A DNA stretch of 64,000 bases from Salinispira sp. (GTDB lineage Bacteria > Spirochaetota > Spirochaetia > DSM-27196 > Salinispiraceae): assembly GCA_965226555.1 (NCBI GenBank), contig CBDDDG010000021.1, positions 352,001-416,000 on the forward strand, in the 5' to 3' direction. Positions 1 to 64,000 of this stretch are shown here, piece by piece. The position numbers were made by a program, and so were the translations under genes. Under the pieces are notes generated by a model. The model had not been told where the DNA came from. It saw only the letters and a program-made list of their open reading frames with translations, and did no database searches. How positions within the stretch are numbered: the stretch's first letter is position 1; every line of letters begins with the position of its first letter.

Positions 1-319
1 GCCATATCGTGGAATGATCGGGAGTATCATCGAGAACATTGAGCCCCACAAAACGCTTGTATGCCAAGTCGCAGGCAAGAGCATTTTCCATGCCTTCATC
101 GCTGAGATTCTGCCAAGATTGCAGCAACAGCACTTTGAACATCATAACCGGATGATATCCTTTCGCGCCCATCGATTTGTTGTTGATAGCACAGAGCATC
201 TCCCCAATTTCCTTCCAATTGATCAGTTCATACAGGCTATCGAAGCGTTTCAGCGCTTTACTTTCCTGAATACCCTGATTGATCAGCGATCCATGATGTT
301 CTTTCCAATTATTTCCCAT
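1..319 (-). CDS. IS5-family transposase, 5' part (runs off window start; not in ORF track)
   Basis: Manual translation from ATG at 319 (SD AGGAGA): MGNNWKEH...LINWKEIGEMLCAINNKSMGAKGYHPVMMFKVLLLQSWQNLSDEGME...KRFVGLNVLDDTPDHSTIW, the IS5 N-terminal (DUF772-like) pattern. Confidence 0.85.
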   Translation of the reverse strand, partial: MGNNWKEHHGSLINQGIQESKALKRFDSLYELINWKEIGEMLCAINNKSMGAKGYHPVMMFKVLLLQSWQNLSDEGMENALACDLAYKRFVGLNVLDDTPDHSTIW

Positions 320-435
320 TGTGTTCTCCTGTTTCAGCGCCGGACAGCGCGCAATACAACCCGATTGCTCATTCCCAGCTCTCTGTGTGAATTTTCTTCA
401 AAATACCATTATTCCCGATGATGTGCAAAGGTTTC
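1..435 (-). mobile_element. IS5-family element A, upstream end (partial)
   Basis: 422-435 tgtgcaaaggtttc (reverse complement gaaacctttgcaca) resembles the IR of the neighbouring IS (gagaccattgcata) and lies upstream of the transposase start. Confidence 0.6.
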
Positions 436-659
436 TTATATGAGACCATTGCATAATCCATGGTTTTATTGATGTAGGGAAGGATGATAAAAAATTTGAG
501 ATAAAGTGATGGGATGATGCGGGAAAAACGGGGTGATAACACCATCTGAGTGCCTGCAAAGGATCGCATTTCGCTCATTTTCGACCGTTTCTCCGCTGGT
601 TTTTGTCTTTCGGGCGTCTGTTGCCGGTCGGCTTCTGCCGTTTGTCCCGAATGCGGTCG

Positions 660-1793
660 CTAAGCCGCCCATTTTCCCTGTTTCTGCAATTCCAAAATCT
701 TCGGTACCCGTTTCAAATTATACGCAATAGCAGACAACAGATGCTGCGTATGCGCTTTTGTTATTCCGACATAGCGGGTTCTCCCCCCGCCAAACCATTG
801 GTGCATTCCTCCGAATGTGCGTTCTATTTTGTACCGTCCGCCCTGTATCTCTTTGTTCCTCAGTTTCTGCTCCGCGGTCAATTGCTTCTTCTTCTCACCC
901 TTCTTCGCTCTGGCTACCTTCCACATAATGCCGTCTTTCAGCTTTCTCTTCTTCAGCGCCGCTCGGTTCTTCGTGCTTGTATATCCTTTGTCCGCCTGCA
1001 CTTCTGCATTCTCATCCAATTGCCCCTTATCGAGTAGCGTTTCAAACACCGTACTGTCATGGACATTCGCCGGGGCTGGTCGGAGGCTGCGCCTCCTGCT
1101 CGCCCATGCGTCCGGGGTGGTCTTGACCGCTACCATAAGCCCATTGTCATCGGCAAGACAATGCTTCTTCGCGCCAAAATGAAATTCCCCGTTCTTTTTC
1201 GTCCACCTCATATCGGTATCTACTCTGTCCGCAAACTTCTCCGGTTCCCGCTCTAAGGATTTATTATCCGATTGAGCGCATTTATCACTGTCTGTGCGAT
1301 CAACAATCCCGCGGGGTTTTCTCGGACTTCTGGTAATGCTCGCATCAACTTTGACCACTTTCTTTATCATGATCCCGCGCGTTTCAAGCTGTCGGTTTAT
1401 TTCAGTAAGCAACTGGTCAAAGATTCCCGCTTTCGTCATGGCCGTGCGAAACCGGCTGAGAACACTGTGATCCGGCACATCATCTTCCACAATAAGACCG
1501 CAGAAATTCGATGCTCCCATGCTGTCGTTCACCATATCTTCCACACCATAATCACTGAGATTATTCCACATCCCCAATAGAAGCATTTTGAACAGCAACA
1601 GGCCAGGGTAGGCAGCCCTGCCGACCGCGCTGCTTCCTCGGGTATCGTGTTCTGTAATAATATCCTCAATGGGCTTCCAGTCGATAATCTGGTCAATTTT
1701 CCGATAGAAGGTGTTTTTCCGTGTACGTCTTTCCATACTGTCTGCGACAAATGACATAGTGTGCTCCTGAGATTTGATCATGGTAAGGATCAT
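660..1793 (-). CDS. IS5-family DDE transposase with a 14-aa in-frame repeat insertion
   Basis: GRAAYP..LLFKMLLL, PDHSVLSRFR, VDAS, TTP[..]ANVHD, ADKGY, RYKIERTFG motifs. Confidence 0.93.
   Translation of the reverse strand: MILTMIKSQEHTMSFVADSMERRTRKNTFYRKIDQIIDWKPIEDIITEHDTRGSSAVGRAAYPGLLLFKMLLLGMWNNLSDYGVEDMVNDSMGASNFCGLIVEDDVPDHSVLSRFRTAMTKAGIFDQLLTEINRQLETRGIMIKKVVKVDASITRSPRKPRGIVDRTDSDKCAQSDNKSLEREPEKFADRVDTDMRWTKKNGEFHFGAKKHCLADDNGLMVAVKTTPDAWASRRRSLRPAPANVHDSTVFETLLDKGQLDENAEVQADKGYTSTKNRAALKKRKLKDGIMWKVARAKKGEKKKQLTAEQKLRNKEIQGGRYKIERTFGGMHQWFGGGRTRYVGITKAHTQHLLSAIAYNLKRVPKILELQKQGKWAA
1071..1116 (-). repeat. GC-rich dispersed repeat inserted in frame in the transposase
   Basis: Core ggacgcatgggcgagcaggaggcgcagcctccgaccagccc is identical to 4605-4645; bounded by CCCCGG direct repeats. 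Confidence 0.9.
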
Positions 1794-1869
1794 AACATAT
1801 ATATGAGGACTGATTACAGCCAGAAAGCAAAAAATCGAAAGAAAAATTCAAAAAAGTTCATATGGGATG

Positions 1870-1902
1870 TTGACACTCTGGATAAATGAACGGTACTATA
1901 AT
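1870..1902 (+). promoter_or_regulatory. Putative outward-facing sigma70 promoter inside the IS5 end
   Basis: TTGACA (1870)-18 nt-TACTAT, with overlapping TATAAT at 1897. Confidence 0.45.
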
Positions 1903-1960
1903 ATCACCGATGAGACTGTTGCCATGCAATGATCTCTATATATATGGACGGTTATAAACT

Positions 1961-3358
1961 GTGGGTATGAAAATTAGACAATTCAGAATCTGGCTGGTCA
2001 TTACCATTGTTCCGATTCTATTTCTCGCATCCTGCTCCATGGACAATCCTGTGCCCGACCCCATGGACAATCCGGTGGACGAGCCCATGGACAATCCGGC
2101 GGACGAGCCCATGGACAATCCTGCGGACGACCTCATAGCGAAAATACTGAATCCGCAGGTTGCTGTTTTTCAGGCTGCCGATACGCAGGAGGATCGGGGG
2201 TTTGGATACGATGTTGATATATCCGGCAATGCGGTAATTGTCGGAACCACTGATACTGGCGGCTCCCCGCGGGAATCGGTGTATGTTTTTGAATGGGACG
2301 GAACAGAATGGCGGCAGGCCTATAACAGGGAAGTAAGCCCCTCTGAGGCGACTGCCTTCGGAGAATCGGTTGCCATAAGCGGCAATACCGCAGCCTTCGG
2401 ACAGGGCGGCTATGAATATTCGGGAAATACGCCCGGGTTTGCGCACATTCTCGCCAGAGACAGTACGGGCGCATGGACGGCGGCAACAGGGTCGATTAGC
2501 GGAACCTCCGGCACAGATCAGCGTTTTGGATGGGATGTTGCCGTCGATGGAAGTACGGTGCTGGTTGGCAGCGGATATGACATTGATATTGATATTAACG
2601 GGGAGGGAGAATCAGATTATTACTACCTCGTTCAGGTACTCGACAGCACAGACGCGAGCATCAATTATTATGTTCCCTACCCTGAAATTGAAACAACAAT
2701 AAATCATTTCGGCGTTGCCCTTGCCATAAGCGGCAATACCATTGCTGTTGGAAATGTCGCTGCCACAAACCAAGTAGCCCGCTTCATCATTAACGTTTTC
2801 AAGGTTCCGGGAGCCGATGAAAAGGGCAGCGTGTATGTGTACACCAGCAACAGCGCAGGTTCCTGGGCAGACAGTACCCCCGCGCACATTAGCCCCAATG
2901 ACCTTGAAATTGGTGATGATTTCGGAACCGCCATTGCCGCGGATTCCGCCGCGCTTGTCGTTGGCGCGCCGGGAGATTCCGCCGACCGCGGCGCGGTCTA
3001 TGTTTTCGGAAAAAGCGGGGGAACATGGAGCGCAGCTCCGACCGCGGTACTCAGGGCTGCCGGTGGGGCTGAAGGCGACAGATTCGGGCACAGTGTTGAT
3101 GTTTCGGTTTCGGGGAGGGTTGTTATTGTCGGAGCTCCGCAGGCCGATAGCGCCGCAGGCGCTGTGTATGTTTTTTACCTCAAAAATGGAACATGGACAG
3201 AGTCAAAATTCACCGCCCGAAATGAAAACGGACAGGCAGACAGGGCAGCCAATAACCTGTTCGGCAATAGCGTTGCCATAGACGGCGCTGCCGTCATTAT
3301 TGGCGAACCGGGCTATTCAAACAGGAATGGCCGTGTGCATATTCTCAATAACAATTAG
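1961..3358 (+). CDS. FG-GAP repeat (integrin-alpha-like beta-propeller) lipoprotein
   Basis: Lipobox LASC; repeated FG.sVaisG..v.VGAP...G.VYVF; start may be ATG 1967. Confidence 0.88.
   Translation: MGMKIRQFRIWLVITIVPILFLASCSMDNPVPDPMDNPVDEPMDNPADEPMDNPADDLIAKILNPQVAVFQAADTQEDRGFGYDVDISGNAVIVGTTDTGGSPRESVYVFEWDGTEWRQAYNREVSPSEATAFGESVAISGNTAAFGQGGYEYSGNTPGFAHILARDSTGAWTAATGSISGTSGTDQRFGWDVAVDGSTVLVGSGYDIDIDINGEGESDYYYLVQVLDSTDASINYYVPYPEIETTINHFGVALAISGNTIAVGNVAATNQVARFIINVFKVPGADEKGSVYVYTSNSAGSWADSTPAHISPNDLEIGDDFGTAIAADSAALVVGAPGDSADRGAVYVFGKSGGTWSAAPTAVLRAAGGAEGDRFGHSVDVSVSGRVVIVGAPQADSAAGAVYVFYLKNGTWTESKFTARNENGQADRAANNLFGNSVAIDGAAVIIGEPGYSNRNGRVHILNNN
2039..2134 (+). repeat. 4 x 24-bp tandem repeat (MDNPxDEP) after the lipobox
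   Basis: atggacaatcc(t/g)g recurs at 2039, 2063, 2087, 2111. Confidence 0.9.
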
Positions 3359-3410
3359 AAGGTTTTGCTACTGGAAATTGTGAAAGCACAATTTTCCAAG
3401 GCAAAACTTT
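3359..3410. repeat. AT-rich nested palindromic repeat module
   Basis: aaggttttgc-tactg-gaaattgtg-aaag-cacaattttc-caag-gcaaaacttt; same family as 4649-4702, 35949-36001, 45381-45433. Confidence 0.85.
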
Positions 3411-3442
3411 ATCAAAGCAAAAATTTTTGTTAGAATGAAGGG

Positions 3443-4333
3443 ATGATGAAAACAGCCCTCATTACCGGCGCCAGTTCAGGCATTGGAGCTGCCTTTGCCC
3501 GGCAGCTTGCTCAGGAAGGATACAACCTTATTATTCATGGCCGGAGAAAGGAAAAGCTTGCAGAGCTTGCCGGGGAACTGCGCCGTTTGCGCGCCGAAGC
3601 TCGCGCCGAAACTCGCGCTGAAACTGCGGGAGGGTCAGAATCTCCATCAGAAAAATCTCCATCAGGAAAATCAAAATCAGAGTCAGAAAGGCCGAACGAA
3701 GAAGTCGTCCGAATTGTATGCGGCGATCTCATGGAGCAGGACACCCTAAACGAGCTTGCTGGAGTGGGTCGGGAAGAGAAGGTTGATCTACTCATAAATA
3801 ATGCGGGGTATGGCGCCATGCAGGATTTCTTTAGCGATGGTGATATGCAGCTCAATATGCTCAGGGTTCACTGTTATGTTCCTGCTCTGCTGTGCAGGGA
3901 GCTTATTCCCGGAATGATTGAGCGCGGCGGCGGACAGGTGATTAATGTGAGCTCGGTAGCGGGAGAACAGCGGCTGCCTCAGGCAATTATGTACACATCG
4001 ACCAAGACCTTTCTCACCGTTTTTACTGAGAGCCTTGCAATGCGGGTGAGAGATGATGGGGTGCGGGTTCAGGCCCTTCTGCCCGGTTTTACTCGGAGCG
4101 ATTTTCATGCGCGCATGCCCGAGTGGAAACGGGAAAGACGGAACAGAGGTATTGTCCGCTGGCAGACCTCAGAGCAGGTAGCTGCCTTTTCGCTGCGGAT
4201 GATCCGTACGCGGAGAGCGGGAACAATAGTTATTTCAGGGTTTTTGAACCGTTTTATCGTATGTGTTACTACCATTCTTCTGGGGAACAGAATGGGGAAG
4301 AAGCTATACCGTTATCTGGTCAGAAACATGTGA
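3443..4333 (+). CDS. SDR family NAD(P)-dependent oxidoreductase
   Basis: TGASSGIG, NNAG and YxxxK (YTSTK); low-complexity insert AEARAETRAET...SESPSEKSPS. Confidence 0.92.
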   Translation: MMKTALITGASSGIGAAFARQLAQEGYNLIIHGRRKEKLAELAGELRRLRAEARAETRAETAGGSESPSEKSPSGKSKSESERPNEEVVRIVCGDLMEQDTLNELAGVGREEKVDLLINNAGYGAMQDFFSDGDMQLNMLRVHCYVPALLCRELIPGMIERGGGQVINVSSVAGEQRLPQAIMYTSTKTFLTVFTESLAMRVRDDGVRVQALLPGFTRSDFHARMPEWKRERRNRGIVRWQTSEQVAAFSLRMIRTRRAGTIVISGFLNRFIVCVTTILLGNRMGKKLYRYLVRNM

Positions 4334-4534
4334 AGCGCCCGCTATGCCGATTCTCCGGGGCGGGTATCCGCTGCATTCTCTATTCCTTCCCTGATAGTTT
4401 TTCTGCCGCTGATAATATCTTCCACGTTTCTGATTCCGCGGACCATTTCAGGAAAAATGTCGGCGCTGCCGGAGGCGTTACGGAGCTGTTCGCGGTATAT
4501 GGATAATACTTCTGTATTATGGATATTTCAAGGA

Positions 4535-4702
4535 GAAAGTTTTGCAAAATGCAAAACTTTCTATAAAATAGGAGAATGCTAAGCACAAAGAAAGCATTCC
4601 TGACGGACGCATGGGCGAGCAGGAGGCGCAGCCTCCGACCAGCCCTCGGAAACTTTTGCTATTGGAAATTGTGCTTGCGCAATTTTCCAATGCAAAAGTT
4701 TC
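4535..4702. repeat. Composite palindromic element (short hairpin + body + GC module + long hairpin)
   Basis: Same modules as 24819-25017; tttcaaggagaaagttt is repeated at both ends. Confidence 0.85.
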
Positions 4703-4716
4703 AAGGAGAAAGTTTC

Positions 4717-4744
4717 TTGACAGGCACGGCAGAAGTGTTATAAC
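4717..4744 (+). promoter_or_regulatory. sigma70-type promoter for tRNA-Val
   Basis: TTGACA-16 nt-TATAAC with TG extension, ~19 nt upstream of the tRNA. Confidence 0.6.
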
Positions 4745-4762
4745 ATCATACATGTTGTTCAC

Positions 4763-4835
4763 GGGCGAATAGCTCAGCTGGGAGAGCGCCTGCCTTACAA
4801 GCAGGATGTCGGGGGTTCAAGTCCCTCTTCGCCCA
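4763..4835 (+). tRNA. tRNA-Val(TAC)
   Basis: Cloverleaf GGGCGAA...TTCGCCC-A, anticodon loop CTTACAA, GTTCAA T-loop; CCA not encoded. Confidence 0.96.
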
Positions 4836-4952
4836 TTGTTATTTTTTGATAAGTATAGTGCATTATGCGGGAATGCTCCGCGCATAAAAGCGTTCCCTGC
4901 CCGCGCCTGTTGCGCTGGGGTTGGTCGGCACAGCAAGGCGCAGCGCCGATGC

Positions 4953-6354
4953 TTATTCTGCCTTGGGAGGACGCTCGCGGGTTGCCATGTCGTAGGCATA
5001 GATTGTTGCTGATTGTTCATCCAACACCCACATTGTTGTTCCATCCGAATAGGTGCTAGTGGGATGTTGCATAGTGCCCCCAATAAGATTATTGAAATCT
5101 TTTGAGGAATCTCGTCCCCTAGTATCCAGAGTATAGGCATAGATTTTGTCGGTGTCATAATCGGGCACCCACATTGTGCTCCCATCCGACCAAATGCCTG
5201 TAATTTTCATATTCTCATCGTCAAGTATGTCCCTGTCAAAATCTTTAGCGGCATCGCGAGTTCCGCGTTCATTCTTAGCCATTTTGTAGGCATAGATGAT
5301 CGCAGCACTGCCAACAGCCACCCACATTGTTTCAGCATCTGCCCAGATGCCGCCAAGGAGGATTCCTCCCGATGGAATAGTTATGCTAAAATTTTCATTC
5401 TCCATAGACGGCATCTTGGTTGCCATGTCGTAGGCATAGATTGTGCTTGTTTTTTCATCCAGCACCCACATTATTTCACCATCTGACCAGATGCTTCTGG
5501 GGTCATCAATAGTGCTACCAAGGTCGAAATCTTCATCCGCATCGCGCGCCGTGGTCTCCATATTATAGGCATAGATTTTTTCGGTAGTATCCTTGTTGTT
5601 ATCATTATTCAGAACCCACATTGTTGTTCCGTCCGACCAAATGTCTCTGGGTTTAGCATTTTCCAAGGTAGGGAAATCGTCTCGGTAAACACCTTCGTCA
5701 TTGTAGCCGTCTTTCTTGAAATCGCGCAGGTCATATTTCGTTCCAGTATCCTGATGATTACCGTCAGCATTAAAACCGGCTGCATTGTAGCCGTTCGCGT
5801 CATAACCATTTGGGTTGTAGTGCGTACCGGTGTCGCGGTGAATGCCCGCGGCATTAAAGCCGTTTATGTCGTAACCGGCCGCGTCATAGCCCGCTGCGTT
5901 AAAGCCATCTTTGTCGTACCCGTTTGACGAATAGCCTTCTGCATTGTAACCATCTTTGTCGTACCCGTTTGATGAATAGCCTTCTGCATTGTAGCCGTCT
6001 TTGTCGTACCCGGCCGCGTCATAGCCCGCAGCGTTAAAGCCGTCTGCGTTATAACCCTGCTCGTCATAGCCCTGTGGGTTTGTATATCGTGTCGGTGTCT
6101 CGGTGTTTACCGTCAGCATTAAAACCGGCCACATTGTAGCCGTTCGCGTCATAACCGTAGAGGTCGTATTCCGTGCCGGTGATATAGTGAATACCATCGT
6201 CATAAAACCCGCGCATATCGCAGGCGCTGAGAACGAGTATGAGGGAAAACACAAAAAGGATTCCCCGCAACAAATGCGGGCTTTGGAAATGGTTCCGGGA
6301 TTTTACGCTATGCGCAGGTGCCAGCGTGGATTGATTGTTATAGTTCATCATCAA
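4953..6354 (-). pseudogene. Frameshifted lipoprotein with GYD/GYN/GFN pentapeptide repeats and C-terminal 'IWSDGTTMWV' propeller-like repeats
   Basis: ORF 6064-6354 (signal LILVLSAC) joins ORF 4953-6254 if one A is removed at 6079-6081 (TIY-NPQGYD, matching internal THYNPNGYD). Confidence 0.75.
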
Positions 6355-6540
6355 AAACTCCTATCATCAATAATAATTGAAACCTTTGAGAATTGCAAGC
6401 ACATTATGAATAATCTCATGTGTTTTTATTGGGATATCAGTATTTGACAAATTTTTTCGGATGATATTGCTCGCTCCCGCTTCCCCGCCTATTGATATGA
6501 AAAACGGTACTGTCTATGGTGCTTACCGCTTCGTTAATAA

Positions 6541-6938
6541 GAGACCGTTGCATAATCCATGGTTTTATTGATGTAGGGAAGGATGATAAAAAATTTGAGA
6601 TAAAGTGATGGGATGATGCGGGAAAAACGGGGTGATAACACCATCTGAGTGCCTGCAAAGGATCGCATTTCGCTCATTTTCGACCGTTTCTCCGCTGGTT
6701 TTCGTCTTTCGGGCGTCTGTTGCCGGTCGGCTTCTGCCGTTTGTCCTGAATGCGGCTGCTAAGCCGCCCATTTTCCCTGTTTCTGCAATTCCAAAATCTT
6801 CGGTACCCGTTTCAAATTATACGCAATAGCAGACAACAGATGCTGCGTATGCGCTTTTGCTATCCCGACATAGCGGGTTCTCCCCCCGCCAAACCATTGG
6901 TGCATTCCTCCGAATGTGCGTTCTATTTTGTACCGTCC
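6541..6938 (-). mobile_element. Truncated copy of the downstream end of IS5 element B
   Basis: Near-identical to 442-839, including IR gagaccgttgcat and the transposase 3' end. Confidence 0.92.
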
Positions 6939-6940
6939 GC

Positions 6941-7025
6941 GCTGGTCGGAGGCTGCGCATCCTGCTCGCCATGCGTCCGGGCTGGTCGGAGGCTGCGCCT
7001 CCTGCTCGCCATGCGTCCGGGCTGG
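6941..7025. repeat. Two tandem 40-bp GC-rich modules
   Basis: gctggtcggaggctgcgc(a/c)tcctgctcgccatgcgtccgg x2. Confidence 0.9.
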
Positions 7026-7049
7026 AATGTTCTTTATGTGCTGGCGCTT

Positions 7050-8843
7050 TCAATTATGAATGAGTATTGCCTTTATGCGGCGCACACCCTGAGAGCTCGA
7101 TTGTTCTTTTGTAATTTTGAATTGTCCTAATTGCGCGGTGTTTTCCGCATGAGGGCCTCCGCAGACCTCTTTTGAAAAATCTCCAATAGAATATACCTTT
7201 ACGGTATTATCGTATTTTTCTCCGAAAAGCGCGCGGGCGCCGATCTTCTTAGCATCATCAAGCGCCATACTGTCATATTTTACGGGCAGACTATTTTTAA
7301 TTTGCTCATTCACAAGCTCCTCAACGTCCCTAAGTTCTTCATAACTCAGTTTTGCAGAATGTGAAAAATCGAAACGCAGGCGATCCGGGGTAATGTTACT
7401 GCCTTTTTGAGCAACATGGTCACCGAGAATACGGCGGAGCGCTTCATGGAGAAGATGAGTTGCCGTGTGCAGGGCTGTTGTTTTCTCTCCATGATCCGCA
7501 AGCCCTCCTTTAAATGTCGCCTTCGCATCCGTTTTCGATAATTCCTGATGCCTTCGGAATGCCCGTTCGAATCCTTCTTTATCTATGCTGAGTCCATGCT
7601 CTCCCGCAAGTTCCTCGCTGAGTTCAAGCGGAAAACCATAGGTATCATACAGTTTGAAAACGATGCGGCCGGGAATAATTCGGTTGGAACTTTTGAGAAG
7701 ATTCGGGAGCATTTTCTCAAATTCCTGCTCTCCGTGCCGGAGAGTTTTGGTAAAGCGTTCTTCTTCATGTGTAAGTTCTTTCTGAATAAAATTCTTTCCG
7801 GACTGAAGTTCCGAATACACATCCGAGTATATTTCAATGACAGTTCTGCTCAGCTCCGAAAGAAAGCCCTCGGGCAATCCAAGTTTGAGTCCGTGGCGGA
7901 TACTTCGGCGAATGAGTCTTCTCAAAATATACCCCCGCCCAATGTTGGACGGACGGACTGCCTGCTGATCGCCGAGAATAAAGCAGGATGTCCGCAGATG
8001 ATCGCTAATAATTCGAAACGAGCGATCCGTATTGTTCTCGCTGCCGCCATATTGTATGGCGCTTAATTCCTGAATTTTATTGATGATGGGGCTGAAGAGT
8101 TCGGTTTCATATACCGATTTTTTTCCCTGAAGAATGGTAATGGTACGTTCAACTCCCATTCCGGTATCAACGCAGACGCGTTCTAGGTTGAGAATACGTC
8201 CATCATCGGTCCTGCGATACTGCATAAAAACATTATTCCAGATCTCAAGCCATTTCCCATCGTTTATTCCCGGACGGCTCTGATCATGACCGGGAATTCC
8301 GGTATCAATAAATATCTCTGTATCGGGCCCGCAGGGGCCGGTTTTGCCCGGAGGCCCCCACCAGTTATCTTTTTTTGGCAGATAAAATATACGATCCTTC
8401 GGCACACCCATTTTTCGCCAGAGTTCGGCGCTTTCGGTGTCACGCGGAGCATCTTCATCGCCCGCAAAAATAGTTACTGCCAGCTTTTCCGAATTAATGC
8501 CGAGCCAGTCTGCGCTGGTCAGAAATTCCCAGCTCATGCTGATGGCATCTTCCTTAAAATAATCGCCAAGGCTCCAGTTTCCCAGCATTTCGAAAAAAGT
8601 CAGATGATTCGAATCGCCAACTTCATCAATGTCGCCGGTTCGAATGCACTTCTGAACATTCACCAGACGTTTTCCCGCCGGATGTTCCTCGCCCAGAATG
8701 TAGGGAACCAGAGGATGCATGCCTGCGGTTGTGAAAAGGACGCTTGGATCATTCTCGGGAATAAGGCTTTTTCCCGATATTTCACTATGGAGATGTTCAA
8801 TAAAAAACGATATATATTTTTCACGCAATTCTTTGGCGGTCAT
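7050..8843 (-). CDS. alaS: Alanine--tRNA ligase (short form)
   Basis: LFTTAGM, HLTFFEMLGNWS, DTGMGVER, HTATHLLH, EVCGGPH. Confidence 0.97.
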   Translation of the reverse strand: MTAKELREKYISFFIEHLHSEISGKSLIPENDPSVLFTTAGMHPLVPYILGEEHPAGKRLVNVQKCIRTGDIDEVGDSNHLTFFEMLGNWSLGDYFKEDAISMSWEFLTSADWLGINSEKLAVTIFAGDEDAPRDTESAELWRKMGVPKDRIFYLPKKDNWWGPPGKTGPCGPDTEIFIDTGIPGHDQSRPGINDGKWLEIWNNVFMQYRRTDDGRILNLERVCVDTGMGVERTITILQGKKSVYETELFSPIINKIQELSAIQYGGSENNTDRSFRIISDHLRTSCFILGDQQAVRPSNIGRGYILRRLIRRSIRHGLKLGLPEGFLSELSRTVIEIYSDVYSELQSGKNFIQKELTHEEERFTKTLRHGEQEFEKMLPNLLKSSNRIIPGRIVFKLYDTYGFPLELSEELAGEHGLSIDKEGFERAFRRHQELSKTDAKATFKGGLADHGEKTTALHTATHLLHEALRRILGDHVAQKGSNITPDRLRFDFSHSAKLSYEELRDVEELVNEQIKNSLPVKYDSMALDDAKKIGARALFGEKYDNTVKVYSIGDFSKEVCGGPHAENTAQLGQFKITKEQSSSQGVRRIKAILIHN

Positions 8844-8970
8844 GAGCTCAATATACACATATACCTATTGTTTTGTACAGCGGAGTATTGTTTCGCTGGC
8901 ATTCTGCCGACATTCTGCTTGCATTCCGTAGAGTTCACAGATTCCTCCGGCATTTCACAGCATGGTTATG

Positions 8971-9513
8971 TCAGAATATAACATCTGTACGCGTATCCGG
9001 CGTGAGAAATTCCTGAAATACATATACCTTGAGGCCGTTACTTCGTTCTCCCTGAACTGCGTGCCCCTTTGTAACCATACTTTCCAGTTCTTCCTGAACC
9101 TGCTCAGTTGAAAGGCCGGACTCAATAACAAGTTGAGCGGTACTGAGAATACCGTTGTTATCTTTTGCAAGAATGAATATAAGATGTTCAAGACTATGGG
9201 CCTGGCTTTGCATGCGCTGTCGGGAAACATCCGGTTCAGAAAAATCGTGTGATCTTTCATCAAGCCGATCTTCAATATATGCTGTTTGATTTGCGCTATC
9301 TACGAGGTTCCGCATATTCAGGAGATCAATAACTGTTCCAATTCCGAAAAATCCTCCGGTAATAAAATACAGGAAGCCCGATACGTATTTACCCAAATAA
9401 AATCGATGAATACCGGAAAGCCCGAAAAAACCAAGAGCCGCGAGCACATACGCATCACGCAATTTCTTTTTACCCATTCTGTACCTATTCCTCCAATTCG
9501 CAGAGCGTGTCAA
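8971..9513 (-). CDS. TM2/NINE domain membrane protein with C-terminal winged-helix-like region
   Basis: AYVLAALGFFGLSGIHRFYLG...TGGFFGIG..IDL TM2 signature. Confidence 0.75.
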   Translation of the reverse strand: MTRSANWRNRYRMGKKKLRDAYVLAALGFFGLSGIHRFYLGKYVSGFLYFITGGFFGIGTVIDLLNMRNLVDSANQTAYIEDRLDERSHDFSEPDVSRQRMQSQAHSLEHLIFILAKDNNGILSTAQLVIESGLSTEQVQEELESMVTKGHAVQGERSNGLKVYVFQEFLTPDTRTDVIF

Positions 9514-10540
9514 TGAATTCTCTGGTCATTTCATCAACCTTCTTGCGGGAAACCGCCCCCATGAAATGATATGCCTCACTCACCGATATTGCGCGTTGCC
9601 TGCTTACGTTATTCAAAAAACGGCGCCGAATATTTTCACTCTTTCCCTTCATGAGCAGAGCAATATCGTTATCTTCCATTTCCGCGAGAATACGCTGAAG
9701 ATCATTATCCCGGATATGAAGTACCTGTTCAATAGTAAAAAGGTAATCCTGAATTTTTTCCCGTATGTCGGGGTCTGTCATGCCCAGTTCATTGAGAATA
9801 TTCCTTCCTTTTGACGTATCCATATTTCTGAGAATCTCTGCCAGTATTCGTGTGCCGTCAGGAGTTTCATTCTGTTGGGTGCCGACAAGCCGGATTTTTT
9901 TCTTAAGCGATTCCTCAATACTGTTCATGGTTTCCGATGAAAGTCGGGCGGGGTTTTTCATCGTGTGTATAATCCGGGGGGTGAGAGCAGCGGGAAGAAT
10001 TTTCAGAAGATCGGCTGCCAGCGTGCTTTCAAGATGAGCTAAAATTATGCCGATGAGCCGCGGCGGTTCCTTTATGAGGAGTTGCCGGAGTTGGGCAGGT
10101 TCTAATTCATTCAGAAAACGGAGATGTGGAATGTTTTTAGCAGGAGCTATCCGTCTCAGAATGTTTTCGGCCTGTTCTTTGTTCAGCGATTTTTCAAGTA
10201 GCGCGCGGGCGGTCTCGTATCCGCCATGGAGTTTTTTCTGTTCTTCCTTAGCCGCAAGATGAAAACGCGTAAGTATTGCCGTTCGTTCCTCCGGTTTGAG
10301 GGTTGTAATTCGGCTTATTTCAAAAGCGATCTTTTCAATGAGGTGTTCAGGGAGGTGGGCGATAATTTTTGAAGCGGCATCCTTACCGAGAAGCATGAGA
10401 AAACCGGCAATTTCGCGCAATTCAGGGCCCTTTGCCGAATCATCGGGGGTAATAATCTTCAGAATATGAGAATTAGGTGGCGTATTTTTTTCGTTAAGCG
10501 GCTGTTTGTAGACTTTTTGCAGATGCTTTTCCATATTCAC
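9485..10540 (-). CDS. FliG-like flagellar motor switch paralogue
   Basis: GGYETARALLEKSL, EPPRLIGIILAHL, G..ILAEIL, FTIEQVLHIRDNDLQRIL, NVSRQRA resemble FliG N/M/C domains. Confidence 0.8.
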   Translation of the reverse strand: MNMEKHLQKVYKQPLNEKNTPPNSHILKIITPDDSAKGPELREIAGFLMLLGKDAASKIIAHLPEHLIEKIAFEISRITTLKPEERTAILTRFHLAAKEEQKKLHGGYETARALLEKSLNKEQAENILRRIAPAKNIPHLRFLNELEPAQLRQLLIKEPPRLIGIILAHLESTLAADLLKILPAALTPRIIHTMKNPARLSSETMNSIEESLKKKIRLVGTQQNETPDGTRILAEILRNMDTSKGRNILNELGMTDPDIREKIQDYLFTIEQVLHIRDNDLQRILAEMEDNDIALLMKGKSENIRRRFLNNVSRQRAISVSEAYHFMGAVSRKKVDEMTREFIDTLCELEE

Positions 10541-10665
10541 CTGTCATGTCCTCCAAAATAATGATAGACTCTTTGCGGGCGCAGGTCAAATACTAATATC
10601 CCATCCATATGTTGGGAACCGTTATGTTTCCATATGCGATGTTCTCCAGATGATGCCCAAGGGTA

Positions 10666-10694
10666 TTGACACTGTCTCTTCATACTGGTATATC
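10666..10694 (+). promoter_or_regulatory. sigma70-type promoter for tRNA-Phe
   Basis: TTGACA-17 nt-TATATC with TG extension. Confidence 0.6.
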
Positions 10695-10711
10695 ATTGGT
10701 AATGATTCTTC

Positions 10712-10784
10712 GCCGCTGTAGCTCAGTCGGTAGAGCAAGGGACTGAAAATCCCTGTGTCATCAGTTCAATTCTGATCGGCGGCA
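10712..10784 (+). tRNA. tRNA-Phe(GAA)
   Basis: GCCGCTG...CGGCGGC-A acceptor stem, anticodon loop CTGAAAA, GTTCAA T-loop. Confidence 0.96.
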
Positions 10785-10796
10785 AATTTTACTATG

Positions 10797-10822
10797 AGAG
10801 TCGGTCTTCCGGCTCTTTTTTT
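10797..10822 (+). terminator. Intrinsic terminator between tRNA-Phe and rimP
   Basis: agagtcgg-tctt-ccggctct followed by a T run. Confidence 0.7.
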
Positions 10823-10832
10823 ATTACGGAAT

Positions 10833-11279
10833 ATGGAAACAGGAAAAAGTGAATTACATATGGAGTTGCAAGCGCTAATCGGCAGTATGGGTTATGTTCT
10901 TCTGGAAGTAAAAACCGTTCACATATCAGCGGGGCGGAAAGTGTATATGGTCATACATTCCGAACAAGGTATTAGTATGGAAGATTGCGCGTTTATCAAC
11001 AAAACAATTCTTCCCCGGCTTGAGATACTATTTTCTTCACGTGAAATTACACTTGAGGTGAGTTCTCCGGGTCTGGAAAGAGAACTGGCGGGGTTTGATG
11101 AATTTATGATATTTCAGGGAAAATATGTTAGAGTTCTGCTTGAAGATTCCCGGTGGATATACGGGGTCATTGCAAAGGCAGACGAAAAAAGTCTATTCTT
11201 AAATAAAGCAGGAATTATGCGTGAAATCAGAAACGATCACATACGTAAGGCACAGTTGATCTATCGGGGAGAAAAATAG
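10833..11279 (+). CDS. rimP: Ribosome maturation factor RimP
   Basis: GISMEDC, LEVSSPGLER; lies directly before nusA. Confidence 0.9.
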   Translation: METGKSELHMELQALIGSMGYVLLEVKTVHISAGRKVYMVIHSEQGISMEDCAFINKTILPRLEILFSSREITLEVSSPGLERELAGFDEFMIFQGKYVRVLLEDSRWIYGVIAKADEKSLFLNKAGIMREIRNDHIRKAQLIYRGEK

Positions 11280-12935
11280 ATGGCCTCAGACATTATAGAT
11301 GCAATTAAAGCGGTTGTTGCGGAAAAAGGTATCTCAGAAGATCTTGTTCGGCACACAATTGAGGAATTTCTCCTTGCAGCATACAAGAAAAAATACGGTG
11401 CCTCGGATAATGCGGTTATTAAATTTTCGGATGATGATGTATCGATCTATGCCCGCAAGGCGATAGTCGAAGAAGTGCTTAATCCGATAGAGGAAATCGG
11501 GCTGTCTGAAGCGCAGAAGTACAATTCAGATGCCGACATTGGCGATGAATTGCTTATCAAGATTGATCCGAAAACCTTCGATCGCTCCGCCGTTCAGAGC
11601 GCAAAACAACGAGCGCAGCAGGAACTGAGAGACATAAAAAAAGACACCCTCTATTCTGAATTCAAAAGTAAAGAGGGAGAAATGGTCATTGGGTACTATC
11701 AGCGGGAGCGGAACGGAACCATTTTTGTCGACCTCGGAAAGACTGAGGGAATTCTCCCGCGCCGCTATCAGAGCCCCCGGGAATCCTATCGAACGAATGA
11801 CAGAATCAAAGCCATGATTTATGAAGTTGAGAAATCCGCAACCGGACTTCAAATCATCCTCACACGAACTCATACTGAATTTGTTCATAAAATATTTGAA
11901 CTGGAAGTTCCCGAAATTTACGACAAAACAGTTGAAGTGTTTAAAATCGTCAGGGAGCCGGGCTACCGGACAAAAATTGCCGTGTATTCAAACCGCATCG
12001 ATGTTGATCCTGTCGGCGCCTGCGTTGGTCTGAAAGGAGTCCGCATACAATCCATTGTCCGTGAACTTGAAGGTGAAAAAATTGACATGCTGAAATTTGC
12101 CACCGATCCCCGGGAATTAATACAAAATGCGCTCAGTCCGGCTGTCGTCAGCCAAGTAGTTATTGTCGATGAAATAAAAAAGCACGCGCTCGCAATTGTT
12201 GAAGAAGATCAGCTCAGTCTTGCCATCGGTAAACAGGGCCTCAACGTACGGCTCGCAAACAGACTTGTCGACTGGAACATTGATGTTAAGACAGAAGAAC
12301 AATTTGAGGAAATGGATATTACTATTGCCAAAAAACAGGCAATAAGCGAACTGTTTAACGATGACGAGGTTGAAATTACACGAATTGCAGAACTGCCGAA
12401 TATAAGCCCCCGTCTGGTTGCAATTCTTACCCGCGATAACATTGAATACATTGAAGACCTCATGAGTCTCGATCAGGATGAAATGAAACAGCTGGCTAAC
12501 ATTACTGAAGATGACGTGGCATATATTCAGAAACTTATGAAAGATTCGCTTATTGTTGAGGATGGAAGCCCCTCCGAAGCCGAAGCTCAAGCCGCCGAAA
12601 ATACCGAAAATACTGAAGATGCCGGACATACTGAAGCTCAGAATGCGGACGGCGATAAAGGCGGGGGCGATAAAAAAGCATTGCCTGCCGAAGATGAGCC
12701 TGCGAAGGAACCTGAAGATGAAGCAGAAGATGAGATCACGTTTGTATCGGAACTTCCAGATATTCCTGAGAGGATCGTTACTGTACTTAAAGCAGAGGGA
12801 ATTGTTGAAATTATTGATCTCCTGAATATGAATGACGATGAGCTCCGTAAAATTTCGAATCTTGAAGATGAAGATATTACCCTCATTCAGGATATTATCA
12901 AAAATACCATTGAAGTTATTGAAGAGGATGAATAG
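11280..12935 (+). CDS. nusA: Transcription factor NusA with duplicated C-terminal domains
   Basis: REPGYRTKIAV, DPVGACVG, LSLAIGKQGLNVRLA. Confidence 0.97.
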   Translation: MASDIIDAIKAVVAEKGISEDLVRHTIEEFLLAAYKKKYGASDNAVIKFSDDDVSIYARKAIVEEVLNPIEEIGLSEAQKYNSDADIGDELLIKIDPKTFDRSAVQSAKQRAQQELRDIKKDTLYSEFKSKEGEMVIGYYQRERNGTIFVDLGKTEGILPRRYQSPRESYRTNDRIKAMIYEVEKSATGLQIILTRTHTEFVHKIFELEVPEIYDKTVEVFKIVREPGYRTKIAVYSNRIDVDPVGACVGLKGVRIQSIVRELEGEKIDMLKFATDPRELIQNALSPAVVSQVVIVDEIKKHALAIVEEDQLSLAIGKQGLNVRLANRLVDWNIDVKTEEQFEEMDITIAKKQAISELFNDDEVEITRIAELPNISPRLVAILTRDNIEYIEDLMSLDQDEMKQLANITEDDVAYIQKLMKDSLIVEDGSPSEAEAQAAENTENTEDAGHTEAQNADGDKGGGDKKALPAEDEPAKEPEDEAEDEITFVSELPDIPERIVTVLKAEGIVEIIDLLNMNDDELRKISNLEDEDITLIQDIIKNTIEVIEEDE

Positions 12936-12946
12936 GGAGCATTATC

Positions 12947-15900
12947 ATGAACCAGCAGGAACCCAAGGCGGAGCTCATAAAGCGGTCTGCAAAAGAAAAA
13001 AAACCAGCAGAACCCTCTGAGCAGGAACAAAAGTCGACGAAGAAAAAGGTAGTAGTTAAGAGAAAACCAACCGCAAAAGAATCCCCTTCCAATACCAAAA
13101 CCGCTACCAAAACCGCTCAGCGCCCATCCCGCAACCCGAACCAGGCAAAAAATACCGCAATGAAGCAGGGCGTAGTCGGCGGGAAATATGTCGGCCATCC
13201 AAGCGGCCGTAAAAATTTCGGACAATATGCAAAAGACCAAACACACAAATCCTACAAATCGAACAGGGCAAAACCCTCCGATACGAATCAGGGCTATAAT
13301 CGAAACCGCAACGACTACCGCCGCCCGGGCGGTGGAGCGAACCGTTTCGGCGGAGCGAACCGTTTCGGCGGGGGAGGGCGGGGACCAGGCTACGGCGGGG
13401 GATCCGGCTACGGCGGCGCCGGCCGCGGTTCTCCCGGCGGCTACCGCCCCTCCGGTTACGGTTCTTCCGGCGGCTACGGCGCCGGGGGCGCCGGCCGCGG
13501 TTCTTCCGGCGGACCTCCCCGCCCCGAAAGCGATGCGCGCCCATCCGGCACCGGCAAGCGATCCTTCAAGCCAAAGAAAAATACCAACAACTATCGGCGG
13601 AAAGATCGGCATCAGGAGAAGGAATTCCAATTCAAGAAAAAATCGATTGAACTGGCTAATCCCGTTCCAAAATCCATTGATATGATGGAAGTTATTACCG
13701 TTTCCGATCTGGCCCGAAAAATGAACCTGAAGGCCTCCGAGCTCATTGCCAAACTCATGGGAATGGGTATGATGGTTACCATTAACCAGCAGATCGATGC
13801 GGACACTGCCGGCATACTCGCTTCCGAATATCATTGTGAAGTGAAAATCGTATCCCTTTACGATGAAACACTTATTGAAACAGAAGAAGATCATGACCAT
13901 CAACTTCAGCCCCGCCCCCCCATTGTTACGGTTATGGGACACGTTGATCATGGGAAAACAAAACTCCTCGACACCATTCGTTCCAGTAATGTCATTGGCG
14001 ATGAATCGGGCGGAATTACCCAGCACATCGGCGCGTATCAGGTGGAATCATCAGGGAATAGCATTACCTTTCTCGATACTCCCGGGCACGAAGCCTTTAC
14101 GCTCATGCGATCCCGCGGCGCTCAGGTAACCGATATTGTTGTTCTTGTTGTGGCGGCGGATGATGGTGTTATGCCCCAGACAGTTGAGGCAATTCATCAT
14201 GCTCAGGATGCCGATGTGCCGATTATTGTTGCGGTAAATAAGGTTGACCTTCCCAATGCGAATGTTGACAAGGTGAAACAGCAACTTTCCGAGCACAAAC
14301 TTCTTGCTGAAGATTGGGGCGGCGATACGATGTTTCATGAAATTTCCGCGCTCAAAAATGAAGGAATATCGGAGCTCCTTGAAAACATCATTATTCAGGC
14401 AGAACTCATGGAGTTGCGGGCAAACCCCGATGCCCGCGCCGAGGGACGAATCATTGAATCGAGAATTGATCCCGGCAGGGGGACAATTGTAACCATTCTC
14501 ATTGAACGGGGAAAGTTGCGCGTTGGCGATAATTTCCTCGCGGGCGTATACCCCGGGCGCATTAGAGCAATGTTTAATGACAGAGGACAGGAACTCAATG
14601 CCGCCGGGCCCTCCATGCCGGTTGAAATAACCGGTCTTTCCGGTATTCCGAACACGGGCGATCCCTTTCAGGCGACCGAGTCCGAAAAGAAGGCCCGTCA
14701 GGTTGGCGGAAAGCGGCAGGAACTTAAAAAACTTGAAGCCGCAAAAAATGTTAAAAAAATCACCCTCAACAATCTCTACACCAGCATTCAGGAAGGAGAA
14801 ATTCAGGAAGCAAAAATAATTATTAAGGGAGATGTTCAAGGGTCGGTAGAGGCCATTCAAGGCTCATTGGAAAAACTTTCCACATCGGAAATTCGCATTC
14901 AGGTTATTCATTCCGGAGCTGGAGCAATTAACGATTCCGATGTTAACCTCGCCGTTGTTTCACAGGCAATAATCATTGGTTTTCATGTGCGGCCGACAAA
15001 CCATGCGCAGATCCTTGCCGATCGGGAAAAGGTCGAAATTCGTAAGTACAGCGTCATTTACGATGTTATTGAAGATATTCGATCGGTTATGGAAGGAATG
15101 CTGAGCCCCGAACTGAAGGAAGAGAACATCGGTACGGTCGAGATTCGCGAAACCTTCAAAGTTCCCCGCATAGGTATTGTTGCCGGCTGCTTTGTTTCTC
15201 AGGGAGTCGTTAAACGAAACAGCAGGGCACGGCTGTACCGCGAGGGTGTGGAAATTTTTAATGGAACGATGAACAGCCTGAAGCGTTTCAAGGACGATGC
15301 TAAGGAGGTCGCTAAGGGCTATGAGTGCGGTATTGGACTGAAAGATCATAGCGATATAAAAGTTGGCGACATTCTTGAGATTTTCGAAATGAAGGAAATT
15401 GCCCGTAAGCTCGGTAAGCCTCTTGTTGAAATTGAAGCAGAAAAGAAAGAATCGGGTAAGAGTAAGGCCAATGCTGCGGATAAGGTTGCGGCTAAGAGTA
15501 CGCCTAAGAGTACGGCTGCGCCTACGAGTACGGCTGCGGCGAAGAGTACGGCTGAGGCTACGAATACGGATACGGCTAAGAATACGGCTGCGGCTAAGAA
15601 TACGGCTACGGCTAAGAGTACGGATAAGGCGAAGAGTACGGCTGCGCCTAAGAATACGGCTGCGGCTAAGAGTACGGCTGCGGCTACGAATACGGCTGAG
15701 GCTAAGAGTACGGCTGAGGCTAAGAGTGCGGCTGAGGCTAAGAATACGGCTGTGGCGAAGAGTACGGCTGAGGCTACGAATACGGATAAGGCGAAGAGTA
15801 CGGCTGCGGCGAAGAGTACGGCTGCGGCTAAGAATACGGCTGCGGCTAAGAATACGGCTGTGGCTACGAGTACGGATACGGCTGCGCCTAAGAATACGGA

Positions 15901-16975
15901 TAAGAGTGCGGCTAAAAGTACGGCTAAGAGTACGGCTGCGCCTACGAGTACGGCTACGGCTAAGAGTGCGGCTGCGGCTAAAAATACGGCTGTGGCTAAG
16001 GCTAAGAGTACGGATAAGGCGAAGGTTGCGGATAAGGCTAAGAGTACGGCTGCGGATAAGAATACGGCTGTGGCTACGAGTACGGATACGGCTGCGCCTA
16101 AGAATACGGATAAGAGTGCGGCTAAAAGTACGGCTAAGAGTACGGATACGGCTAAGAGTACGGCTGCGGCTAAGAATACGGCTGTGGCGAAGAGTACGGC
16201 TGAGGCTACGAATACGGATACGGCTAAGAATACGGCTGCGGCTACGAATACGGCTGAGGCTAAGAGTACGGATACGGCTAAGAGTACGGCTGCGCCTAAG
16301 AATACGGCTGCGGCTACGAATACGGCTGCGGCTACGAATACGGATACGGCTAAGAATACGGCTGCGGCTAAGAGTACGGCTGCGGTTAAGAATACGGCTG
16401 CGGCTACGAGTACGGCTGCGGCTAAGAATACGGCTGCGGCTAAGAGTACGGCTGCGGCTACGAATACGGATACGGCTAAGAATACGGCTGAGGCTAAGAG
16501 TACGGATACGGCTAAGAGTACGGCTGCGGTTAAGAATACGGCTGCGGCTACGAGTACGGCTGCGGCTAAGAATACGGCTGCGGCTAAGAATACGGCTGCG
16601 GCTAAGAGTACGGCTGAGGCTACGAATACGGATACGGCTAAGAATACGGCTGAGGCTAAGAGTACGGATACGGCTAAGAGTACGGCTGCGCCTAAGAATA
16701 CGGATAAGAGTACGGCTGCGGCTAAGAATACGGCTGCGGATAAGAGTACGGCTGCGGCTACGAGTACGGATACGGCTAAGAGTACGGCTGCGCCTAAGAA
16801 TACGGCTGAGGCTAAGAATACGGCTGAGGCTAAGAATACGGCTGCGGCTAAGAATACGGCTGCGGCTAAGAGTACGGCTGCGGCTAAGAGTACGGCTGAG
16901 GCTAAGAATACGGCTGCGCCTAAGAATACGGCTAAGGCGAAGAGTACGGATAAGGCTAAGAGTACGGGAGAATGA
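12947..16975 (+). CDS. infB: Translation initiation factor IF-2 with ~500-aa C-terminal repeat tail
   Basis: MGHVDHGKT, FLDTPGH, NKVD, KGDVQGS, SLKRFKDD..EV..GYECGI; the canonical end falls near nt 15410. Confidence 0.96.
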   Translation: MNQQEPKAELIKRSAKEKKPAEPSEQEQKSTKKKVVVKRKPTAKESPSNTKTATKTAQRPSRNPNQAKNTAMKQGVVGGKYVGHPSGRKNFGQYAKDQTHKSYKSNRAKPSDTNQGYNRNRNDYRRPGGGANRFGGANRFGGGGRGPGYGGGSGYGGAGRGSPGGYRPSGYGSSGGYGAGGAGRGSSGGPPRPESDARPSGTGKRSFKPKKNTNNYRRKDRHQEKEFQFKKKSIELANPVPKSIDMMEVITVSDLARKMNLKASELIAKLMGMGMMVTINQQIDADTAGILASEYHCEVKIVSLYDETLIETEEDHDHQLQPRPPIVTVMGHVDHGKTKLLDTIRSSNVIGDESGGITQHIGAYQVESSGNSITFLDTPGHEAFTLMRSRGAQVTDIVVLVVAADDGVMPQTVEAIHHAQDADVPIIVAVNKVDLPNANVDKVKQQLSEHKLLAEDWGGDTMFHEISALKNEGISELLENIIIQAELMELRANPDARAEGRIIESRIDPGRGTIVTILIERGKLRVGDNFLAGVYPGRIRAMFNDRGQELNAAGPSMPVEITGLSGIPNTGDPFQATESEKKARQVGGKRQELKKLEAAKNVKKITLNNLYTSIQEGEIQEAKIIIKGDVQGSVEAIQGSLEKLSTSEIRIQVIHSGAGAINDSDVNLAVVSQAIIIGFHVRPTNHAQILADREKVEIRKYSVIYDVIEDIRSVMEGMLSPELKEENIGTVEIRETFKVPRIGIVAGCFVSQGVVKRNSRARLYREGVEIFNGTMNSLKRFKDDAKEVAKGYECGIGLKDHSDIKVGDILEIFEMKEIARKLGKPLVEIEAEKKESGKSKANAADKVAAKSTPKSTAAPTSTAAAKSTAEATNTDTAKNTAAAKNTATAKSTDKAKSTAAPKNTAAAKSTAAATNTAEAKSTAEAKSAAEAKNTAVAKSTAEATNTDKAKSTAAAKSTAAAKNTAAAKNTAVATSTDTAAPKNTDKSAAKSTAKSTAAPTSTATAKSAAAAKNTAVAKAKSTDKAKVADKAKSTAADKNTAVATSTDTAAPKNTDKSAAKSTAKSTDTAKSTAAAKNTAVAKSTAEATNTDTAKNTAAATNTAEAKSTDTAKSTAAPKNTAAATNTAAATNTDTAKNTAAAKSTAAVKNTAAATSTAAAKNTAAAKSTAAATNTDTAKNTAEAKSTDTAKSTAAVKNTAAATSTAAAKNTAAAKNTAAAKSTAEATNTDTAKNTAEAKSTDTAKSTAAPKNTDKSTAAAKNTAADKSTAAATSTDTAKSTAAPKNTAEAKNTAEAKNTAAAKNTAAAKSTAAAKSTAEAKNTAAPKNTAKAKSTDKAKSTGE
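15472..16966 (+). repeat. ~1.5-kb degenerate 18-bp (hexamer-built) tandem array
   Basis: Units such as gctaag-agtacg-gctgcg and gctaag-aatacg-gctgag, encoding AK(S/N)TA(A/E). Confidence 0.95.
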
Positions 16976-16979
16976 GTAC

Positions 16980-17669
16980 TTATTGCATCGTGTAACGAAG
17001 ATGCGGAGTATAACCGGCTGGAATGAGAATGCGCTGTTCGTCTTCGGAGCTGAGTTCAATACCCTTTTCTGTGCGCTGTATAACAGTGAAACAGTCGCCG
17101 AGTTTTATATTGTTTTCATAAATAAAGCTCAACAATCCTTCTGTTTCTTCCCCCTCTTCACTTATTCTCATAAGAATAAAGGTATCCTGCGGTTTAAGTA
17201 ATTGAATAGATGGAGCATTGAGTATTTCCTGCTCCCCGGGACTTCCCGGTATTGGGTTCCCATGAGGGCAGGTCTGTGGTCTTCCCAGTACTTCATACAT
17301 TTTTTCAGCGAATTTATCGGAAATGTTATTTTGGAGATGCTTTGCTTCTTCATCTATCTCATCCCAGGTCATATTGAGGTTTTTCAGGAGAAAATGTTCA
17401 AGAAGATAATGCCGACGGAGCATTTTTACCGCAAAGTCTTCTCCGTCTTTTGTCAGAGCGATATCACCGTAGCGTTCCTGGGAAAGATATCCGAGGATTT
17501 TCAGGCGCTTAACAGCCTGACTTACCGCGGGGCGGCTCACTTTGAGCCATGAAGCAATACGTGAATTTGTTATTATTCCATCATCCCTGCGAATAAGGTA
17601 CATGGCGGCGAGATAATCGCTTGCGGCAGGGAAGCTTTGGAGAATTTCACGGTATTCCATAAGCGCCAT
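16980..17669 (-). CDS. DtxR/TroR/MntR family metal-dependent repressor
   Basis: DYL..Y, VSRPAVSQ HTH, RRHYLLEHFL, CPHGNPIP, FeoA-like C-terminus. Confidence 0.92.
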   Translation of the reverse strand: MALMEYREILQSFPAASDYLAAMYLIRRDDGIITNSRIASWLKVSRPAVSQAVKRLKILGYLSQERYGDIALTKDGEDFAVKMLRRHYLLEHFLLKNLNMTWDEIDEEAKHLQNNISDKFAEKMYEVLGRPQTCPHGNPIPGSPGEQEILNAPSIQLLKPQDTFILMRISEEGEETEGLLSFIYENNIKLGDCFTVIQRTEKGIELSSEDEQRILIPAGYTPHLRYTMQ

Positions 17670-17710
17670 TGTATCATTATCTACACGTTTTGAAAACTTT
17701 TATCAATTTT

Positions 17711-18961
17711 GGGATATTAAGGTTTGAACAGACCCCCACTTTGACCTATTATGCGATCATTTCTTCCGAGTGCCAAGCCCTCCATCGCTCAAGCGTCGGT
17801 CGTGTGAGCCGTTGCTCCATTATGATCGGCTTGAGCCGGAGAATATCACTATCCACATTGGTATTCCGTTGCCTCAAAAGATCCAGCGGAGTCCCTTTTC
17901 GGTAGGTGTTGAACCGCCGGTAATTGAAATCTATCTGATACTCCTCGGCTTCCTTAAGAAACTCATTGAGCTTTGGATTCATCACCTGACTGTAGAACTC
18001 ATCCTCAATGAGCCGGTGCGAGGACTCGACAGAACTGTTCCATGTGCACTGCCCGGGCGGAATACGCCGATACTCGACACCCGCCTGTATGAGCGCCTGC
18101 TCAAACCCCGACGTTCGGGTCTTGCTCAGATGCCGAACGGTGAACTCTGCCCCGTTATCGGTCTGAACCGTTATGCCGTTGACAAGGTCTCCGCCGCGAT
18201 TCCGCAGGTGCTCCAGCAGGTACTCGGCGAACAAGGTTGTTACCATACTGCTCTTCTCATTGGCGAAGGCGTACCACAGAGCCCCTGTCGCCCGATCCCG
18301 GGCGGTTATCTGGTACTTCGGAACGTCTAAACACTTCTGAGAAAACCGCATAGCGGGAATGTCCGTCAGATACTTGATATCAATCTGAATGCACTCGCCG
18401 AACTTCATCCTGTCGGTTACCTCCCGCAAATCTCTCTTGGGTAGCGCCTTCGGCTTCTTTGTTTTCCGCGCCCCTATCTGCTTTAGCGTCTTGATAATCG
18501 TCGGCAGGCTGTACTTCCCGCCAACTTCCGTCTGCAACTGCTTTTGCACCTGAGTTCCAATGATTTTGTTGTGATTCCGATTCTTGGTCTGGACAAGACT
18601 CTCGAGATGACACCGGTGCCCGAATTTCATCTTCATCGGATGATTGGTCGTGCCCCGCTTCTTGTCTTCAAGCCCCTCGCCGGATTCAAAGCGCCGAACC
18701 CACCGTCGCACCGTGTTGCGCGACACCTCGAACTCCCGAGCAGCCGCCTTGATCGAATGCTCCTGGGCATACCGAACCATCCGCAACTGCCAATCATACA
18801 TCGAAGCCGCCTGATACTTCCGAGACTTGAGATGATACTGAGAATATGTGATACTACTGTTCACTGTTTCCCTCCTTTTATGTTTTATACAACCCCCAGT
18901 GTATACGAATAACCTTCGTTTTACACTGGGGAGGAGGGGTCTGTCCAAAGGTTTATATCCC
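17711..18961 (-). mobile_element. IS481/IS1202-like insertion sequence with 17-bp target duplication
   Basis: 26-bp imperfect IRs gggatattaaggtttgaacagacccc / ggggtctgtccaaaggtttatatccc; aaacttttatcaatttt at 17694-17710 and 18962-18978. Confidence 0.88.
17749..18864 (-). CDS. DDE transposase (HTH + integrase core)
   Basis: AAAREFEVSRNTVRRW, QIDIKY, QTDNGAEF, NSSVESSHR; GTG at 18864 follows SD AGGAGG. Confidence 0.9.
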   Translation of the reverse strand: MNSSITYSQYHLKSRKYQAASMYDWQLRMVRYAQEHSIKAAAREFEVSRNTVRRWVRRFESGEGLEDKKRGTTNHPMKMKFGHRCHLESLVQTKNRNHNKIIGTQVQKQLQTEVGGKYSLPTIIKTLKQIGARKTKKPKALPKRDLREVTDRMKFGECIQIDIKYLTDIPAMRFSQKCLDVPKYQITARDRATGALWYAFANEKSSMVTTLFAEYLLEHLRNRGGDLVNGITVQTDNGAEFTVRHLSKTRTSGFEQALIQAGVEYRRIPPGQCTWNSSVESSHRLIEDEFYSQVMNPKLNEFLKEAEEYQIDFNYRRFNTYRKGTPLDLLRQRNTNVDSDILRLKPIIMEQRLTRPTLERWRAWHSEEMIA

Positions 18962-19129
18962 AAACTTTTATCAATTTTCTCTTGATTATCAGCATAAACT
19001 AATTTATACTGTCACTTCATCATCTTTCTGTCCTCTTGGTAGTGTATTTTTTCTCTATATGCGCGCTATCTCAGAGGGCAGGGAGGTGGTGTACGTATGG
19101 TTGAATTCGCCATTCGGTGGATGTTGTGA

Positions 19130-19158
19130 TTGACAAGTTTTCTGATCGCAATTATACT
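19130..19158 (+). promoter_or_regulatory. sigma70 promoter for the Fn3-DUF285 gene
   Basis: TTGACA-17 nt-TATACT. Confidence 0.65.
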
Positions 19159-19223
19159 GGCTTTATCATTTGAGACAGTTGCTGTGCAACGATCTCAATT
19201 ATATGACCTTGGAGGTAACATAT

Positions 19224-20828
19224 ATGAAAATTAAAGGAATAACCTTTTGTATTTTCTGCGCAATATCCATTGCGTTGATTTCTGGATGCCCAACACCAGA
19301 ACCGGAACCCGGGCCAACTGCGCCGCCTGTTATGTCTGCTCCGACTCTCACAGCGGGAAACGGACAACTTACAGCCTCATGGATTGATCCGACTACATGG
19401 AATTGGGGAGATAACAAAGCGGTCAACGCTATTACCTCGTACAATCTGCGCTATCGGGAAGTCGGCAGCGAGAGCTGGACGGAGATTAACTCCGGTATAA
19501 CCGGCACAAGCCACACCATTACCGAACTGACAAACGGCGACACCTACCACGTGCAGGTGCGCGCCATCAACGCTCAGGGCACTGGCGGCTGGTCGGCATC
19601 TGCCACAGCAACACCTATTGCGCCGCCAACTGCGCCCCCTGTCGCGCCGGGCACAATGGCTGCTCCAACCCTTGAAGTGGGGAATGGACAGCTCATTGCG
19701 ACATGGACTGCGCCGGAAAATGATGGCGGCAGCCCCATTACCGGGTATGAACTGCAATATCGCACAGATGCTGGAGCATGGACGCGCATTAGCTCCGGCA
19801 TTGCCTGCGAAAACAGCGAGGGGCAGACAGAAGTCTGTCATTTTTCCTTCTCATCGTACTCTTCCTACACAATTCACAGCATTACGGCAGACGGCGCCAA
19901 CTACCAACTACAGGTACGCGCCGTCAACGCGCAGGGCAGTGGCGAATGGTCTGCAACAGCAATGTTGCTTTTTGCAACGCAGGTTCCTGCGGGCGAGGCA
20001 GCGGTCGCAATTTTTCCGGCTGATATTGATAACCCCATTGCCCCTGAAATTGTCACTGAGCTCAGCATTTCTTTGACCGCGGTGGGGGCGAGCAATATCA
20101 TCACGGTCGGTGATGGAGACATTACGTCGGTCACCTCCGTAGCGACGCCCAATGGAGTTACCCCGCCGACTGTTGATTCGAGCAGCGGACTTATTACGCT
20201 TACGGTTACCGCAGATACAACGGCAGGAACATATGTGATATATGACAACAATGCAACCGGAACCGATGGTCTCCTCTTTGCCGAATATTTCTTTGTTACT
20301 GAGAGTCCTCAAGATAAAACTCAACTGCAAACACGGGTAACTGAGGGTATAGATACTTGGGGCAATACTGGTAATTTCAACTACATCATTACCGCTACAG
20401 TAACGGATATGTCTAGCATTTTCAATAGTAAAACCTCATTCAATGGCGATATCTCCGGCTGGGATGTCAGCGCGGTAACGAATATGTTTCAGATGTTCAA
20501 TAACGCAAGCGCATTCAATGGCGATATCTCCGCTTGGGATGTCGGTTCGGTAACGATTACAACCCAGATGTTCAATAGCGCTGCTACATTCAATACCGAT
20601 ATCTCCGGCTGGGATGTCGGCTCTTTAACGACTATGCCCTTTATGTTCAATTCTGCAATCGCATTCAATGTCGATCTTGAGGAGTGGAAGGATCATTGGA
20701 CGCTTGATGGCGATGGAAAATATACCGGAACCATAGTAAGTATGTTTGATGGTTCCGGTGTGGTGTCGAATACGGACGGGTCGGATATGAGTAAGCCTAC
20801 AGGTGTTGGTACTCCATCATGGTATTAG
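19224..20828 (+). CDS. Fn3 (x2) + DUF285/BspA-like repeat (x4) surface lipoprotein
   Basis: SD GGAGG; lipobox ISGC-PTPEPEP; Fn3 Y.VQVRA.NA.G.G.WS; FNGDISxWDV repeats; ends PSWY. Confidence 0.88.
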   Translation: MKIKGITFCIFCAISIALISGCPTPEPEPGPTAPPVMSAPTLTAGNGQLTASWIDPTTWNWGDNKAVNAITSYNLRYREVGSESWTEINSGITGTSHTITELTNGDTYHVQVRAINAQGTGGWSASATATPIAPPTAPPVAPGTMAAPTLEVGNGQLIATWTAPENDGGSPITGYELQYRTDAGAWTRISSGIACENSEGQTEVCHFSFSSYSSYTIHSITADGANYQLQVRAVNAQGSGEWSATAMLLFATQVPAGEAAVAIFPADIDNPIAPEIVTELSISLTAVGASNIITVGDGDITSVTSVATPNGVTPPTVDSSSGLITLTVTADTTAGTYVIYDNNATGTDGLLFAEYFFVTESPQDKTQLQTRVTEGIDTWGNTGNFNYIITATVTDMSSIFNSKTSFNGDISGWDVSAVTNMFQMFNNASAFNGDISAWDVGSVTITTQMFNSAATFNTDISGWDVGSLTTMPFMFNSAIAFNVDLEEWKDHWTLDGDGKYTGTIVSMFDGSGVVSNTDGSDMSKPTGVGTPSWY

Positions 20829-20871
20829 TTTCATAGCCCCCAGCGGTTATTGAAAAGTGACAAGTCAACTC

Positions 20872-20909
20872 AGGCAGGCACGGAAAAAAAATCCGTGCCT
20901 GCCTTTTTT
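20872..20909 (+). terminator. Intrinsic terminator shared by the three DUF285 genes
   Basis: aggcaggcacgga-loop-tccgtgcctgcct-ttttt. Confidence 0.85.
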
Positions 20910-21231
20910 CGATTGCTCGCCATGCGTCTGTTGCTGAGGCGGGGGGGCTGGTCGCGCTGCTCGCCATGCAGCCGGGCTGGTCGGAGGCTTGCGTCCGGCT
21001 CGCTTATGCGCGCTCAATTTTCGGGCTATATCTTACGCAGTCAGTCGGATATCGCCATAAACGCGCTATCCTGAGCGCACCCCTTCCCGTCCACTCACCC
21101 GCATTTCAGAGCCCTCCCCTCCCGTAGCCCCAAAAAAATCACACATTTTGCAAAATTCTTTCAAATTCTCTCAAAAAACATAGTCAAAAATGACTTTTTA
21201 CCCGTTATAGATATAGAGGGGAGAATTCACC

Positions 21232-21306
21232 ATGGGACCATGTCGCCATGGGAACTCCCCTATTCAGAAAGAAACGTTCAGAAAAACCTTCAGGAGGATT
21301 GTATGA
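21232..21306 (+). CDS. Putative 24-aa leader ORF coupled to the rpn start
   Basis: SD GAGGGGAG; MGPCRHGNSPIQKETFRKTFRRIV*; its TGA overlaps the ATG at 21303. Confidence 0.35.
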   Translation: MGPCRHGNSPIQKETFRKTFRRIV

Positions 21307-22379
21307 TCGATTTCAAAGAAAAACCCGCCCCCGTTCCCTACGACCAAGGATACCGCTCCCTGCTGTTCCAACCCGCAATAATGCTCCAATTTCTTCAACG
21401 CTTTGTCGGAGGCGCATGGACGAAAAAATTGCGAACCGAGGACATAACCATTGAAAACGGTACCTTTTTCATTGACCATGCGAAAACACGGATGGCCGAC
21501 ATTGTCTGCAAAATCAGAACTCGGGATCACACGGGAGATGTTGCTATCTATGTGCTCCTTGAGCATCAGTCTGGAGTGGACAAAGACATGCCCATCCGCA
21601 TGTCGGAATATACGAATCTGCTCTATAGAAACATTCACCGCTCCGGCGCAATTCCCGATGACTGCGAGTTGGTATTTCTGCCCATTGTGTTCTATAATGG
21701 CACGAGAAAATGGAAGGTGCCGGGGAATGTCAGGGAGCAGAATACGCGGGAATTCCCGCAGTATCTTGCTCCTTTTCCCTACGATCTTATTAGCGAGAGC
21801 GATTATTCTGCGGAGCAGCTGCAGCAGCGGGGAAGAATGTTTGCGGCTGTTATGTACCTTGATCTGTACTCGAAAAATCTGCTGAATACGGATTGGGACA
21901 TTCAGAAGGTGGAGAAAGCGATAGCAGAAATGCTGAATGAGGAATCGCTGGAGCTGATAAAGGAATTTATCGGCGTGGTAGATTCGATGTTCGGAATTGT
22001 TATAGATTTAGATACGTTAATGAATCAATTAGAAAGAACAAAAGAACCGAGAGGTAAGGAGGTAGCGAAAATGTTCAGAATGAATGCGGAAACATTCAGA
22101 GCTCACATTGCGGAGATGGGTCGGCAGGAAGGACTACAGACAGGACTGCGAACAGGTCGACAGGAAGGCCGTGAAGAAGGTCGGCAGGAAGGATTGCAGA
22201 CAGGTCGTGAAGAAGGACTTCAGACAGGACTGCAGAAAGGACTACAGACAGGTCGGCAAGAAGGCATTCGAGAAACGGCCCGCAGTATGTTTTTGGAAGG
22301 GTTGTCGACCGAGGCTGTTCAGAGAATTACCGGGCTGAGCGATGAGGAAATGCGCACATTGCGAAACGGGTCGCATTAA
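21303..22379 (+). CDS. Rpn/YhgA-like PD-(D/E)XK nuclease (Transposase_31 family), intact
   Basis: YDQGYRSLLF, RMADIV, YVLLEHQS..DKDMPIRM..Y, PIVFYNG..KW; C-terminal G.QEG 4-aa repeats; SD AGGAGG. Confidence 0.9.
   Translation: MIDFKEKPAPVPYDQGYRSLLFQPAIMLQFLQRFVGGAWTKKLRTEDITIENGTFFIDHAKTRMADIVCKIRTRDHTGDVAIYVLLEHQSGVDKDMPIRMSEYTNLLYRNIHRSGAIPDDCELVFLPIVFYNGTRKWKVPGNVREQNTREFPQYLAPFPYDLISESDYSAEQLQQRGRMFAAVMYLDLYSKNLLNTDWDIQKVEKAIAEMLNEESLELIKEFIGVVDSMFGIVIDLDTLMNQLERTKEPRGKEVAKMFRMNAETFRAHIAEMGRQEGLQTGLRTGRQEGREEGRQEGLQTGREEGLQTGLQKGLQTGRQEGIRETARSMFLEGLSTEAVQRITGLSDEEMRTLRNGSH
22071..22379 (+). CDS. Putative internally initiated small Rpn protein (RpnS-type antitoxin)
   Basis: In-frame AAGGAGG-tagcgaaa-ATG just before the 4-aa repeats. 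Confidence 0.65.
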   Translation: MFRMNAETFRAHIAEMGRQEGLQTGLRTGRQEGREEGRQEGLQTGREEGLQTGLQKGLQTGRQEGIRETARSMFLEGLSTEAVQRITGLSDEEMRTLRNGSH

Positions 22380-22399
22380 GTTGGAACCGCTCTGTCTGC

Positions 22400-22428
22400 T
22401 TGACATGATGTCCCAATGATGCTAAGCT
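22400..22428 (+). promoter_or_regulatory. sigma70 promoter for rplU
   Basis: TTGACA-17 nt-TAAGCT with TG extension. Confidence 0.6.
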
Positions 22429-22482
22429 CGGAAATTATCAACGAAATGTGTTGAAAGCCAAATTTTATCAGGAATTACATTC

Positions 22483-22794
22483 ATGTATGCATTAATAGAT
22501 ATCAGAGGTAAGCAATATCGGGCGGAAAAGGATGCTCTCATTCAGGTCGATAGATTGCATGAGGAAGCAGGGGCGCAAATTACGTTCAATTCTGTTCTTC
22601 TTCTTAATTCCGGGAAGGATGTGAAGGTCGGACTTCCATATGTTAAGGGAGCAAAGGTTACGGCGGAAGTTGTTGAACACCTGCGGGGGAAAAAAATTAC
22701 GGTATTTAAGTATCGCCGCAGAAAAGATTCCATGAGCAAAAATGGCCACCGTTCACATTATTCCATTCTGAAAATAACCGATATCACCATGTGA
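22483..22794 (+). CDS. rplU: 50S ribosomal protein L21
   Basis: MYALI..GKQY, RGKKITVFKY, GHR. Confidence 0.96.
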   Translation: MYALIDIRGKQYRAEKDALIQVDRLHEEAGAQITFNSVLLLNSGKDVKVGLPYVKGAKVTAEVVEHLRGKKITVFKYRRRKDSMSKNGHRSHYSILKITDITM

Positions 22795-22853
22795 ATTGCG
22801 CTATATGTGCGCCATTGTCAGCAGCCCTGAGTTTGCTGCCGCGGATCTTACCT

Positions 22854-23192
22854 ATGATACACTGTGTAATTACGGAATCGTCCGGTGTTCTTCGAAGGCT
22901 TGAATCGAAGGGGCATGCTCATACGGACAGTCGGCAGGGAGCGGTGAGTATTTCCTGCGCTGCCGTCAGCGCGCTTATCAGGAGTCTTGGAATGGCTCTT
23001 GAAAAGCGAAGTGATGTAGAAGTTCGTGTTCATACCCTTTCCCCGGGAAATGTATGTTTTCACATTGTTTCATCAGCGCCGGAATCGCAGGGCTGGCTTC
23101 GGGGTCTTACGGATATGTTTATTCAGGGAATGGAAGGAGTGAAAAACGATTTTCCCGATCAAATTTCCTTTGAGAGAAAAAAATCGATATAA
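22854..23192 (+). CDS. prp: Ribosomal-processing cysteine protease Prp (YsxB family)
   Basis: GHA...SCAAVSA motif; follows rplU. Confidence 0.8.
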   Translation: MIHCVITESSGVLRRLESKGHAHTDSRQGAVSISCAAVSALIRSLGMALEKRSDVEVRVHTLSPGNVCFHIVSSAPESQGWLRGLTDMFIQGMEGVKNDFPDQISFERKKSI

Positions 23193-23198
23193 CCTAAA

Positions 23199-23570
23199 AT
23201 GAGCAACTTCCGTTTTGAAAAAATTACATCCCGTCTTCAGCACCTTCTCAATGAAATCATTGTAAATAATGAGATCAAAGATCATCGGGTGAATAGCCTC
23301 TTAAGCGTCAGCGCCGTTGAGCTTTCCCGCGATGGTTCGCATGCAAAAATTAAGGTAAGCGGGTATCTTGCGAAGAATGACTTAGATGAGGGCATAGTTG
23401 GTCTCAATAGCGCTGCGGGGTATATTCAGAAAATTGTCGCATCGCGTCTTCATACGCGTCGTACCCCAAAACTCACCTTCATAAAAGACGAAGCGCTCAT
23501 TCATGGCATGGAAATATCACAGCGCCTAAAAAAATTATCCGATGATCCTCCCAGCGCTCTACCTCATTAA
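23199..23570 (+). CDS. rbfA: Ribosome-binding factor A
   Basis: IKDHRV, VELSRDGSHAKI, LNSAAGYIQ, RRTPKLTF. Confidence 0.92.
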   Translation: MSNFRFEKITSRLQHLLNEIIVNNEIKDHRVNSLLSVSAVELSRDGSHAKIKVSGYLAKNDLDEGIVGLNSAAGYIQKIVASRLHTRRTPKLTFIKDEALIHGMEISQRLKKLSDDPPSALPH

Positions 23571-24468
23571 CAAACCCCCCGGCATAACCAGCTTTCAATT
23601 TCTTTCTCCCATTAAAAAGCGGCTCGGTACAAAAAAAATTGGTCATGCGGGCACGCTCGATAAATTTGCGGAGGGTCTCATGGTGGTTCTGGCAGGGCAG
23701 GCAACACGATTTGCGGAGTATCTTGCGAATCTCGATAAATCGTATTGTGCTGAGCTGAGCTTTGGAGCCGAGACAGATACATTAGACCCTCACGGCAGGG
23801 TTGCGGCTACCGGTCCATTACCGCATAGGGATTCGCTGCTCAGATGCATGAGGCAATTTCAGGGAAAAATAGATCAGACGCCGCCTGAATTTTCTGCCAT
23901 TCACATACAGGGAAAAAGAGCTTATCAACGCGCCCGCTCTGGAGAAGAATTTACGATGCCGACCCGCAGAATACATATATATTCTCTTCGCCTGCTCAAT
24001 TATGATGGTTCTCATGCGTCAATTTCTCTTGAATGCTCGAAGGGAACCTATGTGCGGAGCCTTGCCCGCGATATTGCCCATTGCGCGGGAACCCGGGCTC
24101 ATCTCACACAACTTCAGAGAACCTCCATTGGCGCATTCACCTCACTCAATGCCCTTGATCTTGACGATTTTCTCGCACTCTCGAACGCGGAAATAGGAAA
24201 ACGCCGTATCTGGGGCAGTAAGCTTCTTCAGGCAGTTCCCCATATCCAGAAAATCACAATATCCGATACTATACTGCCGGCTATCAGAAATGGTAAACAA
24301 TTATACCTCTCCGACATTGCCGGCGCATCAGCAGAATTGGAACCTGGCCTCAGCGCCTTAGTGAATAGTTCGGATGACATACAGGCCATTGTTGAAGTGC
24401 CGGAAGATCTTTCATCTGCGCCGGTACGGATAAAATACCGAAGAGTATTTTATACACTTGACATATAG
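23542..24468 (+). CDS. truB: tRNA pseudouridine(55) synthase
   Basis: NKPPGITSF, GHAGTLD, CSKGTYVRSLARD. Confidence 0.96.
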   Translation: MILPALYLINKPPGITSFQFLSPIKKRLGTKKIGHAGTLDKFAEGLMVVLAGQATRFAEYLANLDKSYCAELSFGAETDTLDPHGRVAATGPLPHRDSLLRCMRQFQGKIDQTPPEFSAIHIQGKRAYQRARSGEEFTMPTRRIHIYSLRLLNYDGSHASISLECSKGTYVRSLARDIAHCAGTRAHLTQLQRTSIGAFTSLNALDLDDFLALSNAEIGKRRIWGSKLLQAVPHIQKITISDTILPAIRNGKQLYLSDIAGASAELEPGLSALVNSSDDIQAIVEVPEDLSSAPVRIKYRRVFYTLDI

Positions 24469-24486
24469 ATTGATTATCATCATAAT
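24458..24486 (+). promoter_or_regulatory. sigma70 promoter for rpsO
   Basis: TTGACA-17 nt-CATAAT. Confidence 0.55.
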
Positions 24487-24545
24487 TATTCAGAAATTTT
24501 TATGCGGTAAGATAATTACCGGACGAAAAAAAGGAGTTACAATAC

Positions 24546-24815
24546 ATGCCGCTTTTGAAAACACGGGTGGAGAAAATTATAAAAGAATTTGGAAGTTCTG
24601 AACAAGACTCTGGTAGAACAGAGGTGCAGATTGCTCTTTTACATGAGAGAATCCATGAACTGAATGAGCATCTTCAAACCCATAAAAAAGACCACGCATC
24701 CCGTCGCGGACTGCTTAAGCTTGTCGGACAGCGGCGCAGGCTACTCCGCTATTTAAAGCGGAAAAATCTTGAAAGTTATCGTGCTATTCTTGCAAAATTA
24801 GGTCTGCGAAAATAG
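24546..24815 (+). CDS. rpsO: 30S ribosomal protein S15
   Basis: [34 protein letters not shown]. Confidence 0.97.
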
Positions 24816-24818
24816 TAC

Positions 24819-25017
24819 AAAGTTTTGCAGAAATAAAATTTTCTGCAAATTGAGAGAATGCTGAGAATAGAAAAAGCATTCCAACCCGGACGTATGGGCA
24901 AGCGGGAGGCGCAGCCTCCGACCAGCCCTCTGAAACCTGCGCGTTACGCAAAAGTTTCATGTAGAAAATTTTGCATTGGAAAATTGTGCGTGCACAATTT
25001 CCAGTAGCAAAAGTTTC
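24819..25017. repeat. Composite palindromic element between rpsO and pnp
   Basis: Hairpin + gagaatgct body + GC module + long nested hairpin; bracketed by the atagtaca/tgtactat inverted repeat. Confidence 0.85.
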
Positions 25018-25039
25018 ATGTACTATCTTAGGAGAACCA

Positions 25040-27328
25040 ATGCATCGTATCGCATTACAAATTGGGGCGGAAACCCTTACTCTTGAAACCGGCAGAATGG
25101 CTAAGCAGGCAAATGGATCTGTATTTGCTACCTTAGGCGAATCTGCTGTTATCGCAACAACCTGTTGCGGATCAGAACCAGTGGAAGGACTCGATTACGT
25201 CCCTCTTTCTGTCGAATATAACGAAAAATATTATGCCGCAGGCAAAATTCCCGGGGGCTTCCTGAAACGGGAAGGGCGCCCGAAGGATAAGGAAATACTT
25301 GTCTCACGCCTCATTGATCGGCCCCTGCGCCCGCTTTTCGACAAGGCATTCGGCAGGGAGATACAGGTTGTTCCAACAGTTATTTCAACCGATATGGTAA
25401 ACCCGCCGGATATACTTGGCATGGTTGCCGCATCGGCTTCTGTTGTTATTTCAGACATTCCCTTCAATGGTCCTGTGGGGGCTGTGCGGGTGAGTCTGAC
25501 GAATGATGAATACATCATTAATCCATCATTCCAGCAAATTTCTCAGAGCACACTGGATATTGTTGTTGCAGGTACTATGGACGGTATTACCATGGTCGAA
25601 GGCGGCGCAAAGGAAGTGAGTGAAGAGCAGATGATTGAGGCCATTGAGAAGGCCCGTCCTGTTATTACACAAATTTGCGAACTTCAGATGGAACTGCAGA
25701 AACTGGCAGGCAAAAGTAAGTTGCCCATTCAGAAGGAAAAAGACGATCTTGAATGCGCCGATGCCATACGCTCGAAAGCGCGAGCGGGAATGGAAAAGGC
25801 CTGTTTTATAAAGGGTAAATTTGAACGGCGTGAAGCCATAAACGCAATTATCCATGAATGCGCCGCCGAATTTGCCGACAAACTTGCGGAAGGGAGCGAA
25901 AAGCAATTTCATGCGATCTTTGAAGATATGGAACAGAGCATTCTCCGCACTTCCATTATTGAAAAAAATCTTCGTGTAGATGGAAGGTCTCCCGTTGACA
26001 TTCGTCCGATACGTGTTGAGAAAGATGTGCTCCCGAGGGCCCATGGTTCGGCCTTGTTTACCAGAGGAGAAACGCAGGCTCTGGCAGTAACAACTCTCGG
26101 TACCGTAAACGATGAGCAGGTTCGGGATGACATTGATGGAGACAGGCGCGAGTCCTTTATGCTCCACTATAACTTTCCCCCATTTAGTGTTGGTGAAACA
26201 GGCCGCCTCGGAACCGGCCGCAGAGAAATTGGTCACGGACATCTTGCCTACAGGGCATTGTCTTCTGTACTGCCGGTAAAGCATGATTTTCCATATACAA
26301 TCCGGATTGTTTCCGAAGTTCTCGAATCAAACGGATCATCATCCATGGCAACAGTCTGCGCCGGTGCGCTCTCCCTCCTCAATGCGGGGGTTCCTGTGAG
26401 CAAGCCGGTCGCCGGTATTGCAATGGGAATGGTTCAGGAAGGTGAAAATACTGTCATACTCAGTGATATTCTTGGAGAAGAGGATCATTTGGGCGATATG
26501 GATTTTAAGGTTGCGGGCACGGAAAATGGAATTACTGCCTTCCAGATGGATATAAAGGTCTCAAATGTCAGCCCTGAAATAATGAAAACAGCGCTTTCTC
26601 AGGCTCGTGAAGGACGTTTGCACATACTTAACATTATGAATGAGCTCATATCGGAACCGCAGACTGAGTTGAGTGAGTATGCTCCCCGTATTATCACCTT
26701 CACTGTCGATGCCGATGTTATCGGAACCCTCATTGGTCCCGGCGGTAAAACAATTAAGAGCGTAAATGAAAAGTATGGAGTCGAAACCAACATTGAAAAC
26801 AGCGGCACCATTACCATCTATTCCACGAATGCGGATGCTGCCCGCAAAGCCAAGGACAGCTTTCTCACTCTCCTAGAAGACCCTGAGGTCGGGAGGGTAT
26901 ACGATGGCGTTGTCAGGCGGATAACCGATTTCGGCGCCTTCATTGAAATACTGCCCGGTAAGGACGGGCTGTGCCACATTTCAAAAATGTCAAAGGAACG
27001 GATTGATAAGGTTGAAGATGTTCTTCAGATGAATCAGCAGGTGAGCGTGCGGGTTATTGAGGTTGATAGAATGGGTCGGGTGAATCTGACAACTCTTATT
27101 GATGAAGATATCAAACCATACCGGAGAGATGACGGCGGGCCGCACCGGAGAGACGGAGGCGGGTCGCACCGAAGAGACGGCGGCGGATCGCATCGGCACG
27201 ATGGCGGCGGTTCACATCGTCGGGATAGCGGACCCTACCGGAGAGATGACGGTGGTTCGCACCGGAGAGATGACGGCTCCTATAACAGACGAAAACCAAA
27301 CCATCGCCCAAGGAATCCGCGAGGCTAG
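25040..27328 (+). CDS. pnp: Polyribonucleotide nucleotidyltransferase with RRDGGGSH-repeat tail
   Basis: ETGRMAKQANG, RREIGHG, ESNGSSSMA, DMDFKVAG, KH and S1 domains; SD AGGAG before ATG 25040. Confidence 0.97.
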   Translation: MHRIALQIGAETLTLETGRMAKQANGSVFATLGESAVIATTCCGSEPVEGLDYVPLSVEYNEKYYAAGKIPGGFLKREGRPKDKEILVSRLIDRPLRPLFDKAFGREIQVVPTVISTDMVNPPDILGMVAASASVVISDIPFNGPVGAVRVSLTNDEYIINPSFQQISQSTLDIVVAGTMDGITMVEGGAKEVSEEQMIEAIEKARPVITQICELQMELQKLAGKSKLPIQKEKDDLECADAIRSKARAGMEKACFIKGKFERREAINAIIHECAAEFADKLAEGSEKQFHAIFEDMEQSILRTSIIEKNLRVDGRSPVDIRPIRVEKDVLPRAHGSALFTRGETQALAVTTLGTVNDEQVRDDIDGDRRESFMLHYNFPPFSVGETGRLGTGRREIGHGHLAYRALSSVLPVKHDFPYTIRIVSEVLESNGSSSMATVCAGALSLLNAGVPVSKPVAGIAMGMVQEGENTVILSDILGEEDHLGDMDFKVAGTENGITAFQMDIKVSNVSPEIMKTALSQAREGRLHILNIMNELISEPQTELSEYAPRIITFTVDADVIGTLIGPGGKTIKSVNEKYGVETNIENSGTITIYSTNADAARKAKDSFLTLLEDPEVGRVYDGVVRRITDFGAFIEILPGKDGLCHISKMSKERIDKVEDVLQMNQQVSVRVIEVDRMGRVNLTTLIDEDIKPYRRDDGGPHRRDGGGSHRRDGGGSHRHDGGGSHRRDSGPYRRDDGGSHRRDDGSYNRRKPNHRPRNPRG
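27119..27292 (+). repeat. ~7 x 24-bp repeats in the pnp 3' end
   Basis: (Y/H)RRD(D/G/S)GG(S/P) units. Confidence 0.85.
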
Positions 27329-27345
27329 GGGAACGCAGGGCCATC

Positions 27346-27834
27346 ATGAACGACGAAAGCCGCCCGCAGGAAAATCGGCAGAGAAGCCACCCGCGCATTT
27401 CCATACGCTGCCATGTTTCCGGCGGCGGCCCTGTGCCATTCTACGGAACGCCGTATTCATCGGGCTGTGACATCGCAGTAGCAATTTCACAGCCTGTGAA
27501 TGTTCGCCCCATGGAGCGGGCGCTTCTTCCAACGGGAATCCGCCTAGAAATTCCAGCCGGATACGAGGCCCAGATACGCCTTCGTTCGGGAAAGTCGCTG
27601 AACGGTCTGATCCTGCCCAATGCGCCCGCAACCATTGATGCCGATTACCGCGGTGAAATAAAACTCATATGCGCAAATGTGGGCATTGAACCGATTCTCA
27701 TACAGCCCGGCGAGAAAATTGCCCAACTTGTCTTTGCCCCGGTCGTCCATGCCAATTTTATTGAAGTTGAAAACGAGGAAGATTTACTGAAAAGCACACG
27801 GGGCGGTAAGGGCTTTGGAAGTACCGGATTCTGA
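27346..27834 (+). CDS. dut: dUTP diphosphatase
   Basis: PTGI, QIR.RSG, TIDADYRGEI, IAQLV, RGGKGFGSTG. Confidence 0.95.
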   Translation: MNDESRPQENRQRSHPRISIRCHVSGGGPVPFYGTPYSSGCDIAVAISQPVNVRPMERALLPTGIRLEIPAGYEAQIRLRSGKSLNGLILPNAPATIDADYRGEIKLICANVGIEPILIQPGEKIAQLVFAPVVHANFIEVENEEDLLKSTRGGKGFGSTGF

Positions 27835-29146
27835 CATGACAATTCCCTCAGCTATCGGGCGCAGCCGCGCACCCTATGATAGAAAAATACCATTACCCGG
27901 TCTTATGTTACAGCGCTATATATGCGCGGAATATTTGTTTTCGTTTTTTGTGGCATTTCTGTTTTTCGTTTCCATTTTTTTTGTTAACCAAATACTTGTG
28001 CTCGCCAGAAATCAGTTGGCGGAGATGGTCTCACTGCTGGATACCCTGCGCCTTATTCTCTACGCATTGCCGGCAATTATCGCGCTTGCGGTGCCCTATG
28101 CATCCTTCATTGGTGTTATTCTGGCAATTGGTAAACTCAGCGAGGGTTGCGAGATTCTTGCCGCAAGAGCCAACGGGTTCGGCATATTTACCCTCCTCAT
28201 TCCGGTGTTACTCACTGCGCTGGGGCTCAGCAGTATATCGTTCATGGTTAATGATTATTTACTGCCGGTAAGTACAATGAATTACAGTCGATTTTATCAG
28301 GAATTACTTTACTCAAACCCCCGGCTGGTAATTGAACCCTATGCTATCCGAAAATATGACAATAGCATTCTCATTACCGGCAATGTCGATGATCTGAGTA
28401 TCGATGGTCTTATGATTCTCGACAAAACAAACGATGGCACTGACCGCACAATAAATGCCCGTCAGGCTGAACTGCAGCGCAATGATCGTCAACAGGGAAT
28501 TATCACACTTAAGCTGGAAAATGTGGAAATGTTCAGCATGACCAATTCAATTATCCAAGAGAGTTCCGCGGACTCCATGGAATACAATATCCTCCTTGAA
28601 GACATTGCGCTCAGTGTCGGTAATCCAAGTGTGCGTGAAATGAGTGCCAGAGATGTGCATGGACTCATACAGGAGCAGGAAATAGTCGCGGAAACCCAAT
28701 TCAAAACCGATCTGATGCAGTATGTTAATGCCGCTTCGGCATTCTATATCAATTACTTCGCCCACATAGCCATGGAAAACAGCAATGATCATTCGCAGAT
28801 TTTAGATTATCATAAAAACCTTCCCGAACTTCCCAGGGAGTCCGGATATAATCGCACGCTCAGGTTATATCGGATGGAATTCTGGAAAAAATTTTCCATA
28901 CCCTTTGCAAGCCTGACCTTTATTCTCATAGGATTTCCGCTTGGCCTCACAGCTTTGAAGGTTGGAAGAAATGTCGGTATCTTTACCGGCTTTCTTCTCG
29001 GCGGAATATACTGGGGACTGCTTCTTCTCAATGAGTTTATCGGCATTCGGCTCATTGAGGTTCCGACCTTCTTCATTGCCTTTTCCCCCAATTTTGCAAT
29101 GATTATCGTTGGCATTTTATTGATCCGTCTTTACTTCAAGCACTGA
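27815..29146 (+). CDS. LptF/LptG (YjgP/YjgQ) family permease
   Basis: 3+3 TM layout, EILAARANG, KFSIPF; paired with the next gene; start uncertain. Confidence 0.85.
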   Translation: MEVPDSDMTIPSAIGRSRAPYDRKIPLPGLMLQRYICAEYLFSFFVAFLFFVSIFFVNQILVLARNQLAEMVSLLDTLRLILYALPAIIALAVPYASFIGVILAIGKLSEGCEILAARANGFGIFTLLIPVLLTALGLSSISFMVNDYLLPVSTMNYSRFYQELLYSNPRLVIEPYAIRKYDNSILITGNVDDLSIDGLMILDKTNDGTDRTINARQAELQRNDRQQGIITLKLENVEMFSMTNSIIQESSADSMEYNILLEDIALSVGNPSVREMSARDVHGLIQEQEIVAETQFKTDLMQYVNAASAFYINYFAHIAMENSNDHSQILDYHKNLPELPRESGYNRTLRLYRMEFWKKFSIPFASLTFILIGFPLGLTALKVGRNVGIFTGFLLGGIYWGLLLLNEFIGIRLIEVPTFFIAFSPNFAMIIVGILLIRLYFKH

Positions 29147-29214
29147 GAAAATCGCTCGCAACGCAAAACTTTCCATTATGTGTATGCAAAGTGTGAGACA
29201 GAATCATACAAATT

Positions 29215-30339
29215 GTGTATATTAGCGTTCTGAGCTGTTTCATGTCTACGTTGTCGAAGTTATTGCTAATTAATTTTCTTCCGGTATTTATCGGAGCATT
29301 CGCATTTTTTGTTATTCTCATTAACATTGCCGATCTCTTTGTAAGTATTGTCCGATACATTGAAAACGATGTTGCGTTTCTGAACATCCTCCAGCTTCAA
29401 TATCTCTTTTTACCCCAATGTATGGTATTTGCGCTCCCAATTGCGCTCCTCTTTTCTGTATCGTATTCCATGGGAATGCTGTATTCCAATAATGAAACAA
29501 TCGCAATTTTCGGGAGCGGAATCAGTCTGAAGCAATTTATCACTCCCCTGATCATAATTGCAGTGTTCCTGAGCGTCGCTCTTTTTCTTACACAGAATTA
29601 TCTTGCTATCCCCCTGTTAAAAGATAAGGATACCCTGAGTCAGCAGTTGCTGAGAAATCAACCAATTAATCTTGATCAATCCGATGTGAACATTCAGACA
29701 GAAAGCGGGAGGGTAATTTACAGCGCGGGATATTACGACAGCGCTGACAATAAGCTCACCGATGTAACAGTCATTATCCGCGATGAGAATAGGGCGATAC
29801 TCACTCACATTGCAGCTGAATGGGCGCTGTGGGAGGATGAAAAATGGCAATTTTATGAAGTAACATATATTACCCGTCTTCCGGCATCAGATAATGCTGA
29901 GAGTTCCGACTTTGTTATAGAGGAACATGCCGTGCATTCACAGGACGATGTGAACCTTCTTCCTGAAAATTTCCAAAACCAATTTGGCGAAATTGAAGAA
30001 ATGGATATTACAGAGGCGCGGAACTATGTGCGGTTTCTCCGAAACAGCGGATTTCCCTTCAGAGAAGAGCTCACAAAATATCATGAGCGCTATTCATTCG
30101 CATTAACGCCCCTCATTGTTACCCTGCTTTCTGTGGCAATTGGCGGAAGGTACCGGAAAAACATTCTGGGCATGAGCCTTCTGGTTTCACTCAGCCTTTC
30201 AATTGTGTATTACTGCATTCAATTATTGTCTGGTCTTCTTGCCACCGTCGGCGCTCTCGACAGCATTGTCGGCGCGTGGGCAGGAACACTTCTTACCGGA
30301 AGCAGCGCGATGTATCTGCTGAATAAGGCCAAAACCTAG
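29215..30339 (+). CDS. LptF/LptG family permease
   Basis: LPIALLFS, NETIAI..SGISL, TM layout; start may be 29242. Confidence 0.85.
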   Translation: MYISVLSCFMSTLSKLLLINFLPVFIGAFAFFVILINIADLFVSIVRYIENDVAFLNILQLQYLFLPQCMVFALPIALLFSVSYSMGMLYSNNETIAIFGSGISLKQFITPLIIIAVFLSVALFLTQNYLAIPLLKDKDTLSQQLLRNQPINLDQSDVNIQTESGRVIYSAGYYDSADNKLTDVTVIIRDENRAILTHIAAEWALWEDEKWQFYEVTYITRLPASDNAESSDFVIEEHAVHSQDDVNLLPENFQNQFGEIEEMDITEARNYVRFLRNSGFPFREELTKYHERYSFALTPLIVTLLSVAIGGRYRKNILGMSLLVSLSLSIVYYCIQLLSGLLATVGALDSIVGAWAGTLLTGSSAMYLLNKAKT

Positions 30340-30348
30340 GAAGCATGA

Positions 30349-33044
<2,696 letters not shown>

Positions 33045-33074
33045 GCATAATAAGTAGATCATGGTAAGTAGATC

Positions 33075-34433
33075 ATGGTAAGTAATAGAGGAGGCAGGGC
33101 AATGAAGATAATAGGTGTTTTTCTTATAATTCTCTCCATATCAATCGGCGCAGAAAACATCGACACTGAAGGAGAAGATCAGACTGCGGAATGGAAAAAA
33201 ACATTGCAGTTTGGTATTGAACAGAATGTACTTTCGACTATTGATTCCATGATTGAAGAGAAATCGGATATTCTCACGGAAGATGTCTCAGCTCTTTTCG
33301 GCAGCAGGCGCGATTCTCTGCGCATAAAGGTCATGGATTTTTTTGAGGCCTTCGAAAGCGATGACCTCATTCCCTTGGTCATTGATGAACTCCAATTTTA
33401 TCAGGATGGTACTTCTCCGCAGTTTACTGCCCGTCTTATCGAACATCTCTCAGAACGCAGGCATAGTATCAATGAAGATCTGTGGGATCTGTTTCAGGAA
33501 ATGCTGCAGGAAGAGGGTAATCTCGTGAAATCGACAATAATCGCATATCTTGGAGATAGTCAATATCAGCCAGCGGCAGTAATTCTGGAAGAATTGTATA
33601 CAAAGGCAGATCAATCGCTCCAGGAAAACATTCTGCGGTCTCTGGGAAAAATACAGGATGAAAATAGTCGGAGATTGATTTTTGATCTGATTCAGGATGA
33701 AAATATCGACCGCTCTCTGCGCATTGCCGCAGTGTATGCCGCTGGATCATATGCTGATGCCGCAGCGCTCGAACAGATCATCCGACTTGTTTCGGTTCAG
33801 GATATTTTTCTGAGAACTGCCGCTGTTTCTGCCCTGTCTGAATTTTCTTCCCCCGATGTTCAGGAACTCTATCTTGAAGCCCTCAGAGATGAACAGTGGA
33901 GAATACGCCTCAATGTTCTCAAGAGCATTGAGAAGGATCCCTTCCCGCAAAGCTTTCCCGCGCTGGAATATATGGCGAAAAATGATCCTGAAACAGTTAT
34001 TCGTCAGCAGGCGCTGCAGACTATTTCAGCTCTCAATATCGATGCGGGCTGGGAATTTCTGCGTACTATTCTCACCGATACCATGTTTGCTGAATCGTAC
34101 CGGCGCAGTGCCGCAATCCTTCTTATACAAAATGACTTCGCCGCCTCTTCCGACATTATTGAAGACAGTATGATGAATGAATGGGATAAAAAGGATAGCC
34201 GACTTCTCGATGCCATATGTAAAGAGCTGAGTATTACAGAATTATCTGCTGCGGCAGGGCTATATGAGAAAATGCTGCATCATAGTAATTTTGTTATCCA
34301 GATATATGGTGTTCGGGGAATCGGCCGGAACAGAATTTTCGCCCTCCGGCAAAACCTAGAAGCTATCGCCGACCGGAAGAACATTAATTCTTCCCTAAAA
34401 AGAAACATCGAAGAGGCTCTTAAACAATTATAA
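33075..34433 (+). CDS. HEAT-repeat protein, probably exported (start may be 33102)
   Basis: Signal-like N-terminus; repeated R.AA..AL helical units. Confidence 0.75.
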   Translation: MVSNRGGRAMKIIGVFLIILSISIGAENIDTEGEDQTAEWKKTLQFGIEQNVLSTIDSMIEEKSDILTEDVSALFGSRRDSLRIKVMDFFEAFESDDLIPLVIDELQFYQDGTSPQFTARLIEHLSERRHSINEDLWDLFQEMLQEEGNLVKSTIIAYLGDSQYQPAAVILEELYTKADQSLQENILRSLGKIQDENSRRLIFDLIQDENIDRSLRIAAVYAAGSYADAAALEQIIRLVSVQDIFLRTAAVSALSEFSSPDVQELYLEALRDEQWRIRLNVLKSIEKDPFPQSFPALEYMAKNDPETVIRQQALQTISALNIDAGWEFLRTILTDTMFAESYRRSAAILLIQNDFAASSDIIEDSMMNEWDKKDSRLLDAICKELSITELSAAAGLYEKMLHHSNFVIQIYGVRGIGRNRIFALRQNLEAIADRKNINSSLKRNIEEALKQL

Positions 34434-34470
34434 AACCCATCATCCGGCAATGGCGATATTGGCGGATTAT

Positions 34471-34560
34471 CCCCGGGCGCATGGGCGAGCAGGCGCGGAG
34501 CGCCGACCAGCCACGGGCGCGCGCATGGCGAGCCGGATGCTCGGTCGAGCAGGCAGAGCT
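34471..34560. repeat. GC-rich repeat module cluster
   Basis: gggcgcatgggcgagcaggcgcggagcgccgaccagcc; matches 36765-36860. Confidence 0.8.
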
Positions 34561-34567
34561 GTTCCAA

Positions 34568-34843
34568 TTAATGCGGTCCGTTCCGCACTGTCCGCATTTC
34601 CTCATCGCTCAGCCCGGTAACATCCTGAATGTCATGGGCTGAAAATCCTTTGGAAAACATACTGCGGGCCGTTTCTCGAATGCCTCTCGCCATTCCTTTT
34701 GCAAGACCTTTCTGCATTCCCTGCTCAAGACCTTCAACACGACCTTTCAGAATGCCTTTCTCCATTCCCTGCTCAAGACCCTCAATCCGGCCCTTCGCAA
34801 TACCTTCCCTGACGAAGGCGTTGGTAATATTATATGTCCGCAT
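34568..34843 (-). CDS. Intact RpnS-type small protein (MRTYNITNAF...)
   Basis: SD AGGAG-aaaacagt-ATG; ten xxxG repeats; 91 aa. Confidence 0.7.
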   Translation of the reverse strand: MRTYNITNAFVREGIAKGRIEGLEQGMEKGILKGRVEGLEQGMQKGLAKGMARGIRETARSMFSKGFSAHDIQDVTGLSDEEMRTVRNGPH

Positions 34844-35330
34844 ACTGTTTTCTCCTACTGAAACTTTTGCATTGGAAAATTGTGCAGAGCACAATTTCCA
34901 GTAGCAAAAGTTTCAAATTTGGCAGGCCTCGTTGCGCTTGGCATTCTCTCATTTTGTAGAAAGTTTTGCCTGCGGCAAAACTTTGTCTAGGATATAGTTT
35001 CCTGTCAATTTTCTCAAACTGTTCATACAGTTTTGGATCCAGATCTTTTATACCGAAAATTGTGCTCCGCACAATTTTCTAATCTGGATTCTCTCATCTC
35101 TATTCGTGATTCTCTCAAGATATAGAAAGTTTTGCCTGTGGCAAAACTTTGGTATAACCCAGCACACTCTCTGCCAGATCAGTAAAGTCTTGTGATGACA
35201 AACCGTTTAGGAGCTGCGCAATCTCTTTCAGCCCCTCAGCATTCATTTTATTGAAAATTGTGCGGAGCAAAATTTTCAGTAATGAACAGGGCTTTCCGAT
35301 CGGGGTCTGAGAGGAAGGGGGCGCTGAGGC
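34568..35330 (-). pseudogene. Rpn type-B copy 3: 5'-truncated, internal deletion, two element insertions
   Basis: Matches 38434-39471 in pieces (SAPFLSDPDRKALFI; MNAEGLKEIAQ...); inserts at 35052-35153 and 34857-34986. Confidence 0.85.
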
Positions 35331-35347
35331 AATGCGCGGCTGTGCTG

Positions 35348-35587
35348 TTACTTTTTACCGTTTTCCCTGCTATTTTCACTACCGTTTTTCCGGGCGTTTT
35401 TCTGAAATGCTCGAATTTCATCCTTGCTGAGCTTAGTGTACTTACGAATACGGTCTATCGACAGACCATCCATAAGCATATTGAGCGCATGATCACGCTG
35501 AGCCTGAGCTTGCCCTTGCTCAAGTCCTTGCTCAAGCCCCTGCTCAACACCTGCCCGCCATGGGTCATCTAAAAGATCTACCAACAT
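35348..35587 (-). CDS. RpnS-type small protein of the type-A gene (MLVDLLDDPW...)
   Basis: In-frame GAGGAGG-taaaacgt-ATG followed by EQG repeats. Confidence 0.6.
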   Translation of the reverse strand: MLVDLLDDPWRAGVEQGLEQGLEQGQAQAQRDHALNMLMDGLSIDRIRKYTKLSKDEIRAFQKNARKNGSENSRENGKK

Positions 35588-36568
35588 ACGTTTTACCTCC
35601 TCAGGATTGTCCTGAAATAATTTCTTTGTTTCATCCCTAGTTATCTTACCAGAAAATCTCTTGAGTATCCATCCACAGAAAATTGTGCTCTGCACAATTT
35701 TCCAATGAGGATTCTCTCATCTCTATTCTTGATTCTCTCAAGGTATAGAAAGTTTTGCCACAGGCAAAACTTTGTCATAAAATCGCTCTTTCTTTTCGGG
35801 ATTCTCATCCTGTATTATATCTTTGAGTATGGCGATTGTTTCTTCTGTGTACTCTTCTATTGTTCCAAGATTTTCACAGAAAATTGTGCTCTGCACAATT
35901 TTTCAATAAGGATTCTCTTATCTATATTCTTGATTCTCTCAAGATATAGAAAGTTTTGCTACTGGAAATTGTGCTTGCACAATTTTCCAAGGCAAAACTT
36001 TGGTGATGTACATTATTGCCGAAATAACCCCTCCGACAGCCTTCAGTTCCTTGTTGCTGAAATTACTAATGTTGATCTGATAATAGGGAGATATCCGATT
36101 TCCTGAGTGAAAATATGATTGAAAATCGAGCGTGCGCGGATTCGAATTCGTCATTGACGCGCTGCGCCTAGTGTATATCACAAGGGTGATTATCAGGTAG
36201 TCGGTTTTCTCATCCCCCGATGAGGAAAGGTCTTCGGATAGGTGATGGGCGTATGTATATATTCTCCCCGGCATGTCGCTATCCACTGTCGACTGAAACT
36301 CAATGATGAAATACACATCAAGTGGTTTCAATTTCAGCATGTTATCGTAAAAATTGCATGTGGTTTTGTAAATGATATCGGAGACTGAACGTTTGGGGTC
36401 ATCTTTGGGGATATGCTCTGAGTCAATACGCTCTATACTCCCGGGAACAATGCTCCGCGCGAGGCCTTTGTTGAAGTAGGAGTATATGAAATCCTGGAAT
36501 ATCTGAGCATTCCTGAAAGCATATTTCCAACTTTTGTCGTGTACCATTCCTATATATTTTCCGCTCAT
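35348..36568 (-). pseudogene. Rpn type-A gene interrupted by two element insertions
   Basis: HDKSWKYAF, SDIIY, YFIIEFQST.D.DMP.R; removing 35876-36004 and 35675-35776 gives a continuous frame ...AIMYI|ENLGTIEE...KERFY|GWILKRF... Confidence 0.85.
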
Positions 36569-36760
36569 ACCATATAGACGGGTAAAATATGAATGGTGTA
36601 TGACAAAATGAGAAAGTTTTTCAAAAAGTTTTATTATTTTGAGATATTACAAAGTTTTGTTACTGAAAATTGTGCTCTGCACAATTTTCAAATGAGGATT
36701 CCCTCAAGGTATAGAAACTTTCTACAAAATGCGAGAATGCTAAGCACAAAGAAAACATTC
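36569..36760 (-). repeat. Conserved ~190-bp rpn leader 1 (copies at 38189-38380, 39703-39895 and 59566-59778 on +)
   Basis: Near-identical blocks ending ...cattcatattttacccgtctatat(g/a)gtATG. Confidence 0.9.
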
Positions 36761-36871
36761 CTGACGGACGCATGGCGAGCCGGATGCTTGGGCGAGCAGG
36801 CGCGGAGCGCCGACCAGCCCCGGGCGCATGGGCGAGCCGGATGCTTGGTCGAGCAGGCAGAGCTGTTCCAA

Positions 36872-37147
36872 TTAATGCGATCCGTTCCGCACTGTCCGCA
36901 TTTCCTCATCGCTCAGCCCGGTAACATCCTGAATGTCATGGGCTGAAAATCCTTTGGAAAACATACTGCGGGCCGTTTCTCGAATGCCTCTCGCCATTCC
37001 TTTTGCAAGACCTTTCTGCATTCCCTGCTCAAGACCTTCAACACGACCTTTCAGAATGCCTTTCTCCATTCCCTGCTCAAGACCCTCAATCCGGCCCTTC
37101 GCAATGCCTTCCCTGACGAAGGCGTTGGTAATATTATATGTCCGCAT
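36872..37147 (-). CDS. Intact RpnS-type small protein
   Basis: SD AGGAGGAG-aaaacagt-ATG; near-identical to 34568-34843. Confidence 0.7.
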   Translation of the reverse strand: MRTYNITNAFVREGIAKGRIEGLEQGMEKGILKGRVEGLEQGMQKGLAKGMARGIRETARSMFSKGFSAHDIQDVTGLSDEEMRTVRNGSH

Positions 37148-38033
37148 ACTGTTTTCTCCTCCTGAAACTTTTGCATTGGAAAATTGTGCAGAGCACAATT
37201 TCCAGTAGCAAAAGTTTCAAATTTGGCATGCATCGTTGCGCTTGGCATTCTCCCATTTTGTAGAAAGTTTTGCCTGTGGCAAAACTTTGTCTAGGATATA
37301 GTTTCCTGTTAATTTTCTCAAACTGTTCATACAGTTTTGGATCCAGATCTTTTAGATAACCCAGCACGCTCTCTGCCAGATCAGTAAAGTCTTGTGAAGA
37401 CAAACCGTTCAGGAGCTGCGCAATCTCTTTCAGCCCCTCAATATTCATTTCATTATCTCGCATTATATACCACAATGCAGTCGATGTATATCGTTTTCCA
37501 TCGAAACGCCATGCCAACTGCTCCTTTTTCATTCTACAAAGATCACGCACAATGTACGACACTTTTACCCTGACATCTACCGTGCCTTCAGTCATAGATT
37601 CGGAAGCAGCATTTCCATGTGAACTGTAAAATGTGAGTGGGAGGTTCCATTCCTTTTTTCCATGGTAAAGCAGTAATATATAGATAGCATCCTTTTCATT
37701 GTACACATTGCTGTTTCTGAGGGCATATTGATAGTCATCGATCTGTGTGAGAACGTGTTTGTGCAGGTAGCTTTTGTGTTCAATAATAAAAAAGGCCTTC
37801 CGGTCGGGGTCTGACAGGAAGGGTGCGCTGACAACGAGAGCGCAGTGAAGGTTCTTTTTTCCTGCAATGTAGCTGGGGGTTTCAATGCGGATTTTGTCCA
37901 TGTCCAGCTTGGCAAGCGTTGTATCCTCACAGAACAGGCGCAGCAGGTCGGGAATCATACGGGGGGTTCTGTAGTAGGCGATCTTGAAGGCTAGGTCGTG
38001 GATATGGTATTTGCTGTGGGATGATTTTTTCAT
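36872..38033 (-). pseudogene. Rpn type-B copy 2: catalytic Asp to Ala plus a 130-bp insertion before RpnS
   Basis: NLHCALVV versus NLHCDLVV in the paralogues; insert at 37161-37290. Confidence 0.85.
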
Positions 38034-38433
38034 AAACATTCCTCCTACATCTATAACGGGTAAAAAGTCATTTTTGACTATGTATTTGGAAAGAATTTGA
38101 AAAGAAATTGAAAGAATGTTGTGTTTTTTTTCGGGGAGTCGGGAATGGGGGGCTGGTATGCTCTGTGTCGATATAATCTTTGCTCATACTATATAGACGG
38201 GTAAAATATGAATGGTGTATGACAAAATGAGAAAGTTTTTCAAAAAGTTTTATTATTTTGAGATATTACAAAGTTTTGTTACTGAAAATTGTGCTCTGCA
38301 CAATTTTCAAATGAGGATTCCCTCAAGGTATAGAAACTTTCTACAAAATGCGAGAATGCTAAGCACAAAGAAAACATTCCTGACGGACGCATGGCGAGCC
38401 GGATGCTTGGTCGAGCAGGCAGAGCTGTTCCAA

Positions 38434-39471
38434 TTAATGCGATCCGTTCCGCACTGTCCGCATTTCCTCATCGCTCAGCCCGGTAACATCCTGAATGTCA
38501 TGGGCTGAAAATCCTTTGGAAAACATACTGCGGGCCGTTTCTCGAATGCCTCTCGCCATTCCTTTTGCAAGACCTTTCTGCATTCCCTGCTCAAGACCCT
38601 CAACCCGACCTTTCAGAATGCCTTTCTCCATTCCTTTCAGAATGCCCTTCTCCATTCCCTCAATTCGGCCCTTCGCAATGCCTTCCCTGACGAAGGCGTT
38701 GGTTATGTTATATGTCCGCATACTGTTTTCTCCTCTAGGGTACAGTTTCCTGTTAATTTTCTCAAACTGCTCATACAGTCCCAAGTCCTTCAGGTAACCC
38801 AGCACACTCTCTGCTAGATCAGTAAAGTCTTGTGAAGACAAACCGTTCAGGAGCTGCGCAATCTCTTTCAGCCCCTCAGCGTTCATTTCATTATCTCTCA
38901 TCATATACCACAACGCAGTCGATGTATATCGTTTTCCATCGAAACGCCATGCCAACTGCTTCTTTGTCATTCGCCTCAGATCGCGCACGATGTACGACAC
39001 TTTCACCTTGACATCTACCGTGCCTTCGGTAAGGGATTCGGAAGCAGCATTTCCATGAGAACTGTAAAATGTGAGTGGGAGGTTCCATTCCTTTTTTCCA
39101 TGGTAGAGCAGCAGTATATAGATAGCATCCCTTTCATTGTACACATTGCTGGTTCTGAGGGCATGCTGATAGTCATCAATCTGTGTGAGAGCATGTTTGT
39201 GCTGGTAGCTTTTATGTTCAATAATAAAAAGGGCCTTCCGGTCGGGGTCTGACAGGAAGGGAGCGCTGACAACGAGATCGCAGTGAAGGTTCTTTTTTCC
39301 CGCAATGTAGCTGGGATTTTCAATGCGGATTTTGTCCATGTCCAGCTTGGCAAGCGTCGTATCCGTACAGAACAGCCGCAGCAGGTCGGGAATCATACGG
39401 GGGGTTCTGTAGTAGGCGAGCTTGAAGGCTATGTCGTGGATATGGCCTGTGCTCTGGGATGATTTTTTCAT
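38434..39471 (-). CDS. Rpn type-B nuclease, intact (internal RpnS start at 38721)
   Basis: SD AGGAGG; HIHDIAFK, HCDLVV, FIIEHKS, LLLYHG..W, C-terminal xxxG repeats. Confidence 0.88.
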   Translation of the reverse strand: MKKSSQSTGHIHDIAFKLAYYRTPRMIPDLLRLFCTDTTLAKLDMDKIRIENPSYIAGKKNLHCDLVVSAPFLSDPDRKALFIIEHKSYQHKHALTQIDDYQHALRTSNVYNERDAIYILLLYHGKKEWNLPLTFYSSHGNAASESLTEGTVDVKVKVSYIVRDLRRMTKKQLAWRFDGKRYTSTALWYMMRDNEMNAEGLKEIAQLLNGLSSQDFTDLAESVLGYLKDLGLYEQFEKINRKLYPRGENSMRTYNITNAFVREGIAKGRIEGMEKGILKGMEKGILKGRVEGLEQGMQKGLAKGMARGIRETARSMFSKGFSAHDIQDVTGLSDEEMRTVRNGSH

Positions 39472-39576
39472 AAATATTCCTCCTACATCTATAACGGGTA
39501 AAAAGTCATTTTTAACTATGTATGTGGAAAGAATTTTGCAAAATGTGTGAATTTTTTTCGGGGGATGGGGGAATGC

Positions 39577-39702
39577 GGGGACAATGCTCCGCGCGAGGTC
39601 TTTATTGAAGTAGGAGTATGTGAAGTTTCTGAATATCTGAGCATTCCTGAAAGCATATTTCCAACTTTTGTCGTGTACCATTCCTATATATTTTCCGCTC
39701 AT
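39577..39702 (-). pseudogene. 5' stub of an Rpn type-A gene, in frame with the downstream leader and type-B gene
   Basis: MSGKYIGMVHDKSWKYAFRNAQIF...ARSIVP is nearly identical to the start at 36568. Confidence 0.8.
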
Positions 39703-39952
39703 ACCATATAGACGGGTAAAATATGAATGGTGTATGACAAAATGAGAAAGTTTTTCAAAAAGTTTTATTATTTTGAGATATTACAAAGTTTTGTTACTGA
39801 AAATTGTGCTCTGCACAATTTTCAAATGAGGATTCCCTCAAGGTATAGAAACTTTCTATAAAATGCGAGAATGCTAAGCACAAAGACAGCATTCCAAATG
39901 AGATATTGACCTGAGCCCCCGTCTCAGCAACAGGCGCATAGGCGAGCTATCG

Positions 39953-39986
39953 AAAAAAGGCAGGCACGGATTGCCCCGCGCCTGCC
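39953..39986 (-). terminator. Terminator after DUF285 gene 2
   Basis: Reverse complement: ggcaggcgcgg-ggcaat-ccgtgcctgcc-tttttt. Confidence 0.8.
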
Positions 39987-40016
39987 GGAGTTGAATTGCA
40001 ACTCGTTAAATTGCCG

Positions 40017-42314
40017 CTACTGGTTATACCATGTTGGAAAGGCTACATCGCCTGTTTGGCCGCGGCCCACCTTGGAATTCCGAAACATATTGGTGTCGGT
40101 TCCGGTAAATGTGCTGGGGGTATCCGTGTCCATATCCTTATCTTCGAGTGTCAAATGATCCTTCCACTCCTCAAGATCCTGATTGAATGCGCTTGCTCCA
40201 TCGAACATTTGAGTCATATTCGGTGCCGCAGCAATTGTCCAGCCGGAAATATCCTGATTGAAACTGGTTGCTCCATCGAACATATAGGACATATTCGTTA
40301 CCTTACTGACATCACCCCATCCCGAGATATCGCCATTGAAACTGGTTGCTTCAGCGAACATATAGGACATATTCGTTACCGAGCTGACATCCCAGCCAGA
40401 GATATTCTGATTGAATGCGCTTGCTTGAGCGAACATACCGAACATACTCGTTACCGAACTGACATCCCAGTTTGAGATATCTTGATCGAATGCGCTTACT
40501 TCCTGGAACATCTGAGTCATAAATGTTACCGAACTGACATTCCACTTCGAGATATCGCCATTGAATGCGTCTGCGTTATAGAACATACTGTTCATACTCG
40601 TTACCGAACTGACATCCCAGCGTGAGATGTCGCCATTGAATTCGCCTGGGTTATGGAAAATAGTGGTCATATCCGTTACTGCCGTGGTAACAATGTAGTT
40701 GAGATCGGCAGTATTGCCCCAATTACTTATTCCCGCAGCTACCGCTGCGTCCAGTTCATCGTTACCGCCATCGGTATTAGCAGCGCCCGCGCTGCCATCG
40801 CCATCAGCAGGTCTCACGGTAACATAAAACTTTTCGGTAAGCCGTGTATTCTCATCGGTTCCGTCTATGACAGATACATTGTATGTTCCTGCCGTTGTAC
40901 TTGCGGCAACCGTAATAACTCCGGTACGTGCGTCAACTGTCGGCAGGGTAACGGTAACCCCTGAGGGCGGGGAAGTAACCCCAGCCACAGTAACGCTTGG
41001 ATTCTCCGCATTGGCAGCGGCGTCATCAATGTCAGCCGAAAGAATGACGGATGTTGTTGATGTACCAAAGGGAACCTGTGCCGCAAGCGGCAGCAGTGTT
41101 CTCGTTGCGGAGGCAGACCAGCCGCCAGTGCCCAGCGCGTTAACGGCGCGCACCTGCACATTGTAGGAGGTGCCGTCGTTCGTCAGGCTCGGGATGGTGT
41201 AGCTCGTAGCACTGATAGGGTCGGTGACCAGCGTCCAGTTAGTTCCGCTGTCTGAACTATACTGCACATCATATGAGGTAATGGGGCTGCCGCCGTTGTT
41301 GGGCGCTGTCCATATCGCGGTGAGCTGGGTGTCTCCAACTGTGAGCCTGGGAGCATTCGGCATGGCAGGAGGCCCAATAGGGGTTGCGGTGCCGGTCGCT
41401 GGGTTGCCATTGCCCTCTGTATTGACAGCGTAGACCCGCGCCTCATACTCGGTGCCGTTTGTCAGGTTGGGGATGGTGAGGGTGTAGGTGTCGGCATCGG
41501 CGGTTGCAATGACAGGTTCCCACGCGCTTACTCCGACTACGCGATGTTGCAGTTCATAGCGAATAATGTCGCTGTCGCCAGTATCGGTCGGCGCAGCCCA
41601 TGTTGCGGTAATTGTCGTATCGTCCGCTGCGAGCGTGAACGCAGTCGGCGCCAAGGAAACGGTAATAGGGGTTTCTGTGGAAGATTCCGACCAGTTTCCC
41701 GCACCATGCGCATTGACCGCGCGCAGCCGCACATCGTAGGGGGTGCCGTTTGTCAGCCCGGTAATGGTGGAGCGTGAGGTCGGAGGAGTAATAATGGCGG
41801 TATCTGTATCGTCCGCTGGCCAGTCTGCGCTGCTTTGTTTGTGCTACACATGGTACGCGGTAATTTCGCTATCGCCGGTTTCTTCCGGCGGAGTCCAGTT
41901 AACCGTTAGTTGCTTATTCCCCGCTTCAAGGATTGGGGCAGCCATGGTGCCCGGCACGGCTGGTTCAGGTACATCTGAATTCTGCCGGGTATAGACAGTG
42001 CCATCCAATGTTAAGGTATCTCCATCAATGGTATACTCTACCGTTGCCCCATTACGGTTTTCCGCTCCTTCTCCTATACAATTACTGAACGTAATTGAGT
42101 TTCCGTTATCCGTGTAATCACAAATAACCTCCAAAAACACATCTATGTACGTTGTCGCGGTGAATTCTATGGTATGAAACTCATTATCCGCGGTCCACAC
42201 GCCTATTAGGGGAGATGTATCCATGGGCACTGGTTCCGGTTCCGTCATTGGTTCCGGTTCCGGCAGTGGACATCCGGCAAGTAATGCGATGAGAACCACG
42301 CTCATTATAATCAA
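40017..42314 (-). pseudogene. Fn3 (x3) + DUF285 (x7) lipoprotein with one in-frame amber stop
   Basis: ORFs 41844-42314 and 40017-41732 share a frame; TAG at 41844-41846 lies in YHV*HK, then Fn3 sequence continues ([19 protein letters not shown]); lipobox LAGC; ends PTWYNQ. Confidence 0.85.
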
Positions 42315-42562
42315 TACAGAGGATGCCCCCCATAACTTTCGTAGTGGATTAAAAAGATTAATACTCCTTTTTCTAAAAAATATTTGTCGGACAATGTCCG
42401 CTTATGTTTTATTGCGGATACGCGCTGAAACCTTATAGAAAGTTTTGCATTTTGCAAAACTTTGTTATACAAAGGTTACTACAAAGTATCGGAAATATCA
42501 ACTACTACATGAAAATTGGTGCGAATTCAACCATAAGTTTCATCAAGAAAAAATTCCCCCAA

Positions 42563-45301
42563 TCAGATGCTGACCGACATCGGCTCAATTTCATCAAAAT
42601 TCACCGGGAGAATGTTCTTTATTTCATATCGGTAGTCTCGTTTATTAATGGTAAATTCAATTACCTGTCCAACAGTATTGTTCAGTAATTTTGAAGCAAA
42701 GGGAGATAAATGGCTGAGGATCTTTTTTTCAGGATTTGATTCCCAAGGTCCCATTATGGTAACAGTTTCTTCTGTGTTTGTTATAAGATTCAAAAGAACA
42801 ATCATCGTGCCGAAACCGACCTTGTCGTAATGTATGCTGTCGGGCTGAATGATTTGTACAGATTGAAGTTCTTCTTCCCATTTACGGGCTGTTGTATTGA
42901 GAATATCCTGCCGTTCCTTTGCCGCTTTATACTCCGCGTTTTCTTTCAGATCTCCATATTCCCGAGCCGCCGCAATTTCTTTGGAATTTTTCGGAACTTC
43001 AACATCATGAAGCCTTTTGAGCGCCTTTTGCCGGCCCTCATAGCTTTTCATAATGGAAAGAAAACCACTTCGGGTTGTTGTTTCCAGAACATCTGCCTGG
43101 TTGGAAAAGAATGCGAAGTTGGGGAAACGTTCTGAAATTGTTTTTTGAATCATCTTCATTACTTTCGCGTCCATATCCTTGACATCTTCGAGAAGGGAAT
43201 AGATTCTTCCAACGATATCTTCATTACTCATGCGTATATAGTCGAACAGTGTATTGTCCTTCACAAGGAAATTGAAAACCTGCTTGTGAAGCTTACGGTT
43301 AAGAATGACGTCCCGTTTATTATCAATATCCCGCGCGGTAATATCCAATAAATGAATCATGGAAATAAGAATTTTTTCACGTTCAACGCCTGTTTTTGCA
43401 AACCAGTCATCATGTATGCAGTTTTTTACGAACCAGATATAGGGTTCGCGCATATCCCGATAATTATTGTAGAGCTCCAGAAATTTTTGTATGACGGTAT
43501 CCTGATGGTTTGCGGTGATAAGCTCACGCACTACGTCCTTATGAAGATAGTAGGGAAGGAGCGTAATGTAAATTTTATTCCAATCGGGTATTTTGTGTTT
43601 GTGAATATGGGTAAGGAATAGTTTGCGTATATCGGTATTGTTGATTTTTTGAAACATTTCCTCGTAATCTTCAAGATTAGTGAAATATTCCTTGAAATTA
43701 AGATTAACCCCCGGATTTAGAAACGGAAATTGGTTAACAATCCGTAAAATTATTAACATGGCTGAAATAGTATGTTCATTGTAACTTCCAGGATTCCGAA
43801 CGTAGGTAACAAAATAATCGAACATATCAAGAAAAAGATCATTTTCCAGCGATTCTCCATTGTCGCCGATAAATTCCATGAATTCCTGAAGAGTTTTTAT
43901 ACGGTCAAAGAAATCTTTTTCAGCTTTAAACCGATTATAGGTTCGTTCCTCTAGGCTCATAGGCTGATCACGAACCGTATATATATCGGGATTATCAGGA
44001 AGATTCCCGAATGCTTCACCAGTTTTGAGGATATCCCGCGCTTTCAGGCTCCAGCTGGGCCACTCATTTATGCTGAGAATACCGGGAACGAGTTCCGCCT
44101 TTATTTTTTTCAAATCTGCGGCGTTATCGAAACTTCTGATAATTGTTTTAAGCGCCCAGAGAGAATCTGTTTTGACCTTTTTATTCAGAACCTCTTTCTT
44201 TTTCGTGATCCGATATACCCATATATGGTTTTTGTCCAGAACCTGAAAGCTGCTGACAGCCATTTTCAGAGACATCTTATGATTTTTCTTTTGGGCAAAA
44301 TCAACAATAATTTCATCATCCTTTGTTGATGTAATTCTGCCGATGCCCCATGAACGGTGATACACAAAATTGCCCTTATCGAATGCAATGTGCTTCTCAA
44401 AATCCTGTATGGCATCATGAACGTTTCTCCAGTTCTGATTAAGGTTTGATAACCGGATGTATTCTTCAAGATGACTATGGTTTTCGTATTTTGCCTTGTA
44501 GCAATCAACTATCTCTTTTCTCGCCTTAATGTCTTTGCTATCGCAGGTAAGGATCTGTTTCAGAATGCTTATTGATGTTGTCCAGTCCTTCTTACGGAAA
44601 AAATACGGGTACTGCAGTTTGAGTAACTCCACCGCTTCCTGCTTACCGATGATTTTTGAAACTCTTCCCTCCGCATGGTGAAAAAATTCTGTTTCAGAAG
44701 GCACAAGTTCCATGAGTTTCAGCATTATTTCGTGGATTTGATCAAAAGATTTTTTGTTTATATAACGGTGCAGAGCTCGTTTATAGTATGAAGCTGCTTC
44801 CTCCATATGTCCCTGCGCTTCTTCATATTTTGCAAGTTTATATACGATGTCAGCTTCTTCATAATCGACGCGTATGAGACGTTCCCAGATTTTATATTGT
44901 TGTTCCGGTTTATTTTCATGGACATAGCACTCCGCAAGATTCCGCAGGGCATGACGGTTTTCTCCGAAGTCCAGAATTCTCTTACACAGATGCTCTATAA
45001 TGTTCCAACGCTGCTTTTCATTGAATAAATTAATCAGCAAAAGGAGATTTGAGTCATCAATAAATTGACGGTTGAGATTAATAATTCCCGATAAGTAGAG
45101 AGCAACAATGCTATTCTTGGAGGTAGTGAGCTGTTCCGCGCATAGTTCCATTGCCTGTTCTTCAATGTCTGCTGTAAAAATCTGCTCGAGAAGATTATCT
45201 AATTCCAGAAAATCATTGATAGTATAGTTTGGTACTGTCAATCGAGTCCATTTTTCCTTGGTTAAGTGTTCGCTGAGAAGTTTCAGAATTTTTTCCGACA
45301 T
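42563..45301 (-). CDS. greA: Long spirochaete-type transcription elongation factor GreA
   Basis: C-terminal EIAAAREYGDLKENAEYKAAKE, GPWES, SPFA; long helical N-terminal region. Confidence 0.92.
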   Translation of the reverse strand: MSEKILKLLSEHLTKEKWTRLTVPNYTINDFLELDNLLEQIFTADIEEQAMELCAEQLTTSKNSIVALYLSGIINLNRQFIDDSNLLLLINLFNEKQRWNIIEHLCKRILDFGENRHALRNLAECYVHENKPEQQYKIWERLIRVDYEEADIVYKLAKYEEAQGHMEEAASYYKRALHRYINKKSFDQIHEIMLKLMELVPSETEFFHHAEGRVSKIIGKQEAVELLKLQYPYFFRKKDWTTSISILKQILTCDSKDIKARKEIVDCYKAKYENHSHLEEYIRLSNLNQNWRNVHDAIQDFEKHIAFDKGNFVYHRSWGIGRITSTKDDEIIVDFAQKKNHKMSLKMAVSSFQVLDKNHIWVYRITKKKEVLNKKVKTDSLWALKTIIRSFDNAADLKKIKAELVPGILSINEWPSWSLKARDILKTGEAFGNLPDNPDIYTVRDQPMSLEERTYNRFKAEKDFFDRIKTLQEFMEFIGDNGESLENDLFLDMFDYFVTYVRNPGSYNEHTISAMLIILRIVNQFPFLNPGVNLNFKEYFTNLEDYEEMFQKINNTDIRKLFLTHIHKHKIPDWNKIYITLLPYYLHKDVVRELITANHQDTVIQKFLELYNNYRDMREPYIWFVKNCIHDDWFAKTGVEREKILISMIHLLDITARDIDNKRDVILNRKLHKQVFNFLVKDNTLFDYIRMSNEDIVGRIYSLLEDVKDMDAKVMKMIQKTISERFPNFAFFSNQADVLETTTRSGFLSIMKSYEGRQKALKRLHDVEVPKNSKEIAAAREYGDLKENAEYKAAKERQDILNTTARKWEEELQSVQIIQPDSIHYDKVGFGTMIVLLNLITNTEETVTIMGPWESNPEKKILSHLSPFASKLLNNTVGQVIEFTINKRDYRYEIKNILPVNFDEIEPMSVSI

Positions 45302-45380
45302 TATATAATGTTCTCCCTGAGTGTAATGGTGAGCGGAGAAGATCAATGAAAATCATGTATCCGCTCTGAATGTTTTTATA

Positions 45381-45433
45381 GAAAGTTTTGCTACTGGAAA
45401 TTGTGCTTGCACAATTTTCCAATGCAAAAGTTT
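45381..45433. repeat. AT-rich nested palindromic module
   Basis: gaaagttttgctactggaaattgtgcttgcacaattttccaatgcaaaagttt. Confidence 0.9.
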
Positions 45434-45467
45434 GTTATAGTATATAGAAATGTAATGAGTGTGAGAA

Positions 45468-46412
45468 CTATCCATTTGTATATAACTTGTATATTTCAGG
45501 AGCTACACTACGGACCTTCAGAAGAATTTCATCAATTTTATGTTGTTTTTCCTGATTCAATACAAAATAATCAATTAACCAGAAGTAATGGTTGAGTAAT
45601 TTTGGGAGAATTGTGTGCGCTGTTTCATGTTTTTTGAGTTCCTGCTCATAATTGAAAATGCGCTGCCGTAGTTTTCCATACTCCAGAGCCCGAAGTTCCC
45701 TTTTAATATTCAGGATGCCCCAGAGGGTTCCGTAGACCGGTATCCATTCACGTAGTTCATTCGGACCGAAGGTAAAATCGTTCCTCATTTTTTGTATAAG
45801 CCTGACAAATAAATCCGATTCAAAGGCATCAATGTCAATATCCCGCGGATCAAGAAAAAATGCCTCGCGAAAAAATACCCGCGCTTTCTGTTCTTCTCCA
45901 ACAAGAGCGCAGGTATCAGCAAGCTCAGCAAAAAGGCGCGCGCGCGGCATACCATTCTGCATCGCCTTCAAAAAACACTGCTGCGCGTCATCAAAATTTC
46001 CCATTCCCTTATATGCAATGCCCTGCCATAACTGCATTTCCTGCTCATTGTCATTATAATTCAGGCTCGTAAAAATTTTTAGTACCCGAGAGAAAATATT
46101 GAGTCTGAAACTCTGTATAAATTGAATGTCATTGGGGAAGGTCGTCGTAAATTCTCTGAACCTCTTCCAGTATTGCAGTAAAATTTCAGCGTGTTCAATT
46201 GGTTCCTGATAATGAGACAGAGAATCTATTCTTTTTTCCCAGAATTTCATATACTTAAGGCCCCCGATAATTCTCTGATGATTAAAGTCGAGTGAGAATG
46301 CTTCATTCAGACATTCATGCGCGGCAGTAAATTTATCATTCGCAATGAATTCAGCTGCCCTATTAATGAGAAGTTCAATATCTTTCTGATGGTCCTTACG
46401 CTTTGATACCAT
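45468..46412 (-). CDS. TPR-like hypothetical protein upstream of greA
   Basis: Helical repeats GIAYKGMGNFDDA and FFREAFFLDP. Confidence 0.7.
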   Translation of the reverse strand: MVSKRKDHQKDIELLINRAAEFIANDKFTAAHECLNEAFSLDFNHQRIIGGLKYMKFWEKRIDSLSHYQEPIEHAEILLQYWKRFREFTTTFPNDIQFIQSFRLNIFSRVLKIFTSLNYNDNEQEMQLWQGIAYKGMGNFDDAQQCFLKAMQNGMPRARLFAELADTCALVGEEQKARVFFREAFFLDPRDIDIDAFESDLFVRLIQKMRNDFTFGPNELREWIPVYGTLWGILNIKRELRALEYGKLRQRIFNYEQELKKHETAHTILPKLLNHYFWLIDYFVLNQEKQHKIDEILLKVRSVAPEIYKLYTNG

Positions 46413-46457
46413 TAGTCTCCACTATGCAGAAATTACTATTTCTGATATATATATTAT

Positions 46458-47159
46458 ATGGGTATCTATCAAAATACAACTACTCGCAGTAATTCTCATC
46501 TGCCGCCGTACATTGCGCCTTCAATACTGTCGGCAGATTTTTCATCTCTCCGGGATGAGTTGCGAATTATCGAAAATTCAGGGGCTGAATGGGTTCATCT
46601 TGATGTTATGGATGGACACTTTGTGCCTAATCTTACCTTTGGTCCGCAGATTGTTTCTGATCTCCGTTCCCATTCACCGCTCATTTTTGATGTGCATCTC
46701 ATGGTGAGTAAGCCCATGGAAATGATTGAACAATATGTTACTGCAGGAGCTGATAATATAGTATTCCACATTGAGGCGGTAACACATGCTCATAGATTAA
46801 TTTCAATGATCCGGAATTGTGGAAAATCTCCGGGTATTTCTCTTGTGCCCTCATCGCCGGTTGCGCTCTGTACGGAACTTCTCCCGCTTGTGGATCAGGT
46901 TCTGGTTATGAGTGTGAATCCGGGATTCAGCGGGCAGTCATACATTGAACAAAGTACCTCTAAAATTCGTCAGCTTTCTGATATTAGAAAAGATCATAAT
47001 TATTCCTATCTGATAAGTGTTGATGGAGGAATAAACCTTAATACCGCGCCTCGGGTTATTGATGCCGGGGCTGATGTGCTCGTAAGCGGCAGCGCCTTTT
47101 TTACGGCACAAGAGAAATCTCTCTTTGTCCGTCAACTCAAGGGAGAGCAAATTGCATAA
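46458..47159 (+). CDS. rpe: Ribulose-phosphate 3-epimerase
   Basis: IAPSILSADF, HLDVMDGHFVPN, MSVNPGF, VDGGI. Confidence 0.96.
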   Translation: MGIYQNTTTRSNSHLPPYIAPSILSADFSSLRDELRIIENSGAEWVHLDVMDGHFVPNLTFGPQIVSDLRSHSPLIFDVHLMVSKPMEMIEQYVTAGADNIVFHIEAVTHAHRLISMIRNCGKSPGISLVPSSPVALCTELLPLVDQVLVMSVNPGFSGQSYIEQSTSKIRQLSDIRKDHNYSYLISVDGGINLNTAPRVIDAGADVLVSGSAFFTAQEKSLFVRQLKGEQIA

Positions 47160-47176
47160 AAACGCTTTGCTCCGTG

Positions 47177-47232
47177 TGGCGCAGCCTCCGGCCAGCCATC
47201 GGAAACTTTTATTTTATGCAAAAGTTTCCGAT
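47177..47232. repeat. Degenerate GC module plus hairpin just before an SD
   Basis: ggcgcagcctccggccagcc + tcggaaactttt...aaaagtttccga, followed by aaggag-GTG. Confidence 0.7.
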
Positions 47233-47251
47233 AATAAAAAAGGAGCTGAAC

Positions 47252-48256
47252 GTGAAAAGATACTGCATATTAGTATTCACCTGTATGATTTCATTTTCTC
47301 TGTGGTCGCAGATACATACAAACGATTTTAATTCCGGCATCGTTAAATATCAGGAAGAAAAATATTCTGAAGCACTTTCTACCTTCAGGCAGATACTGCT
47401 TGATCCGCAGTATCGAAATTATCACGGCGATGCGTATCTCTGGATAGGCAAAACCCTTATTGCGGAGAATCGTTTTGAGGATGCCGAACGAAACATTGAG
47501 TTTTTTCTTTCAAATTACCCCAACAACAGTAATTATCCTGAGGGCCTTTACCAACGCGGGAGAATACTCTTTTTCAGTATGCGCTATGAGTCGGCAATAG
47601 TGGCTTTTTCGGAGTTTACCTCCCAGTACCCCGATCATCCCTTTGCAGCTAATGCCTATTACTGGACAGGTGAGGCGCTCTTTCACACCGGGTATTTGGA
47701 TCAGGCAGAGAAACTGTTTCTTATAGTAATTAGTGAATTTCCGAAAAGCTATCGGGTTGAAGCAGCCCGATATCGGCTATCCGTTATCAATTTAAGCCGA
47801 CGAGAACAGGAACTTCTCAATCTTCTTCAATGGACCCAGGAAGAATATCTGCATTACATAGAGGGTTTCCGTACAGAGGAATTGGAATATCAGGAGGCCA
47901 TACGTTTGTATCAGGCCGGAGCTGCGCCTGATTCATCCGGTCTGGCAGCGCGGGAACTCGAAGAGTTACTGCGAAGGATTACCCAGCTTGAATCGGAAAA
48001 TACACGATTGAGGCAATTGAATAATGAACAACGGGAATTTGTCCGGGTACTTGAGAATGATGTCAGAACTATTCAGAATAACCGATCATCTGCGTCTCAG
48101 GAAAACCTGGCGGAAAGCCAGATCATCCGAAGTACCGATGCCGATTTTCAGCAACGTCTTGATCTTCTTGCCCTCAAAGAAAAAAGCCTTATTCTCAAGG
48201 AAAATTTAATTGAGAATCTTGAGCGTCTCATTGCAAATTCCGGGTATCAGCAGTGA
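47252..48256 (+). CDS. Exported TPR protein (BamD/CpoB-like) with coiled coil
   Basis: Signal peptide; YP.HPFAANAYYW.GE TPR repeats; GTG after AAGGAG. Confidence 0.78.
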   Translation: MKRYCILVFTCMISFSLWSQIHTNDFNSGIVKYQEEKYSEALSTFRQILLDPQYRNYHGDAYLWIGKTLIAENRFEDAERNIEFFLSNYPNNSNYPEGLYQRGRILFFSMRYESAIVAFSEFTSQYPDHPFAANAYYWTGEALFHTGYLDQAEKLFLIVISEFPKSYRVEAARYRLSVINLSRREQELLNLLQWTQEEYLHYIEGFRTEELEYQEAIRLYQAGAAPDSSGLAARELEELLRRITQLESENTRLRQLNNEQREFVRVLENDVRTIQNNRSSASQENLAESQIIRSTDADFQQRLDLLALKEKSLILKENLIENLERLIANSGYQQ

Positions 48257-49359
48257 AACATCTTGCTGCAGGATTGTTTATATTCCTGTGTATACTCCCT
48301 GCCATGTATCTTCACGGGCTTGATTATGTCGTTGGAAACTATAATCTCGGTATATTTGAGGAGAATGGACATTTTTCCCTGTCCTATCGTAAACAGACAT
48401 CGCATGTTCCCCTTCTGGACAACGAAAATCCGCGAAGCAGTTTTATTGAAATCCTGTATAATAATAGAATCATACGTTTGGCGAATGAGAGCGTTTTTTA
48501 TATTACTGTCCTCGAAACAGATGAGGCAATCATCGTACAATATGACCTAGGGGGAATTATTGTTGAAGAACGGTTTTCCTTTCTCCGGCAGGAAAACAGA
48601 ATTCTTGCGGTCAAAATTACCTACAGCATCCATAACAATTCTGGAAATGATGTATTTATTGGTATCCGCAACATTCTGGATACTGTGCTTGGAGAATCGG
48701 AAGCTGCCCATTTTTCAACGCAGAACGATGGGGCGGTATTTGATGAGCTCATGTTCCTGCCTGACCCCGATAATTCCGACACCGATAATTCCTACATTCT
48801 CAGCGCGAATGAAACCGATCAACTTGCAATATACTTCTGGGGTAAAACAGGGCCGGATAAGGTACTGCTTGCAAACTGGAAGCGCTTATCTGATAGTAAT
48901 TGGGAATATACCGTTCAAAATGGAAGAAATTTTACCGAAGCGCCGCTCTCAATTAATGACAGTGCAGTTGCGCTTGTTTTTGAACCTCGAACTATTGGCG
49001 AGGGGCAGAAAGTACATTACGAAATTGTTCTCAGCTATGTGCCAAGTGATACCGATCCTCTTGCATGGCGTGAAAATCTCATACATGCGCATGTTCATAC
49101 ATTACGCTATGGGACAAGCCGAATTACACACATTGATGACAACGCATTTCCTCAATCCATAGATGGTTTGAATTCCGAAAACTATAGCTCTGAGCAGCTT
49201 CGGACAGTGTCATCATATCTTCGTGATCTGGAGATTCTTGACAGTTTCATTAGTCAAATTGATAGTATCCTTTATTCGCGGGGAATAGTAACATCGCAGG
49301 ATATTATCCGGATGGAGGATATATTGGCTATAATTCGTAAAAATAGTTCACATTATTAG
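48253..49359 (+). CDS. Exported hypothetical protein
   Basis: 368-aa ORF with signal peptide; overlaps the previous stop. Confidence 0.7.
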   Translation: MKHLAAGLFIFLCILPAMYLHGLDYVVGNYNLGIFEENGHFSLSYRKQTSHVPLLDNENPRSSFIEILYNNRIIRLANESVFYITVLETDEAIIVQYDLGGIIVEERFSFLRQENRILAVKITYSIHNNSGNDVFIGIRNILDTVLGESEAAHFSTQNDGAVFDELMFLPDPDNSDTDNSYILSANETDQLAIYFWGKTGPDKVLLANWKRLSDSNWEYTVQNGRNFTEAPLSINDSAVALVFEPRTIGEGQKVHYEIVLSYVPSDTDPLAWRENLIHAHVHTLRYGTSRITHIDDNAFPQSIDGLNSENYSSEQLRTVSSYLRDLEILDSFISQIDSILYSRGIVTSQDIIRMEDILAIIRKNSSHY

Positions 49360-49363
49360 CAGC

Positions 49364-50437
49364 ATGAAAGATACGCATAATGATCTTCGGGCAGCTCAGA
49401 CATTATTCGCCAGACAAAAGTATGGACAGATTATTTCCCAACTTACCCCGCAGATTGTACTTTATCGGAAGGATCCGGCATTTTATACGATACTCGGGTT
49501 TTCATGCCTGTACACTGAAGATTTTGGCGGCGCCTATAGTTATTTGAAAAGAGCCCGCGATCTTGCGCCTGAGAATGTTTCTGTTTTCCTTGGCCTTGCA
49601 GTTGTTATGCTCAGGCGCCGAAAACTTACTGAAGCCCTGAATATCTGGCTGCAGGTACTGGAGCTTGACCCGAAAAATAAACGGGCAAAACGCGCTCTGG
49701 ATATGGCCCGAACTTTTTCAGAGAACGATTGGCTTCAACTCATTGAGAAAAAAAAGTATTCTTCCATACTTCCTGCTCAACGCAGCCTCGTACTCTCCAG
49801 AATAATTCCATGGACAGTTGCCGGATTGCTGCTCGTTGCCCTGCTTGTAGTTATCATATCTGCTATTTCTGGAATTGAACCTCCTTATCGTGTGAATTCG
49901 GAATTGTTGGAGTTTGATCGGAACGATTATACGCCCGGAGATTACTCACAATTTGCAGCCATCATTTTTACTGATGCGGAACTGGAAAGAAAAGTTGCCG
50001 AAATAAAATATCTCTTCCATCATTTTCAGGATAATCTCATTCGATATCATGGAAATACCATACTTATGTCAAATGCTCCTCTCGGCTTGAAAGATCGCAT
50101 CTCCTTCATTATGGCGCAGCTTCAGGTGCCCAACTTCACCAATTTTCAGGATAATTTCGAATACACAGAAGTGGCGGAAAATCCCCAATTCTATAATGGG
50201 GTATATGTCCGATGGCGGGGAAGGGTGGCCAATTTTTCAATAGCTGATGACTTCATCATATTTGATCTGCTGGTGGGCTTCGATGATGGGCGGATTGTTC
50301 AGGGTACTGTACCTGTTATTCTCGATTTTGCCGTTAATCTTCGAGGCGGTGAGGCGGTTGAGGTTATTGCGAGAGTGAGCAGTGAAGACGGTACCATCAG
50401 ATTATCTGCTACATCTATCCGGCTCATCATTCAATAA
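49364..50437 (+). CDS. TPR membrane protein with possible C-terminal OB-fold
   Basis: N-terminal TPRs, one TM helix, YNGVYVRWRGRVAN. Confidence 0.7.
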   Translation: MKDTHNDLRAAQTLFARQKYGQIISQLTPQIVLYRKDPAFYTILGFSCLYTEDFGGAYSYLKRARDLAPENVSVFLGLAVVMLRRRKLTEALNIWLQVLELDPKNKRAKRALDMARTFSENDWLQLIEKKKYSSILPAQRSLVLSRIIPWTVAGLLLVALLVVIISAISGIEPPYRVNSELLEFDRNDYTPGDYSQFAAIIFTDAELERKVAEIKYLFHHFQDNLIRYHGNTILMSNAPLGLKDRISFIMAQLQVPNFTNFQDNFEYTEVAENPQFYNGVYVRWRGRVANFSIADDFIIFDLLVGFDDGRIVQGTVPVILDFAVNLRGGEAVEVIARVSSEDGTIRLSATSIRLIIQ

Positions 50438-50445
50438 AGGGCTTA

Positions 50446-51447
50446 TCATTCAGTAAGCTGACGTGATCTCTTCCGCTCAATCATCCCCATGACCATATAG
50501 ACAAGTTGAGCGGCAGTGAATTCGCAGAAATGACCCCCGAGATTCGGAGCAAGTTCAACAACATCGAATGCAATAACATTCCGCTGCTGAATGACCGATT
50601 CAATGATGGACAGTGTCTGGTACCATTGCAGCCCTCCGGGAACGGGTGTGCCGGTTGCAGGAAGAATACTCGGGTCGAGACCATCGAGATCGATGCTCAG
50701 GTATATATCGGCAGGAAAATCTTCAGGCAAAGTTACCGTATTTATCTGATCAGGCTGCCCGGGCGCGAGCTGGGGAGCATCATAATAATGTACATGGGGG
50801 CAGGAGTTTCTGTATTCCACTTCTTCCCGGCAAAGTGCCCGTACACCCAGTTGAAACACCGGAATTCCGGCATCTGCGCAGCGGCGCATAATTGAAGCAT
50901 GCGACCAGACCTTACCCTGATATGCGAGCCGCATATCGGCATGGGCATCAATGTGTACAATGCCCAGAGAATTCCCTCTGTTTCTGGAATGTTCCCGGCA
51001 GGCCATTACCGGACCGTATGTTATGCTGTGTTCTCCGCCGAGGATAACCGGCAGCGCTCCATGTTCAAGAATGTCTCCTGTCTTACGGGCTGCGGACTGA
51101 AAGAGCCCGTCAACTAATTCATCGCTGAGCCTGTCGTTTTCAGGAGCATTGTACGCAGCCCGAGCATTGTACGCAGCCCTGCGACTGTTCAGCATCAGTG
51201 GTTTGTGGGTGAAAATTCCTGCTAATCCGGGATAACTTGTTCCGTCGTAAAGTTCTAATTGCTGACTGGCGCGGATAATCGCTTCAGGTCCTGCATTGGC
51301 GCCGCCTAAATAGCTGACCGATGCCTCAAACGGAAAGGGGACTACGTGAAATGCCGCCTTGTCGGGAGGTATTGCATCATGTTCACTCTCAAGGAATCCC
51401 AGCCCCTCGTAGCCCTCGTAGGCGGTAAATTCTGCTCTGTGCTTCAT
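50446..51447 (-). CDS. speB: Agmatinase (ureohydrolase family)
   Basis: GGEHSIT, DAHAD, SIDLDGLDP...TGTP.PGG. Confidence 0.92.
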   Translation of the reverse strand: MKHRAEFTAYEGYEGLGFLESEHDAIPPDKAAFHVVPFPFEASVSYLGGANAGPEAIIRASQQLELYDGTSYPGLAGIFTHKPLMLNSRRAAYNARAAYNAPENDRLSDELVDGLFQSAARKTGDILEHGALPVILGGEHSITYGPVMACREHSRNRGNSLGIVHIDAHADMRLAYQGKVWSHASIMRRCADAGIPVFQLGVRALCREEVEYRNSCPHVHYYDAPQLAPGQPDQINTVTLPEDFPADIYLSIDLDGLDPSILPATGTPVPGGLQWYQTLSIIESVIQQRNVIAFDVVELAPNLGGHFCEFTAAQLVYMVMGMIERKRSRQLTE

Positions 51448-51460
51448 ATGATCTCCAGTG

Positions 51461-52777
51461 TTATGAAAGCCTGTTACGGAAATCGTTGTAATTAAATGTT
51501 TTTACCACTTCATACGCGCCATTGCGGCTGTCGAAGGTACAGATGGCCGGAAGCGGTATTCCATTGAAGGTTGTCGTCTTCACCATTGTGTAATGCGCCA
51601 TATCATCAAAGATCAGCCGTTGACCGCGTTTCAGCGATGAACTGAAACTGTAGTCTCCCATTACATCGCCCGCAAGACATGTCTGACTGCCGAGCCGGTA
51701 AAGGCAGGGAAGGGTACCGGGATCAGCCGCTCCCCAGATCTCAGCCCGATATGGCATCTCCAGAGTATCGGGCATATGGCAGGTTGCGGAAGCATCAAGA
51801 ATTGCCACATCCATGCCGTTATGGAGAGTATCAAGAACTGTTGTAAGCAAAATACCTGTGTGTATGGCTATTGCCTCTCCGGGTTCAATATACACCGTAA
51901 GATTATACTCGTCCCGCATCATTTTTATACAGTCAATAAGGAGTTGGCGGTTATAATCATCTCCGGTAATGTGATGCCCGCCTCCGAAATTGATCCATGA
52001 CATATTTTTGAGGACATGTCCGAATTTTTTAATAACAACCTTCAGTGTACGTTCGAGAGGTTCCGCGCCCTGTTCACAGAGAGTATGAAAATGCAGGCCG
52101 CTTATGCCTGCCAGCCCTTCCAATCCTGCCAGCCCTGCCAATCCTGCCAGCCCTTCCAATCCTGCCAGCCCTTCCAATCCTGCCAGCCCTTCCAATCCTG
52201 CCGGTTCATCTTCCTCTTCACGGAATTCCTTCTCAGTTACGCCAAACCGGCTATGAGCTGCGCAGGGATCGTAGAGGGGAATTGTTCCTTCGCTGTGCTC
52301 CGGGTTAATGCGCATGCCGAAATGAATTCCTTCCCGCTGAGCTTGAGCTGCCAGAGCCTGTTCACGGTAATGCTTCCATTGAGAAAAACTATTAAAAACA
52401 ATGTGATCAGCAATTTTCAGTAGTTCAGTAAATTCTTCTTCCTTAAAAGCCGGCGCGTATACATGCACTTCCTTTCCAAATTCTTCCCGTCCGAGACGAG
52501 CCTCATACACCGAACTTGCGGCGGTTCCCTTGAGAATGGAGCTTATCTGCGGAGCGAGGTGAAACATTGAAAAACCCTTAAGGGCGAGAATAATGTTCGC
52601 GCCGGATAGCTCCATAATTTCACCGAGAACATCAAGATTGTATTGTATTGCCGCCTTGTCTATGACAAAGGCCGGCGAGGGAACTTTGCTCGGGTCAAAG
52701 CCCCTGAAGAAGGCAGGCCGTTTTCCGTTTCCGTGGAAGGTCACTCCGGCGCTGCCTGTACTGTCTGTACTGTCCAT
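51461..52777 (-). CDS. nspC: Carboxy(nor)spermidine decarboxylase
   Basis: LALKGFS, YDPC, GLHFHTLCE, NFGGGH, EPGEA, CLAGD, HYTMVK..TFNG. Confidence 0.93.
   Translation of the reverse strand: MDSTDSTGSAGVTFHGNGKRPAFFRGFDPSKVPSPAFVIDKAAIQYNLDVLGEIMELSGANIILALKGFSMFHLAPQISSILKGTAASSVYEARLGREEFGKEVHVYAPAFKEEEFTELLKIADHIVFNSFSQWKHYREQALAAQAQREGIHFGMRINPEHSEGTIPLYDPCAAHSRFGVTEKEFREEEDEPAGLEGLAGLEGLAGLEGLAGLAGLAGLEGLAGISGLHFHTLCEQGAEPLERTLKVVIKKFGHVLKNMSWINFGGGHHITGDDYNRQLLIDCIKMMRDEYNLTVYIEPGEAIAIHTGILLTTVLDTLHNGMDVAILDASATCHMPDTLEMPYRAEIWGAADPGTLPCLYRLGSQTCLAGDVMGDYSFSSSLKRGQRLIFDDMAHYTMVKTTTFNGIPLPAICTFDSRNGAYEVVKTFNYNDFRNRLS
52107..52202 (-). repeat. 5 x 18-bp in-frame repeat (GLEGLA) in nspC
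   Basis: cctgccagccct(t/g)ccaat tandem units. Confidence 0.92.
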
Positions 52778-53949
52778 GGCAGGCCATGTGCCGGTAGTTC
52801 ATCCATGAAAGGATCGGGGTCAAACTGTTCCATATTATACACGCCTGCTTTATGCCAGATGCCTGTCAGCATCATTTTTGCCCCAATCATGGCTGGAACC
52901 CCGGTCGTATAGCTAATGGCCTGGCTTTGAACCTCACGGTAGGCCTCCTGATGATCACAGATATTGTATATATAAACTTCCCGATTTTTGCTGTCTTTTA
53001 CCCCTCGAAGTATGCCTCCGATGCAGGTTTTTCCCTTTGTGCGGGGGCCGAGACTTGAGGGTTCAGGCAGTACTGCCTTAAGAAACTGCAGGGGAACTAT
53101 CTCCCTGCCATTGAAGTCAATTGGCTTAATACTTGTCATTCCCACATTGGTTAATACTTCGAGGTATTTGAGGTAATTATCAGAAAAACTCATCCAGAAC
53201 TGAGCCTTTTTGATATCGGGAAAATGCTTTGTCAGCGATTCAAGCTCTTCATGGTACATGCGGTATATATTGTAGGTTCCGACCTCGTTGGGGCAGGTAA
53301 ATTCCCGTGACATGGACATTGGGGGTGTTTCAATAAATTTTCCATTTTCATAGTGAACGCAGGCAGCGCTCACCTCACGGATATTAATTTCAGGATTAAA
53401 ATTTGTTGCGAATGGCCGGTCATGTGTGCCGCCGTTAACATCAATAATATCCAGATAATCGAGCCTGTCGAGATAGTGCTTCAGCCCATACGCGGTAAAG
53501 ACATTTGTTACGCCGGGATCAAAACCGCTTCCAAGAAGAGCCATTATCCCCTTTTTTTCAAAACGTTCATGATATTCCCACTGCCATCGATACTCAAACT
53601 TTGCAGTGTCCTTCGGTTCATAGTTTGCTGTATCGAGATAATCAACACCTGTTTCAAGGCAGGCATCCATTAACGGCAGATCCTGATACGGGAGAGCGAG
53701 ATTGATGAGGAGATCAGGCTGAACTTTCTTAATAAGTTTCACCGTCTGAGATACATCATCGGCATTGAGCTGCGCTGTGGAAATGCTCCGTCCGCGCATT
53801 TCATCTACTTGTTCGGCAATTACTTTGCATGTGCTTTCTCTCCGGCTTGCAAGGGTAATTTCGGAAAAAATATCTGAGTTCATGGCGCATTTATGGGTTG
53901 TTACCTGCCCAACGCCTCCGGCTCCGACAATTAATACATGTTTGCCCAT
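52741..53949 (-). CDS. Carboxy(nor)spermidine dehydrogenase (saccharopine dehydrogenase family)
   Basis: GAGGVG, NLALPYQDL, YLDTANYE, GFDPG, TNFNPEINIRE, SYTTGVPA; SD GAGGAG. Confidence 0.92.
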   Translation of the reverse strand: MGKHVLIVGAGGVGQVTTHKCAMNSDIFSEITLASRRESTCKVIAEQVDEMRGRSISTAQLNADDVSQTVKLIKKVQPDLLINLALPYQDLPLMDACLETGVDYLDTANYEPKDTAKFEYRWQWEYHERFEKKGIMALLGSGFDPGVTNVFTAYGLKHYLDRLDYLDIIDVNGGTHDRPFATNFNPEINIREVSAACVHYENGKFIETPPMSMSREFTCPNEVGTYNIYRMYHEELESLTKHFPDIKKAQFWMSFSDNYLKYLEVLTNVGMTSIKPIDFNGREIVPLQFLKAVLPEPSSLGPRTKGKTCIGGILRGVKDSKNREVYIYNICDHQEAYREVQSQAISYTTGVPAMIGAKMMLTGIWHKAGVYNMEQFDPDPFMDELPAHGLPWTVQTVQAAPE

Positions 53950-53965
53950 TGTTTTATTCTCCTCG

Positions 53966-54004
53966 AAACTTTTGCTACTGGAAATTGTGCAAGCACAACT
54001 TTTC
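53966..54004. repeat. Partial AT-rich palindromic module between speA and CANSDH
   Basis: gaaacttttgctactggaaattgtgcaagcacaactttt; abuts the SD on the minus strand. Confidence 0.85.
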
Positions 54005-55919
54005 AACGCTTGAAATAGGTATATCCGTTCATACTTGAATTAAAGGTCTGCATAATTATCTTCCCTTCTGAAACAGTTATTTTACCCTTCGTAATTGCAG
54101 TTTCTGTTTTCCTGCGGAACTGCTCCCGCACATGATCCGGCTCATATTCCACATAGCTGAGAACATCGGAAATTGAATCGCCGTGAATCTCCCTGACAAT
54201 GTCGTAGGTTCCGTCATTCTCTACCCTGATGGAAACAACATTCGGATCACCAAAAAGATTATGCAGATCTCCCAGAGTTTCCTGATACGCGCCCACAAGA
54301 AAAATTCCAAGGTAATATTCTTCATTATCTTTAAGGCTATGGAGGGGAAGTGTCCGTTTAATATCATGAATATCGGGAAAATGATCAATTTTTCCATCGG
54401 AGTCGCAGGTAATGTCGCCTAAAATACCCTGCCGATCCGGTTTTGTATTATGCCGATGAAGAGGAATAACCGGAAAAATCTGGTCAATTGCCCATGCGTC
54501 CGGCAGGCTTTGAAACACACTGAAATTACAATAATAAATGTCATACAATGCCTCTCCGAGGTTCCTGAGCTCGCGGGGAATGCGCTTTACCTTTTTCAGA
54601 TTAATGATTATCTGATTTATAAGCGACAAAAATATATTCTCACCCAGAGCCCGATCTCTCAGGCTTATGCCTCCGCTTTTGAAGCGTTCGCGCAGCTCAT
54701 TACGATGGTGGACAGCATCATGATAACATTCCTGAATGTTTTTCAGGTCCATATATCCATGAATTTCCCACAGGTGAAAAATTGTGTCATCCACAGCTTC
54801 GGGCAGTTTCTCCGGCGGCTGGGGGTGCTGTACAGGAGTAACATCGAGAACATTGCAGACAAGAATGGTTGAGTATGCGACAGTTGCTCTTCCCGATTCA
54901 GTCATAATGCATGGGTGGGGAGTGTGTGAGTCGTTAAGAATATAGGTTAACGATTCAATAATGTCAGTACAATATTCTTGGAGAGTATAGTTTTTACTGT
55001 GGACAAAATTTGTCTGGCTTCCATCGTAATCAATTGCCAATCCGCCTCCAAGATCCAGAAAACCCATGGGAGCTCCTTCCTGAATAAGCCCGACATAAAA
55101 GCGCGCCGCTTCCTGTATGGCATTTCGTATGTCCCGAATGTTTGGAATCTGACTGCCCAGATGATAATGCAGCAATTGAAGTGAATCCAGAATGTTTTCA
55201 GCCCGGAGGATATCAATAATATCGACAATTTCTGAAGTTGTCAGTCCAAAAAGGCTGTTATCGCCCCCGCTGTCCTGCCAATGACCGCCGGCTTTGCTTG
55301 AAAGCTTGATGCGCAGACCGATAAGAGGCTGAATGCCAAGTTTTTTGCTTCTCTCAATGAGAATGGGTAACTCACTGGGGGCTTCAATAACAAAAAAACA
55401 ACGGTACCCCATCTTATGCGCGTAGAGCCCGAGATCAAAAAAATCAGCGTCTTTGTAACCATTACATACAATAACGTTTTCGGTGCTGTACAGCATGTGA
55501 AGGGCAACAATGAGCTCGGCCTTACTGCCGGCTTCAAGGCTATGATTATACCGAGCGCCGCATTTTGTTATTTCTTCAATGACTTGCTGCTGTTGGTTTA
55601 CCTTTATGGGGAAAAGCCCCTGATATTTTCCGGTATAATTGAATTCTTTCATTGCCGCATGAAAACTTTCATTAAGCAGGGTGATTTGCCCTTCAAGAAG
55701 ATTCTCCACTCGCAGAAGAGCAGGCATTTGAATGCCTCGGTCAAGCAAATTTTTTATAATATCAAGAAAACGTATTTCATTGGATTTTCCATCTGTGGAT
55801 ACCCTGAGAATGACTTCTCCAGAATTGTTAATATCAAAATATCCTCCGCCCCATTCCTTTATTCCATAAAGATTAGCGGAATCCTGCGGAGACCATTCAC
55901 TCAGTAAATCATTGCTCAT
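54003..55919 (-). CDS. speA: Biosynthetic arginine decarboxylase
   Basis: FPIKVNQ, EAGSKAEL, CNGYKD, HYHLGSQI, ESGRA, DITCDSDG, GAYQETLGDLHNLFG. Confidence 0.96.
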   Translation of the reverse strand: MSNDLLSEWSPQDSANLYGIKEWGGGYFDINNSGEVILRVSTDGKSNEIRFLDIIKNLLDRGIQMPALLRVENLLEGQITLLNESFHAAMKEFNYTGKYQGLFPIKVNQQQQVIEEITKCGARYNHSLEAGSKAELIVALHMLYSTENVIVCNGYKDADFFDLGLYAHKMGYRCFFVIEAPSELPILIERSKKLGIQPLIGLRIKLSSKAGGHWQDSGGDNSLFGLTTSEIVDIIDILRAENILDSLQLLHYHLGSQIPNIRDIRNAIQEAARFYVGLIQEGAPMGFLDLGGGLAIDYDGSQTNFVHSKNYTLQEYCTDIIESLTYILNDSHTPHPCIMTESGRATVAYSTILVCNVLDVTPVQHPQPPEKLPEAVDDTIFHLWEIHGYMDLKNIQECYHDAVHHRNELRERFKSGGISLRDRALGENIFLSLINQIIINLKKVKRIPRELRNLGEALYDIYYCNFSVFQSLPDAWAIDQIFPVIPLHRHNTKPDRQGILGDITCDSDGKIDHFPDIHDIKRTLPLHSLKDNEEYYLGIFLVGAYQETLGDLHNLFGDPNVVSIRVENDGTYDIVREIHGDSISDVLSYVEYEPDHVREQFRRKTETAITKGKITVSEGKIIMQTFNSSMNGYTYFKR

Positions 55920-57736
55920 ACGTCAGCTTCCGATAGCTTGAAACGTTGAGTTACTAACTGAACGAGATTCTTTGTCCTTGAGTCAATTTGATCATGGCTC
56001 CAGCCTGTAGCAACGGCCAAGTCCTTATTAAGCGTGAGTCCGTTTTTGTAGCCGACAGGAAGACCTTGTTTATCAGTATGATCCCTCTTATCCTCAAAGC
56101 TCCTATTACCAAGTTTACTATTGAAAGCGGAAATCGTCAGGTTGCCCAATTTGTGAACATGTGTCTCTTGTATTTCCTTCGCTCTTTTCTCATCGCCATC
56201 GGCGATCATGGTTATCCACGGCATTGGGATATTTTCTCCTTTCGGAAAAATATGTTCAATTGTCCATACGAATTTCTTATTTTCACCGCGCTGCCAAAGA
56301 TCAACCCAACTTTCTTTTGTCATGGACTCTTCGGCCAAAGCGCAGAGAATAAACCGGGTTACCCCAACATTTTCTTCATAAATCGGCCCCCTTAGCTTGC
56401 GTTGGAAGTAATCGTCCGTAACAGAGACAGCCAGTAATTCTTGCTTAATTGATTCCGTAATCGCATGTGCGCGCAACCCACTGATCTTGTTAATTACTGT
56501 TATAAACAGTCGGGGAAGATCTCGGGTTGAAGGGGTATCGGTCAAATTACGATAAACGAAGAATCGGACAAGTAATTTGACTATTGATGATAGGTGAGAA
56601 TTCTCAAGTTTGAGCTCATTCTTTCGTACGAGTAAATACAAAATGAGCAAATATGATGGGGTGCCCTGAATCCGTTCTAAATCCTTTAGCGGTTTCTTAA
56701 GATCATTCTCAAGAGCATTGAGGGCTTCATCCTCGTTTCGTGAAAGTATCAGCGAATACAGTCGTCCAGCGTCACTGAGCTTCTGTAAACAATCTTTCGC
56801 GTTATGGTCAATGAGCTTTTCATAAATTTGAATTAGGTTGGATCGGATGGCGACCTGTACCTGAGGGATCGCTTTAAGTTGATTCCTGAAGGCGTTGTAG
56901 TACTGACGAAAAAAACGTTCCTGAATAGTATAGTCATCGCCTAGGTAATTCAGGAGACGCTTCCAATTCTCAAAATTGTGATCTACCGCGCCTTCGCCTG
57001 ATGGTTCAATGGATTCCAGACGGGCCAATAGCTTGTTCTTGATCAGATCAACGGCGGTAAGCGGAATCCCCCGATCGTTTAAAGTCTCGAACAGGATATA
57101 CGCGTCAGCGTGGCTTGCCACCTCAATTTTGACCATGCACGCGTGGCTGACTTTTTCTATGAATGCCATGATCGTATGTAGCAGATTGTTTTCTTCATTG
57201 CTTATTCGATTAATGCGATCTTGAAAATATCGATAAGCGCGAAATATCTGACGGTTACCAGCGTGATGGGGGTAGGGCGCATCCCCAATAATTCCGGCAT
57301 CGGCGAGAACAGCGCGGTAATCATCGAAATTATTACCCTGATTCTGCGGAAGCAGACGAATTTTATCGCCCCCTTTCTTGAGAACCAACTTGTGCTTCAA
57401 ATTGATCAGCTCAGCGCCCTGTTCATCATCCAAATCATTTTTATAAGATTTTAGAATCTGGTAAACAGCGGACAGAAGTAGTGAGAGCGTTGTTAGGCGT
57501 TGTTGTCCGTCAACGAGCTCAAGCTTCTGAATAGAAAGCGCATCGGTCGATTGATTGATGCAGATAATTGAGCCAAGGAAATAGCCCTGCTCGTTTTCAA
57601 GCACATCATCAAAAAGTTTTTTCCACTGATTTTTGCCCCATGAGTATGCACGCTGGTAGCGAGGAATGGCGTAAACCACTCCCGCTTCAATATCGAAAAG
57701 CTGTGAGACTGGGTAGTTATTTACAGATTGAATCAT
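55916..57736 (-). CDS. DUF262 + DUF1524 (GmrSD/SspE-like) NTPase-HNH nuclease
   Basis: IPRYQRAYSW, DGQQRLTT, FETLNDRG, IEHIFP...LGNLT...N. Confidence 0.9.
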   Translation of the reverse strand: MIQSVNNYPVSQLFDIEAGVVYAIPRYQRAYSWGKNQWKKLFDDVLENEQGYFLGSIICINQSTDALSIQKLELVDGQQRLTTLSLLLSAVYQILKSYKNDLDDEQGAELINLKHKLVLKKGGDKIRLLPQNQGNNFDDYRAVLADAGIIGDAPYPHHAGNRQIFRAYRYFQDRINRISNEENNLLHTIMAFIEKVSHACMVKIEVASHADAYILFETLNDRGIPLTAVDLIKNKLLARLESIEPSGEGAVDHNFENWKRLLNYLGDDYTIQERFFRQYYNAFRNQLKAIPQVQVAIRSNLIQIYEKLIDHNAKDCLQKLSDAGRLYSLILSRNEDEALNALENDLKKPLKDLERIQGTPSYLLILYLLVRKNELKLENSHLSSIVKLLVRFFVYRNLTDTPSTRDLPRLFITVINKISGLRAHAITESIKQELLAVSVTDDYFQRKLRGPIYEENVGVTRFILCALAEESMTKESWVDLWQRGENKKFVWTIEHIFPKGENIPMPWITMIADGDEKRAKEIQETHVHKLGNLTISAFNSKLGNRSFEDKRDHTDKQGLPVGYKNGLTLNKDLAVATGWSHDQIDSRTKNLVQLVTQRFKLSEADV

Positions 57737-57953
57737 CCATCATCTCCAAAATATCAATTCTTGCCCCCAATGAGCATAAATATGATACTATGAATTGCTT
57801 AAAACATCAACGGAATAGTAATTCTGCTCGGTGATATAAACTTTTGCTTGACACAAAGTTTCTCAACTGTTGTATACAACAATCTCGGAAATAATAGTGA
57901 AAGCCGTCAGAATTTTTCTGAGGCAAAACTATTAGCCACAGGAGGCAAAATAT

Positions 57954-59363
57954 ATGAGAACTAGGTCATACTCAGGAACAATCCTTTGCATTTTCTGCTC
58001 AATACTTATTGCATTGATTGCCGGATGTCCAATGCCGGAACCAGAACCAATGCCGGAACCAGAACTAACCGCGCCGGGTACCATGGCTGCTCCAACCCTC
58101 ACAGCAGGGAACGGGCAAGTAACTGTTGAATGGGTTGCGCCGACCAGCGATGGCGGCAGCGCAATTACCGCGTATGAGCTGCAATATCGATCGGCCGGAA
58201 GTGAATCTGATTGGAAGTTAATCTATTCCGGTATTGATGGCACAGATCACACCATCACCCATGTGGCAAATAACATCAGCTACGAGGTACAGGTTCGTGC
58301 TGTCAACGCTGTTGGCAATGGTCCATGGTCCGCAACAGCAACATCAATGTTGCCGTTTGCAACACAGGTTCCCGCGGGGACAGCGGCGCTCGTACTTCTT
58401 TCGGCTGATATTGATACCCGTATTGCCGCTGAGAACCTCGCCGTTTTTTTGACCACGGTAGAGCCGGGCACATACGCGGTCGATGAATCAGATGTCATTA
58501 CGATAACCCCCGCAACTGTGCCCGAAAATGTCACCCCGCCGACAGTTGATGTAAGTACCGGAATTATTACCGTTACAGCAAATACAACGGCAGGAACATA
58601 TCTGGTATACGGCAGTAAAACAGGAACCGGAGACATACTGTTTGCCGAATATTTCTATGTTACTGTGAGTCCTCAAGATAGTGATGGTAATAATGATGGC
58701 GGTAATGGTGAACTGAAAATGGCGGTAACTGAAGGGATATCTGTTTTGGGCACAGAAGTCATGGTTGATACTGACACCACCTATACCTATGCCGATCTCA
58801 ACTACATTGTTACCACGGCAATAAGGGATATGTCTGAGGTGTTCAAGAATAACAGCACATTCAATGGCGATATCTCACTCTGGGATGTCAGTTCAGTAAC
58901 GGATATAAACAATATGTTCAATAGCGCAGTCGCATTCAATGGTGATATCTCGGGCTGGGATGTCAGTAAAGTAACAAATATGAGTGGATTGCTCGGTTCC
59001 GCCAACGCATTCAATGGCGATATCTCTGTTTGGGATACTGGCACGGTAACGAATATGAGCAATATGTTCACTTTTGCAATCTCATTCAATGGCGATATCT
59101 CACTCTGGGATGTCAGTTCGGTAATGAATATGAGCTCCATGTTCGGTTTAGCAAGCTCATTCAATGGCGATATCTCCGGTTGGGATGTCAGCTCGGTAGC
59201 GAATATGGAATATATGTTTAATATAGCAAGCGCATTCAATCAAGATCTTGAGGAGTGGAAGGATCATTGGACGCTTGATGGTAATGGCAAATATACCGGA
59301 TTTAAAACAGGTATGTTTGTGAGTTCCGGCGTGACAGGTAGTCTGGTGCCGTCATGGTATTAG
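57954..59363 (+). CDS. Fn3 (x1) + DUF285 (x6) surface lipoprotein
   Basis: SD AGGAGG; lipobox IAGC-PMPEPEP; FNGDIS.WDV repeats; ends PSWY. Confidence 0.88.
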   Translation: MRTRSYSGTILCIFCSILIALIAGCPMPEPEPMPEPELTAPGTMAAPTLTAGNGQVTVEWVAPTSDGGSAITAYELQYRSAGSESDWKLIYSGIDGTDHTITHVANNISYEVQVRAVNAVGNGPWSATATSMLPFATQVPAGTAALVLLSADIDTRIAAENLAVFLTTVEPGTYAVDESDVITITPATVPENVTPPTVDVSTGIITVTANTTAGTYLVYGSKTGTGDILFAEYFYVTVSPQDSDGNNDGGNGELKMAVTEGISVLGTEVMVDTDTTYTYADLNYIVTTAIRDMSEVFKNNSTFNGDISLWDVSSVTDINNMFNSAVAFNGDISGWDVSKVTNMSGLLGSANAFNGDISVWDTGTVTNMSNMFTFAISFNGDISLWDVSSVMNMSSMFGLASSFNGDISGWDVSSVANMEYMFNIASAFNQDLEEWKDHWTLDGNGKYTGFKTGMFVSSGVTGSLVPSWY

Positions 59364-59413
59364 TTTCATAGCCCATAGCCCGCAGCGGCTAATGAAACGT
59401 TGCAATTCAACTC

Positions 59414-59489
59414 AGGCAGGCGCGGATTTTCCCCCGGATGCTTGGGCGAGCAGGCGTGCAACGCCGACCAGCCCGTGCCTGCCTTTTTT
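59414..59489 (+). terminator. Shared terminator with a GC module inserted in its loop
   Basis: aggcaggcgcgg...[ccggatgcttgggcgagcaggcgtgcaacgccgaccagc]...ccgtgcctgcc-tttttt. Confidence 0.75.
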
Positions 59490-59778
59490 CGATAGAGACG
59501 GCTGATCGGCGTACGCTTGGGCTGGTCAGAGGCCTGCGCCTTCTGCTCGCCCAAGCATCCATCAGGAATGCTTTCTTTGTGCTGAGCATTCTCCTATTTC
59601 ATAGAAAGTTTCTATACCTTGAGAGAATCAAGAATATGGATGAGAGAATCCTCATTTGAAAATTGTGCAGAGCAAAATTTTCAATAGCAAAACTCTGTAA
59701 TATCCCAAAATAATAAAACTTTTTCAAAAACTTTCTCATTTTGTCATACACCATTCATATTTTACCCGTCTATATAGT

Positions 59779-59895
59779 ATGAGCAAAAAATATATTGGTA
59801 TGGTACACGCTGAAAATATGTTTTCGGGAATGTTCAGATATTCCGGCACTTCATATATTCATACTTCAACAAAGGCCTCGCGGGGAGCATGGAGA
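59779..59895 (+). pseudogene. Degenerate 5' stub of Rpn type A
   Basis: MSKKYIGMVH; DNA resembles the start at 36568 (tacttcaacaaaggcctcgcg) but is frameshifted. Confidence 0.65.
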
Positions 59896-60024
59896 GCATC
59901 AACACAGAGCATACCATCCCCCATTCCCGACTCCCCGAAAAAAATTCACAAATTTTGCAAAATTCTTTCCAAATACATAGTCAAGAATGACTTTTTACCC
60001 GTCACAGATGTAGGAGGAATGTTT

Positions 60025-61153
60025 ATGAAAAAATCATCCCACAGCACAGGACACATCCACGACATAGCCTTCAAGATCGCCTACTACAGAACCCCCCGTA
60101 TGATTCCCGACCTGCTGCGGTTGTTCTGTGAGGATACAACGCTTACCAAGCTGGACATGGACAAAATCCGCATTGAAAACCCCAGTTACATTGCGGGAAA
60201 AAAGAACCTTCACTGCGATCTCGTTGTCAGCGCCCCCTTTCTGTCAGACCCCGACCGGAAAGCTCTATTCATTATTGAGCATAAAAGCTACCAGCACAAA
60301 CATGCTCACACACAGATTGATGACTATCAGCATGCCCTCAGAAACAGCAATGTGTACAATGAAAATGATGCTATCTATATACTTCTGTTTTACCATGGAA
60401 AAAAGGAATGGAACCTCCAGCGCGAATTTTACAGTTCGCATGGAAATGCTGCTTCCGAATCCCTTACCGAAGGCACGGTAGATGTCAGGGTGAAAGTGTC
60501 GTACATTGTGCGCGATCTTTGTAGAATGACAAAGAAACAGTTGGCATGGCGTTTCGATGGAAAACGATATACATCGACTGCGTTGTGGTATATAATGCGA
60601 GATAATAACAAAGTTTTTCCTTTAGGAAAAACTTTCTATACCGTGAGAGAATCAAGAGTATAGATGAGAGAATCCTCATTTGAAAATTGTGCAGAGCACA
60701 ATTTTCAGTGAAATGGACACTGAGGGGCTGAAAGAGATTGCGCAGCTCCTGAACGGTCTGTCATCACAAGACTTTACTGATCTGGCAGAGAGTGTGCTAG
60801 GCTATCTGAAAGATTTGGGACTGTATGAGCAGTTTGAGAAAATTGACAGGGAACTGTTCCCTGGAGGAGAAAACAGTATGCGGACATATAATATTACAAA
60901 CGCCTTCGTCAGAGAAGGAATGGAGAAAGGTATGGAAAAGGGTATTCTGAAAGGAATGGAGAGGGGCATTCTGAAAGGACGGGTTGAGGGAATGGAGAAA
61001 GGTATTCTGAAAGGTCGCGCTGAGGGGCATATTGAGGAGCGGAGAAAAAACGCCCGCAGTATGTTTTCGGAAGGCTTGTCAACAGAGGCTGTTCAGAGGA
61101 TTACCGGGCTGAGCGATGAGGAAATGCGGACAGTGCGGAACGGATCGCATTAA
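60025..61153 (+). pseudogene. Rpn type-B copy 4 interrupted by a 103-bp insertion
   Basis: Removing 60607-60709 restores RDN|EMD as in the intact paralogue. Confidence 0.88.
60878..61153 (+). CDS. Intact RpnS-type small protein
   Basis: GGAGGAG-aaaacagt-ATG; xxxG repeats. Confidence 0.7.
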   Translation: MRTYNITNAFVREGMEKGMEKGILKGMERGILKGRVEGMEKGILKGRAEGHIEERRKNARSMFSEGLSTEAVQRITGLSDEEMRTVRNGSH

Positions 61154-61171
61154 TTATTGCTGCTCTGCCTG

Positions 61172-61466
61172 CGCGCAGTTCCTTTCTCAATCGTTTGTTC
61201 TCGGCCAGGGCTTCCTGAAGTTCCCGAAACTCGGGACCATTGTTCATTTTCTGGTCGTTCCGAACCCATTTCGCGAGGGTATGATAACTTGCTATACCCA
61301 GCTTTTCCGTCGCCTGCTTCGTGCCAATTTCTTTGGCAAGCTCCACAGCCTGTTCCTTAAAATCCTCAGCATAGAATTTTCTGACTTTCCGTGTTTCCAT
61401 AACACTCTCCTCTCCCTATAGTATCGTGCTTAGAAGAGTGTCCGTTAAATCGAAGCAAGAGTTCCA
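61172..61466 (-). mobile_element. IS3-family remnant (left IR + truncated orfA starting at 61400)
   Basis: OrfA-like RKFYAEDFKEQAVELA...LAKW...ENKRLRKEL; left end reads tggaactcttgcttcgatttaacggacac on the minus strand. Confidence 0.8.
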
Positions 61467-61485
61467 TTATTCATTTTATGCGCCG

Positions 61486-62727
61486 TTAAAATATTCTTAC
61501 TTTCCCGCTCATCAATTTTGGCAAAAGCAGATCGCGTAGGTTTTCGAGTGTGCGGATTTGGCGACAATTTTTTAAAATCTTGTCTATGGAGGGTTTTGCA
61601 AGAGAGTCAAACTCTTCAATTTTTTCTTGTGGTGGAATAGTTACCGCAAGTGATTTGATTGCCCGTTGATTAATTCCGGGCTGAACCGAACTGGTATTCA
61701 ATTCGCGAAGTGCTTTTTTTTCTAAAAGAAAGTAAAGGAAAATTTGAGTTGCCTTTTCGTTAGTTCTCAAAATAAAGACATGTTCATTAATTGCGTATTC
61801 CGAAAACGGAAATTTATGTCCATACATTGCCTTTTTGCCAATATACGCACCATCTTTATATATCAATACATCGTATTCTTTTGCTTTGCCTTTTTGCATG
61901 TTCTGAAAATATTCCTCAGAAATGTATTTTGTTTTTGAAAAATCGAAGTTGCCGATACCGTTAATGCTTTCTGCGCCTATGCTTGCAATTCCCACTTTTA
62001 GATTGGGGTCAATACCGCCTTTTGGTCTGGAACCGGATTCTATTACATCAATGATATCTTCTAATTTTCCAATTTCCCAATCATCATCCGCATCCTCCAC
62101 AAACCACTTGCGGAACAAGGTCTGCGCCATATTTTCCAGAGTTGTGTTTTGGCGGCGGAGCAGGTCTATTTTGTCATCCAGAGATGATAGGACTTCGGCA
62201 ATGGCTTTTTGTTCGGGGAGTGGGGGGAGTAGGATTTCTATTCCCTTTATGTCTCCACTAGAAACTGATGAAAAAACCGTTCCAGAGGCACTATTTTCAA
62301 ATTGTGCTTCGGATGCTTTGAGCAGATAAAAAAGAAATCTTTGGTTGTTTTTTTCTGTTTTGAGACCACAATTTCCGCGACCTATAGAGCATTGCTCTCT
62401 TGTCATGTTAACGCGCCCAACGGGAGCACGGACACTCAGAAGTATGGTGCCAGCGTTAATTACTTTTTTTGGTGCTGAGCAATATATGCGAGGCGTAACA
62501 AATATATCACCAAAATCTACCACACCTTGGTAAAAAGGCATTCCGTCTCTGGTAGTGTTGTATGTTTCCGATTTGGGCGATTGTCCCATCACTATTTCTT
62601 CAACAATATCCCCCAATTTCACTTCCCGCCACCCCTCCGGCACGGAGCTTTGCTGAATAATTGTTTTCAGCAACCTTAATTGCTTCGGCTCCAAATCCAT
62701 GAATTTTTCTTTATCATCTACGCTCAT
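61486..62727 (-). CDS. hsdS: Type I restriction-modification specificity subunit (no hsdM/hsdR in window)
   Basis: VPEGW...KLGD, PPLPEQKAIAEVLSSLDDKI, second TRD, LRDLLLPKLMSG. Confidence 0.92.
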   Translation of the reverse strand: MSVDDKEKFMDLEPKQLRLLKTIIQQSSVPEGWREVKLGDIVEEIVMGQSPKSETYNTTRDGMPFYQGVVDFGDIFVTPRIYCSAPKKVINAGTILLSVRAPVGRVNMTREQCSIGRGNCGLKTEKNNQRFLFYLLKASEAQFENSASGTVFSSVSSGDIKGIEILLPPLPEQKAIAEVLSSLDDKIDLLRRQNTTLENMAQTLFRKWFVEDADDDWEIGKLEDIIDVIESGSRPKGGIDPNLKVGIASIGAESINGIGNFDFSKTKYISEEYFQNMQKGKAKEYDVLIYKDGAYIGKKAMYGHKFPFSEYAINEHVFILRTNEKATQIFLYFLLEKKALRELNTSSVQPGINQRAIKSLAVTIPPQEKIEEFDSLAKPSIDKILKNCRQIRTLENLRDLLLPKLMSGKVRIF

Positions 62728-62785
62728 CTTCTTTAAGATGCCTGCCTTTCTTGATTATCCTCAATCGATATGATACTACAAAACA

Positions 62786-63694
62786 ATGATTTCTCAAATA
62801 ATTGATGGAAAAAAAATATCCGCTGACCTGCGCAAAAAAATTTTTCAGGATGTGCAGGAATTACGGAAAAACAATACTGTTCCGGGTCTTGGAGTTATTC
62901 TTGTGGGTAACAATCCTGCGAGTAAAAGTTATGTTCGCGCAAAGAAGCGGGCCTGTGAAGAAATAGGCATACATTCACAGGACATTCTGTTACCCGAAAC
63001 AATCAGTGAAACTGAGTTATTGAACCACATAAGCAATTTGAATGCCGATGAGAAAATTCACGGCATTCTTGTGCAGCTCCCGCTCCCGCAGCATATTAAT
63101 GAAAGCAGCGTGTTGGCATGTATCTCTCCAGAAAAAGATATTGACGGATTCCATGCCATGAGCCTTGGAAAGCTCATGCTCGGACAGGATACCTTCATTT
63201 CCTGTACGCCCCACGGTATCATTCAACTTCTTCGTTCTATTGATCAGCCTCCCGAAGGCAGGCACTGCGTTATCGTTGGAAGGAGCAACATTGTGGGAAA
63301 GCCTCTGGCAAACCTTCTGCTCCTGAAAAATTCAATGGGTAACGCAACAGTTACCGTGTGCCATAGCCGTACTCCCAATGTGTCAGCCTATACCCGACAG
63401 GCAGACATTCTTATTGCGGCCATAGGTCAGCCGGAAACAATCCGCGGCAGTATGATTAAACCAGGAGCCATTGTTATTGATGTGGGAGTTAACCGTATTG
63501 AAGACAATACACGGAAAAATGGATATCGGCTTGTCGGAGATGTTGCCTTTGATGAGGCCCGAGAATGTGCCTCATACATTACGCCTGTGCCGGGAGGAGT
63601 CGGACCCATGACCATAAGCATGCTCCTGTGGAATACCGTTAAGGCGGCGCGGGATCAATTGTCTGCGCAGCGCATGAAATCGGCGCAACACTAG
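62786..63694 (+). CDS. folD: Methylenetetrahydrofolate dehydrogenase/cyclohydrolase
   Basis: YVRAK, GILVQLPLP, KDIDG, GRSNIVGKP, TPVPGGVGPMT. Confidence 0.97.
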   Translation: MISQIIDGKKISADLRKKIFQDVQELRKNNTVPGLGVILVGNNPASKSYVRAKKRACEEIGIHSQDILLPETISETELLNHISNLNADEKIHGILVQLPLPQHINESSVLACISPEKDIDGFHAMSLGKLMLGQDTFISCTPHGIIQLLRSIDQPPEGRHCVIVGRSNIVGKPLANLLLLKNSMGNATVTVCHSRTPNVSAYTRQADILIAAIGQPETIRGSMIKPGAIVIDVGVNRIEDNTRKNGYRLVGDVAFDEARECASYITPVPGGVGPMTISMLLWNTVKAARDQLSAQRMKSAQH

Positions 63695-63709
63695 CAGGAT
63701 TCTGAAAAT

Positions 63710-64000
63710 ATGAAAGACATTCAGAATTCTTTTGATCATCGAAAGCTTGACCTCGATCGGGTTGGGGTCAAAAATATCCGCTACCCCATAAAAATTTTAG
63801 ATAAGTCCGTTGAATATCAGCATACAAGCGCGGAAGTCGATTTGTATGTCAATCTTCCTCATTATTTCAAAGGTACTCATATGAGCCGCTTTATTGAGGT
63901 CTTCAATGAACATGCTCATAACATCCGCATGAACAATTTTCTCCACATGCTTGAGGAAATTCGCTTGGCGCTTCATGCCGAACAGTCCCATGGAGAAATA
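63710..64000 (+). CDS. folE2: GTP cyclohydrolase IB (FolE2), 5' part
   Basis: Manual translation MKDIQNSFDHRKLDLDRVGVKNIRYPI...VNLPHYFKGTHMSRF. Confidence 0.88.
   Translation, partial: MKDIQNSFDHRKLDLDRVGVKNIRYPIKILDKSVEYQHTSAEVDLYVNLPHYFKGTHMSRFIEVFNEHAHNIRMNNFLHMLEEIRLALHAEQSHGEI

Follow-up and report, generated by a model that had tools for sequence, protein, structure and literature searches.

The only full initiation factor 2 (IF2) in this assembly of an uncultured spirochaete, Salinispira sp., carries a 520-residue tail built mostly of repeats. With a probability of roughly 0.6 the tail stems from a coding minisatellite of recent origin, which underwent runaway growth because the C-terminus tolerates additions and whose product is likely an inert, disordered extension. 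The gene, infB (12947..16975, + strand; coordinates are those of the window, the whole 64,000-nt stretch of DNA analysed), specifies a protein of 1342 aa (~140 kDa), in which the tail lies beside the domain that holds the initiator tRNA. A survey of 809 IF2/eIF5B homologues (Fer et al., bioRxiv 10.64898/2026.02.08.704698) gives most bacteria C-terminal extensions of 0-8 aa. New here are a short allele in a close relative, the near-absence of private mutations in the array, a genome-wide excess of duplications and the remnants of exonuclease I (ExoI) and MutS2. If the tail is neutral, the IF2 C-terminus can carry 48 kDa of extra chain, and additions to essential proteins can, in a duplication-prone genome, grow tenfold from one near-identical relative to the other.

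The reading frame at 12947-16975 has 1342 codons with zero internal stops and ends with the TGA at 16973-16975. An intact IF2 core reaches to approximately residue 822 and is followed by the 520 additional residues. The core (N2, G domain, domain II, C1 and C2; 13664..15409, + strand) was delineated by TIGR00487, motifs and predicted structure. The whole-protein model identifies a bacterial IF2 with 836.5 bits against a cut-off of 424.4, the match covering residues 240-821. The G1, G3 and G4 motifs are intact, as are the C2 motifs LKRFKDD and GYECG (the latter beginning at residue 791, nt 15317); the pLDDT of the core is mostly 80-90 (AlphaFold2), and C2 matches solved IF2 chains in structure comparison. 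Since the gene is single-copy and the core intact, the product is, judging from its sequence, probably a working IF2 acting in GTP-dependent fMet-tRNA delivery and subunit joining. Behind C2 there is a short charged tail (15419..15478, + strand), common to the closest homologues, from which the array grows. In these homologues the tails, of the RKLGKTL.E.EK type, extend 53-59 residues past GxECG; in the present protein a helix is predicted within this segment, at residues 826-844 (AlphaFold2).

The array itself (15491..16972, + strand), defined by repeat finding and hexamer parsing, is an 83-unit hexapeptide minisatellite that parses from 15491 into 16 hexamers plus one terminal hexamer. Tandem Repeats Finder placed it at 15504-16967, with period 18, 80.7 copies and a score of 1618. 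The unit pattern is [AK/AT/PK/DK/VK][ST/NT][AA/AE/DT/AV], and nearly all third codon positions are T or G. The six hexamers singled out in the original prediction are all within the seven commonest, and the 18-residue block it quoted as duplicated occurs twice, at 15881 and 16091, inside the largest higher-order duplication (15847..16145, + strand; 89 nt exact, copies at 15847 and 16057). Other duplications are 81 nt (16365/16509) and 73 nt (16456/16618) long. Bacterial coding minisatellites (VNTRs) are usually found on surface or accessory proteins. The present array shares with them the head-to-tail in-frame units, the block duplications and a length difference between close relatives, but it sits on a single-copy essential GTPase. 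Two shadow frames over the array (14960..17201 in all; 15399-17201 on the + strand, Arg/Leu-rich, and 14960-17059 on the - strand, Ser/Arg-rich) are likely by-products of the small hexamer vocabulary and not genes.

Continuation of the frame past the canonical IF2 end, as first noted from the assembly, was seen again in contigs of short-read runs X1 and X2, which span 15410-15533 with 0 differences. Short-read contigs also match pieces inside the array; in X2, 43 of 47 array pieces are at least 99% identical and all 30 bins are covered. Of the 1479 31-mers in the array 1048 are distinct, which would not be the outcome of inflation by misassembly. A hidden stop or misassembly was rejected on contig matches, predicted contig ends and distinct 31-mers. 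It is extremely unlikely that the array is an assembly artefact, or that it came in one piece from a gene of a phage or for a surface protein: no contig spans it entirely, runs X1-X3 represent one sample and may be the source of the assembly, and assembly contamination is 6.7%, but the array as assembled predicts contig ends (at 15533, 15506-15567, 15759-15841 and 16875) that agree with those observed, and a predicted two-copy piece is present at higher depth (10.2 vs 5-6.8). Furthermore, the array sequence has no other occurrence in this genome and its unit patterns have no exact match in the genome and viral collections, leaving a phage or foreign origin without support. The exact IF2 and bS18 proteins are absent from the protein collection, though NusA and TroR from the same contig are present. 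One X3 contig (depth 2.6) skips 366 nt of the array, which may be an assembly shortcut. Summed contig depth was unusable as a measure of array length (observed ~3000-3700 vs simulated 6051), probably due to graph simplification. Run X6, of small share, covered only the conserved GTPase part of infB and the IS, and is uninformative as to habitat or strain.

The suggestion that the array is a VNTR gained ground from its youth and from a short allele at the same site in a close relative. In run X5, a single contig (record 17; 296 nt, depth 4, like the flanks), placed at 80% likeness and with a shorter side of 33 letters, joins unique 15440-15472 to 16859-17097. It skips 15473..16858 (+ strand; 1386 nt = 462 codons = 77 x 18 nt) and adds 8 codons, giving ~66 tail codons vs 520. 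The relative, ~98% identical, thus appears to have a version of this repeat that is only some tenth to eighth as long, and on this single low-depth contig the copy number differs between close relatives with the frame kept, as in minisatellites. Positions 15418-15439 are uncovered in X5, and deep cover over the array is absent in both X4 and X5, even at 80% likeness. Over 46 nt, the differences in the relative's short array include 7 positions that alter the residue and 3 that are silent, and therefore the unit sequence is not conserved.

The array is nearly without private mutations, and it is thus young. Every array codon but the last occurs at least three times, and singletons account for 4 of the 36 dicodon types; given the 2.2% divergence of the X4 flanks, a static array would be expected to show ~16 private changes. 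Among the single-base links between codons used in the array 14 of 18 are residue-changing, so that there is no sign of purifying selection on its residues.

The following course of events can be proposed for the runaway minisatellite. The short charged tail found after domain C2 in the family would have been the starting point, and a short array of the same grammar at the same site, as seen in the one contig of the ~98%-identical relative, a later step. Slippage in a 6-nt register would keep the frame, longer arrays would mutate faster, and the block duplications of 50-89 nt may record later steps, amounting to a recent, approximately tenfold expansion that was likely brought about by slipped-strand and unequal-exchange events. 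In-frame tandem duplications accumulate across the genes of this genome, in which ExoI and MutS2 are left as remnants, and the losses of these two may cause the duplications. Selection against the tail would be too weak to purge it, because the C-terminus presumably faces away from where fMet-tRNA binds and its added residues would cost little.

In-frame tandem repeats are found in 54 vs 11 of 480 orthologue pairs in comparison with the relative G004 (49 vs 6 discordant, p 2e-9), so that the present genome has ~5x more of them than this one relative, and in 16 vs 1 of 117 orthologues in comparison with G001. ExoI is a remnant with two internal deletions and MutS2 a 75-aa Smr-like piece; a MutS2-class match is present in 12 of 12 relatives. 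Neither loss qualifies as the sole cause of the arrays: G001 has no ExoI match either, yet few duplications, and a MutS2-class match (in one case weak and split) is retained by five other spirochaetes whose bS18 has a long N-terminus. No broader loss was found that would extend to mismatch repair or RecA (MutS1, MutL and RecA are intact) or to RqcH and a short hibernation factor (both retained).

A second array complicates the picture of a neutral runaway. Among 3308 crudely called ORFs the longest low-complexity segments are those of bS18 (526) and IF2 (515), followed by 191 and 133, and none of the ~30 other ribosomal proteins compared with G004 has a long extension. If runaway struck at random, it would be unlikely to produce two outliers of nearly the same size that both belong to the 30S initiation machinery. 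The tail might then be selected: paired with the bS18 extension of similar length, it would give the initiating 30S two hydrophilic bristles that slow subunit joining, space ribosomes or aid solubility; we consider this unlikely, though deserving some weight. The restriction of ~500-residue arrays to these two proteins speaks for it, as does the single-copy bS18 gene, whose long start is preceded by a ribosome-binding site while the internal Met 539 has no obvious one. Both arrays are devoid of aromatics and <3% hydrophobic, and other spirochaetes with small genomes also have long bS18 N-termini with repeats (frames of 189-309 codons and one 393-aa protein). Terminal low-complexity regions are also common on ribosomal proteins and IF2 according to the passages at hand of Ntountoumi et al. 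(PMC6821194). However, the ~98%-identical relative appears to manage with about an eighth of the tail, IF2 ends are ordinary in 5 of 5 checked genomes with long bS18, so that the two extensions do not generally go together, the arrays have no unit in common and are both net positive, and RqcH and the hibernation factor are still there. Less probable still is a more specific version, in which matched, selectively lengthened 500-residue bristles on IF2 and bS18 act as a steric brush around the initiating small subunit that throttles subunit joining or stops ribosome stacking. Such a brush might compensate for the missing collision splitter MutS2, and the number of repeats would then set initiation in a heritable manner. 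A selected pairing, if true, would represent a novel means of adjusting initiation. The long and short alleles occurring in nature make a ready pair for testing what disordered tails do to translation proteins, a question left open in the available parts of PMC6821194 and Fer et al.

Several hundred other IF2s yielded no comparable repeat tail, a metagenome scan covering 4 of 64 parts gave no close relative, and no such IF2 tail was evident in a literature search. Spirochaete IF2 tails extend ~30 to 101 residues past GxECG. Among the IF2 cluster representatives, the longest tails (77-275 residues) lack repeats and seem to result from frameshift read-through, which in several cases runs into rbfA; the tail of the IF2 P0126 likewise looks like read-through. 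Tolerance of the C-terminus is suggested by the length variation of the spirochaete tails and by the growth of E. coli with foreign C-terminal extensions on IF2; short added tails changed growth by 5-40%, and thus a tail need not be neutral (Fer et al.). The tagged IF2 of PMC12297416 has its tag at the N-terminus in the passages at hand, and is therefore no test of C-terminal tolerance. Similarly to the extensions of Fer et al., which lie beyond domain C2 on an intact core, are mostly disordered and, when added, are tolerated by E. coli IF2, the present tail follows an intact core; it differs in being 520 aa long, repeat-built and unstable. In the same available passages, a/eIF5B extensions are 25-48 aa long and under purifying selection. 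The present tail is not of this helical type, as only its first ~20 residues are predicted helical and its units differ in the relative.

Disorder of the tail, as originally proposed, is consistent with two AlphaFold2 runs, neither of which had a real alignment for the tail, where its predicted pLDDT is <50. A 180-aa array piece, modelled with a shallow self-alignment, had a mean pLDDT of 35.5 and no structure (AlphaFold2). A Thr/Ala beta-solenoid ice-binding fold with Thr rows received no support from this prediction or from an Atlas structure search with the array, in which no match exceeded 0.82.

The label "basic, histone-H1-like" did not hold. Residues 841-1342 (n=502) consist of A176 T109 K76 S45 N39 D23 E14 P10 V9 G1, and with 15% (15.1%) Lys, 7% acidic residues, 0 Arg and 0 aromatics the tail is weakly basic. 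H1-like Lys/Ala repeat tails are known from Chlamydia Hc2, Pseudomonas AlgP and HupB, and condensate-driving disordered regions are characterized by Arg, aromatic and Gly residues. Further H1-like tails, on Streptomyces TopA and mycobacterial Ku, are given in the passages of PMC6821194, where 30% Lys marks nucleic-acid-binding low-complexity regions; the present tail resembles them in its Ala/Lys repeats, C-terminal position and predicted disorder, but it has half or less of the Lys, mixed acidic residues and no conservation between close relatives. Non-specific binding of RNA or DNA in the manner of H1-type Lys-rich tails, or a role in driving IF2 condensates, is accordingly quite improbable. 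The net charge of +39 (+0.078/residue), the pI of ~10 and the Lys spacing of 6 residues in 39 of 75 gaps would suit such a role, as would the available text of Ghosh et al. (bioRxiv 10.1101/2025.02.02.631968), in which the disordered N-terminal region of IF2 phase-separates with RNA and drives cold-induced condensates. Both that region and the present tail contribute several hundred disordered residues to IF2, but the tail is at the opposite end and has no Arg or aromatics and a single Gly, and the protein keeps its own N-terminal region, which is Arg/Gly/aromatic-rich and already more basic (net +0.15/residue). The passages of PMC6821194 also put IF2 on top of the list of proteins with terminal low-complexity regions. 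These are, like the array, Ala/Lys-rich and at the end of a translation protein, but they are Ala/Glu- or Lys-rich and kept across genera, whereas the array is Ala/Thr/Lys/Ser/Asn and confined to one lineage; S18 has 0 occurrences in the main text, and the passages do not place the IF2 regions C-terminally.

It is very improbable that the gene is real and the tail nevertheless off the working protein, being clipped by proteases or frequently missing because synthesis stops short. Proteases readily attack long disordered tails, and no terminator-like site was found between infB and the convergent TroR/MntR-type metal repressor gene (16980..17669, - strand), the stops of which are 4 nt apart; against this, the array shows no conspicuous cleavage motif, no internal stop and no notable RNA structure (z 0.29), and the hydrophobic residues that many proteases favour are almost absent.

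The array had also been proposed to have arisen where rbfA was detached from infB. The rimP-nusA-infB-rbfA-truB order is kept, with ordinary upstream synteny (rimP-nusA, 10794..12935, + strand), and rbfA-truB (23199..24468, + strand) follow in ancestral order 6223 nt from the infB stop. The 6223-nt block parting infB and rbfA includes an IS481-like transposase gene (17749..18963, - strand; match below the model's cut-off), genes annotated as Fn3/DUF285 lipoprotein-like and Rpn (YhgA-like) (19170..22379, + strand) and, at its end, rplU-prp (22483..23192, + strand), relocated from its place next to rpmA-obg, which are still on contig C10. The separation is hence real; it does not explain the size of the array, because the infB/troR junction is the same in the short-array relative, and because no block is inserted in the rpsF-ssb-rpsR cluster that holds the bS18 array, which is just as long.

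The infB gene (12947-16975, + strand) is a frame of 1342 codons with no internal stop, so that, as the original prediction had it, the frame runs on past the canonical end of IF2. It is the only full IF2 copy in the assembly of the window (G000). The IF2 profile model aligned to residues 240-821, far over its cut-off, the GTPase and C2 motifs are intact, and the core has a high-confidence predicted fold. The usual end (near residue 822) is followed by 520 more residues, the first ~20 of which are charged; residues 826-844 form a predicted helix. The Salinispira label is found on a NusA cluster-mate and on the third-best IF2 homologue, which places the organism among the spirochaetes of that family.

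The repeat array begins at nt 15491 and, in line with the hexamer-built repeat with block duplications first described, consists of 83 units that draw on 16 hexamers to fill a three-slot pattern; its exact block duplications reach 89 nt. It is found only once in the 2.98-Mb assembly. The stretch is present in three short-read runs (X1-X3) of one sample, from which the assembly may itself have been made; these runs therefore test the assembly method rather than provide independent biology. One X1 contig and one X2 contig cross the usual IF2 end to 15533 without a difference, leaving no place for a stop there, and another contig covers 16875 onward. Inflation by misassembly is also disfavored: contig ends predicted by simulating a k=31 graph of the array as assembled (15533, 15506-15567, 15759-15841 and 16875) agree with the aligned contigs, and 1048 of the 1479 31-mers in the array are distinct. 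A predicted two-copy piece has a depth of ~1.6 times single-copy, and the aligned piece 15926-16116 exceeds its predicted length by 30 nt. The tail is thus real. None of the aligned short-read contigs spans the whole array, so its exact length is provisional and depends on long reads.

The window IF2 has 552 residues counted from GxECG up to its stop, and the suggested comparison of infB 3' ends gave 32-59 in the relatives with a complete end (27 of 30 genomes searched); in all 27, rbfA or truB follows infB within about 530 nt. Family member G002, 93% complete, has no full IF2 match, probably due to a contig break. Among the 120 nearest full-length homologues, the 118 parsed have a median of 37 and a maximum of 60 residues, one frameshift into rbfA apart, and the other two end normally. 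The 80 of 80 metagenome loci have a median of 33 and reach 101, plus one of 332 without repeats; the latter (L063, a 3608-nt contig) runs into unrelated, non-repetitive sequence and is possibly chimeric. IF2s chosen by words shared with the tail (44/44) have 30-63 residues, and cluster representatives (149 of 150 parsed) a median of 32, the long ones lacking repeats. In two overlapping samples, whole IF2 frames do not exceed 1015 codons (phylum, 148 of 150 genomes matched) or 1083 codons (class, 147 of 150). In 25 genomes excised from these samples, comprising most of the longest frames and five with long bS18, 23 parse at 32-83 residues and two end normally. In a survey of 809 homologues, bacterial C-terminal extensions are mostly 0-8 residues and those of a/eIF5B 25-48 (Fer et al., bioRxiv 10.64898/2026.02.08.704698). 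No report of such an IF2 tail was found in the literature within reach, most subscription journals and bioRxiv supplements lying outside it. The tail is far beyond the IF2 range of these comparisons and of print.

The tail is composed of 35% Ala, 22% Thr, 15% Lys, 9% Ser, 8% Asn and 7% acidic residues, with neither Arg nor aromatic residues and a net charge of only +0.078 per residue. This composition does not bear out the basic, histone-H1-like tail originally proposed, and the tail reads as a weakly charged spacer rather than a condensate driver or a binder of the H1 type. AlphaFold2 predicts coil (pLDDT under 50) in context and alone, which is weak evidence because the tail has no real alignment, and a search of the Atlas gave nothing above 0.82. 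Folding of the array RNA is no better than that of shuffled sequences. Most differences between units fall in the first two codon positions, and 14 of the 18 single-base links between codons change the residue, close to or above the 73% expected under neutrality, giving no sign of purifying selection on the array residues. As unit lengths are all multiples of 6 nt, the frame would be preserved without selection. Each codon of the array, the last excepted, occurs at least three times, and the singleton dicodon types (4 of 36) lie either at junctions or within a copy of the seed that precedes the array. A static 1.48-kb array should have gained ~16 private changes since the split from a close relative (from half of the 2.2% divergence), and their near-absence suggests a young array or one in constant turnover. 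We favor, at a probability of roughly 60%, a young coding minisatellite that would have grown in frame, in runaway fashion, at a tolerant IF2 C-terminus in a duplication-prone genome.

This relative is contained in runs X4 and X5, labelled cave metagenome, and its flanking genes (X4 pieces) differ from the window by 2.2%. A single 296-nt X5 contig (depth 4, likeness threshold 80) links unique 15440-15472, a short side of 33 letters, with 16859-17097; it skips 1386 nt (462 codons) and gains 24 nt, giving a tail of about 66 codons vs 520, and X5 has a coverage gap at 15418-15439. The units follow the same grammar, but 10 positions in 46 nt differ, 7 of these altering the residue. The deep short contigs expected of a long array were not seen in the relative, and the few deep pieces over the array (31-60 nt, 80-87% alike) look like repeats of other organisms. 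Since the contig carries the convergent infB/troR junction with a short array, the junction appears to predate the giant one. Expansion is the simpler direction, as the outgroups have no array. The IF2 N-terminal region also has Gly/Arg/Tyr-rich repeats (13330-13520), from which the relative in X4 lacks 18, 3 and 6 nt, all in frame.

A second giant array is located in the only bS18 of the genome (rpsR, G000:C1:87222-89099, L043:7223-9085, minus strand, about 616 aa), within an rpsF-ssb-rpsR cluster, after which come a membrane-protein gene and rplI. Its N-terminus has about 530 extra residues of QEAPK/QETPK repeats, a ~100-copy pentapeptide array with more synonymous variety than that of IF2. 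Among 3308 crudely called ORFs, no other low-complexity segment is as long as these two (526 residues in bS18 and 515 in IF2; the next has 191), and about 30 other ribosomal proteins lack a long extension. The pairing is the main fact that neutral growth leaves unexplained, and it speaks for a selected role of both tails on the initiating 30S, the live rival to our reading, though clearly the less probable of the two. Long bS18 N-termini recur in other small-genome spirochaetes, where bS18 frames have 189-309 codons (L196-L200 from G189, G215, G238, G255 and G290) or encode 393 aa (P0168), several with repeat units of their own; IF2, however, ends in the ordinary way in the five that were checked.

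Runaway minisatellite growth would fit the genome at large. In the comparison with G004, for which 1.2 Mb out of 3.8 Mb was used, 833 raw pairs less 353 overlapping, shadow or weak ones leave 480 orthologue pairs, with in-frame tandem repeats in 54 genes of G000 vs 11; 117 pairs from 0.36 Mb of G001 have them in 16 vs 1. Repeats other than that of IF2 are 26-204 nt. Exonuclease I is an open 233-codon remnant with two internal deletions (G000:C26:1757-2458, L222), starting directly after an apparent tRNA gene. MutS2 is reduced to a 75-codon Smr-like ORF (G000:C16:93497-93724) matching the C-terminus of MutS2 from a relative, the remainder not being found in the assembly, and a MutS2-class match is found in 12 of 12 relatives. 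The genome retains MutS1, MutL, RecA, RqcH and a short hibernation factor. According to PMC3942315, tandem repeats are stabilised by ExoI, ExoX and RecJ. G001 has no ExoI match, yet lacks the duplications, and the five spirochaetes with long bS18 retain a MutS2-class match, so that loss of ExoI and MutS2 as the cause is a lead only. G189 and G215 have a MutS2-class match and no MutS1-class match.

Between infB and rbfA, 6223 nt are inserted (troR, an IS481-like element, a lipoprotein gene, Rpn and rplU-prp), and the genes to either side retain their ancestral order. The convergent infB and troR genes have their stops 4 nt apart, and no terminator-like site was found between them. Convergent transcription destabilises repeats in other systems and could add to the instability here. 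The IS481-like element is multicopy, as 17700-18000 has 5-25 times single-copy depth in the aligned runs; it is also in the relative's runs. The rplU-prp pair (region 22483-23570) is split from rpmA-obg (G000:C10:457529-458919) and now runs into rbfA-truB, leaving prp, the L27-processing protease gene, apart from the gene of its substrate. Large families of Fn3/DUF285, ankyrin-period and Rpn proteins, which we take to be signs of host association, hint that the organism may live with a host. Nearby, the two C-terminal domains of NusA are joined by an acidic low-complexity linker (12560-12735), and PNPase terminates in a repeat tail of the RRDDGG type (27099-27328), longer than in G004 (762 aa vs 727 aa). 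Full-length alanyl-tRNA synthetase is usually longer than the 602-aa ORF resembling it at 7050-8858.

Follow-up and report, generated by a model that had tools for sequence, protein, structure and literature searches.

Polarised Linkage of Variable Surface Lipoprotein Genes and rpn Nuclease Genes in the Genome of an Uncultured Spirochaete

Closest Described Systems

Antigenic variation at vlsE and tprK of spirochaetes proceeds by segmental gene conversion, in which short patches pass between paralogous surface-protein sequences. REP/REPIN–RAYT systems and MITEs are lineage-specific palindromic elements, with GC-rich units found beside a nuclease gene. The Rpn/YhgA family is organised as RpnL–RpnS gene-within-gene toxin–antitoxin systems; repeat number sets specificity in RpnC of E. 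coli, RpnP2 protects against T-even phages, and Zhong et al. reported no evidence of rpn transposition and suggested that RpnL may initiate rpn duplications (PMC10400941). In the sections of PMC5350276 drawn on here, RpnA nicks provide polymerase priming sites, and the recombination effect of Rpn in E. coli required overexpression and produced large replacements. At issue is whether the family serves purely as toxin–antitoxins against phages or promotes recombination in nature too. In the sections of PMC2996958 used here, PARCEL/DUF285 proteins (TIGR02167) are reported to be associated with mobile elements, and an rpn-type partner is not mentioned.

The uncultured spirochaete studied here has some 170 genes for variable surface lipoproteins and some 150 rpn genes. 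The latter resemble the RpnL–RpnS systems (PMC10400941 and the same sections of PMC5350276) in the Transposase_31 domain with conserved acidic and EHQS/EHKS motifs, the internal ribosome site with ATG, the helix of 4-aa repeats, stand-alone RpnS copies and tandem arrays, and ends that vary, with no inverted repeats and, at the single empty site found, no target duplication. They differ in copy number (about 150 in 7 subfamilies versus 26 in the high-copy example of PMC10400941), in their polarised link to surface lipoproteins, in antitoxin tails swapped between nuclease subfamilies, and in the selective disruption of nuclease halves by a hairpin element. With PARCEL/DUF285, as covered by the same sections of PMC2996958, the lipoproteins share tandem 25-residue repeats, a lipoprotein signal (lipobox), and intragenomic dispersal; the difference is that about 100 Fn3-linked copies occur in one spirochaete, 85/109 loci being full length and half being followed by rpn. 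Literature searches found no description of DUF285–Rpn linkage, in agreement with the earlier note on this DNA.

Organization of the Three Loci

The window, i.e., the whole 64,000-nt stretch of DNA that was analysed, includes three loci described in the earlier note as sharing gene order and orientation. This held at all three: an Fn3 and DUF285 protein ending in P(S/T)WY is followed by a hairpin, GC-rich repeats, a leader, and one or more same-strand Transposase_31 genes. The features are as follows.

Locus A (19224–22379, +)
19224..20828, +: lipoprotein A, 534 aa; lipobox GC, two Fn3 domains, linker, PARCEL/DUF285 repeats, PSWY end
20872..20909, +: common intrinsic-terminator-like hairpin, termination being presumed
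20915..21205, +: GC-rich repeat units and common rpn leader
21303..22379, +: intact rpn A, subfamily F1, 358 aa
22071..22379, +: predicted internal antitoxin RpnS, 102 aa; AGGAGG site and ATG, 4-aa repeats (by analogy with PMC10400941)

Locus B (42314–34568, -)
40017..42314, -: lipoprotein B pseudogene; usual start absent, in-frame TAG at 41844–41846, three Fn3 domains and PARCEL, PTWYNQ end
39955..39985, -: terminator-like hairpin
39494..39729, -: leader 2, 5' remnant of an F4 rpn (39574–39702), leader 1
38434..39471, -: intact rpn B1, subfamily F0, 345 aa; predicted RpnS at 38434–38721
36872..38033, -: second F0 rpn, split by a hairpin element (about 37160–37290) just 5' of the RpnS ribosome site; RpnS frame 36872–37147 open
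35348..36568, -: F4 rpn with two disrupting hairpin elements (35876–36004 and about 35675–35777); RpnS frame 35348–35587 open
34568..35334, -: 3' remnant of an F0 rpn with two hairpin elements (35052–35153 and about 34857–34988); RpnS frame 34568–34843 open

Locus C (57954–61153, +)
57954..59363, +: lipoprotein C, 469 aa; lipobox GC, one Fn3 domain, PARCEL, PSWY end
59414..59487, +: terminator-like hairpin with GC-rich units inside the loop
59752..60002, +: leader 2, 5' remnant of F4 (59779–59957), leader 1
60025..61153, +: F0 rpn, disrupted by a 103-nt hairpin element (60607–60709); RpnS frame 60878–61153 open

The common 3' flank, repeats, and leader before rpn were likewise recovered, the flank being a hairpin of the form GGCAGGC…GTGCCTGCC-U-tract (z of -6.6, -4.3, and -2.5). 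That lipoprotein B is a pseudogene had been overlooked. The rpn ORFs of the window score over the Transposase_31 (PF04754) cut-off; only two are intact (21303–22379 and 38434–39471), and these belong to different subfamilies with 32% amino acid identity, rpn A lying above and rpn B1 below the TIGR01784 cut-off. Each locus had been placed at a break in housekeeping synteny; the breaks are present, except that the neighbours of locus C are GmrSD and HsdS genes. Among relatives, infB and rbfA adjoin in 4/4 genomes with an rbfA match, obgE and rplU–prp are about 1 kb apart in 5/5, and the HEAT–greA spacing is 78 bp in G001 and about 2 kb in G004 and G006. No empty site for locus A was found in sequencing-run contigs.

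Genome-Wide Linkage of Lipoprotein and rpn Genes

A same-strand rpn gene was located within 1.5 kb downstream of 59/109 DUF285 loci, far above the 5.3 expected at random (null mean; maximum 14 in 1000 draws), and the three loci are real members of this genome-wide pattern. The polarity is pronounced, with one rpn downstream on the opposite strand, 4 upstream on the same strand, and 10 upstream on the opposite strand. Because rpn follows 59 of the 109 loci, the statement that it "always" follows the lipoprotein is untenable; the other 50 have no rpn nearby, and 76/132 rpn arrays are not directly behind a DUF285 gene. The rpn genes also occur behind sister FG-GAP, Fn3-only, and propeller lipoproteins (73/172 for the superfamily versus 31/1698 for other genes), and they can spread alone, since 31 islets contain no lipoprotein. 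On a quick tree of 96 rows, the linked or unlinked state changed 25 times, 11 changes being forced by well-supported branches, and linkage was slightly clustered (only 5/500 shuffles as low). Part of the common 3' flank, with variable cut points, is retained by 32/46 unlinked DUF285 genes.

The lipoprotein and rpn families had at most 14 and 6 matches, respectively, in 30 relatives. By loose counts, the genome has the most rpn candidates (236; next 71) and the most DUF285 matches (218; next 81) among the 401 spirochaete genomes searched, and it offers natural tests of the role of Rpn. Genome G209 contains both families in many copies, and DUF285–rpn linkage is absent from it. The L21 search for named close relatives gave best identities of 51–55%. 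A metagenome search with lipoprotein C returned 10 distant loci, and an rpn match was absent in the two checked; a search of representative proteins was dominated by repeat proteins.

Repeats and mosaics might in principle arise from mixed strains, and the assembly does mix two of them, with 6.67% contamination and near-duplicate segments that are 1.8% divergent. However, the linkage persists (55/98) after the removal of fragments and five suspected second-strain contigs. Contigs of run X2 are identical to the window across its unique parts, including the 5' end of lipoprotein A and the rpn–rplU junction, and a second study has two runs in which hundreds of paralogous contigs likewise pile on these genes. 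The likelihood of an assembly artefact is practically negligible.

Ends, Partners, and the Preferred Reading

The spread over many places in the genome with a single gene order and orientation could indicate an autonomous mobile cassette with defined ends and Rpn as its transposase. However, the limits of the lipoprotein–rpn homology vary on either side, without terminal inverted repeats or defined ends; no long recent lipoprotein and rpn duplicate was present among the 45 longest of the 96 non-IS repeats listed; and the one empty site found, that of a lipoprotein, had 79 bp replaced with no target duplication. Dead alleles are widely dispersed, no rpn relative was detected in viral contigs, and the report of Zhong et al. 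also speaks against transposition. These observations largely refute such a cassette, which is very improbable. The nearest 3' paralogue has the same rpn subfamily in 18/56 cases versus 16.1 by chance, so that lipoprotein kinship does not predict the rpn partner. Of the "duplicating or mobile module" proposed earlier, duplication or co-expansion is retained, while a defined mobile unit is not supported.

We favour, with a probability of roughly 0.6, the reading that rpn hitchhikes on the recombination-driven growth of a selected surface repertoire, the islet parts being shuffled rather than moved as one unit. An ancestral lipoprotein–terminator–rpn arrangement, probably with an F4 rpn, would have been copied elsewhere by illegitimate events with variable ends; that only a single empty site was found counts against this presumed first step. 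The common terminator, repeat, and leader DNA would then serve as portable homology, so that homologous recombination could add, swap, tandem-duplicate, or delete rpn in one orientation, convert short patches between paralogues, and rearrange the chromosome. Selection would retain the lipoproteins and internal antitoxins while about half of the nuclease halves decay, the antitoxins presumably being needed so long as any of the 75 intact nucleases is produced. Several observations count against this reading: the purifying selection on intact nuclease halves, the rpn islets with no lipoprotein, the greater exact sequence sharing of linked lipoproteins, the slight clustering of linkage on the tree, the allele pairs that lack donors, the modest number of independent hairpin insertion sites, and the mixture of two strains in the assembly.

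Rpn Nucleases and the Predicted Antitoxin RpnS

In an alignment of 40 proteins, D87 and E108 were invariant and D35 nearly so, and an E-H/F-Q/K-S motif was found in 69/75 intact copies; judging from this motif, the PD-(D/E)XK catalytic residues are probably equivalent to D11/D63/E82/Q84 of RpnA. The rpn model showed a helix (272–352) and two short helices (mean pLDDT 81.9), the single-sequence fold being poor (pLDDT 43.8). A fold search gave weak nuclease matches only (E > 0.001), Foldseek with the good model returned nothing at E ≤ 0.001, and a PF12784 search of the genome itself gave no match.

Each nuclease is predicted to carry its own inhibitor, RpnS, which would be translated from the internal start and block the toxicity of its cognate nuclease; phage defence by the system is likewise putative. 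The genome contains 165 RpnS start motifs, a few of them spurious, and RpnS remains open in 69/73 broken nucleases. Purifying selection acts on the nuclease halves that are intact (pN/pS of 0.27 and 0.14), so many of them are not neutral passengers. The genome gives population-genetic support, beyond the genes from E. coli and C. difficile tested in PMC10400941, for an internal antitoxin under selection and a toxin half that can decay. The 75 intact copies encode 74 distinct RpnS sequences, which span five subfamilies and are a resource for mapping specificity; the predicted lengths step by 4 residues.

Such diversity, together with the role of repeat number in E. coli RpnC (PMC10400941), would suit the addiction proposed earlier, by which rpn stabilises the lipoprotein ahead of it and loss of the locus leaves the nuclease without its length-specific antitoxin. 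However, an intact nuclease is present in only 26/56 lipoprotein-linked arrays, a share similar to that of other arrays (37/76; P = 0.86). For 58/73 intact nucleases, an antitoxin of matching family and repeat length exists elsewhere in the genome. Linked lipoproteins are not significantly more often intact (48/54 versus 37/45 unlinked; P = 0.39), and linkage was lost repeatedly. The case for stabilisation in cis is weak, and we regard it as very unlikely.

The Hairpin Mini-Element

The rpn nuclease half contains 58 insertions of the hairpin mini-element, tracing to roughly 15–20 independent sites. Per 10 kb, its density is 6.9 in intergenic DNA, 5.0 in the nuclease half, and 0 in both RpnS and lipoprotein DNA; a recheck free of ORF bias again found none in RpnS (0/156) or lipoprotein coding DNA. 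Because the element avoids both, selection likely preserves RpnS and the lipoproteins. The element was absent from viral contigs. Contig joints without it were seen in sequencing runs; these may derive from paralogues and therefore do not prove excision. As with REP/REPIN–RAYT systems and MITEs, the palindromic elements are specific to the lineage and number in the hundreds, GC-rich units lie by the nuclease gene, and insertion comes with a 0–1 nt duplication, but no Y1 transposase was found in the genome (PF01797).

Short-Patch Mosaicism

Every part of the islets is a short-patch mosaic. Among rpn copies, r2 was 0.16–0.24 below 10 nt and 0.03–0.04 past 100 nt, decaying within about 25 nt, whereas simulations without recombination gave flat r2; four gametes were seen for each of the 10 pairs formed by unique insertion alleles. 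Allelic rpn differences were present in other paralogues in 39/39 cases, versus 8/78 in a third-base control. Allelic lipoproteins diverge by 9.8–12.8% versus 1.8% in 4/4 flanks, 5–7 times faster than their own flanks, and in two unlinked allele pairs most differences had no donor in the assembly (135/217 and 126/131). As in vlsE and tprK, short patches are exchanged among surface-protein paralogues, but here the exchange is many-to-many among mostly intact dispersed genes, and conversion extends to rpn and IS copies (IS481 copies recombine too). Most lipoprotein copies are complete genes, each with an upstream region of its own, which argues against one expressed locus with silent donors. A diversity-generating retroelement was rejected, no reverse transcriptase (PF00078) being matched in the 93.5% complete genome.

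The islets might alternatively have been co-selected as a defence package, pairing a variable surface protein, as phage receptor or decoy, with an abortive nuclease. The activity of RpnP2 (PMC10400941), the position of locus C, and the purifying selection on intact nucleases fit this proposal, as does one inspected allele pair with change concentrated in repeats and ends. Nevertheless, a terminator-like hairpin separates the genes, partners are random, allele pairs gave dN/dS of 0.34–0.70 with no positive selection (dN/dS > 1) found, and G209 lacks the linkage despite many copies of both families. We consider coupled anti-phage islets very unlikely.

The earlier suggestion that Rpn diversifies the surface repertoire is not supported in cis: exact sequence sharing with paralogues is higher for linked than for unlinked lipoproteins (0.77 versus 0.66; P = 1e-4), but the two groups use equally many donors (P = 0.68), and a cis effect was rejected on this measure. 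An action in trans is unlikely, although less so than the rivals above. Leaky nicking of the chromosome by the 75 intact, antitoxin-damped nucleases would prime short template switches, remixing about 170 lipoproteins many-to-many, spreading rpn, and perhaps moving the hairpin element. The coincidence of the highest rpn and DUF285 counts in one genome, the very short tracts, and the lack of matches to a reverse transcriptase or Y1 transposase are consistent with it, as are the priming nicks of RpnA in the sections of PMC5350276 cited and the duplications that RpnL may initiate (PMC10400941). On the other side, recA is present and sufficient in principle, each nuclease has its own predicted inhibitor, the E. 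coli effect in those sections of PMC5350276 differs in needing overexpression and giving large replacements, the cis comparison was negative, and the data do not distinguish Rpn from RecA as the cause. If true, Rpn proteins would have a natural role in recombination, the first for this family. Under the preferred hitchhiking reading too, it is unusual that the lipoprotein and rpn families, coupled and remixing, occupy about 15% of a 3-Mb bacterial genome.

Lipoprotein-rpn Linkage

The gene order described in the earlier note, a DUF285 (PARCEL) surface lipoprotein followed by a gene (rpn) for an Rpn/YhgA nuclease toxin, is present at all three loci:

19224-22379, forward strand: locus A, lipoprotein and rpn
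42314-34568, reverse strand: locus B, lipoprotein and rpn
57954-61153, forward strand: locus C, lipoprotein and rpn

Mutual identity is 51-60% among lipoproteins A, B, and C; for rpn, it is 32% between A (subfamily F1) and B1 (F0) and 93% between B1 and the locus C gene. With identities so unequal, the loci do not represent one old duplication, an alternative that the earlier note had named. Lipoprotein B is interrupted by an in-frame stop, and the usual start is absent; only two rpn genes of the window are intact. In relatives, infB and rbfA are adjacent (4/4 with a match), rplU-prp lies close to obgE (5/5), and the HEAT-greA gap is 78 bp (in G001). In the window, rplU and prp (22483-23192) are located directly behind rpn A, inside the infB-rbfA junction, and are severed from rpmA-obgE, now at C10:457529-458919. 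At 15373-16975, infB (1342 aa in total) continues in frame for ~500 residues encoded by a tandem repeat of 18 nt that is rich in Ala/Lys/Thr. Locus C has GmrSD (restriction) and HsdS genes as neighbours on its two sides (55916-57736 and 61486-62727), with neither hsdM nor hsdR adjoining the HsdS gene.

Using DUF285 and rpn profiles made from the genome's own matches, the genome-wide count against random expectation proposed in the earlier note bore out the linkage: 59 of 109 DUF285 loci are followed within 1.5 kb by an rpn on the same strand (5.3 expected as the mean of the null; highest of 1000 draws, 14). The other placements numbered one downstream on the opposite strand, four upstream on the same strand, and 10 head-to-head. 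Omitting fragments below 900 nt and contigs C4, C6, C7, C13, and C17 gave 55/98. DUF285 genes form part of a superfamily of 172 genes, of which 73 have a downstream rpn vs 31 of 1698 genes outside the 40 largest clusters; by class, the counts were 54/99 (DUF285), 5/9 (FG-GAP), 6/18 (other Fn3), 6/38 (propeller), and 2/8 (miscellaneous). Among the arrays listed, 56 of 132 rpn arrays directly follow DUF285, and several unlinked lipoproteins are parted from rpn by just an IS or another lipoprotein. The lipoprotein family occupies 301 kb of ORF space and rpn 139 kb.

The 30 relatives contain from 0 to 14 DUF285 and from 0 to 6 Transposase_31 matches. Loose first-look counts over 401 spirochaetes gave 218 DUF285 (next 81) and 236 rpn (next 71) for the studied genome. 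Another spirochaete, G209, has 50 DUF285 and 33 rpn matches, none adjacent (closest pair ~7.5 kb, read from match tables); therefore, abundance by itself does not create linkage. The literature search found no paper with both DUF285 and Rpn, and the available text of PMC2996958 already describes within-genome dispersal of PARCEL genes. The component parts are known; what appears to be new is their scale, coupling, and selective signature.

Genome Assembly and Strain Composition

The genome containing the window (C21:352001-416000), the sole member of its genus, comprises 2.98 Mb in 26 contigs with 93.5% completeness and 6.67% contamination. Matches of its ribosomal proteins place it among the spirochaetes. 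Near-duplicate segments, whose flanks diverge by 1.8% in 4/4 cases, are evidence of a second strain in the assembly. Multi-kb segments ~98% identical in different gene contexts, including the dnaA/gyrB region, occur on contigs C4, C6, C7, C13, and C17 and in parts of C1, C12, and C16; they likely derive from a second, rearranged strain, with breakpoints often at lipoprotein, rpn, or IS islets. Contigs of sequencing run X2 match unique stretches of the window exactly, including 18935-19459 and 22340-24994; X2 and X3 are possibly the source sample, and neither gives independent support. Paralogous contigs stack on lipoprotein and rpn genes in all four runs compared. Two cave-metagenome runs of a second study contain a relative with long contigs ~1.5-3% different, and one rpn subfamily has 84% identity to a protein labelled 'Salinispira sp.' by its source.

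Ends of the Lipoprotein-rpn Sets

The earlier note had proposed a duplicating or mobile module, and the flanks did not agree with a fixed unit. The shared lipoprotein 3' flank is truncated at variable places, and part of it is kept by 32 of 46 unlinked genes; rpn 3' flanks likewise have variable endpoints. None of the 45 longest among 96 non-IS repeats (at least 96% identity) spans lipoprotein and rpn. The one empty site (C13:14202-14281) has 79 bp where the gene would be and no duplication. Its two flanks now adjoin one DUF285 gene on C16 and another on C22, which implies crossover between lipoprotein genes. An autonomous cassette is very improbable and fits worse than ragged amplification.

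Ragged amplification of an ancestral pair, with recombination flux and selection, is the best account, with a probability of roughly 60%: an ancestral lipoprotein-rpn juxtaposition would have been multiplied by ragged copying, shared spacers would let recombination keep the sets in flux, and selection would act on lipoproteins and antitoxins. The linked state required 25 changes on a 96-row quick tree (31.3 when shuffled; as low in 5/500 shuffles). The nearest paralogue by lipoprotein 3' end has the same rpn subfamily in 18/56 cases vs 16.1 expected (P=0.35), and 3'-end and spacer similarity correlate weakly (rho 0.14). GC-rich repeat units near arrays run in the direction of the rpn strand in 168 cases and opposite in 32, and 38 of the 56 linked arrays have such units upstream; they are therefore a source of oriented homology.

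Short-Patch Recombination

For F0/F1, r2 was 0.16/0.24 below 10 nt, 0.06/0.09 at 10-25 nt, and 0.04/0.03 above 100 nt (within-codon pairs and contigs <50 kb left out), and flat in three no-recombination simulations. Four gametes were found in 10/10 pairs of five F0 insertion alleles. The IS481-like element (window 17749-18963; ~18-20 copies, 98.5% identical) showed a distance-dependent decay of r2 from 0.92 to 0.14 over 18 copies; therefore, IS copies are gene-converted too. In a raw tiling, DUF285 genes break down into ~38 exact tracts, of 28 nt median length, drawn from ~21 paralogues. This tiling is equal in linked and unlinked genes (P=0.68), and linked genes have more sequence in common with paralogues (P=1e-4). 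Mosaicism extends to the propeller and ankyrin families.

Allelic lipoproteins differ by 12.8, 12.1, and 9.8% vs 1.8% in the flanks, with dN/dS of 0.34-0.70. Their variants occur in other paralogues in 149/185 cases for the linked pair and in 82/217 and 5/131 for two unlinked pairs; for rpn, it is 39/39. Rpn acting in trans, which draws on the available text of Kingston et al. (PMC5350276) and on the extreme rpn copy number, is a less likely explanation and is here inseparable from a RecA effect; recA is present, and neither a reverse transcriptase nor a Y1 transposase was found in the genome.

rpn Anatomy, Hairpin Element, and Selection

Seven rpn subfamilies were distinguished, with mean nucleotide identities of 91.6% (F0, 60 near-full copies) and 94.1% (F1, 43 copies). 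A ribosome site and ATG before a 4-residue-repeat helix, the predicted internal antitoxin RpnS, form 165 motifs in five multicopy subfamilies; 148 have the cognate nuclease region upstream (75 intact, 73 broken or fragmentary). This layout agrees with the RpnL/RpnS design in the available text of Zhong et al. (PMC10400941). The alignment-based Rpn structure model was confident (pLDDT 81.9), and the fold search with it gave weak nuclease matches only. RpnS tail types are common to several subfamilies. Ahead of F0 or F1 rpn there is often a 5' remnant of F4, and some rpn genes continue straight into DUF285 3' coding remnants, as expected of ragged tandem duplication. Such joints lie at C14:144717, C14:146844, C14:203829, and C9:7488; three have one common junction, yet lead into different repeat variants.

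Many nuclease halves are broken by a hairpin element (100-131 nt, two hairpins, z -5.8 to -8.8), which was absent from the 30 relatives searched. In the window, it was located at:

60607-60709: hairpin element
34857-36004: hairpin element
~24815-24990: hairpin element

It ends AC…GT, and some copies carry a GC-rich repeat unit. Among the insertions listed, duplications were 0-1 nt, sites recurred, and in F0, F1, and F3 an insertion immediately precedes the RpnS ribosome site. Of the 386 clusters, 292 lay between genes, 58 within nuclease halves, and 36 within other ORFs; RpnS, lipoprotein, and IS DNA had none. An unbiased recheck found the element in 0/156 RpnS regions (nine motifs without tail set aside) and one match at lipoprotein loci, upstream of the coding region. 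RpnS is open in 69/73 broken copies. Nuclease halves free of the element had pN/pS of 0.27 and 0.14, the copies not being independent. The nuclease is intact in only 26/56 linked vs 37/76 other arrays (P=0.86). Of 73 intact rpn, 58 match another RpnS in family and helix length; the tail type agrees as well in 43, and the sequence is identical in four. Addiction through Rpn, raised in the earlier note, and lipoproteins coupled to phage defence are both improbable, each fitting more poorly than ragged amplification.

Other Repeated Families

Short repeats rich in Gly and Tyr mark a second expanded lipoprotein family (38 copies, e.g., window 4953-6254), whose propeller-like C-terminus ends near AYD…RPP. 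This family is mosaic too, and rpn rarely comes after it (6/38). A 9-copy coiled-coil family, cluster 9 (e.g., C10:307154-307927 and C14:256988-257992), is often found between lipoprotein and rpn, with rpn next in 5/9. In G004, a relative in the same family (L110 6481-10968, L111 2142-16052), four near-identical rpn lie on the opposite strand, scattered through an array of repeated ORFs. These ORFs have common N-termini but differ in their C-termini and come with small partner genes, an arrangement that may resemble polymorphic-toxin cassettes.

What the first reader, a model, noticed from the sequence alone, without database searches (positions are those of the whole stretch)
34568..39702. 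Rpn array in which the nuclease halves are destroyed but the intragenic RpnS-type antitoxins stay intact
Seen: all six rpn genes in the window have a strong in-frame SD+ATG just before the C-terminal 4-aa repeats (22071, 34843, 35587, 37147, 38721, 60878). All lesions lie upstream of those starts: six element insertions, an internal deletion, a 5' truncation and a catalytic D-to-A change. No small ORF is damaged. Only 21303 and 39471 encode intact nucleases. Established: enterobacterial Rpn genes make a separately translated small C-terminal protein with variable 4-aa repeats that blocks the toxic full-length protein. Inference: selection keeps a bank of orphan antitoxins (an immunity array) in a spirochaete-like genome.
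Basis: partly seen in the sequence, partly recalled or inferred. Interest (0 to 1): 0.82.

Follow-up and report, generated by a model that had tools for sequence, protein, structure and literature searches.

The report
Rpn gene swarm keeps its antitoxins
This bacterium carries about 170 copies of a predicted toxin gene that holds a predicted antidote gene inside it, and in most broken copies the toxin half is wrecked while the antidote half stays open, likely because damage that spares the antidote survives better and the copies keep swapping parts, rather than because the cell stockpiles spare antidotes.

Summary
All six window rpn copies keep a strong Shine-Dalgarno plus ATG and an open C-terminal ORF that folds like E. 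coli RpnA-S; the lesions lie upstream. The window alone is chance-level (P about 0.14-0.2). The array is a sample of a genome-wide swarm: 74 full-length and 93 non-intact copies in 7 subfamilies (about 6.7% of the genome; 0-9 matches in 98 order relatives). 81 of the 93 keep SD and small ORF. A genome-private hairpin MITE (noted before by this scan, other pieces of this genome) hit 18 distinct sites, none inside a small ORF (P 0.01-0.07 after target weighting). An 'immunity bank' is not shown: 12 of 93 small ORFs are broken or lost their SD, small indels are about as dense in both halves, orphans match intact genes no better than shuffled labels, and copies recombine freely (152 distinct small proteins of 155; tails swapped between subfamilies). 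Antitoxin-only rpn remnants (E. coli rpnD, RpnSs) and toxin-first decay of toxin-antitoxin systems are published. Best reading: toxin-first decay plus paralogue recombination in an extreme rpn expansion; trans-acting orphans remain possible (about 0.25). No expression or toxicity was tested.

The parts
21303..22379 (+). intact rpn gene, subfamily W (358 aa)
   Evidence: PF04754 68 bits; TIGR01784 over cut-off; catalytic D/D/E/Q present
22071..22379 (+). internal small ORF (RpnS-like, 102 aa) of the W gene
   Evidence: SD -12.5 kcal/mol; ORF
34568..34843 (-). orphan small ORF, A head, 91 aa
   Evidence: (SD -7.3, partly formed at the MITE end)
34844..35327 (-). 5'-truncated, internally deleted nuclease half of an A-type copy; has lost the candidate internal promoter
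34855..34991 (.). hairpin MITE at gene position about 736, directly upstream of the SD
35049..35156 (.). hairpin MITE at gene position about 680
35248..35285 (.). hybrid MITE stub marking the internal deletion (likely recombination between MITEs at positions 248 and 581)
   Evidence: alignment compared with the insertions listed; mechanism inferred
35348..36568 (-). B-type rpn pseudogene with two MITE insertions (35673-35783, 35853-36005)
35348..35587 (-). orphan small ORF, B head, 79 aa
   Evidence: SD -12.9
36629..36768 (.). MITE in the repeated upstream unit (also 38248-38387, 39763-39903, 59561-59704)
36872..38033 (-). A-type rpn pseudogene: D65A at 37839-37841 and MITE at 37162-37295
36872..37147 (-). 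orphan small ORF, A head, 91 aa (one 4-aa repeat fewer than the intact neighbour)
37462..37490 (-). candidate internal sigma70-like promoter TATACA-17-TATAAT (consensus match only)
   Evidence: motif in 29 of 29 full-length A genes
38434..39471 (-). intact rpn gene, subfamily A (345 aa)
   Evidence: PF04754 40 bits; model with nuclease-type fold, long helix 255-318 and three-helix tail
38434..38721 (-). internal small ORF (RpnS-like, 95 aa) of the intact A gene
   Evidence: SD -8.9; residues 294-339 align to 7TH0 RpnA-S, Z 7.2, rmsd 1.3 over 46 residues
38900..38928 (-). candidate internal promoter TATACA-17-TATGAT (consensus match only)
39578..39702 (-). 5' stub of a B-type rpn gene without small ORF, part of the repeated upstream unit
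59779..59890 (+). 5' stub of a B-type rpn gene without small ORF
60025..61153 (+). A-type rpn pseudogene with MITE at 60605-60712
60878..61153 (+). orphan small ORF, A head, 91 aa
   Evidence: SD -10.0

Best explanation
The array is a local sample of a genome-wide swarm of about 170 rpn copies that recombine with each other and likely decay toxin-first: insertions in the nuclease half survive, whereas hits in the predicted internal antitoxin would be purged at the moment they arise. Shown: the copy census, the conserved internal start, the RpnS-like fold of the model, the absence of insertions in small ORFs, and mosaicism between copies. Inferred: that the small ORFs are translated and inhibit the long proteins as in E. 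coli; that the filter is addiction-like (long protein already made still needs its own small protein when the gene is hit); and that orphan small ORFs stay open afterwards mainly because the pseudogenes are young and their 3' modules are continually exchanged with intact copies, decaying slowly when they are not.
For: Census: 167 internal starts, 74 in full-length ORFs, 93 not; 81 of 93 keep SD and ORF. 0 of 462 MITE loci lie in a small ORF, 109 in nuclease halves; these reduce to 18 distinct sites, mostly with one MITE subtype per site, so each could have been a first hit on an intact gene; the IS insertions (7 rows, 6 loci) also lie upstream. Recombination: all 10 pairs of the 5 family-A MITE sites show four gametes; 6 tail types are shared across subfamilies; 152 distinct small proteins among 155; copies carrying the same MITE just before the SD have 2-3 different tails and lengths of 64-118 aa. 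Youth or refreshing: nuclease halves of broken A and W copies still show a synonymous excess in private substitutions (29 syn, 52 non-syn or stop; ratio 0.50; P=0.003 against site counts, not corrected for transition bias). Later decay is not half-specific: about 18 small indels in 54 kb of nuclease halves versus 8-9 in 21.7 kb of small ORFs (hand count). Precedent: toxin inactivation precedes antitoxin loss in Photorhabdus TA systems (185 toxin-only, 186 both, 8 antitoxin-only; PMC13617665, passages); E. coli rpnD is a pseudogene whose small protein is still made (PMC10400941 text and Fig. S2 legend).
Against: Five W copies whose first lesion is a MITE at 724-728 (and two with an IS at 658-700) would make a catalytically complete nuclease domain without its C-terminus and are tolerated, so a hit just inside the small ORF should not create a more toxic protein; the filter must act through loss of the small protein itself, and a transient-addiction effect needs an unstable or quickly diluted small protein, which is not shown for Rpn. 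The broken copies (93) outnumber the founding lesions (about 18 MITE sites plus IS and deletions), so orphans were amplified after breaking and still took no MITE. Indel counts are blurred by 1-base assembly differences. Private-substitution ratios in orphan small ORFs (0.39) equal those in intact genes (0.41), which fits refreshing but also ongoing selection (all contrasts non-significant).
Confidence: 0.5

Rival explanations
1. Orphan small ORFs are kept by selection because they act in trans: a pooled antitoxin buffer that restrains some of the 74 full-length nucleases or protects against addiction when a copy is deleted or reshuffled by recombination.
For: No insertion in any small ORF: P = 0.009-0.07 for 17-20 MITE sites after target weighting, 0.0004-0.025 for 24 MITE plus IS events. 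C-terminally truncated nucleases are tolerated, so the small protein itself seems to be what is spared. 4 of 18 MITE sites lie within 45 nt upstream of the internal ATG (post hoc P=0.019), are among the most copied and carry promoter-like matches facing the small ORF. Stand-alone B-type small ORFs sit behind A and W genes.
Against: In E. coli inhibition is cognate-specific and lost with one extra 4-aa repeat (PMC10400941). Only 1 of 81 orphans is identical to an intact gene's small protein; 24 of 81 share family, helix length and tail type, versus 26.5 +/- 3.6 in label shuffles; the three array orphans match none. 12 of 93 are broken or SD-less, 4 further tails have lost their start, and 14 non-B plus 56 B nuclease-half remnants of 100 nt or more have no small ORF. 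In 26 of 39 family-A orphans a hairpin MITE lies downstream of the candidate internal promoter position and 4 of 39 lack that promoter. No close relative was found in viral contigs, so no incoming cognate toxin is evident.
Confidence: 0.25
2. No selection on the small ORFs at all: the asymmetry comes from few founding insertions, the MITE's preference for AT-rich targets and amplification of young pseudogenes.
For: Small ORFs have half the TA density (25 versus 48 per kb) and higher GC; the target-weighted share is 0.14-0.21 versus 0.28 by length; about 18 founding events; equal indel density; 3 of 74 full-length genes lack the catalytic Asp.
Against: P stays at 0.01-0.07 for MITEs alone and falls further with IS events; the SD is kept in all 74 full-length genes of 7 divergent subfamilies; full-length genes show purifying selection (ratio 0.29).
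Confidence: 0.13
3. The broken copies serve as a cassette library: they are donors of 3' modules (repeat number, tail) for recombination into intact genes, diversifying the nucleases, and damaged modules are purged when copied into a live gene.
For: Four-gamete mosaicism, tail types shared across 7 subfamilies, 152 distinct small proteins; diverse modules behind one MITE insertion; patchwork flanks without fixed ends.
Against: Direction of exchange is not shown; the same mosaicism follows from unselected ectopic recombination, which is part of the best explanation.
Confidence: 0.12

Closest known systems
RpnL/RpnS gene-within-gene toxin-antitoxin systems of E. coli (Zhong et al. 2023, PMC10400941; structure 7TH0)
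   Same: PF04754 nuclease domain with D-D-E-K/Q residues, in-frame internal SD+ATG, variable 4-aa repeats in a long helix, three-helix tail that superposes on RpnA-S, candidate internal promoter, tandem arrays without fixed ends.
   Different: 74 full-length and 93 non-intact copies in one genome (the paper's high example is 26 copies); small ORFs of 58-142 aa; tails exchanged between subfamilies whose nuclease halves are only about 25-40% alike; expression, toxicity and phage defence untested here.
E. coli rpnD pseudogene (still makes RpnD-S) and stand-alone RpnSs genes such as ypaA (PMC10400941)
   Same: An antitoxin-type small ORF survives without a working nuclease half; stand-alone copies lie downstream of rpn genes.
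   Different: There they are single cases derived from the neighbouring gene; here there are 81, mostly made by MITE, IS and deletion lesions, and the stand-alone ones behind A and W genes are of another subfamily (B).
Two-step (toxin-first) erosion of chromosomal type II TA systems (Belot et al. 2026, PMC13617665)
   Same: Toxin half lost first, antitoxin later; antitoxin-only loss rare (one possible case here, C14:85663).
   Different: Toxin and antitoxin share DNA here, so a hit in the antitoxin also truncates the toxin; and the copies are near-identical paralogues that recombine.
Orphan immunity arrays of polymorphic toxin systems (CDI, T6SS, Rhs; recalled, no call)
   Same: Tandem arrays of antidote modules behind broken toxin genes; 3' module exchange.
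   Different: Rpn is not known to be delivered between cells; orphans here do not preferentially match any toxin in the genome.

Membership tests
Rpn (YhgA-like, PF04754) RpnL/RpnS toxin-antitoxin | PF04754 / TIGR01784 PD-(D/E)XK domain | tested here: met
   PF04754 above cut-off for all five window proteins tested; TIGR01784 above cut-off for the W gene only, below for the A gene; model matches PD-(D/E)XK nucleases weakly, Z 5-6
Rpn (YhgA-like, PF04754) RpnL/RpnS toxin-antitoxin | catalytic residues equivalent to RpnA D11, D63, E82, Q84 | tested here: met
   D13, D65, E85 conserved; present in 71 of 74 full-length genes, 3 lack the second Asp; two further rows flagged by the pattern show the residues on inspection; D63A abolishes RpnA activity (PMC5350276 passages)
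Rpn (YhgA-like, PF04754) RpnL/RpnS toxin-antitoxin | in-frame internal start with SD before the C-terminal repeats | tested here: met
   74 of 74 internal starts at or below -6 kcal/mol (median -12.5) versus 11% of 7574 control ATGs; sequence evidence only
Rpn (YhgA-like, PF04754) RpnL/RpnS toxin-antitoxin | 4-aa repeat variation in a long helix plus RpnS three-helix fold | tested here: met
   helix lengths vary in steps of 4 (49 of 49 W, 11 of 11 D); top hit of 48161 chains is 7TH0, Z 7.2, rmsd 1.3 over 46 residues (Z under 8 is middling by the tool's note, but the hit is the family's own structure)
Rpn (YhgA-like, PF04754) RpnL/RpnS toxin-antitoxin | small protein translated; long protein toxic and inhibited by it; phage defence | not testable with these tools
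   needs expression and toxicity assays
Orphan immunity array / antitoxin bank | orphans cognate to toxins present in or entering the cell | tested here: not met
   for resident genes, 24 of 81 type matches versus 26.5 +/- 3.6 shuffled, 1 of 81 identical, assuming E. coli-like repeat specificity; incoming toxins not found in viral contigs with one query
Orphan immunity array / antitoxin bank | purifying selection on orphans after loss of the toxin | tested here: inconclusive
   no insertions but equal indel density and non-significant substitution contrasts; recombination confounds both
Autonomous transposon (rpn as transposase) | fixed ends, terminal repeats or target duplications around dispersed copies | tested here: not met
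   downstream flanks of 59 full-length A and W genes and upstream flanks of 28 (output partly cut) are patchworks with variable ends, judged by eye

The most novel reading that the evidence does not exclude
A toxin-antitoxin family has become a recombining repertoire: about 170 rpn copies shuffle family head, repeat number and helix-turn-helix tail into some 150 different specificities, and nuclease-dead copies are kept, some re-promoted by a MITE landing just before the internal start, as a standing pool of antitoxins and donor cassettes that lets the cell tolerate and keep diversifying 70 live nucleases.
Probability: 0.25. Interest if true: 0.8.

Novelty: new variant of a known kind. Interest (0 to 1): 0.52.

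Why it matters
How rpn genes multiply and why their 4-aa repeats vary are open questions named by Zhong et al. and Koonin. This genome offers 74 full-length genes, 81 orphan small ORFs and natural head/repeat/tail recombinants in one background, so the specificity code (family head versus repeat number versus tail) and cross-inhibition in trans can be tested directly. It also shows dispersal to 119 clusters, 90 of them single copies, which tandem duplication alone does not explain. If orphans act in trans it would be a TA-type counterpart of orphan immunity arrays; if not, it is an unusually large, countable case of toxin-first decay.

Tried and rejected
Window-only statistics: not significant. 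Rpn as mover of the hairpin elements or of itself: no RAYT/Y1 transposase in the genome, no fixed ends around rpn copies; elements are spread over 247 unrelated intergenic sites; I could not confirm matching IS5 ends myself. The automatic count of 143 'frameshifts' in small ORFs and its binomial test were discarded: they are compensating gaps in the repeats of open ORFs; only loci whose ORF is really broken were counted by hand. One bin of element sites (B about 341, inside heavily deleted copies) was dropped from the 18-site list. Assembly check: only short-read contigs were available; no RNA holder listed; the repeats shatter the contigs, so neither the order of the array nor the C14:85663 frameshift could be confirmed or refuted. 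Close relatives in JGI metagenomes and IMG/VR: 2 distant loci and none. Orthologous site in relatives: no rpn match in 4 of 4 HEAT-gene loci, which hold only about 1.5 kb downstream. Sequence search of PDB found no Rpn; Foldseek gave no match at E 0.001. Complex prediction was not run, since a pass would follow from likeness to 7TH0. Literature searches returned nothing relevant.
Full report
Setting. The window is G000:C21:352001-416000 of a 2.98-Mb, 26-contig assembly (93.5% complete, 6.7% contamination). The nearest named homologues of the array protein are labelled Salinispira sp. MAG by NCBI, in keeping with a spirochaete.

Observation. Translation and alignment show four rpn-derived units in tandem on the minus strand, between a HEAT-repeat gene and a DUF285 gene: an intact 345-aa gene (39471-38434), a copy with D65A and a hairpin insertion 14 nt before the internal ATG (38033-36872), a divergent B-type copy with two insertions (36568-35348), and a 5'-truncated, deleted copy with two insertions and a hybrid stub (35327-34568). 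Two more copies lie at 21303 (intact) and 60025 (one insertion). All six internal starts have SD-like sequences and open ORFs. By length, six or five insertions all falling upstream has P 0.14 or 0.20.

Family identity. PF04754 is met. D13, D65 and E85 are conserved in a 34-sequence alignment, and the equivalent D63A kills RpnA. The model (mean pLDDT 78, residues 255-296 under 70) has a nuclease-type domain, a long helix and a three-helix tail whose best match among 48161 chains is E. coli RpnA-S (7TH0; Z 7.2, rmsd 1.3, 46 residues). The SD before the internal Met is kept in 74 of 74 full-length genes of seven subfamilies (A, W, B, C, D, E, F), although their nuclease halves are only about 25-40% alike. 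A TATACA-17-TATAAT-like motif about 180 nt upstream is present in 29 of 29 full-length A genes; this is a consensus match inside coding sequence, not evidence of function.

Genome-wide census. PF04754 gives 90 matches from 164 candidates here against 0-9 matches in 98 genomes of the order (most are fragmented assemblies that may collapse copies). I found 167 internal starts: 74 in full-length ORFs and 93 not, in 119 clusters (90 single), about 201 kb or 6.7% of the assembly. Of the 93, 83 have an ORF through the tail and 81 also keep an SD; 10 ORFs are broken by frameshift or deletion (one, C14:85663, behind an intact nuclease half) and 2 more lost the SD. Four further tails have lost their start. 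14 non-B and 56 B remnants of 100 nt or more have no small ORF. So 'no small ORF is damaged' is true of the window, not of the genome.

Insertions. The hairpin element is private to this genome (0 of 30 relatives). Of 462 loci of 40 nt or more, 109 lie in nuclease halves, 87 near rpn copies, 247 elsewhere between genes, 19 in long-ORF proxies (by eye mostly ORF extensions) and none in a small ORF. The rpn insertions reduce to 18 sites that recur in many copies, mostly with one subtype per site; one (C765) removes the SD. 66 of 364 bounded elements have exact 5-base duplications with a T..A-rich target, in line with earlier notes of this scan that call it an IS5-type MITE (the IS5 link not confirmed by me). 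Small ORFs are 28% of gene length but 14-21% of target weight; P(no hit) is 0.018-0.072 for 17 and 0.009-0.045 for 20 sites, and 0.0004-0.025 when IS events are added. The sparing is therefore probably real but rests on about two dozen events. Four sites lie 12-40 nt before the ATG (post hoc P 0.019).

Point changes. Private substitutions give non-synonymous/synonymous ratios of 0.29 (intact nuclease halves), 0.50 (broken), 0.41 (small ORFs of intact genes) and 0.39 (orphans); no contrast is significant (P 0.13-1.0; families A and W for nuclease halves and heads, three tail types for tails, repeats left out). Small indels, counted by hand, are about 18 in 54 kb versus 8-9 in 21.7 kb; short-read contigs show that the assembly has single-base differences, so some may be errors.

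Recombination. All 10 pairs of family-A MITE sites show four gametes; six tail types are spread over the subfamilies; 152 of 155 small proteins are distinct. Copies with the same MITE before the SD carry different tails and lengths. Flanks are patchworks of shared pieces with no fixed ends. Orphan and intact 3' modules are thus one exchanging pool.

Match of orphans to live genes. In E. coli inhibition is cognate and one extra repeat abolishes it. By family, helix length and tail, 24 of 81 orphans match an intact gene, versus 26.5 +/- 3.6 for shuffled labels; the array orphans 34843, 35587 and 37147 match none, 60878 matches five.

Mechanism. Most likely, insertions are filtered when they arise: a hit upstream of the SD removes the long protein and leaves the small one, a hit in the small ORF removes both and would leave previously made long protein unguarded (inferred). 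Afterwards the orphans are kept open by youth and exchange, and decay at ordinary rates. The main weakness: five W copies, and two with an IS, encode a complete catalytic domain cut just before the C-terminus and are tolerated, and in E. coli tail removal lowers but does not abolish activity; so what is spared is the small protein itself, which leaves room for a role in trans (0.25).

Literature. PMC10400941: main text parts 1-4 of 5, supplement file 1 part 4 of 4 plus search passages, figures not seen; it reports internal promoters and starts, stand-alone RpnSs genes, the rpnD pseudogene with its small protein detected, tandem arrays and up to 26 copies. PMC10400984: whole text. PMC5350276 and PMC13617665: passages. 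Searches showed no report of an rpn expansion of this size or of tail exchange between subfamilies; the library lacks most subscription papers. The comparison with CDI/T6SS orphan immunity arrays is recalled.

Verdict. Real feature, new variant of a known kind. The orphan-antitoxin state is known and largely explained by toxin-first decay; the scale and the modular shuffling are the unusual part. Interest 0.52.

Noticed in passing
genome-wide, e.g. G000:C1:43905-43929, C1:291000-291024, C1:190940-190964: Many short intergenic hairpin copies place TTGCAT exactly 17 nt before a TAGAAT/TAGTAT-like hexamer, as if forming or overlapping the -35 box of neighbouring promoters (seen by eye).
   Followed up: no
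rpn insertions genome-wide: Most MITE sites inside rpn genes share one orientation relative to the gene (only A248 and D239 are reversed among those seen), and A581 lies a few bases downstream of the candidate internal -10 box.
   Followed up: partly
window 19170-20828, 40017-41732, 57954-59363 and genome-wide: DUF285/fn3 surface-protein genes flank the rpn loci; 59 of 108 DUF285-like match clusters lie within 2.5 kb of an rpn internal start versus 27 expected at random (clusters may overcount genes).
   Followed up: partly
window 36568 and the stubs at 39702 and 59779: The B-type start codon has no SD and directly follows a TATATA/TATATG-like box, suggesting a leaderless message; only 2 full-length B genes remain while about 56 B 5' stubs persist in the upstream unit of other rpn genes.
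   Followed up: no
window 34455-34560, 36770-36870, 20900-21010, 59420-59560: A second, GC-rich patchwork repeat family follows most rpn stop codons and precedes many starts.
   Followed up: no
G000:C14:84895-85950 (L005): A W gene with intact nuclease half and a 1-base frameshift in the tail: either the rare antitoxin-first lesion or an assembly error; short-read contigs were inconclusive.
   Followed up: partly
window 12947-16975: The IF-2 ORF is 1342 aa, with Pfam IF-2 domains ending near residue 711 and long open frames overlapping on both strands, i.e. a long repetitive C-terminal extension.
   Followed up: no
window 55916-57736, 61101-62727: A GmrSD gene, a type I restriction specificity subunit and an IS3 remnant surround the 60025 copy, a small defence-like neighbourhood.
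   Followed up: no
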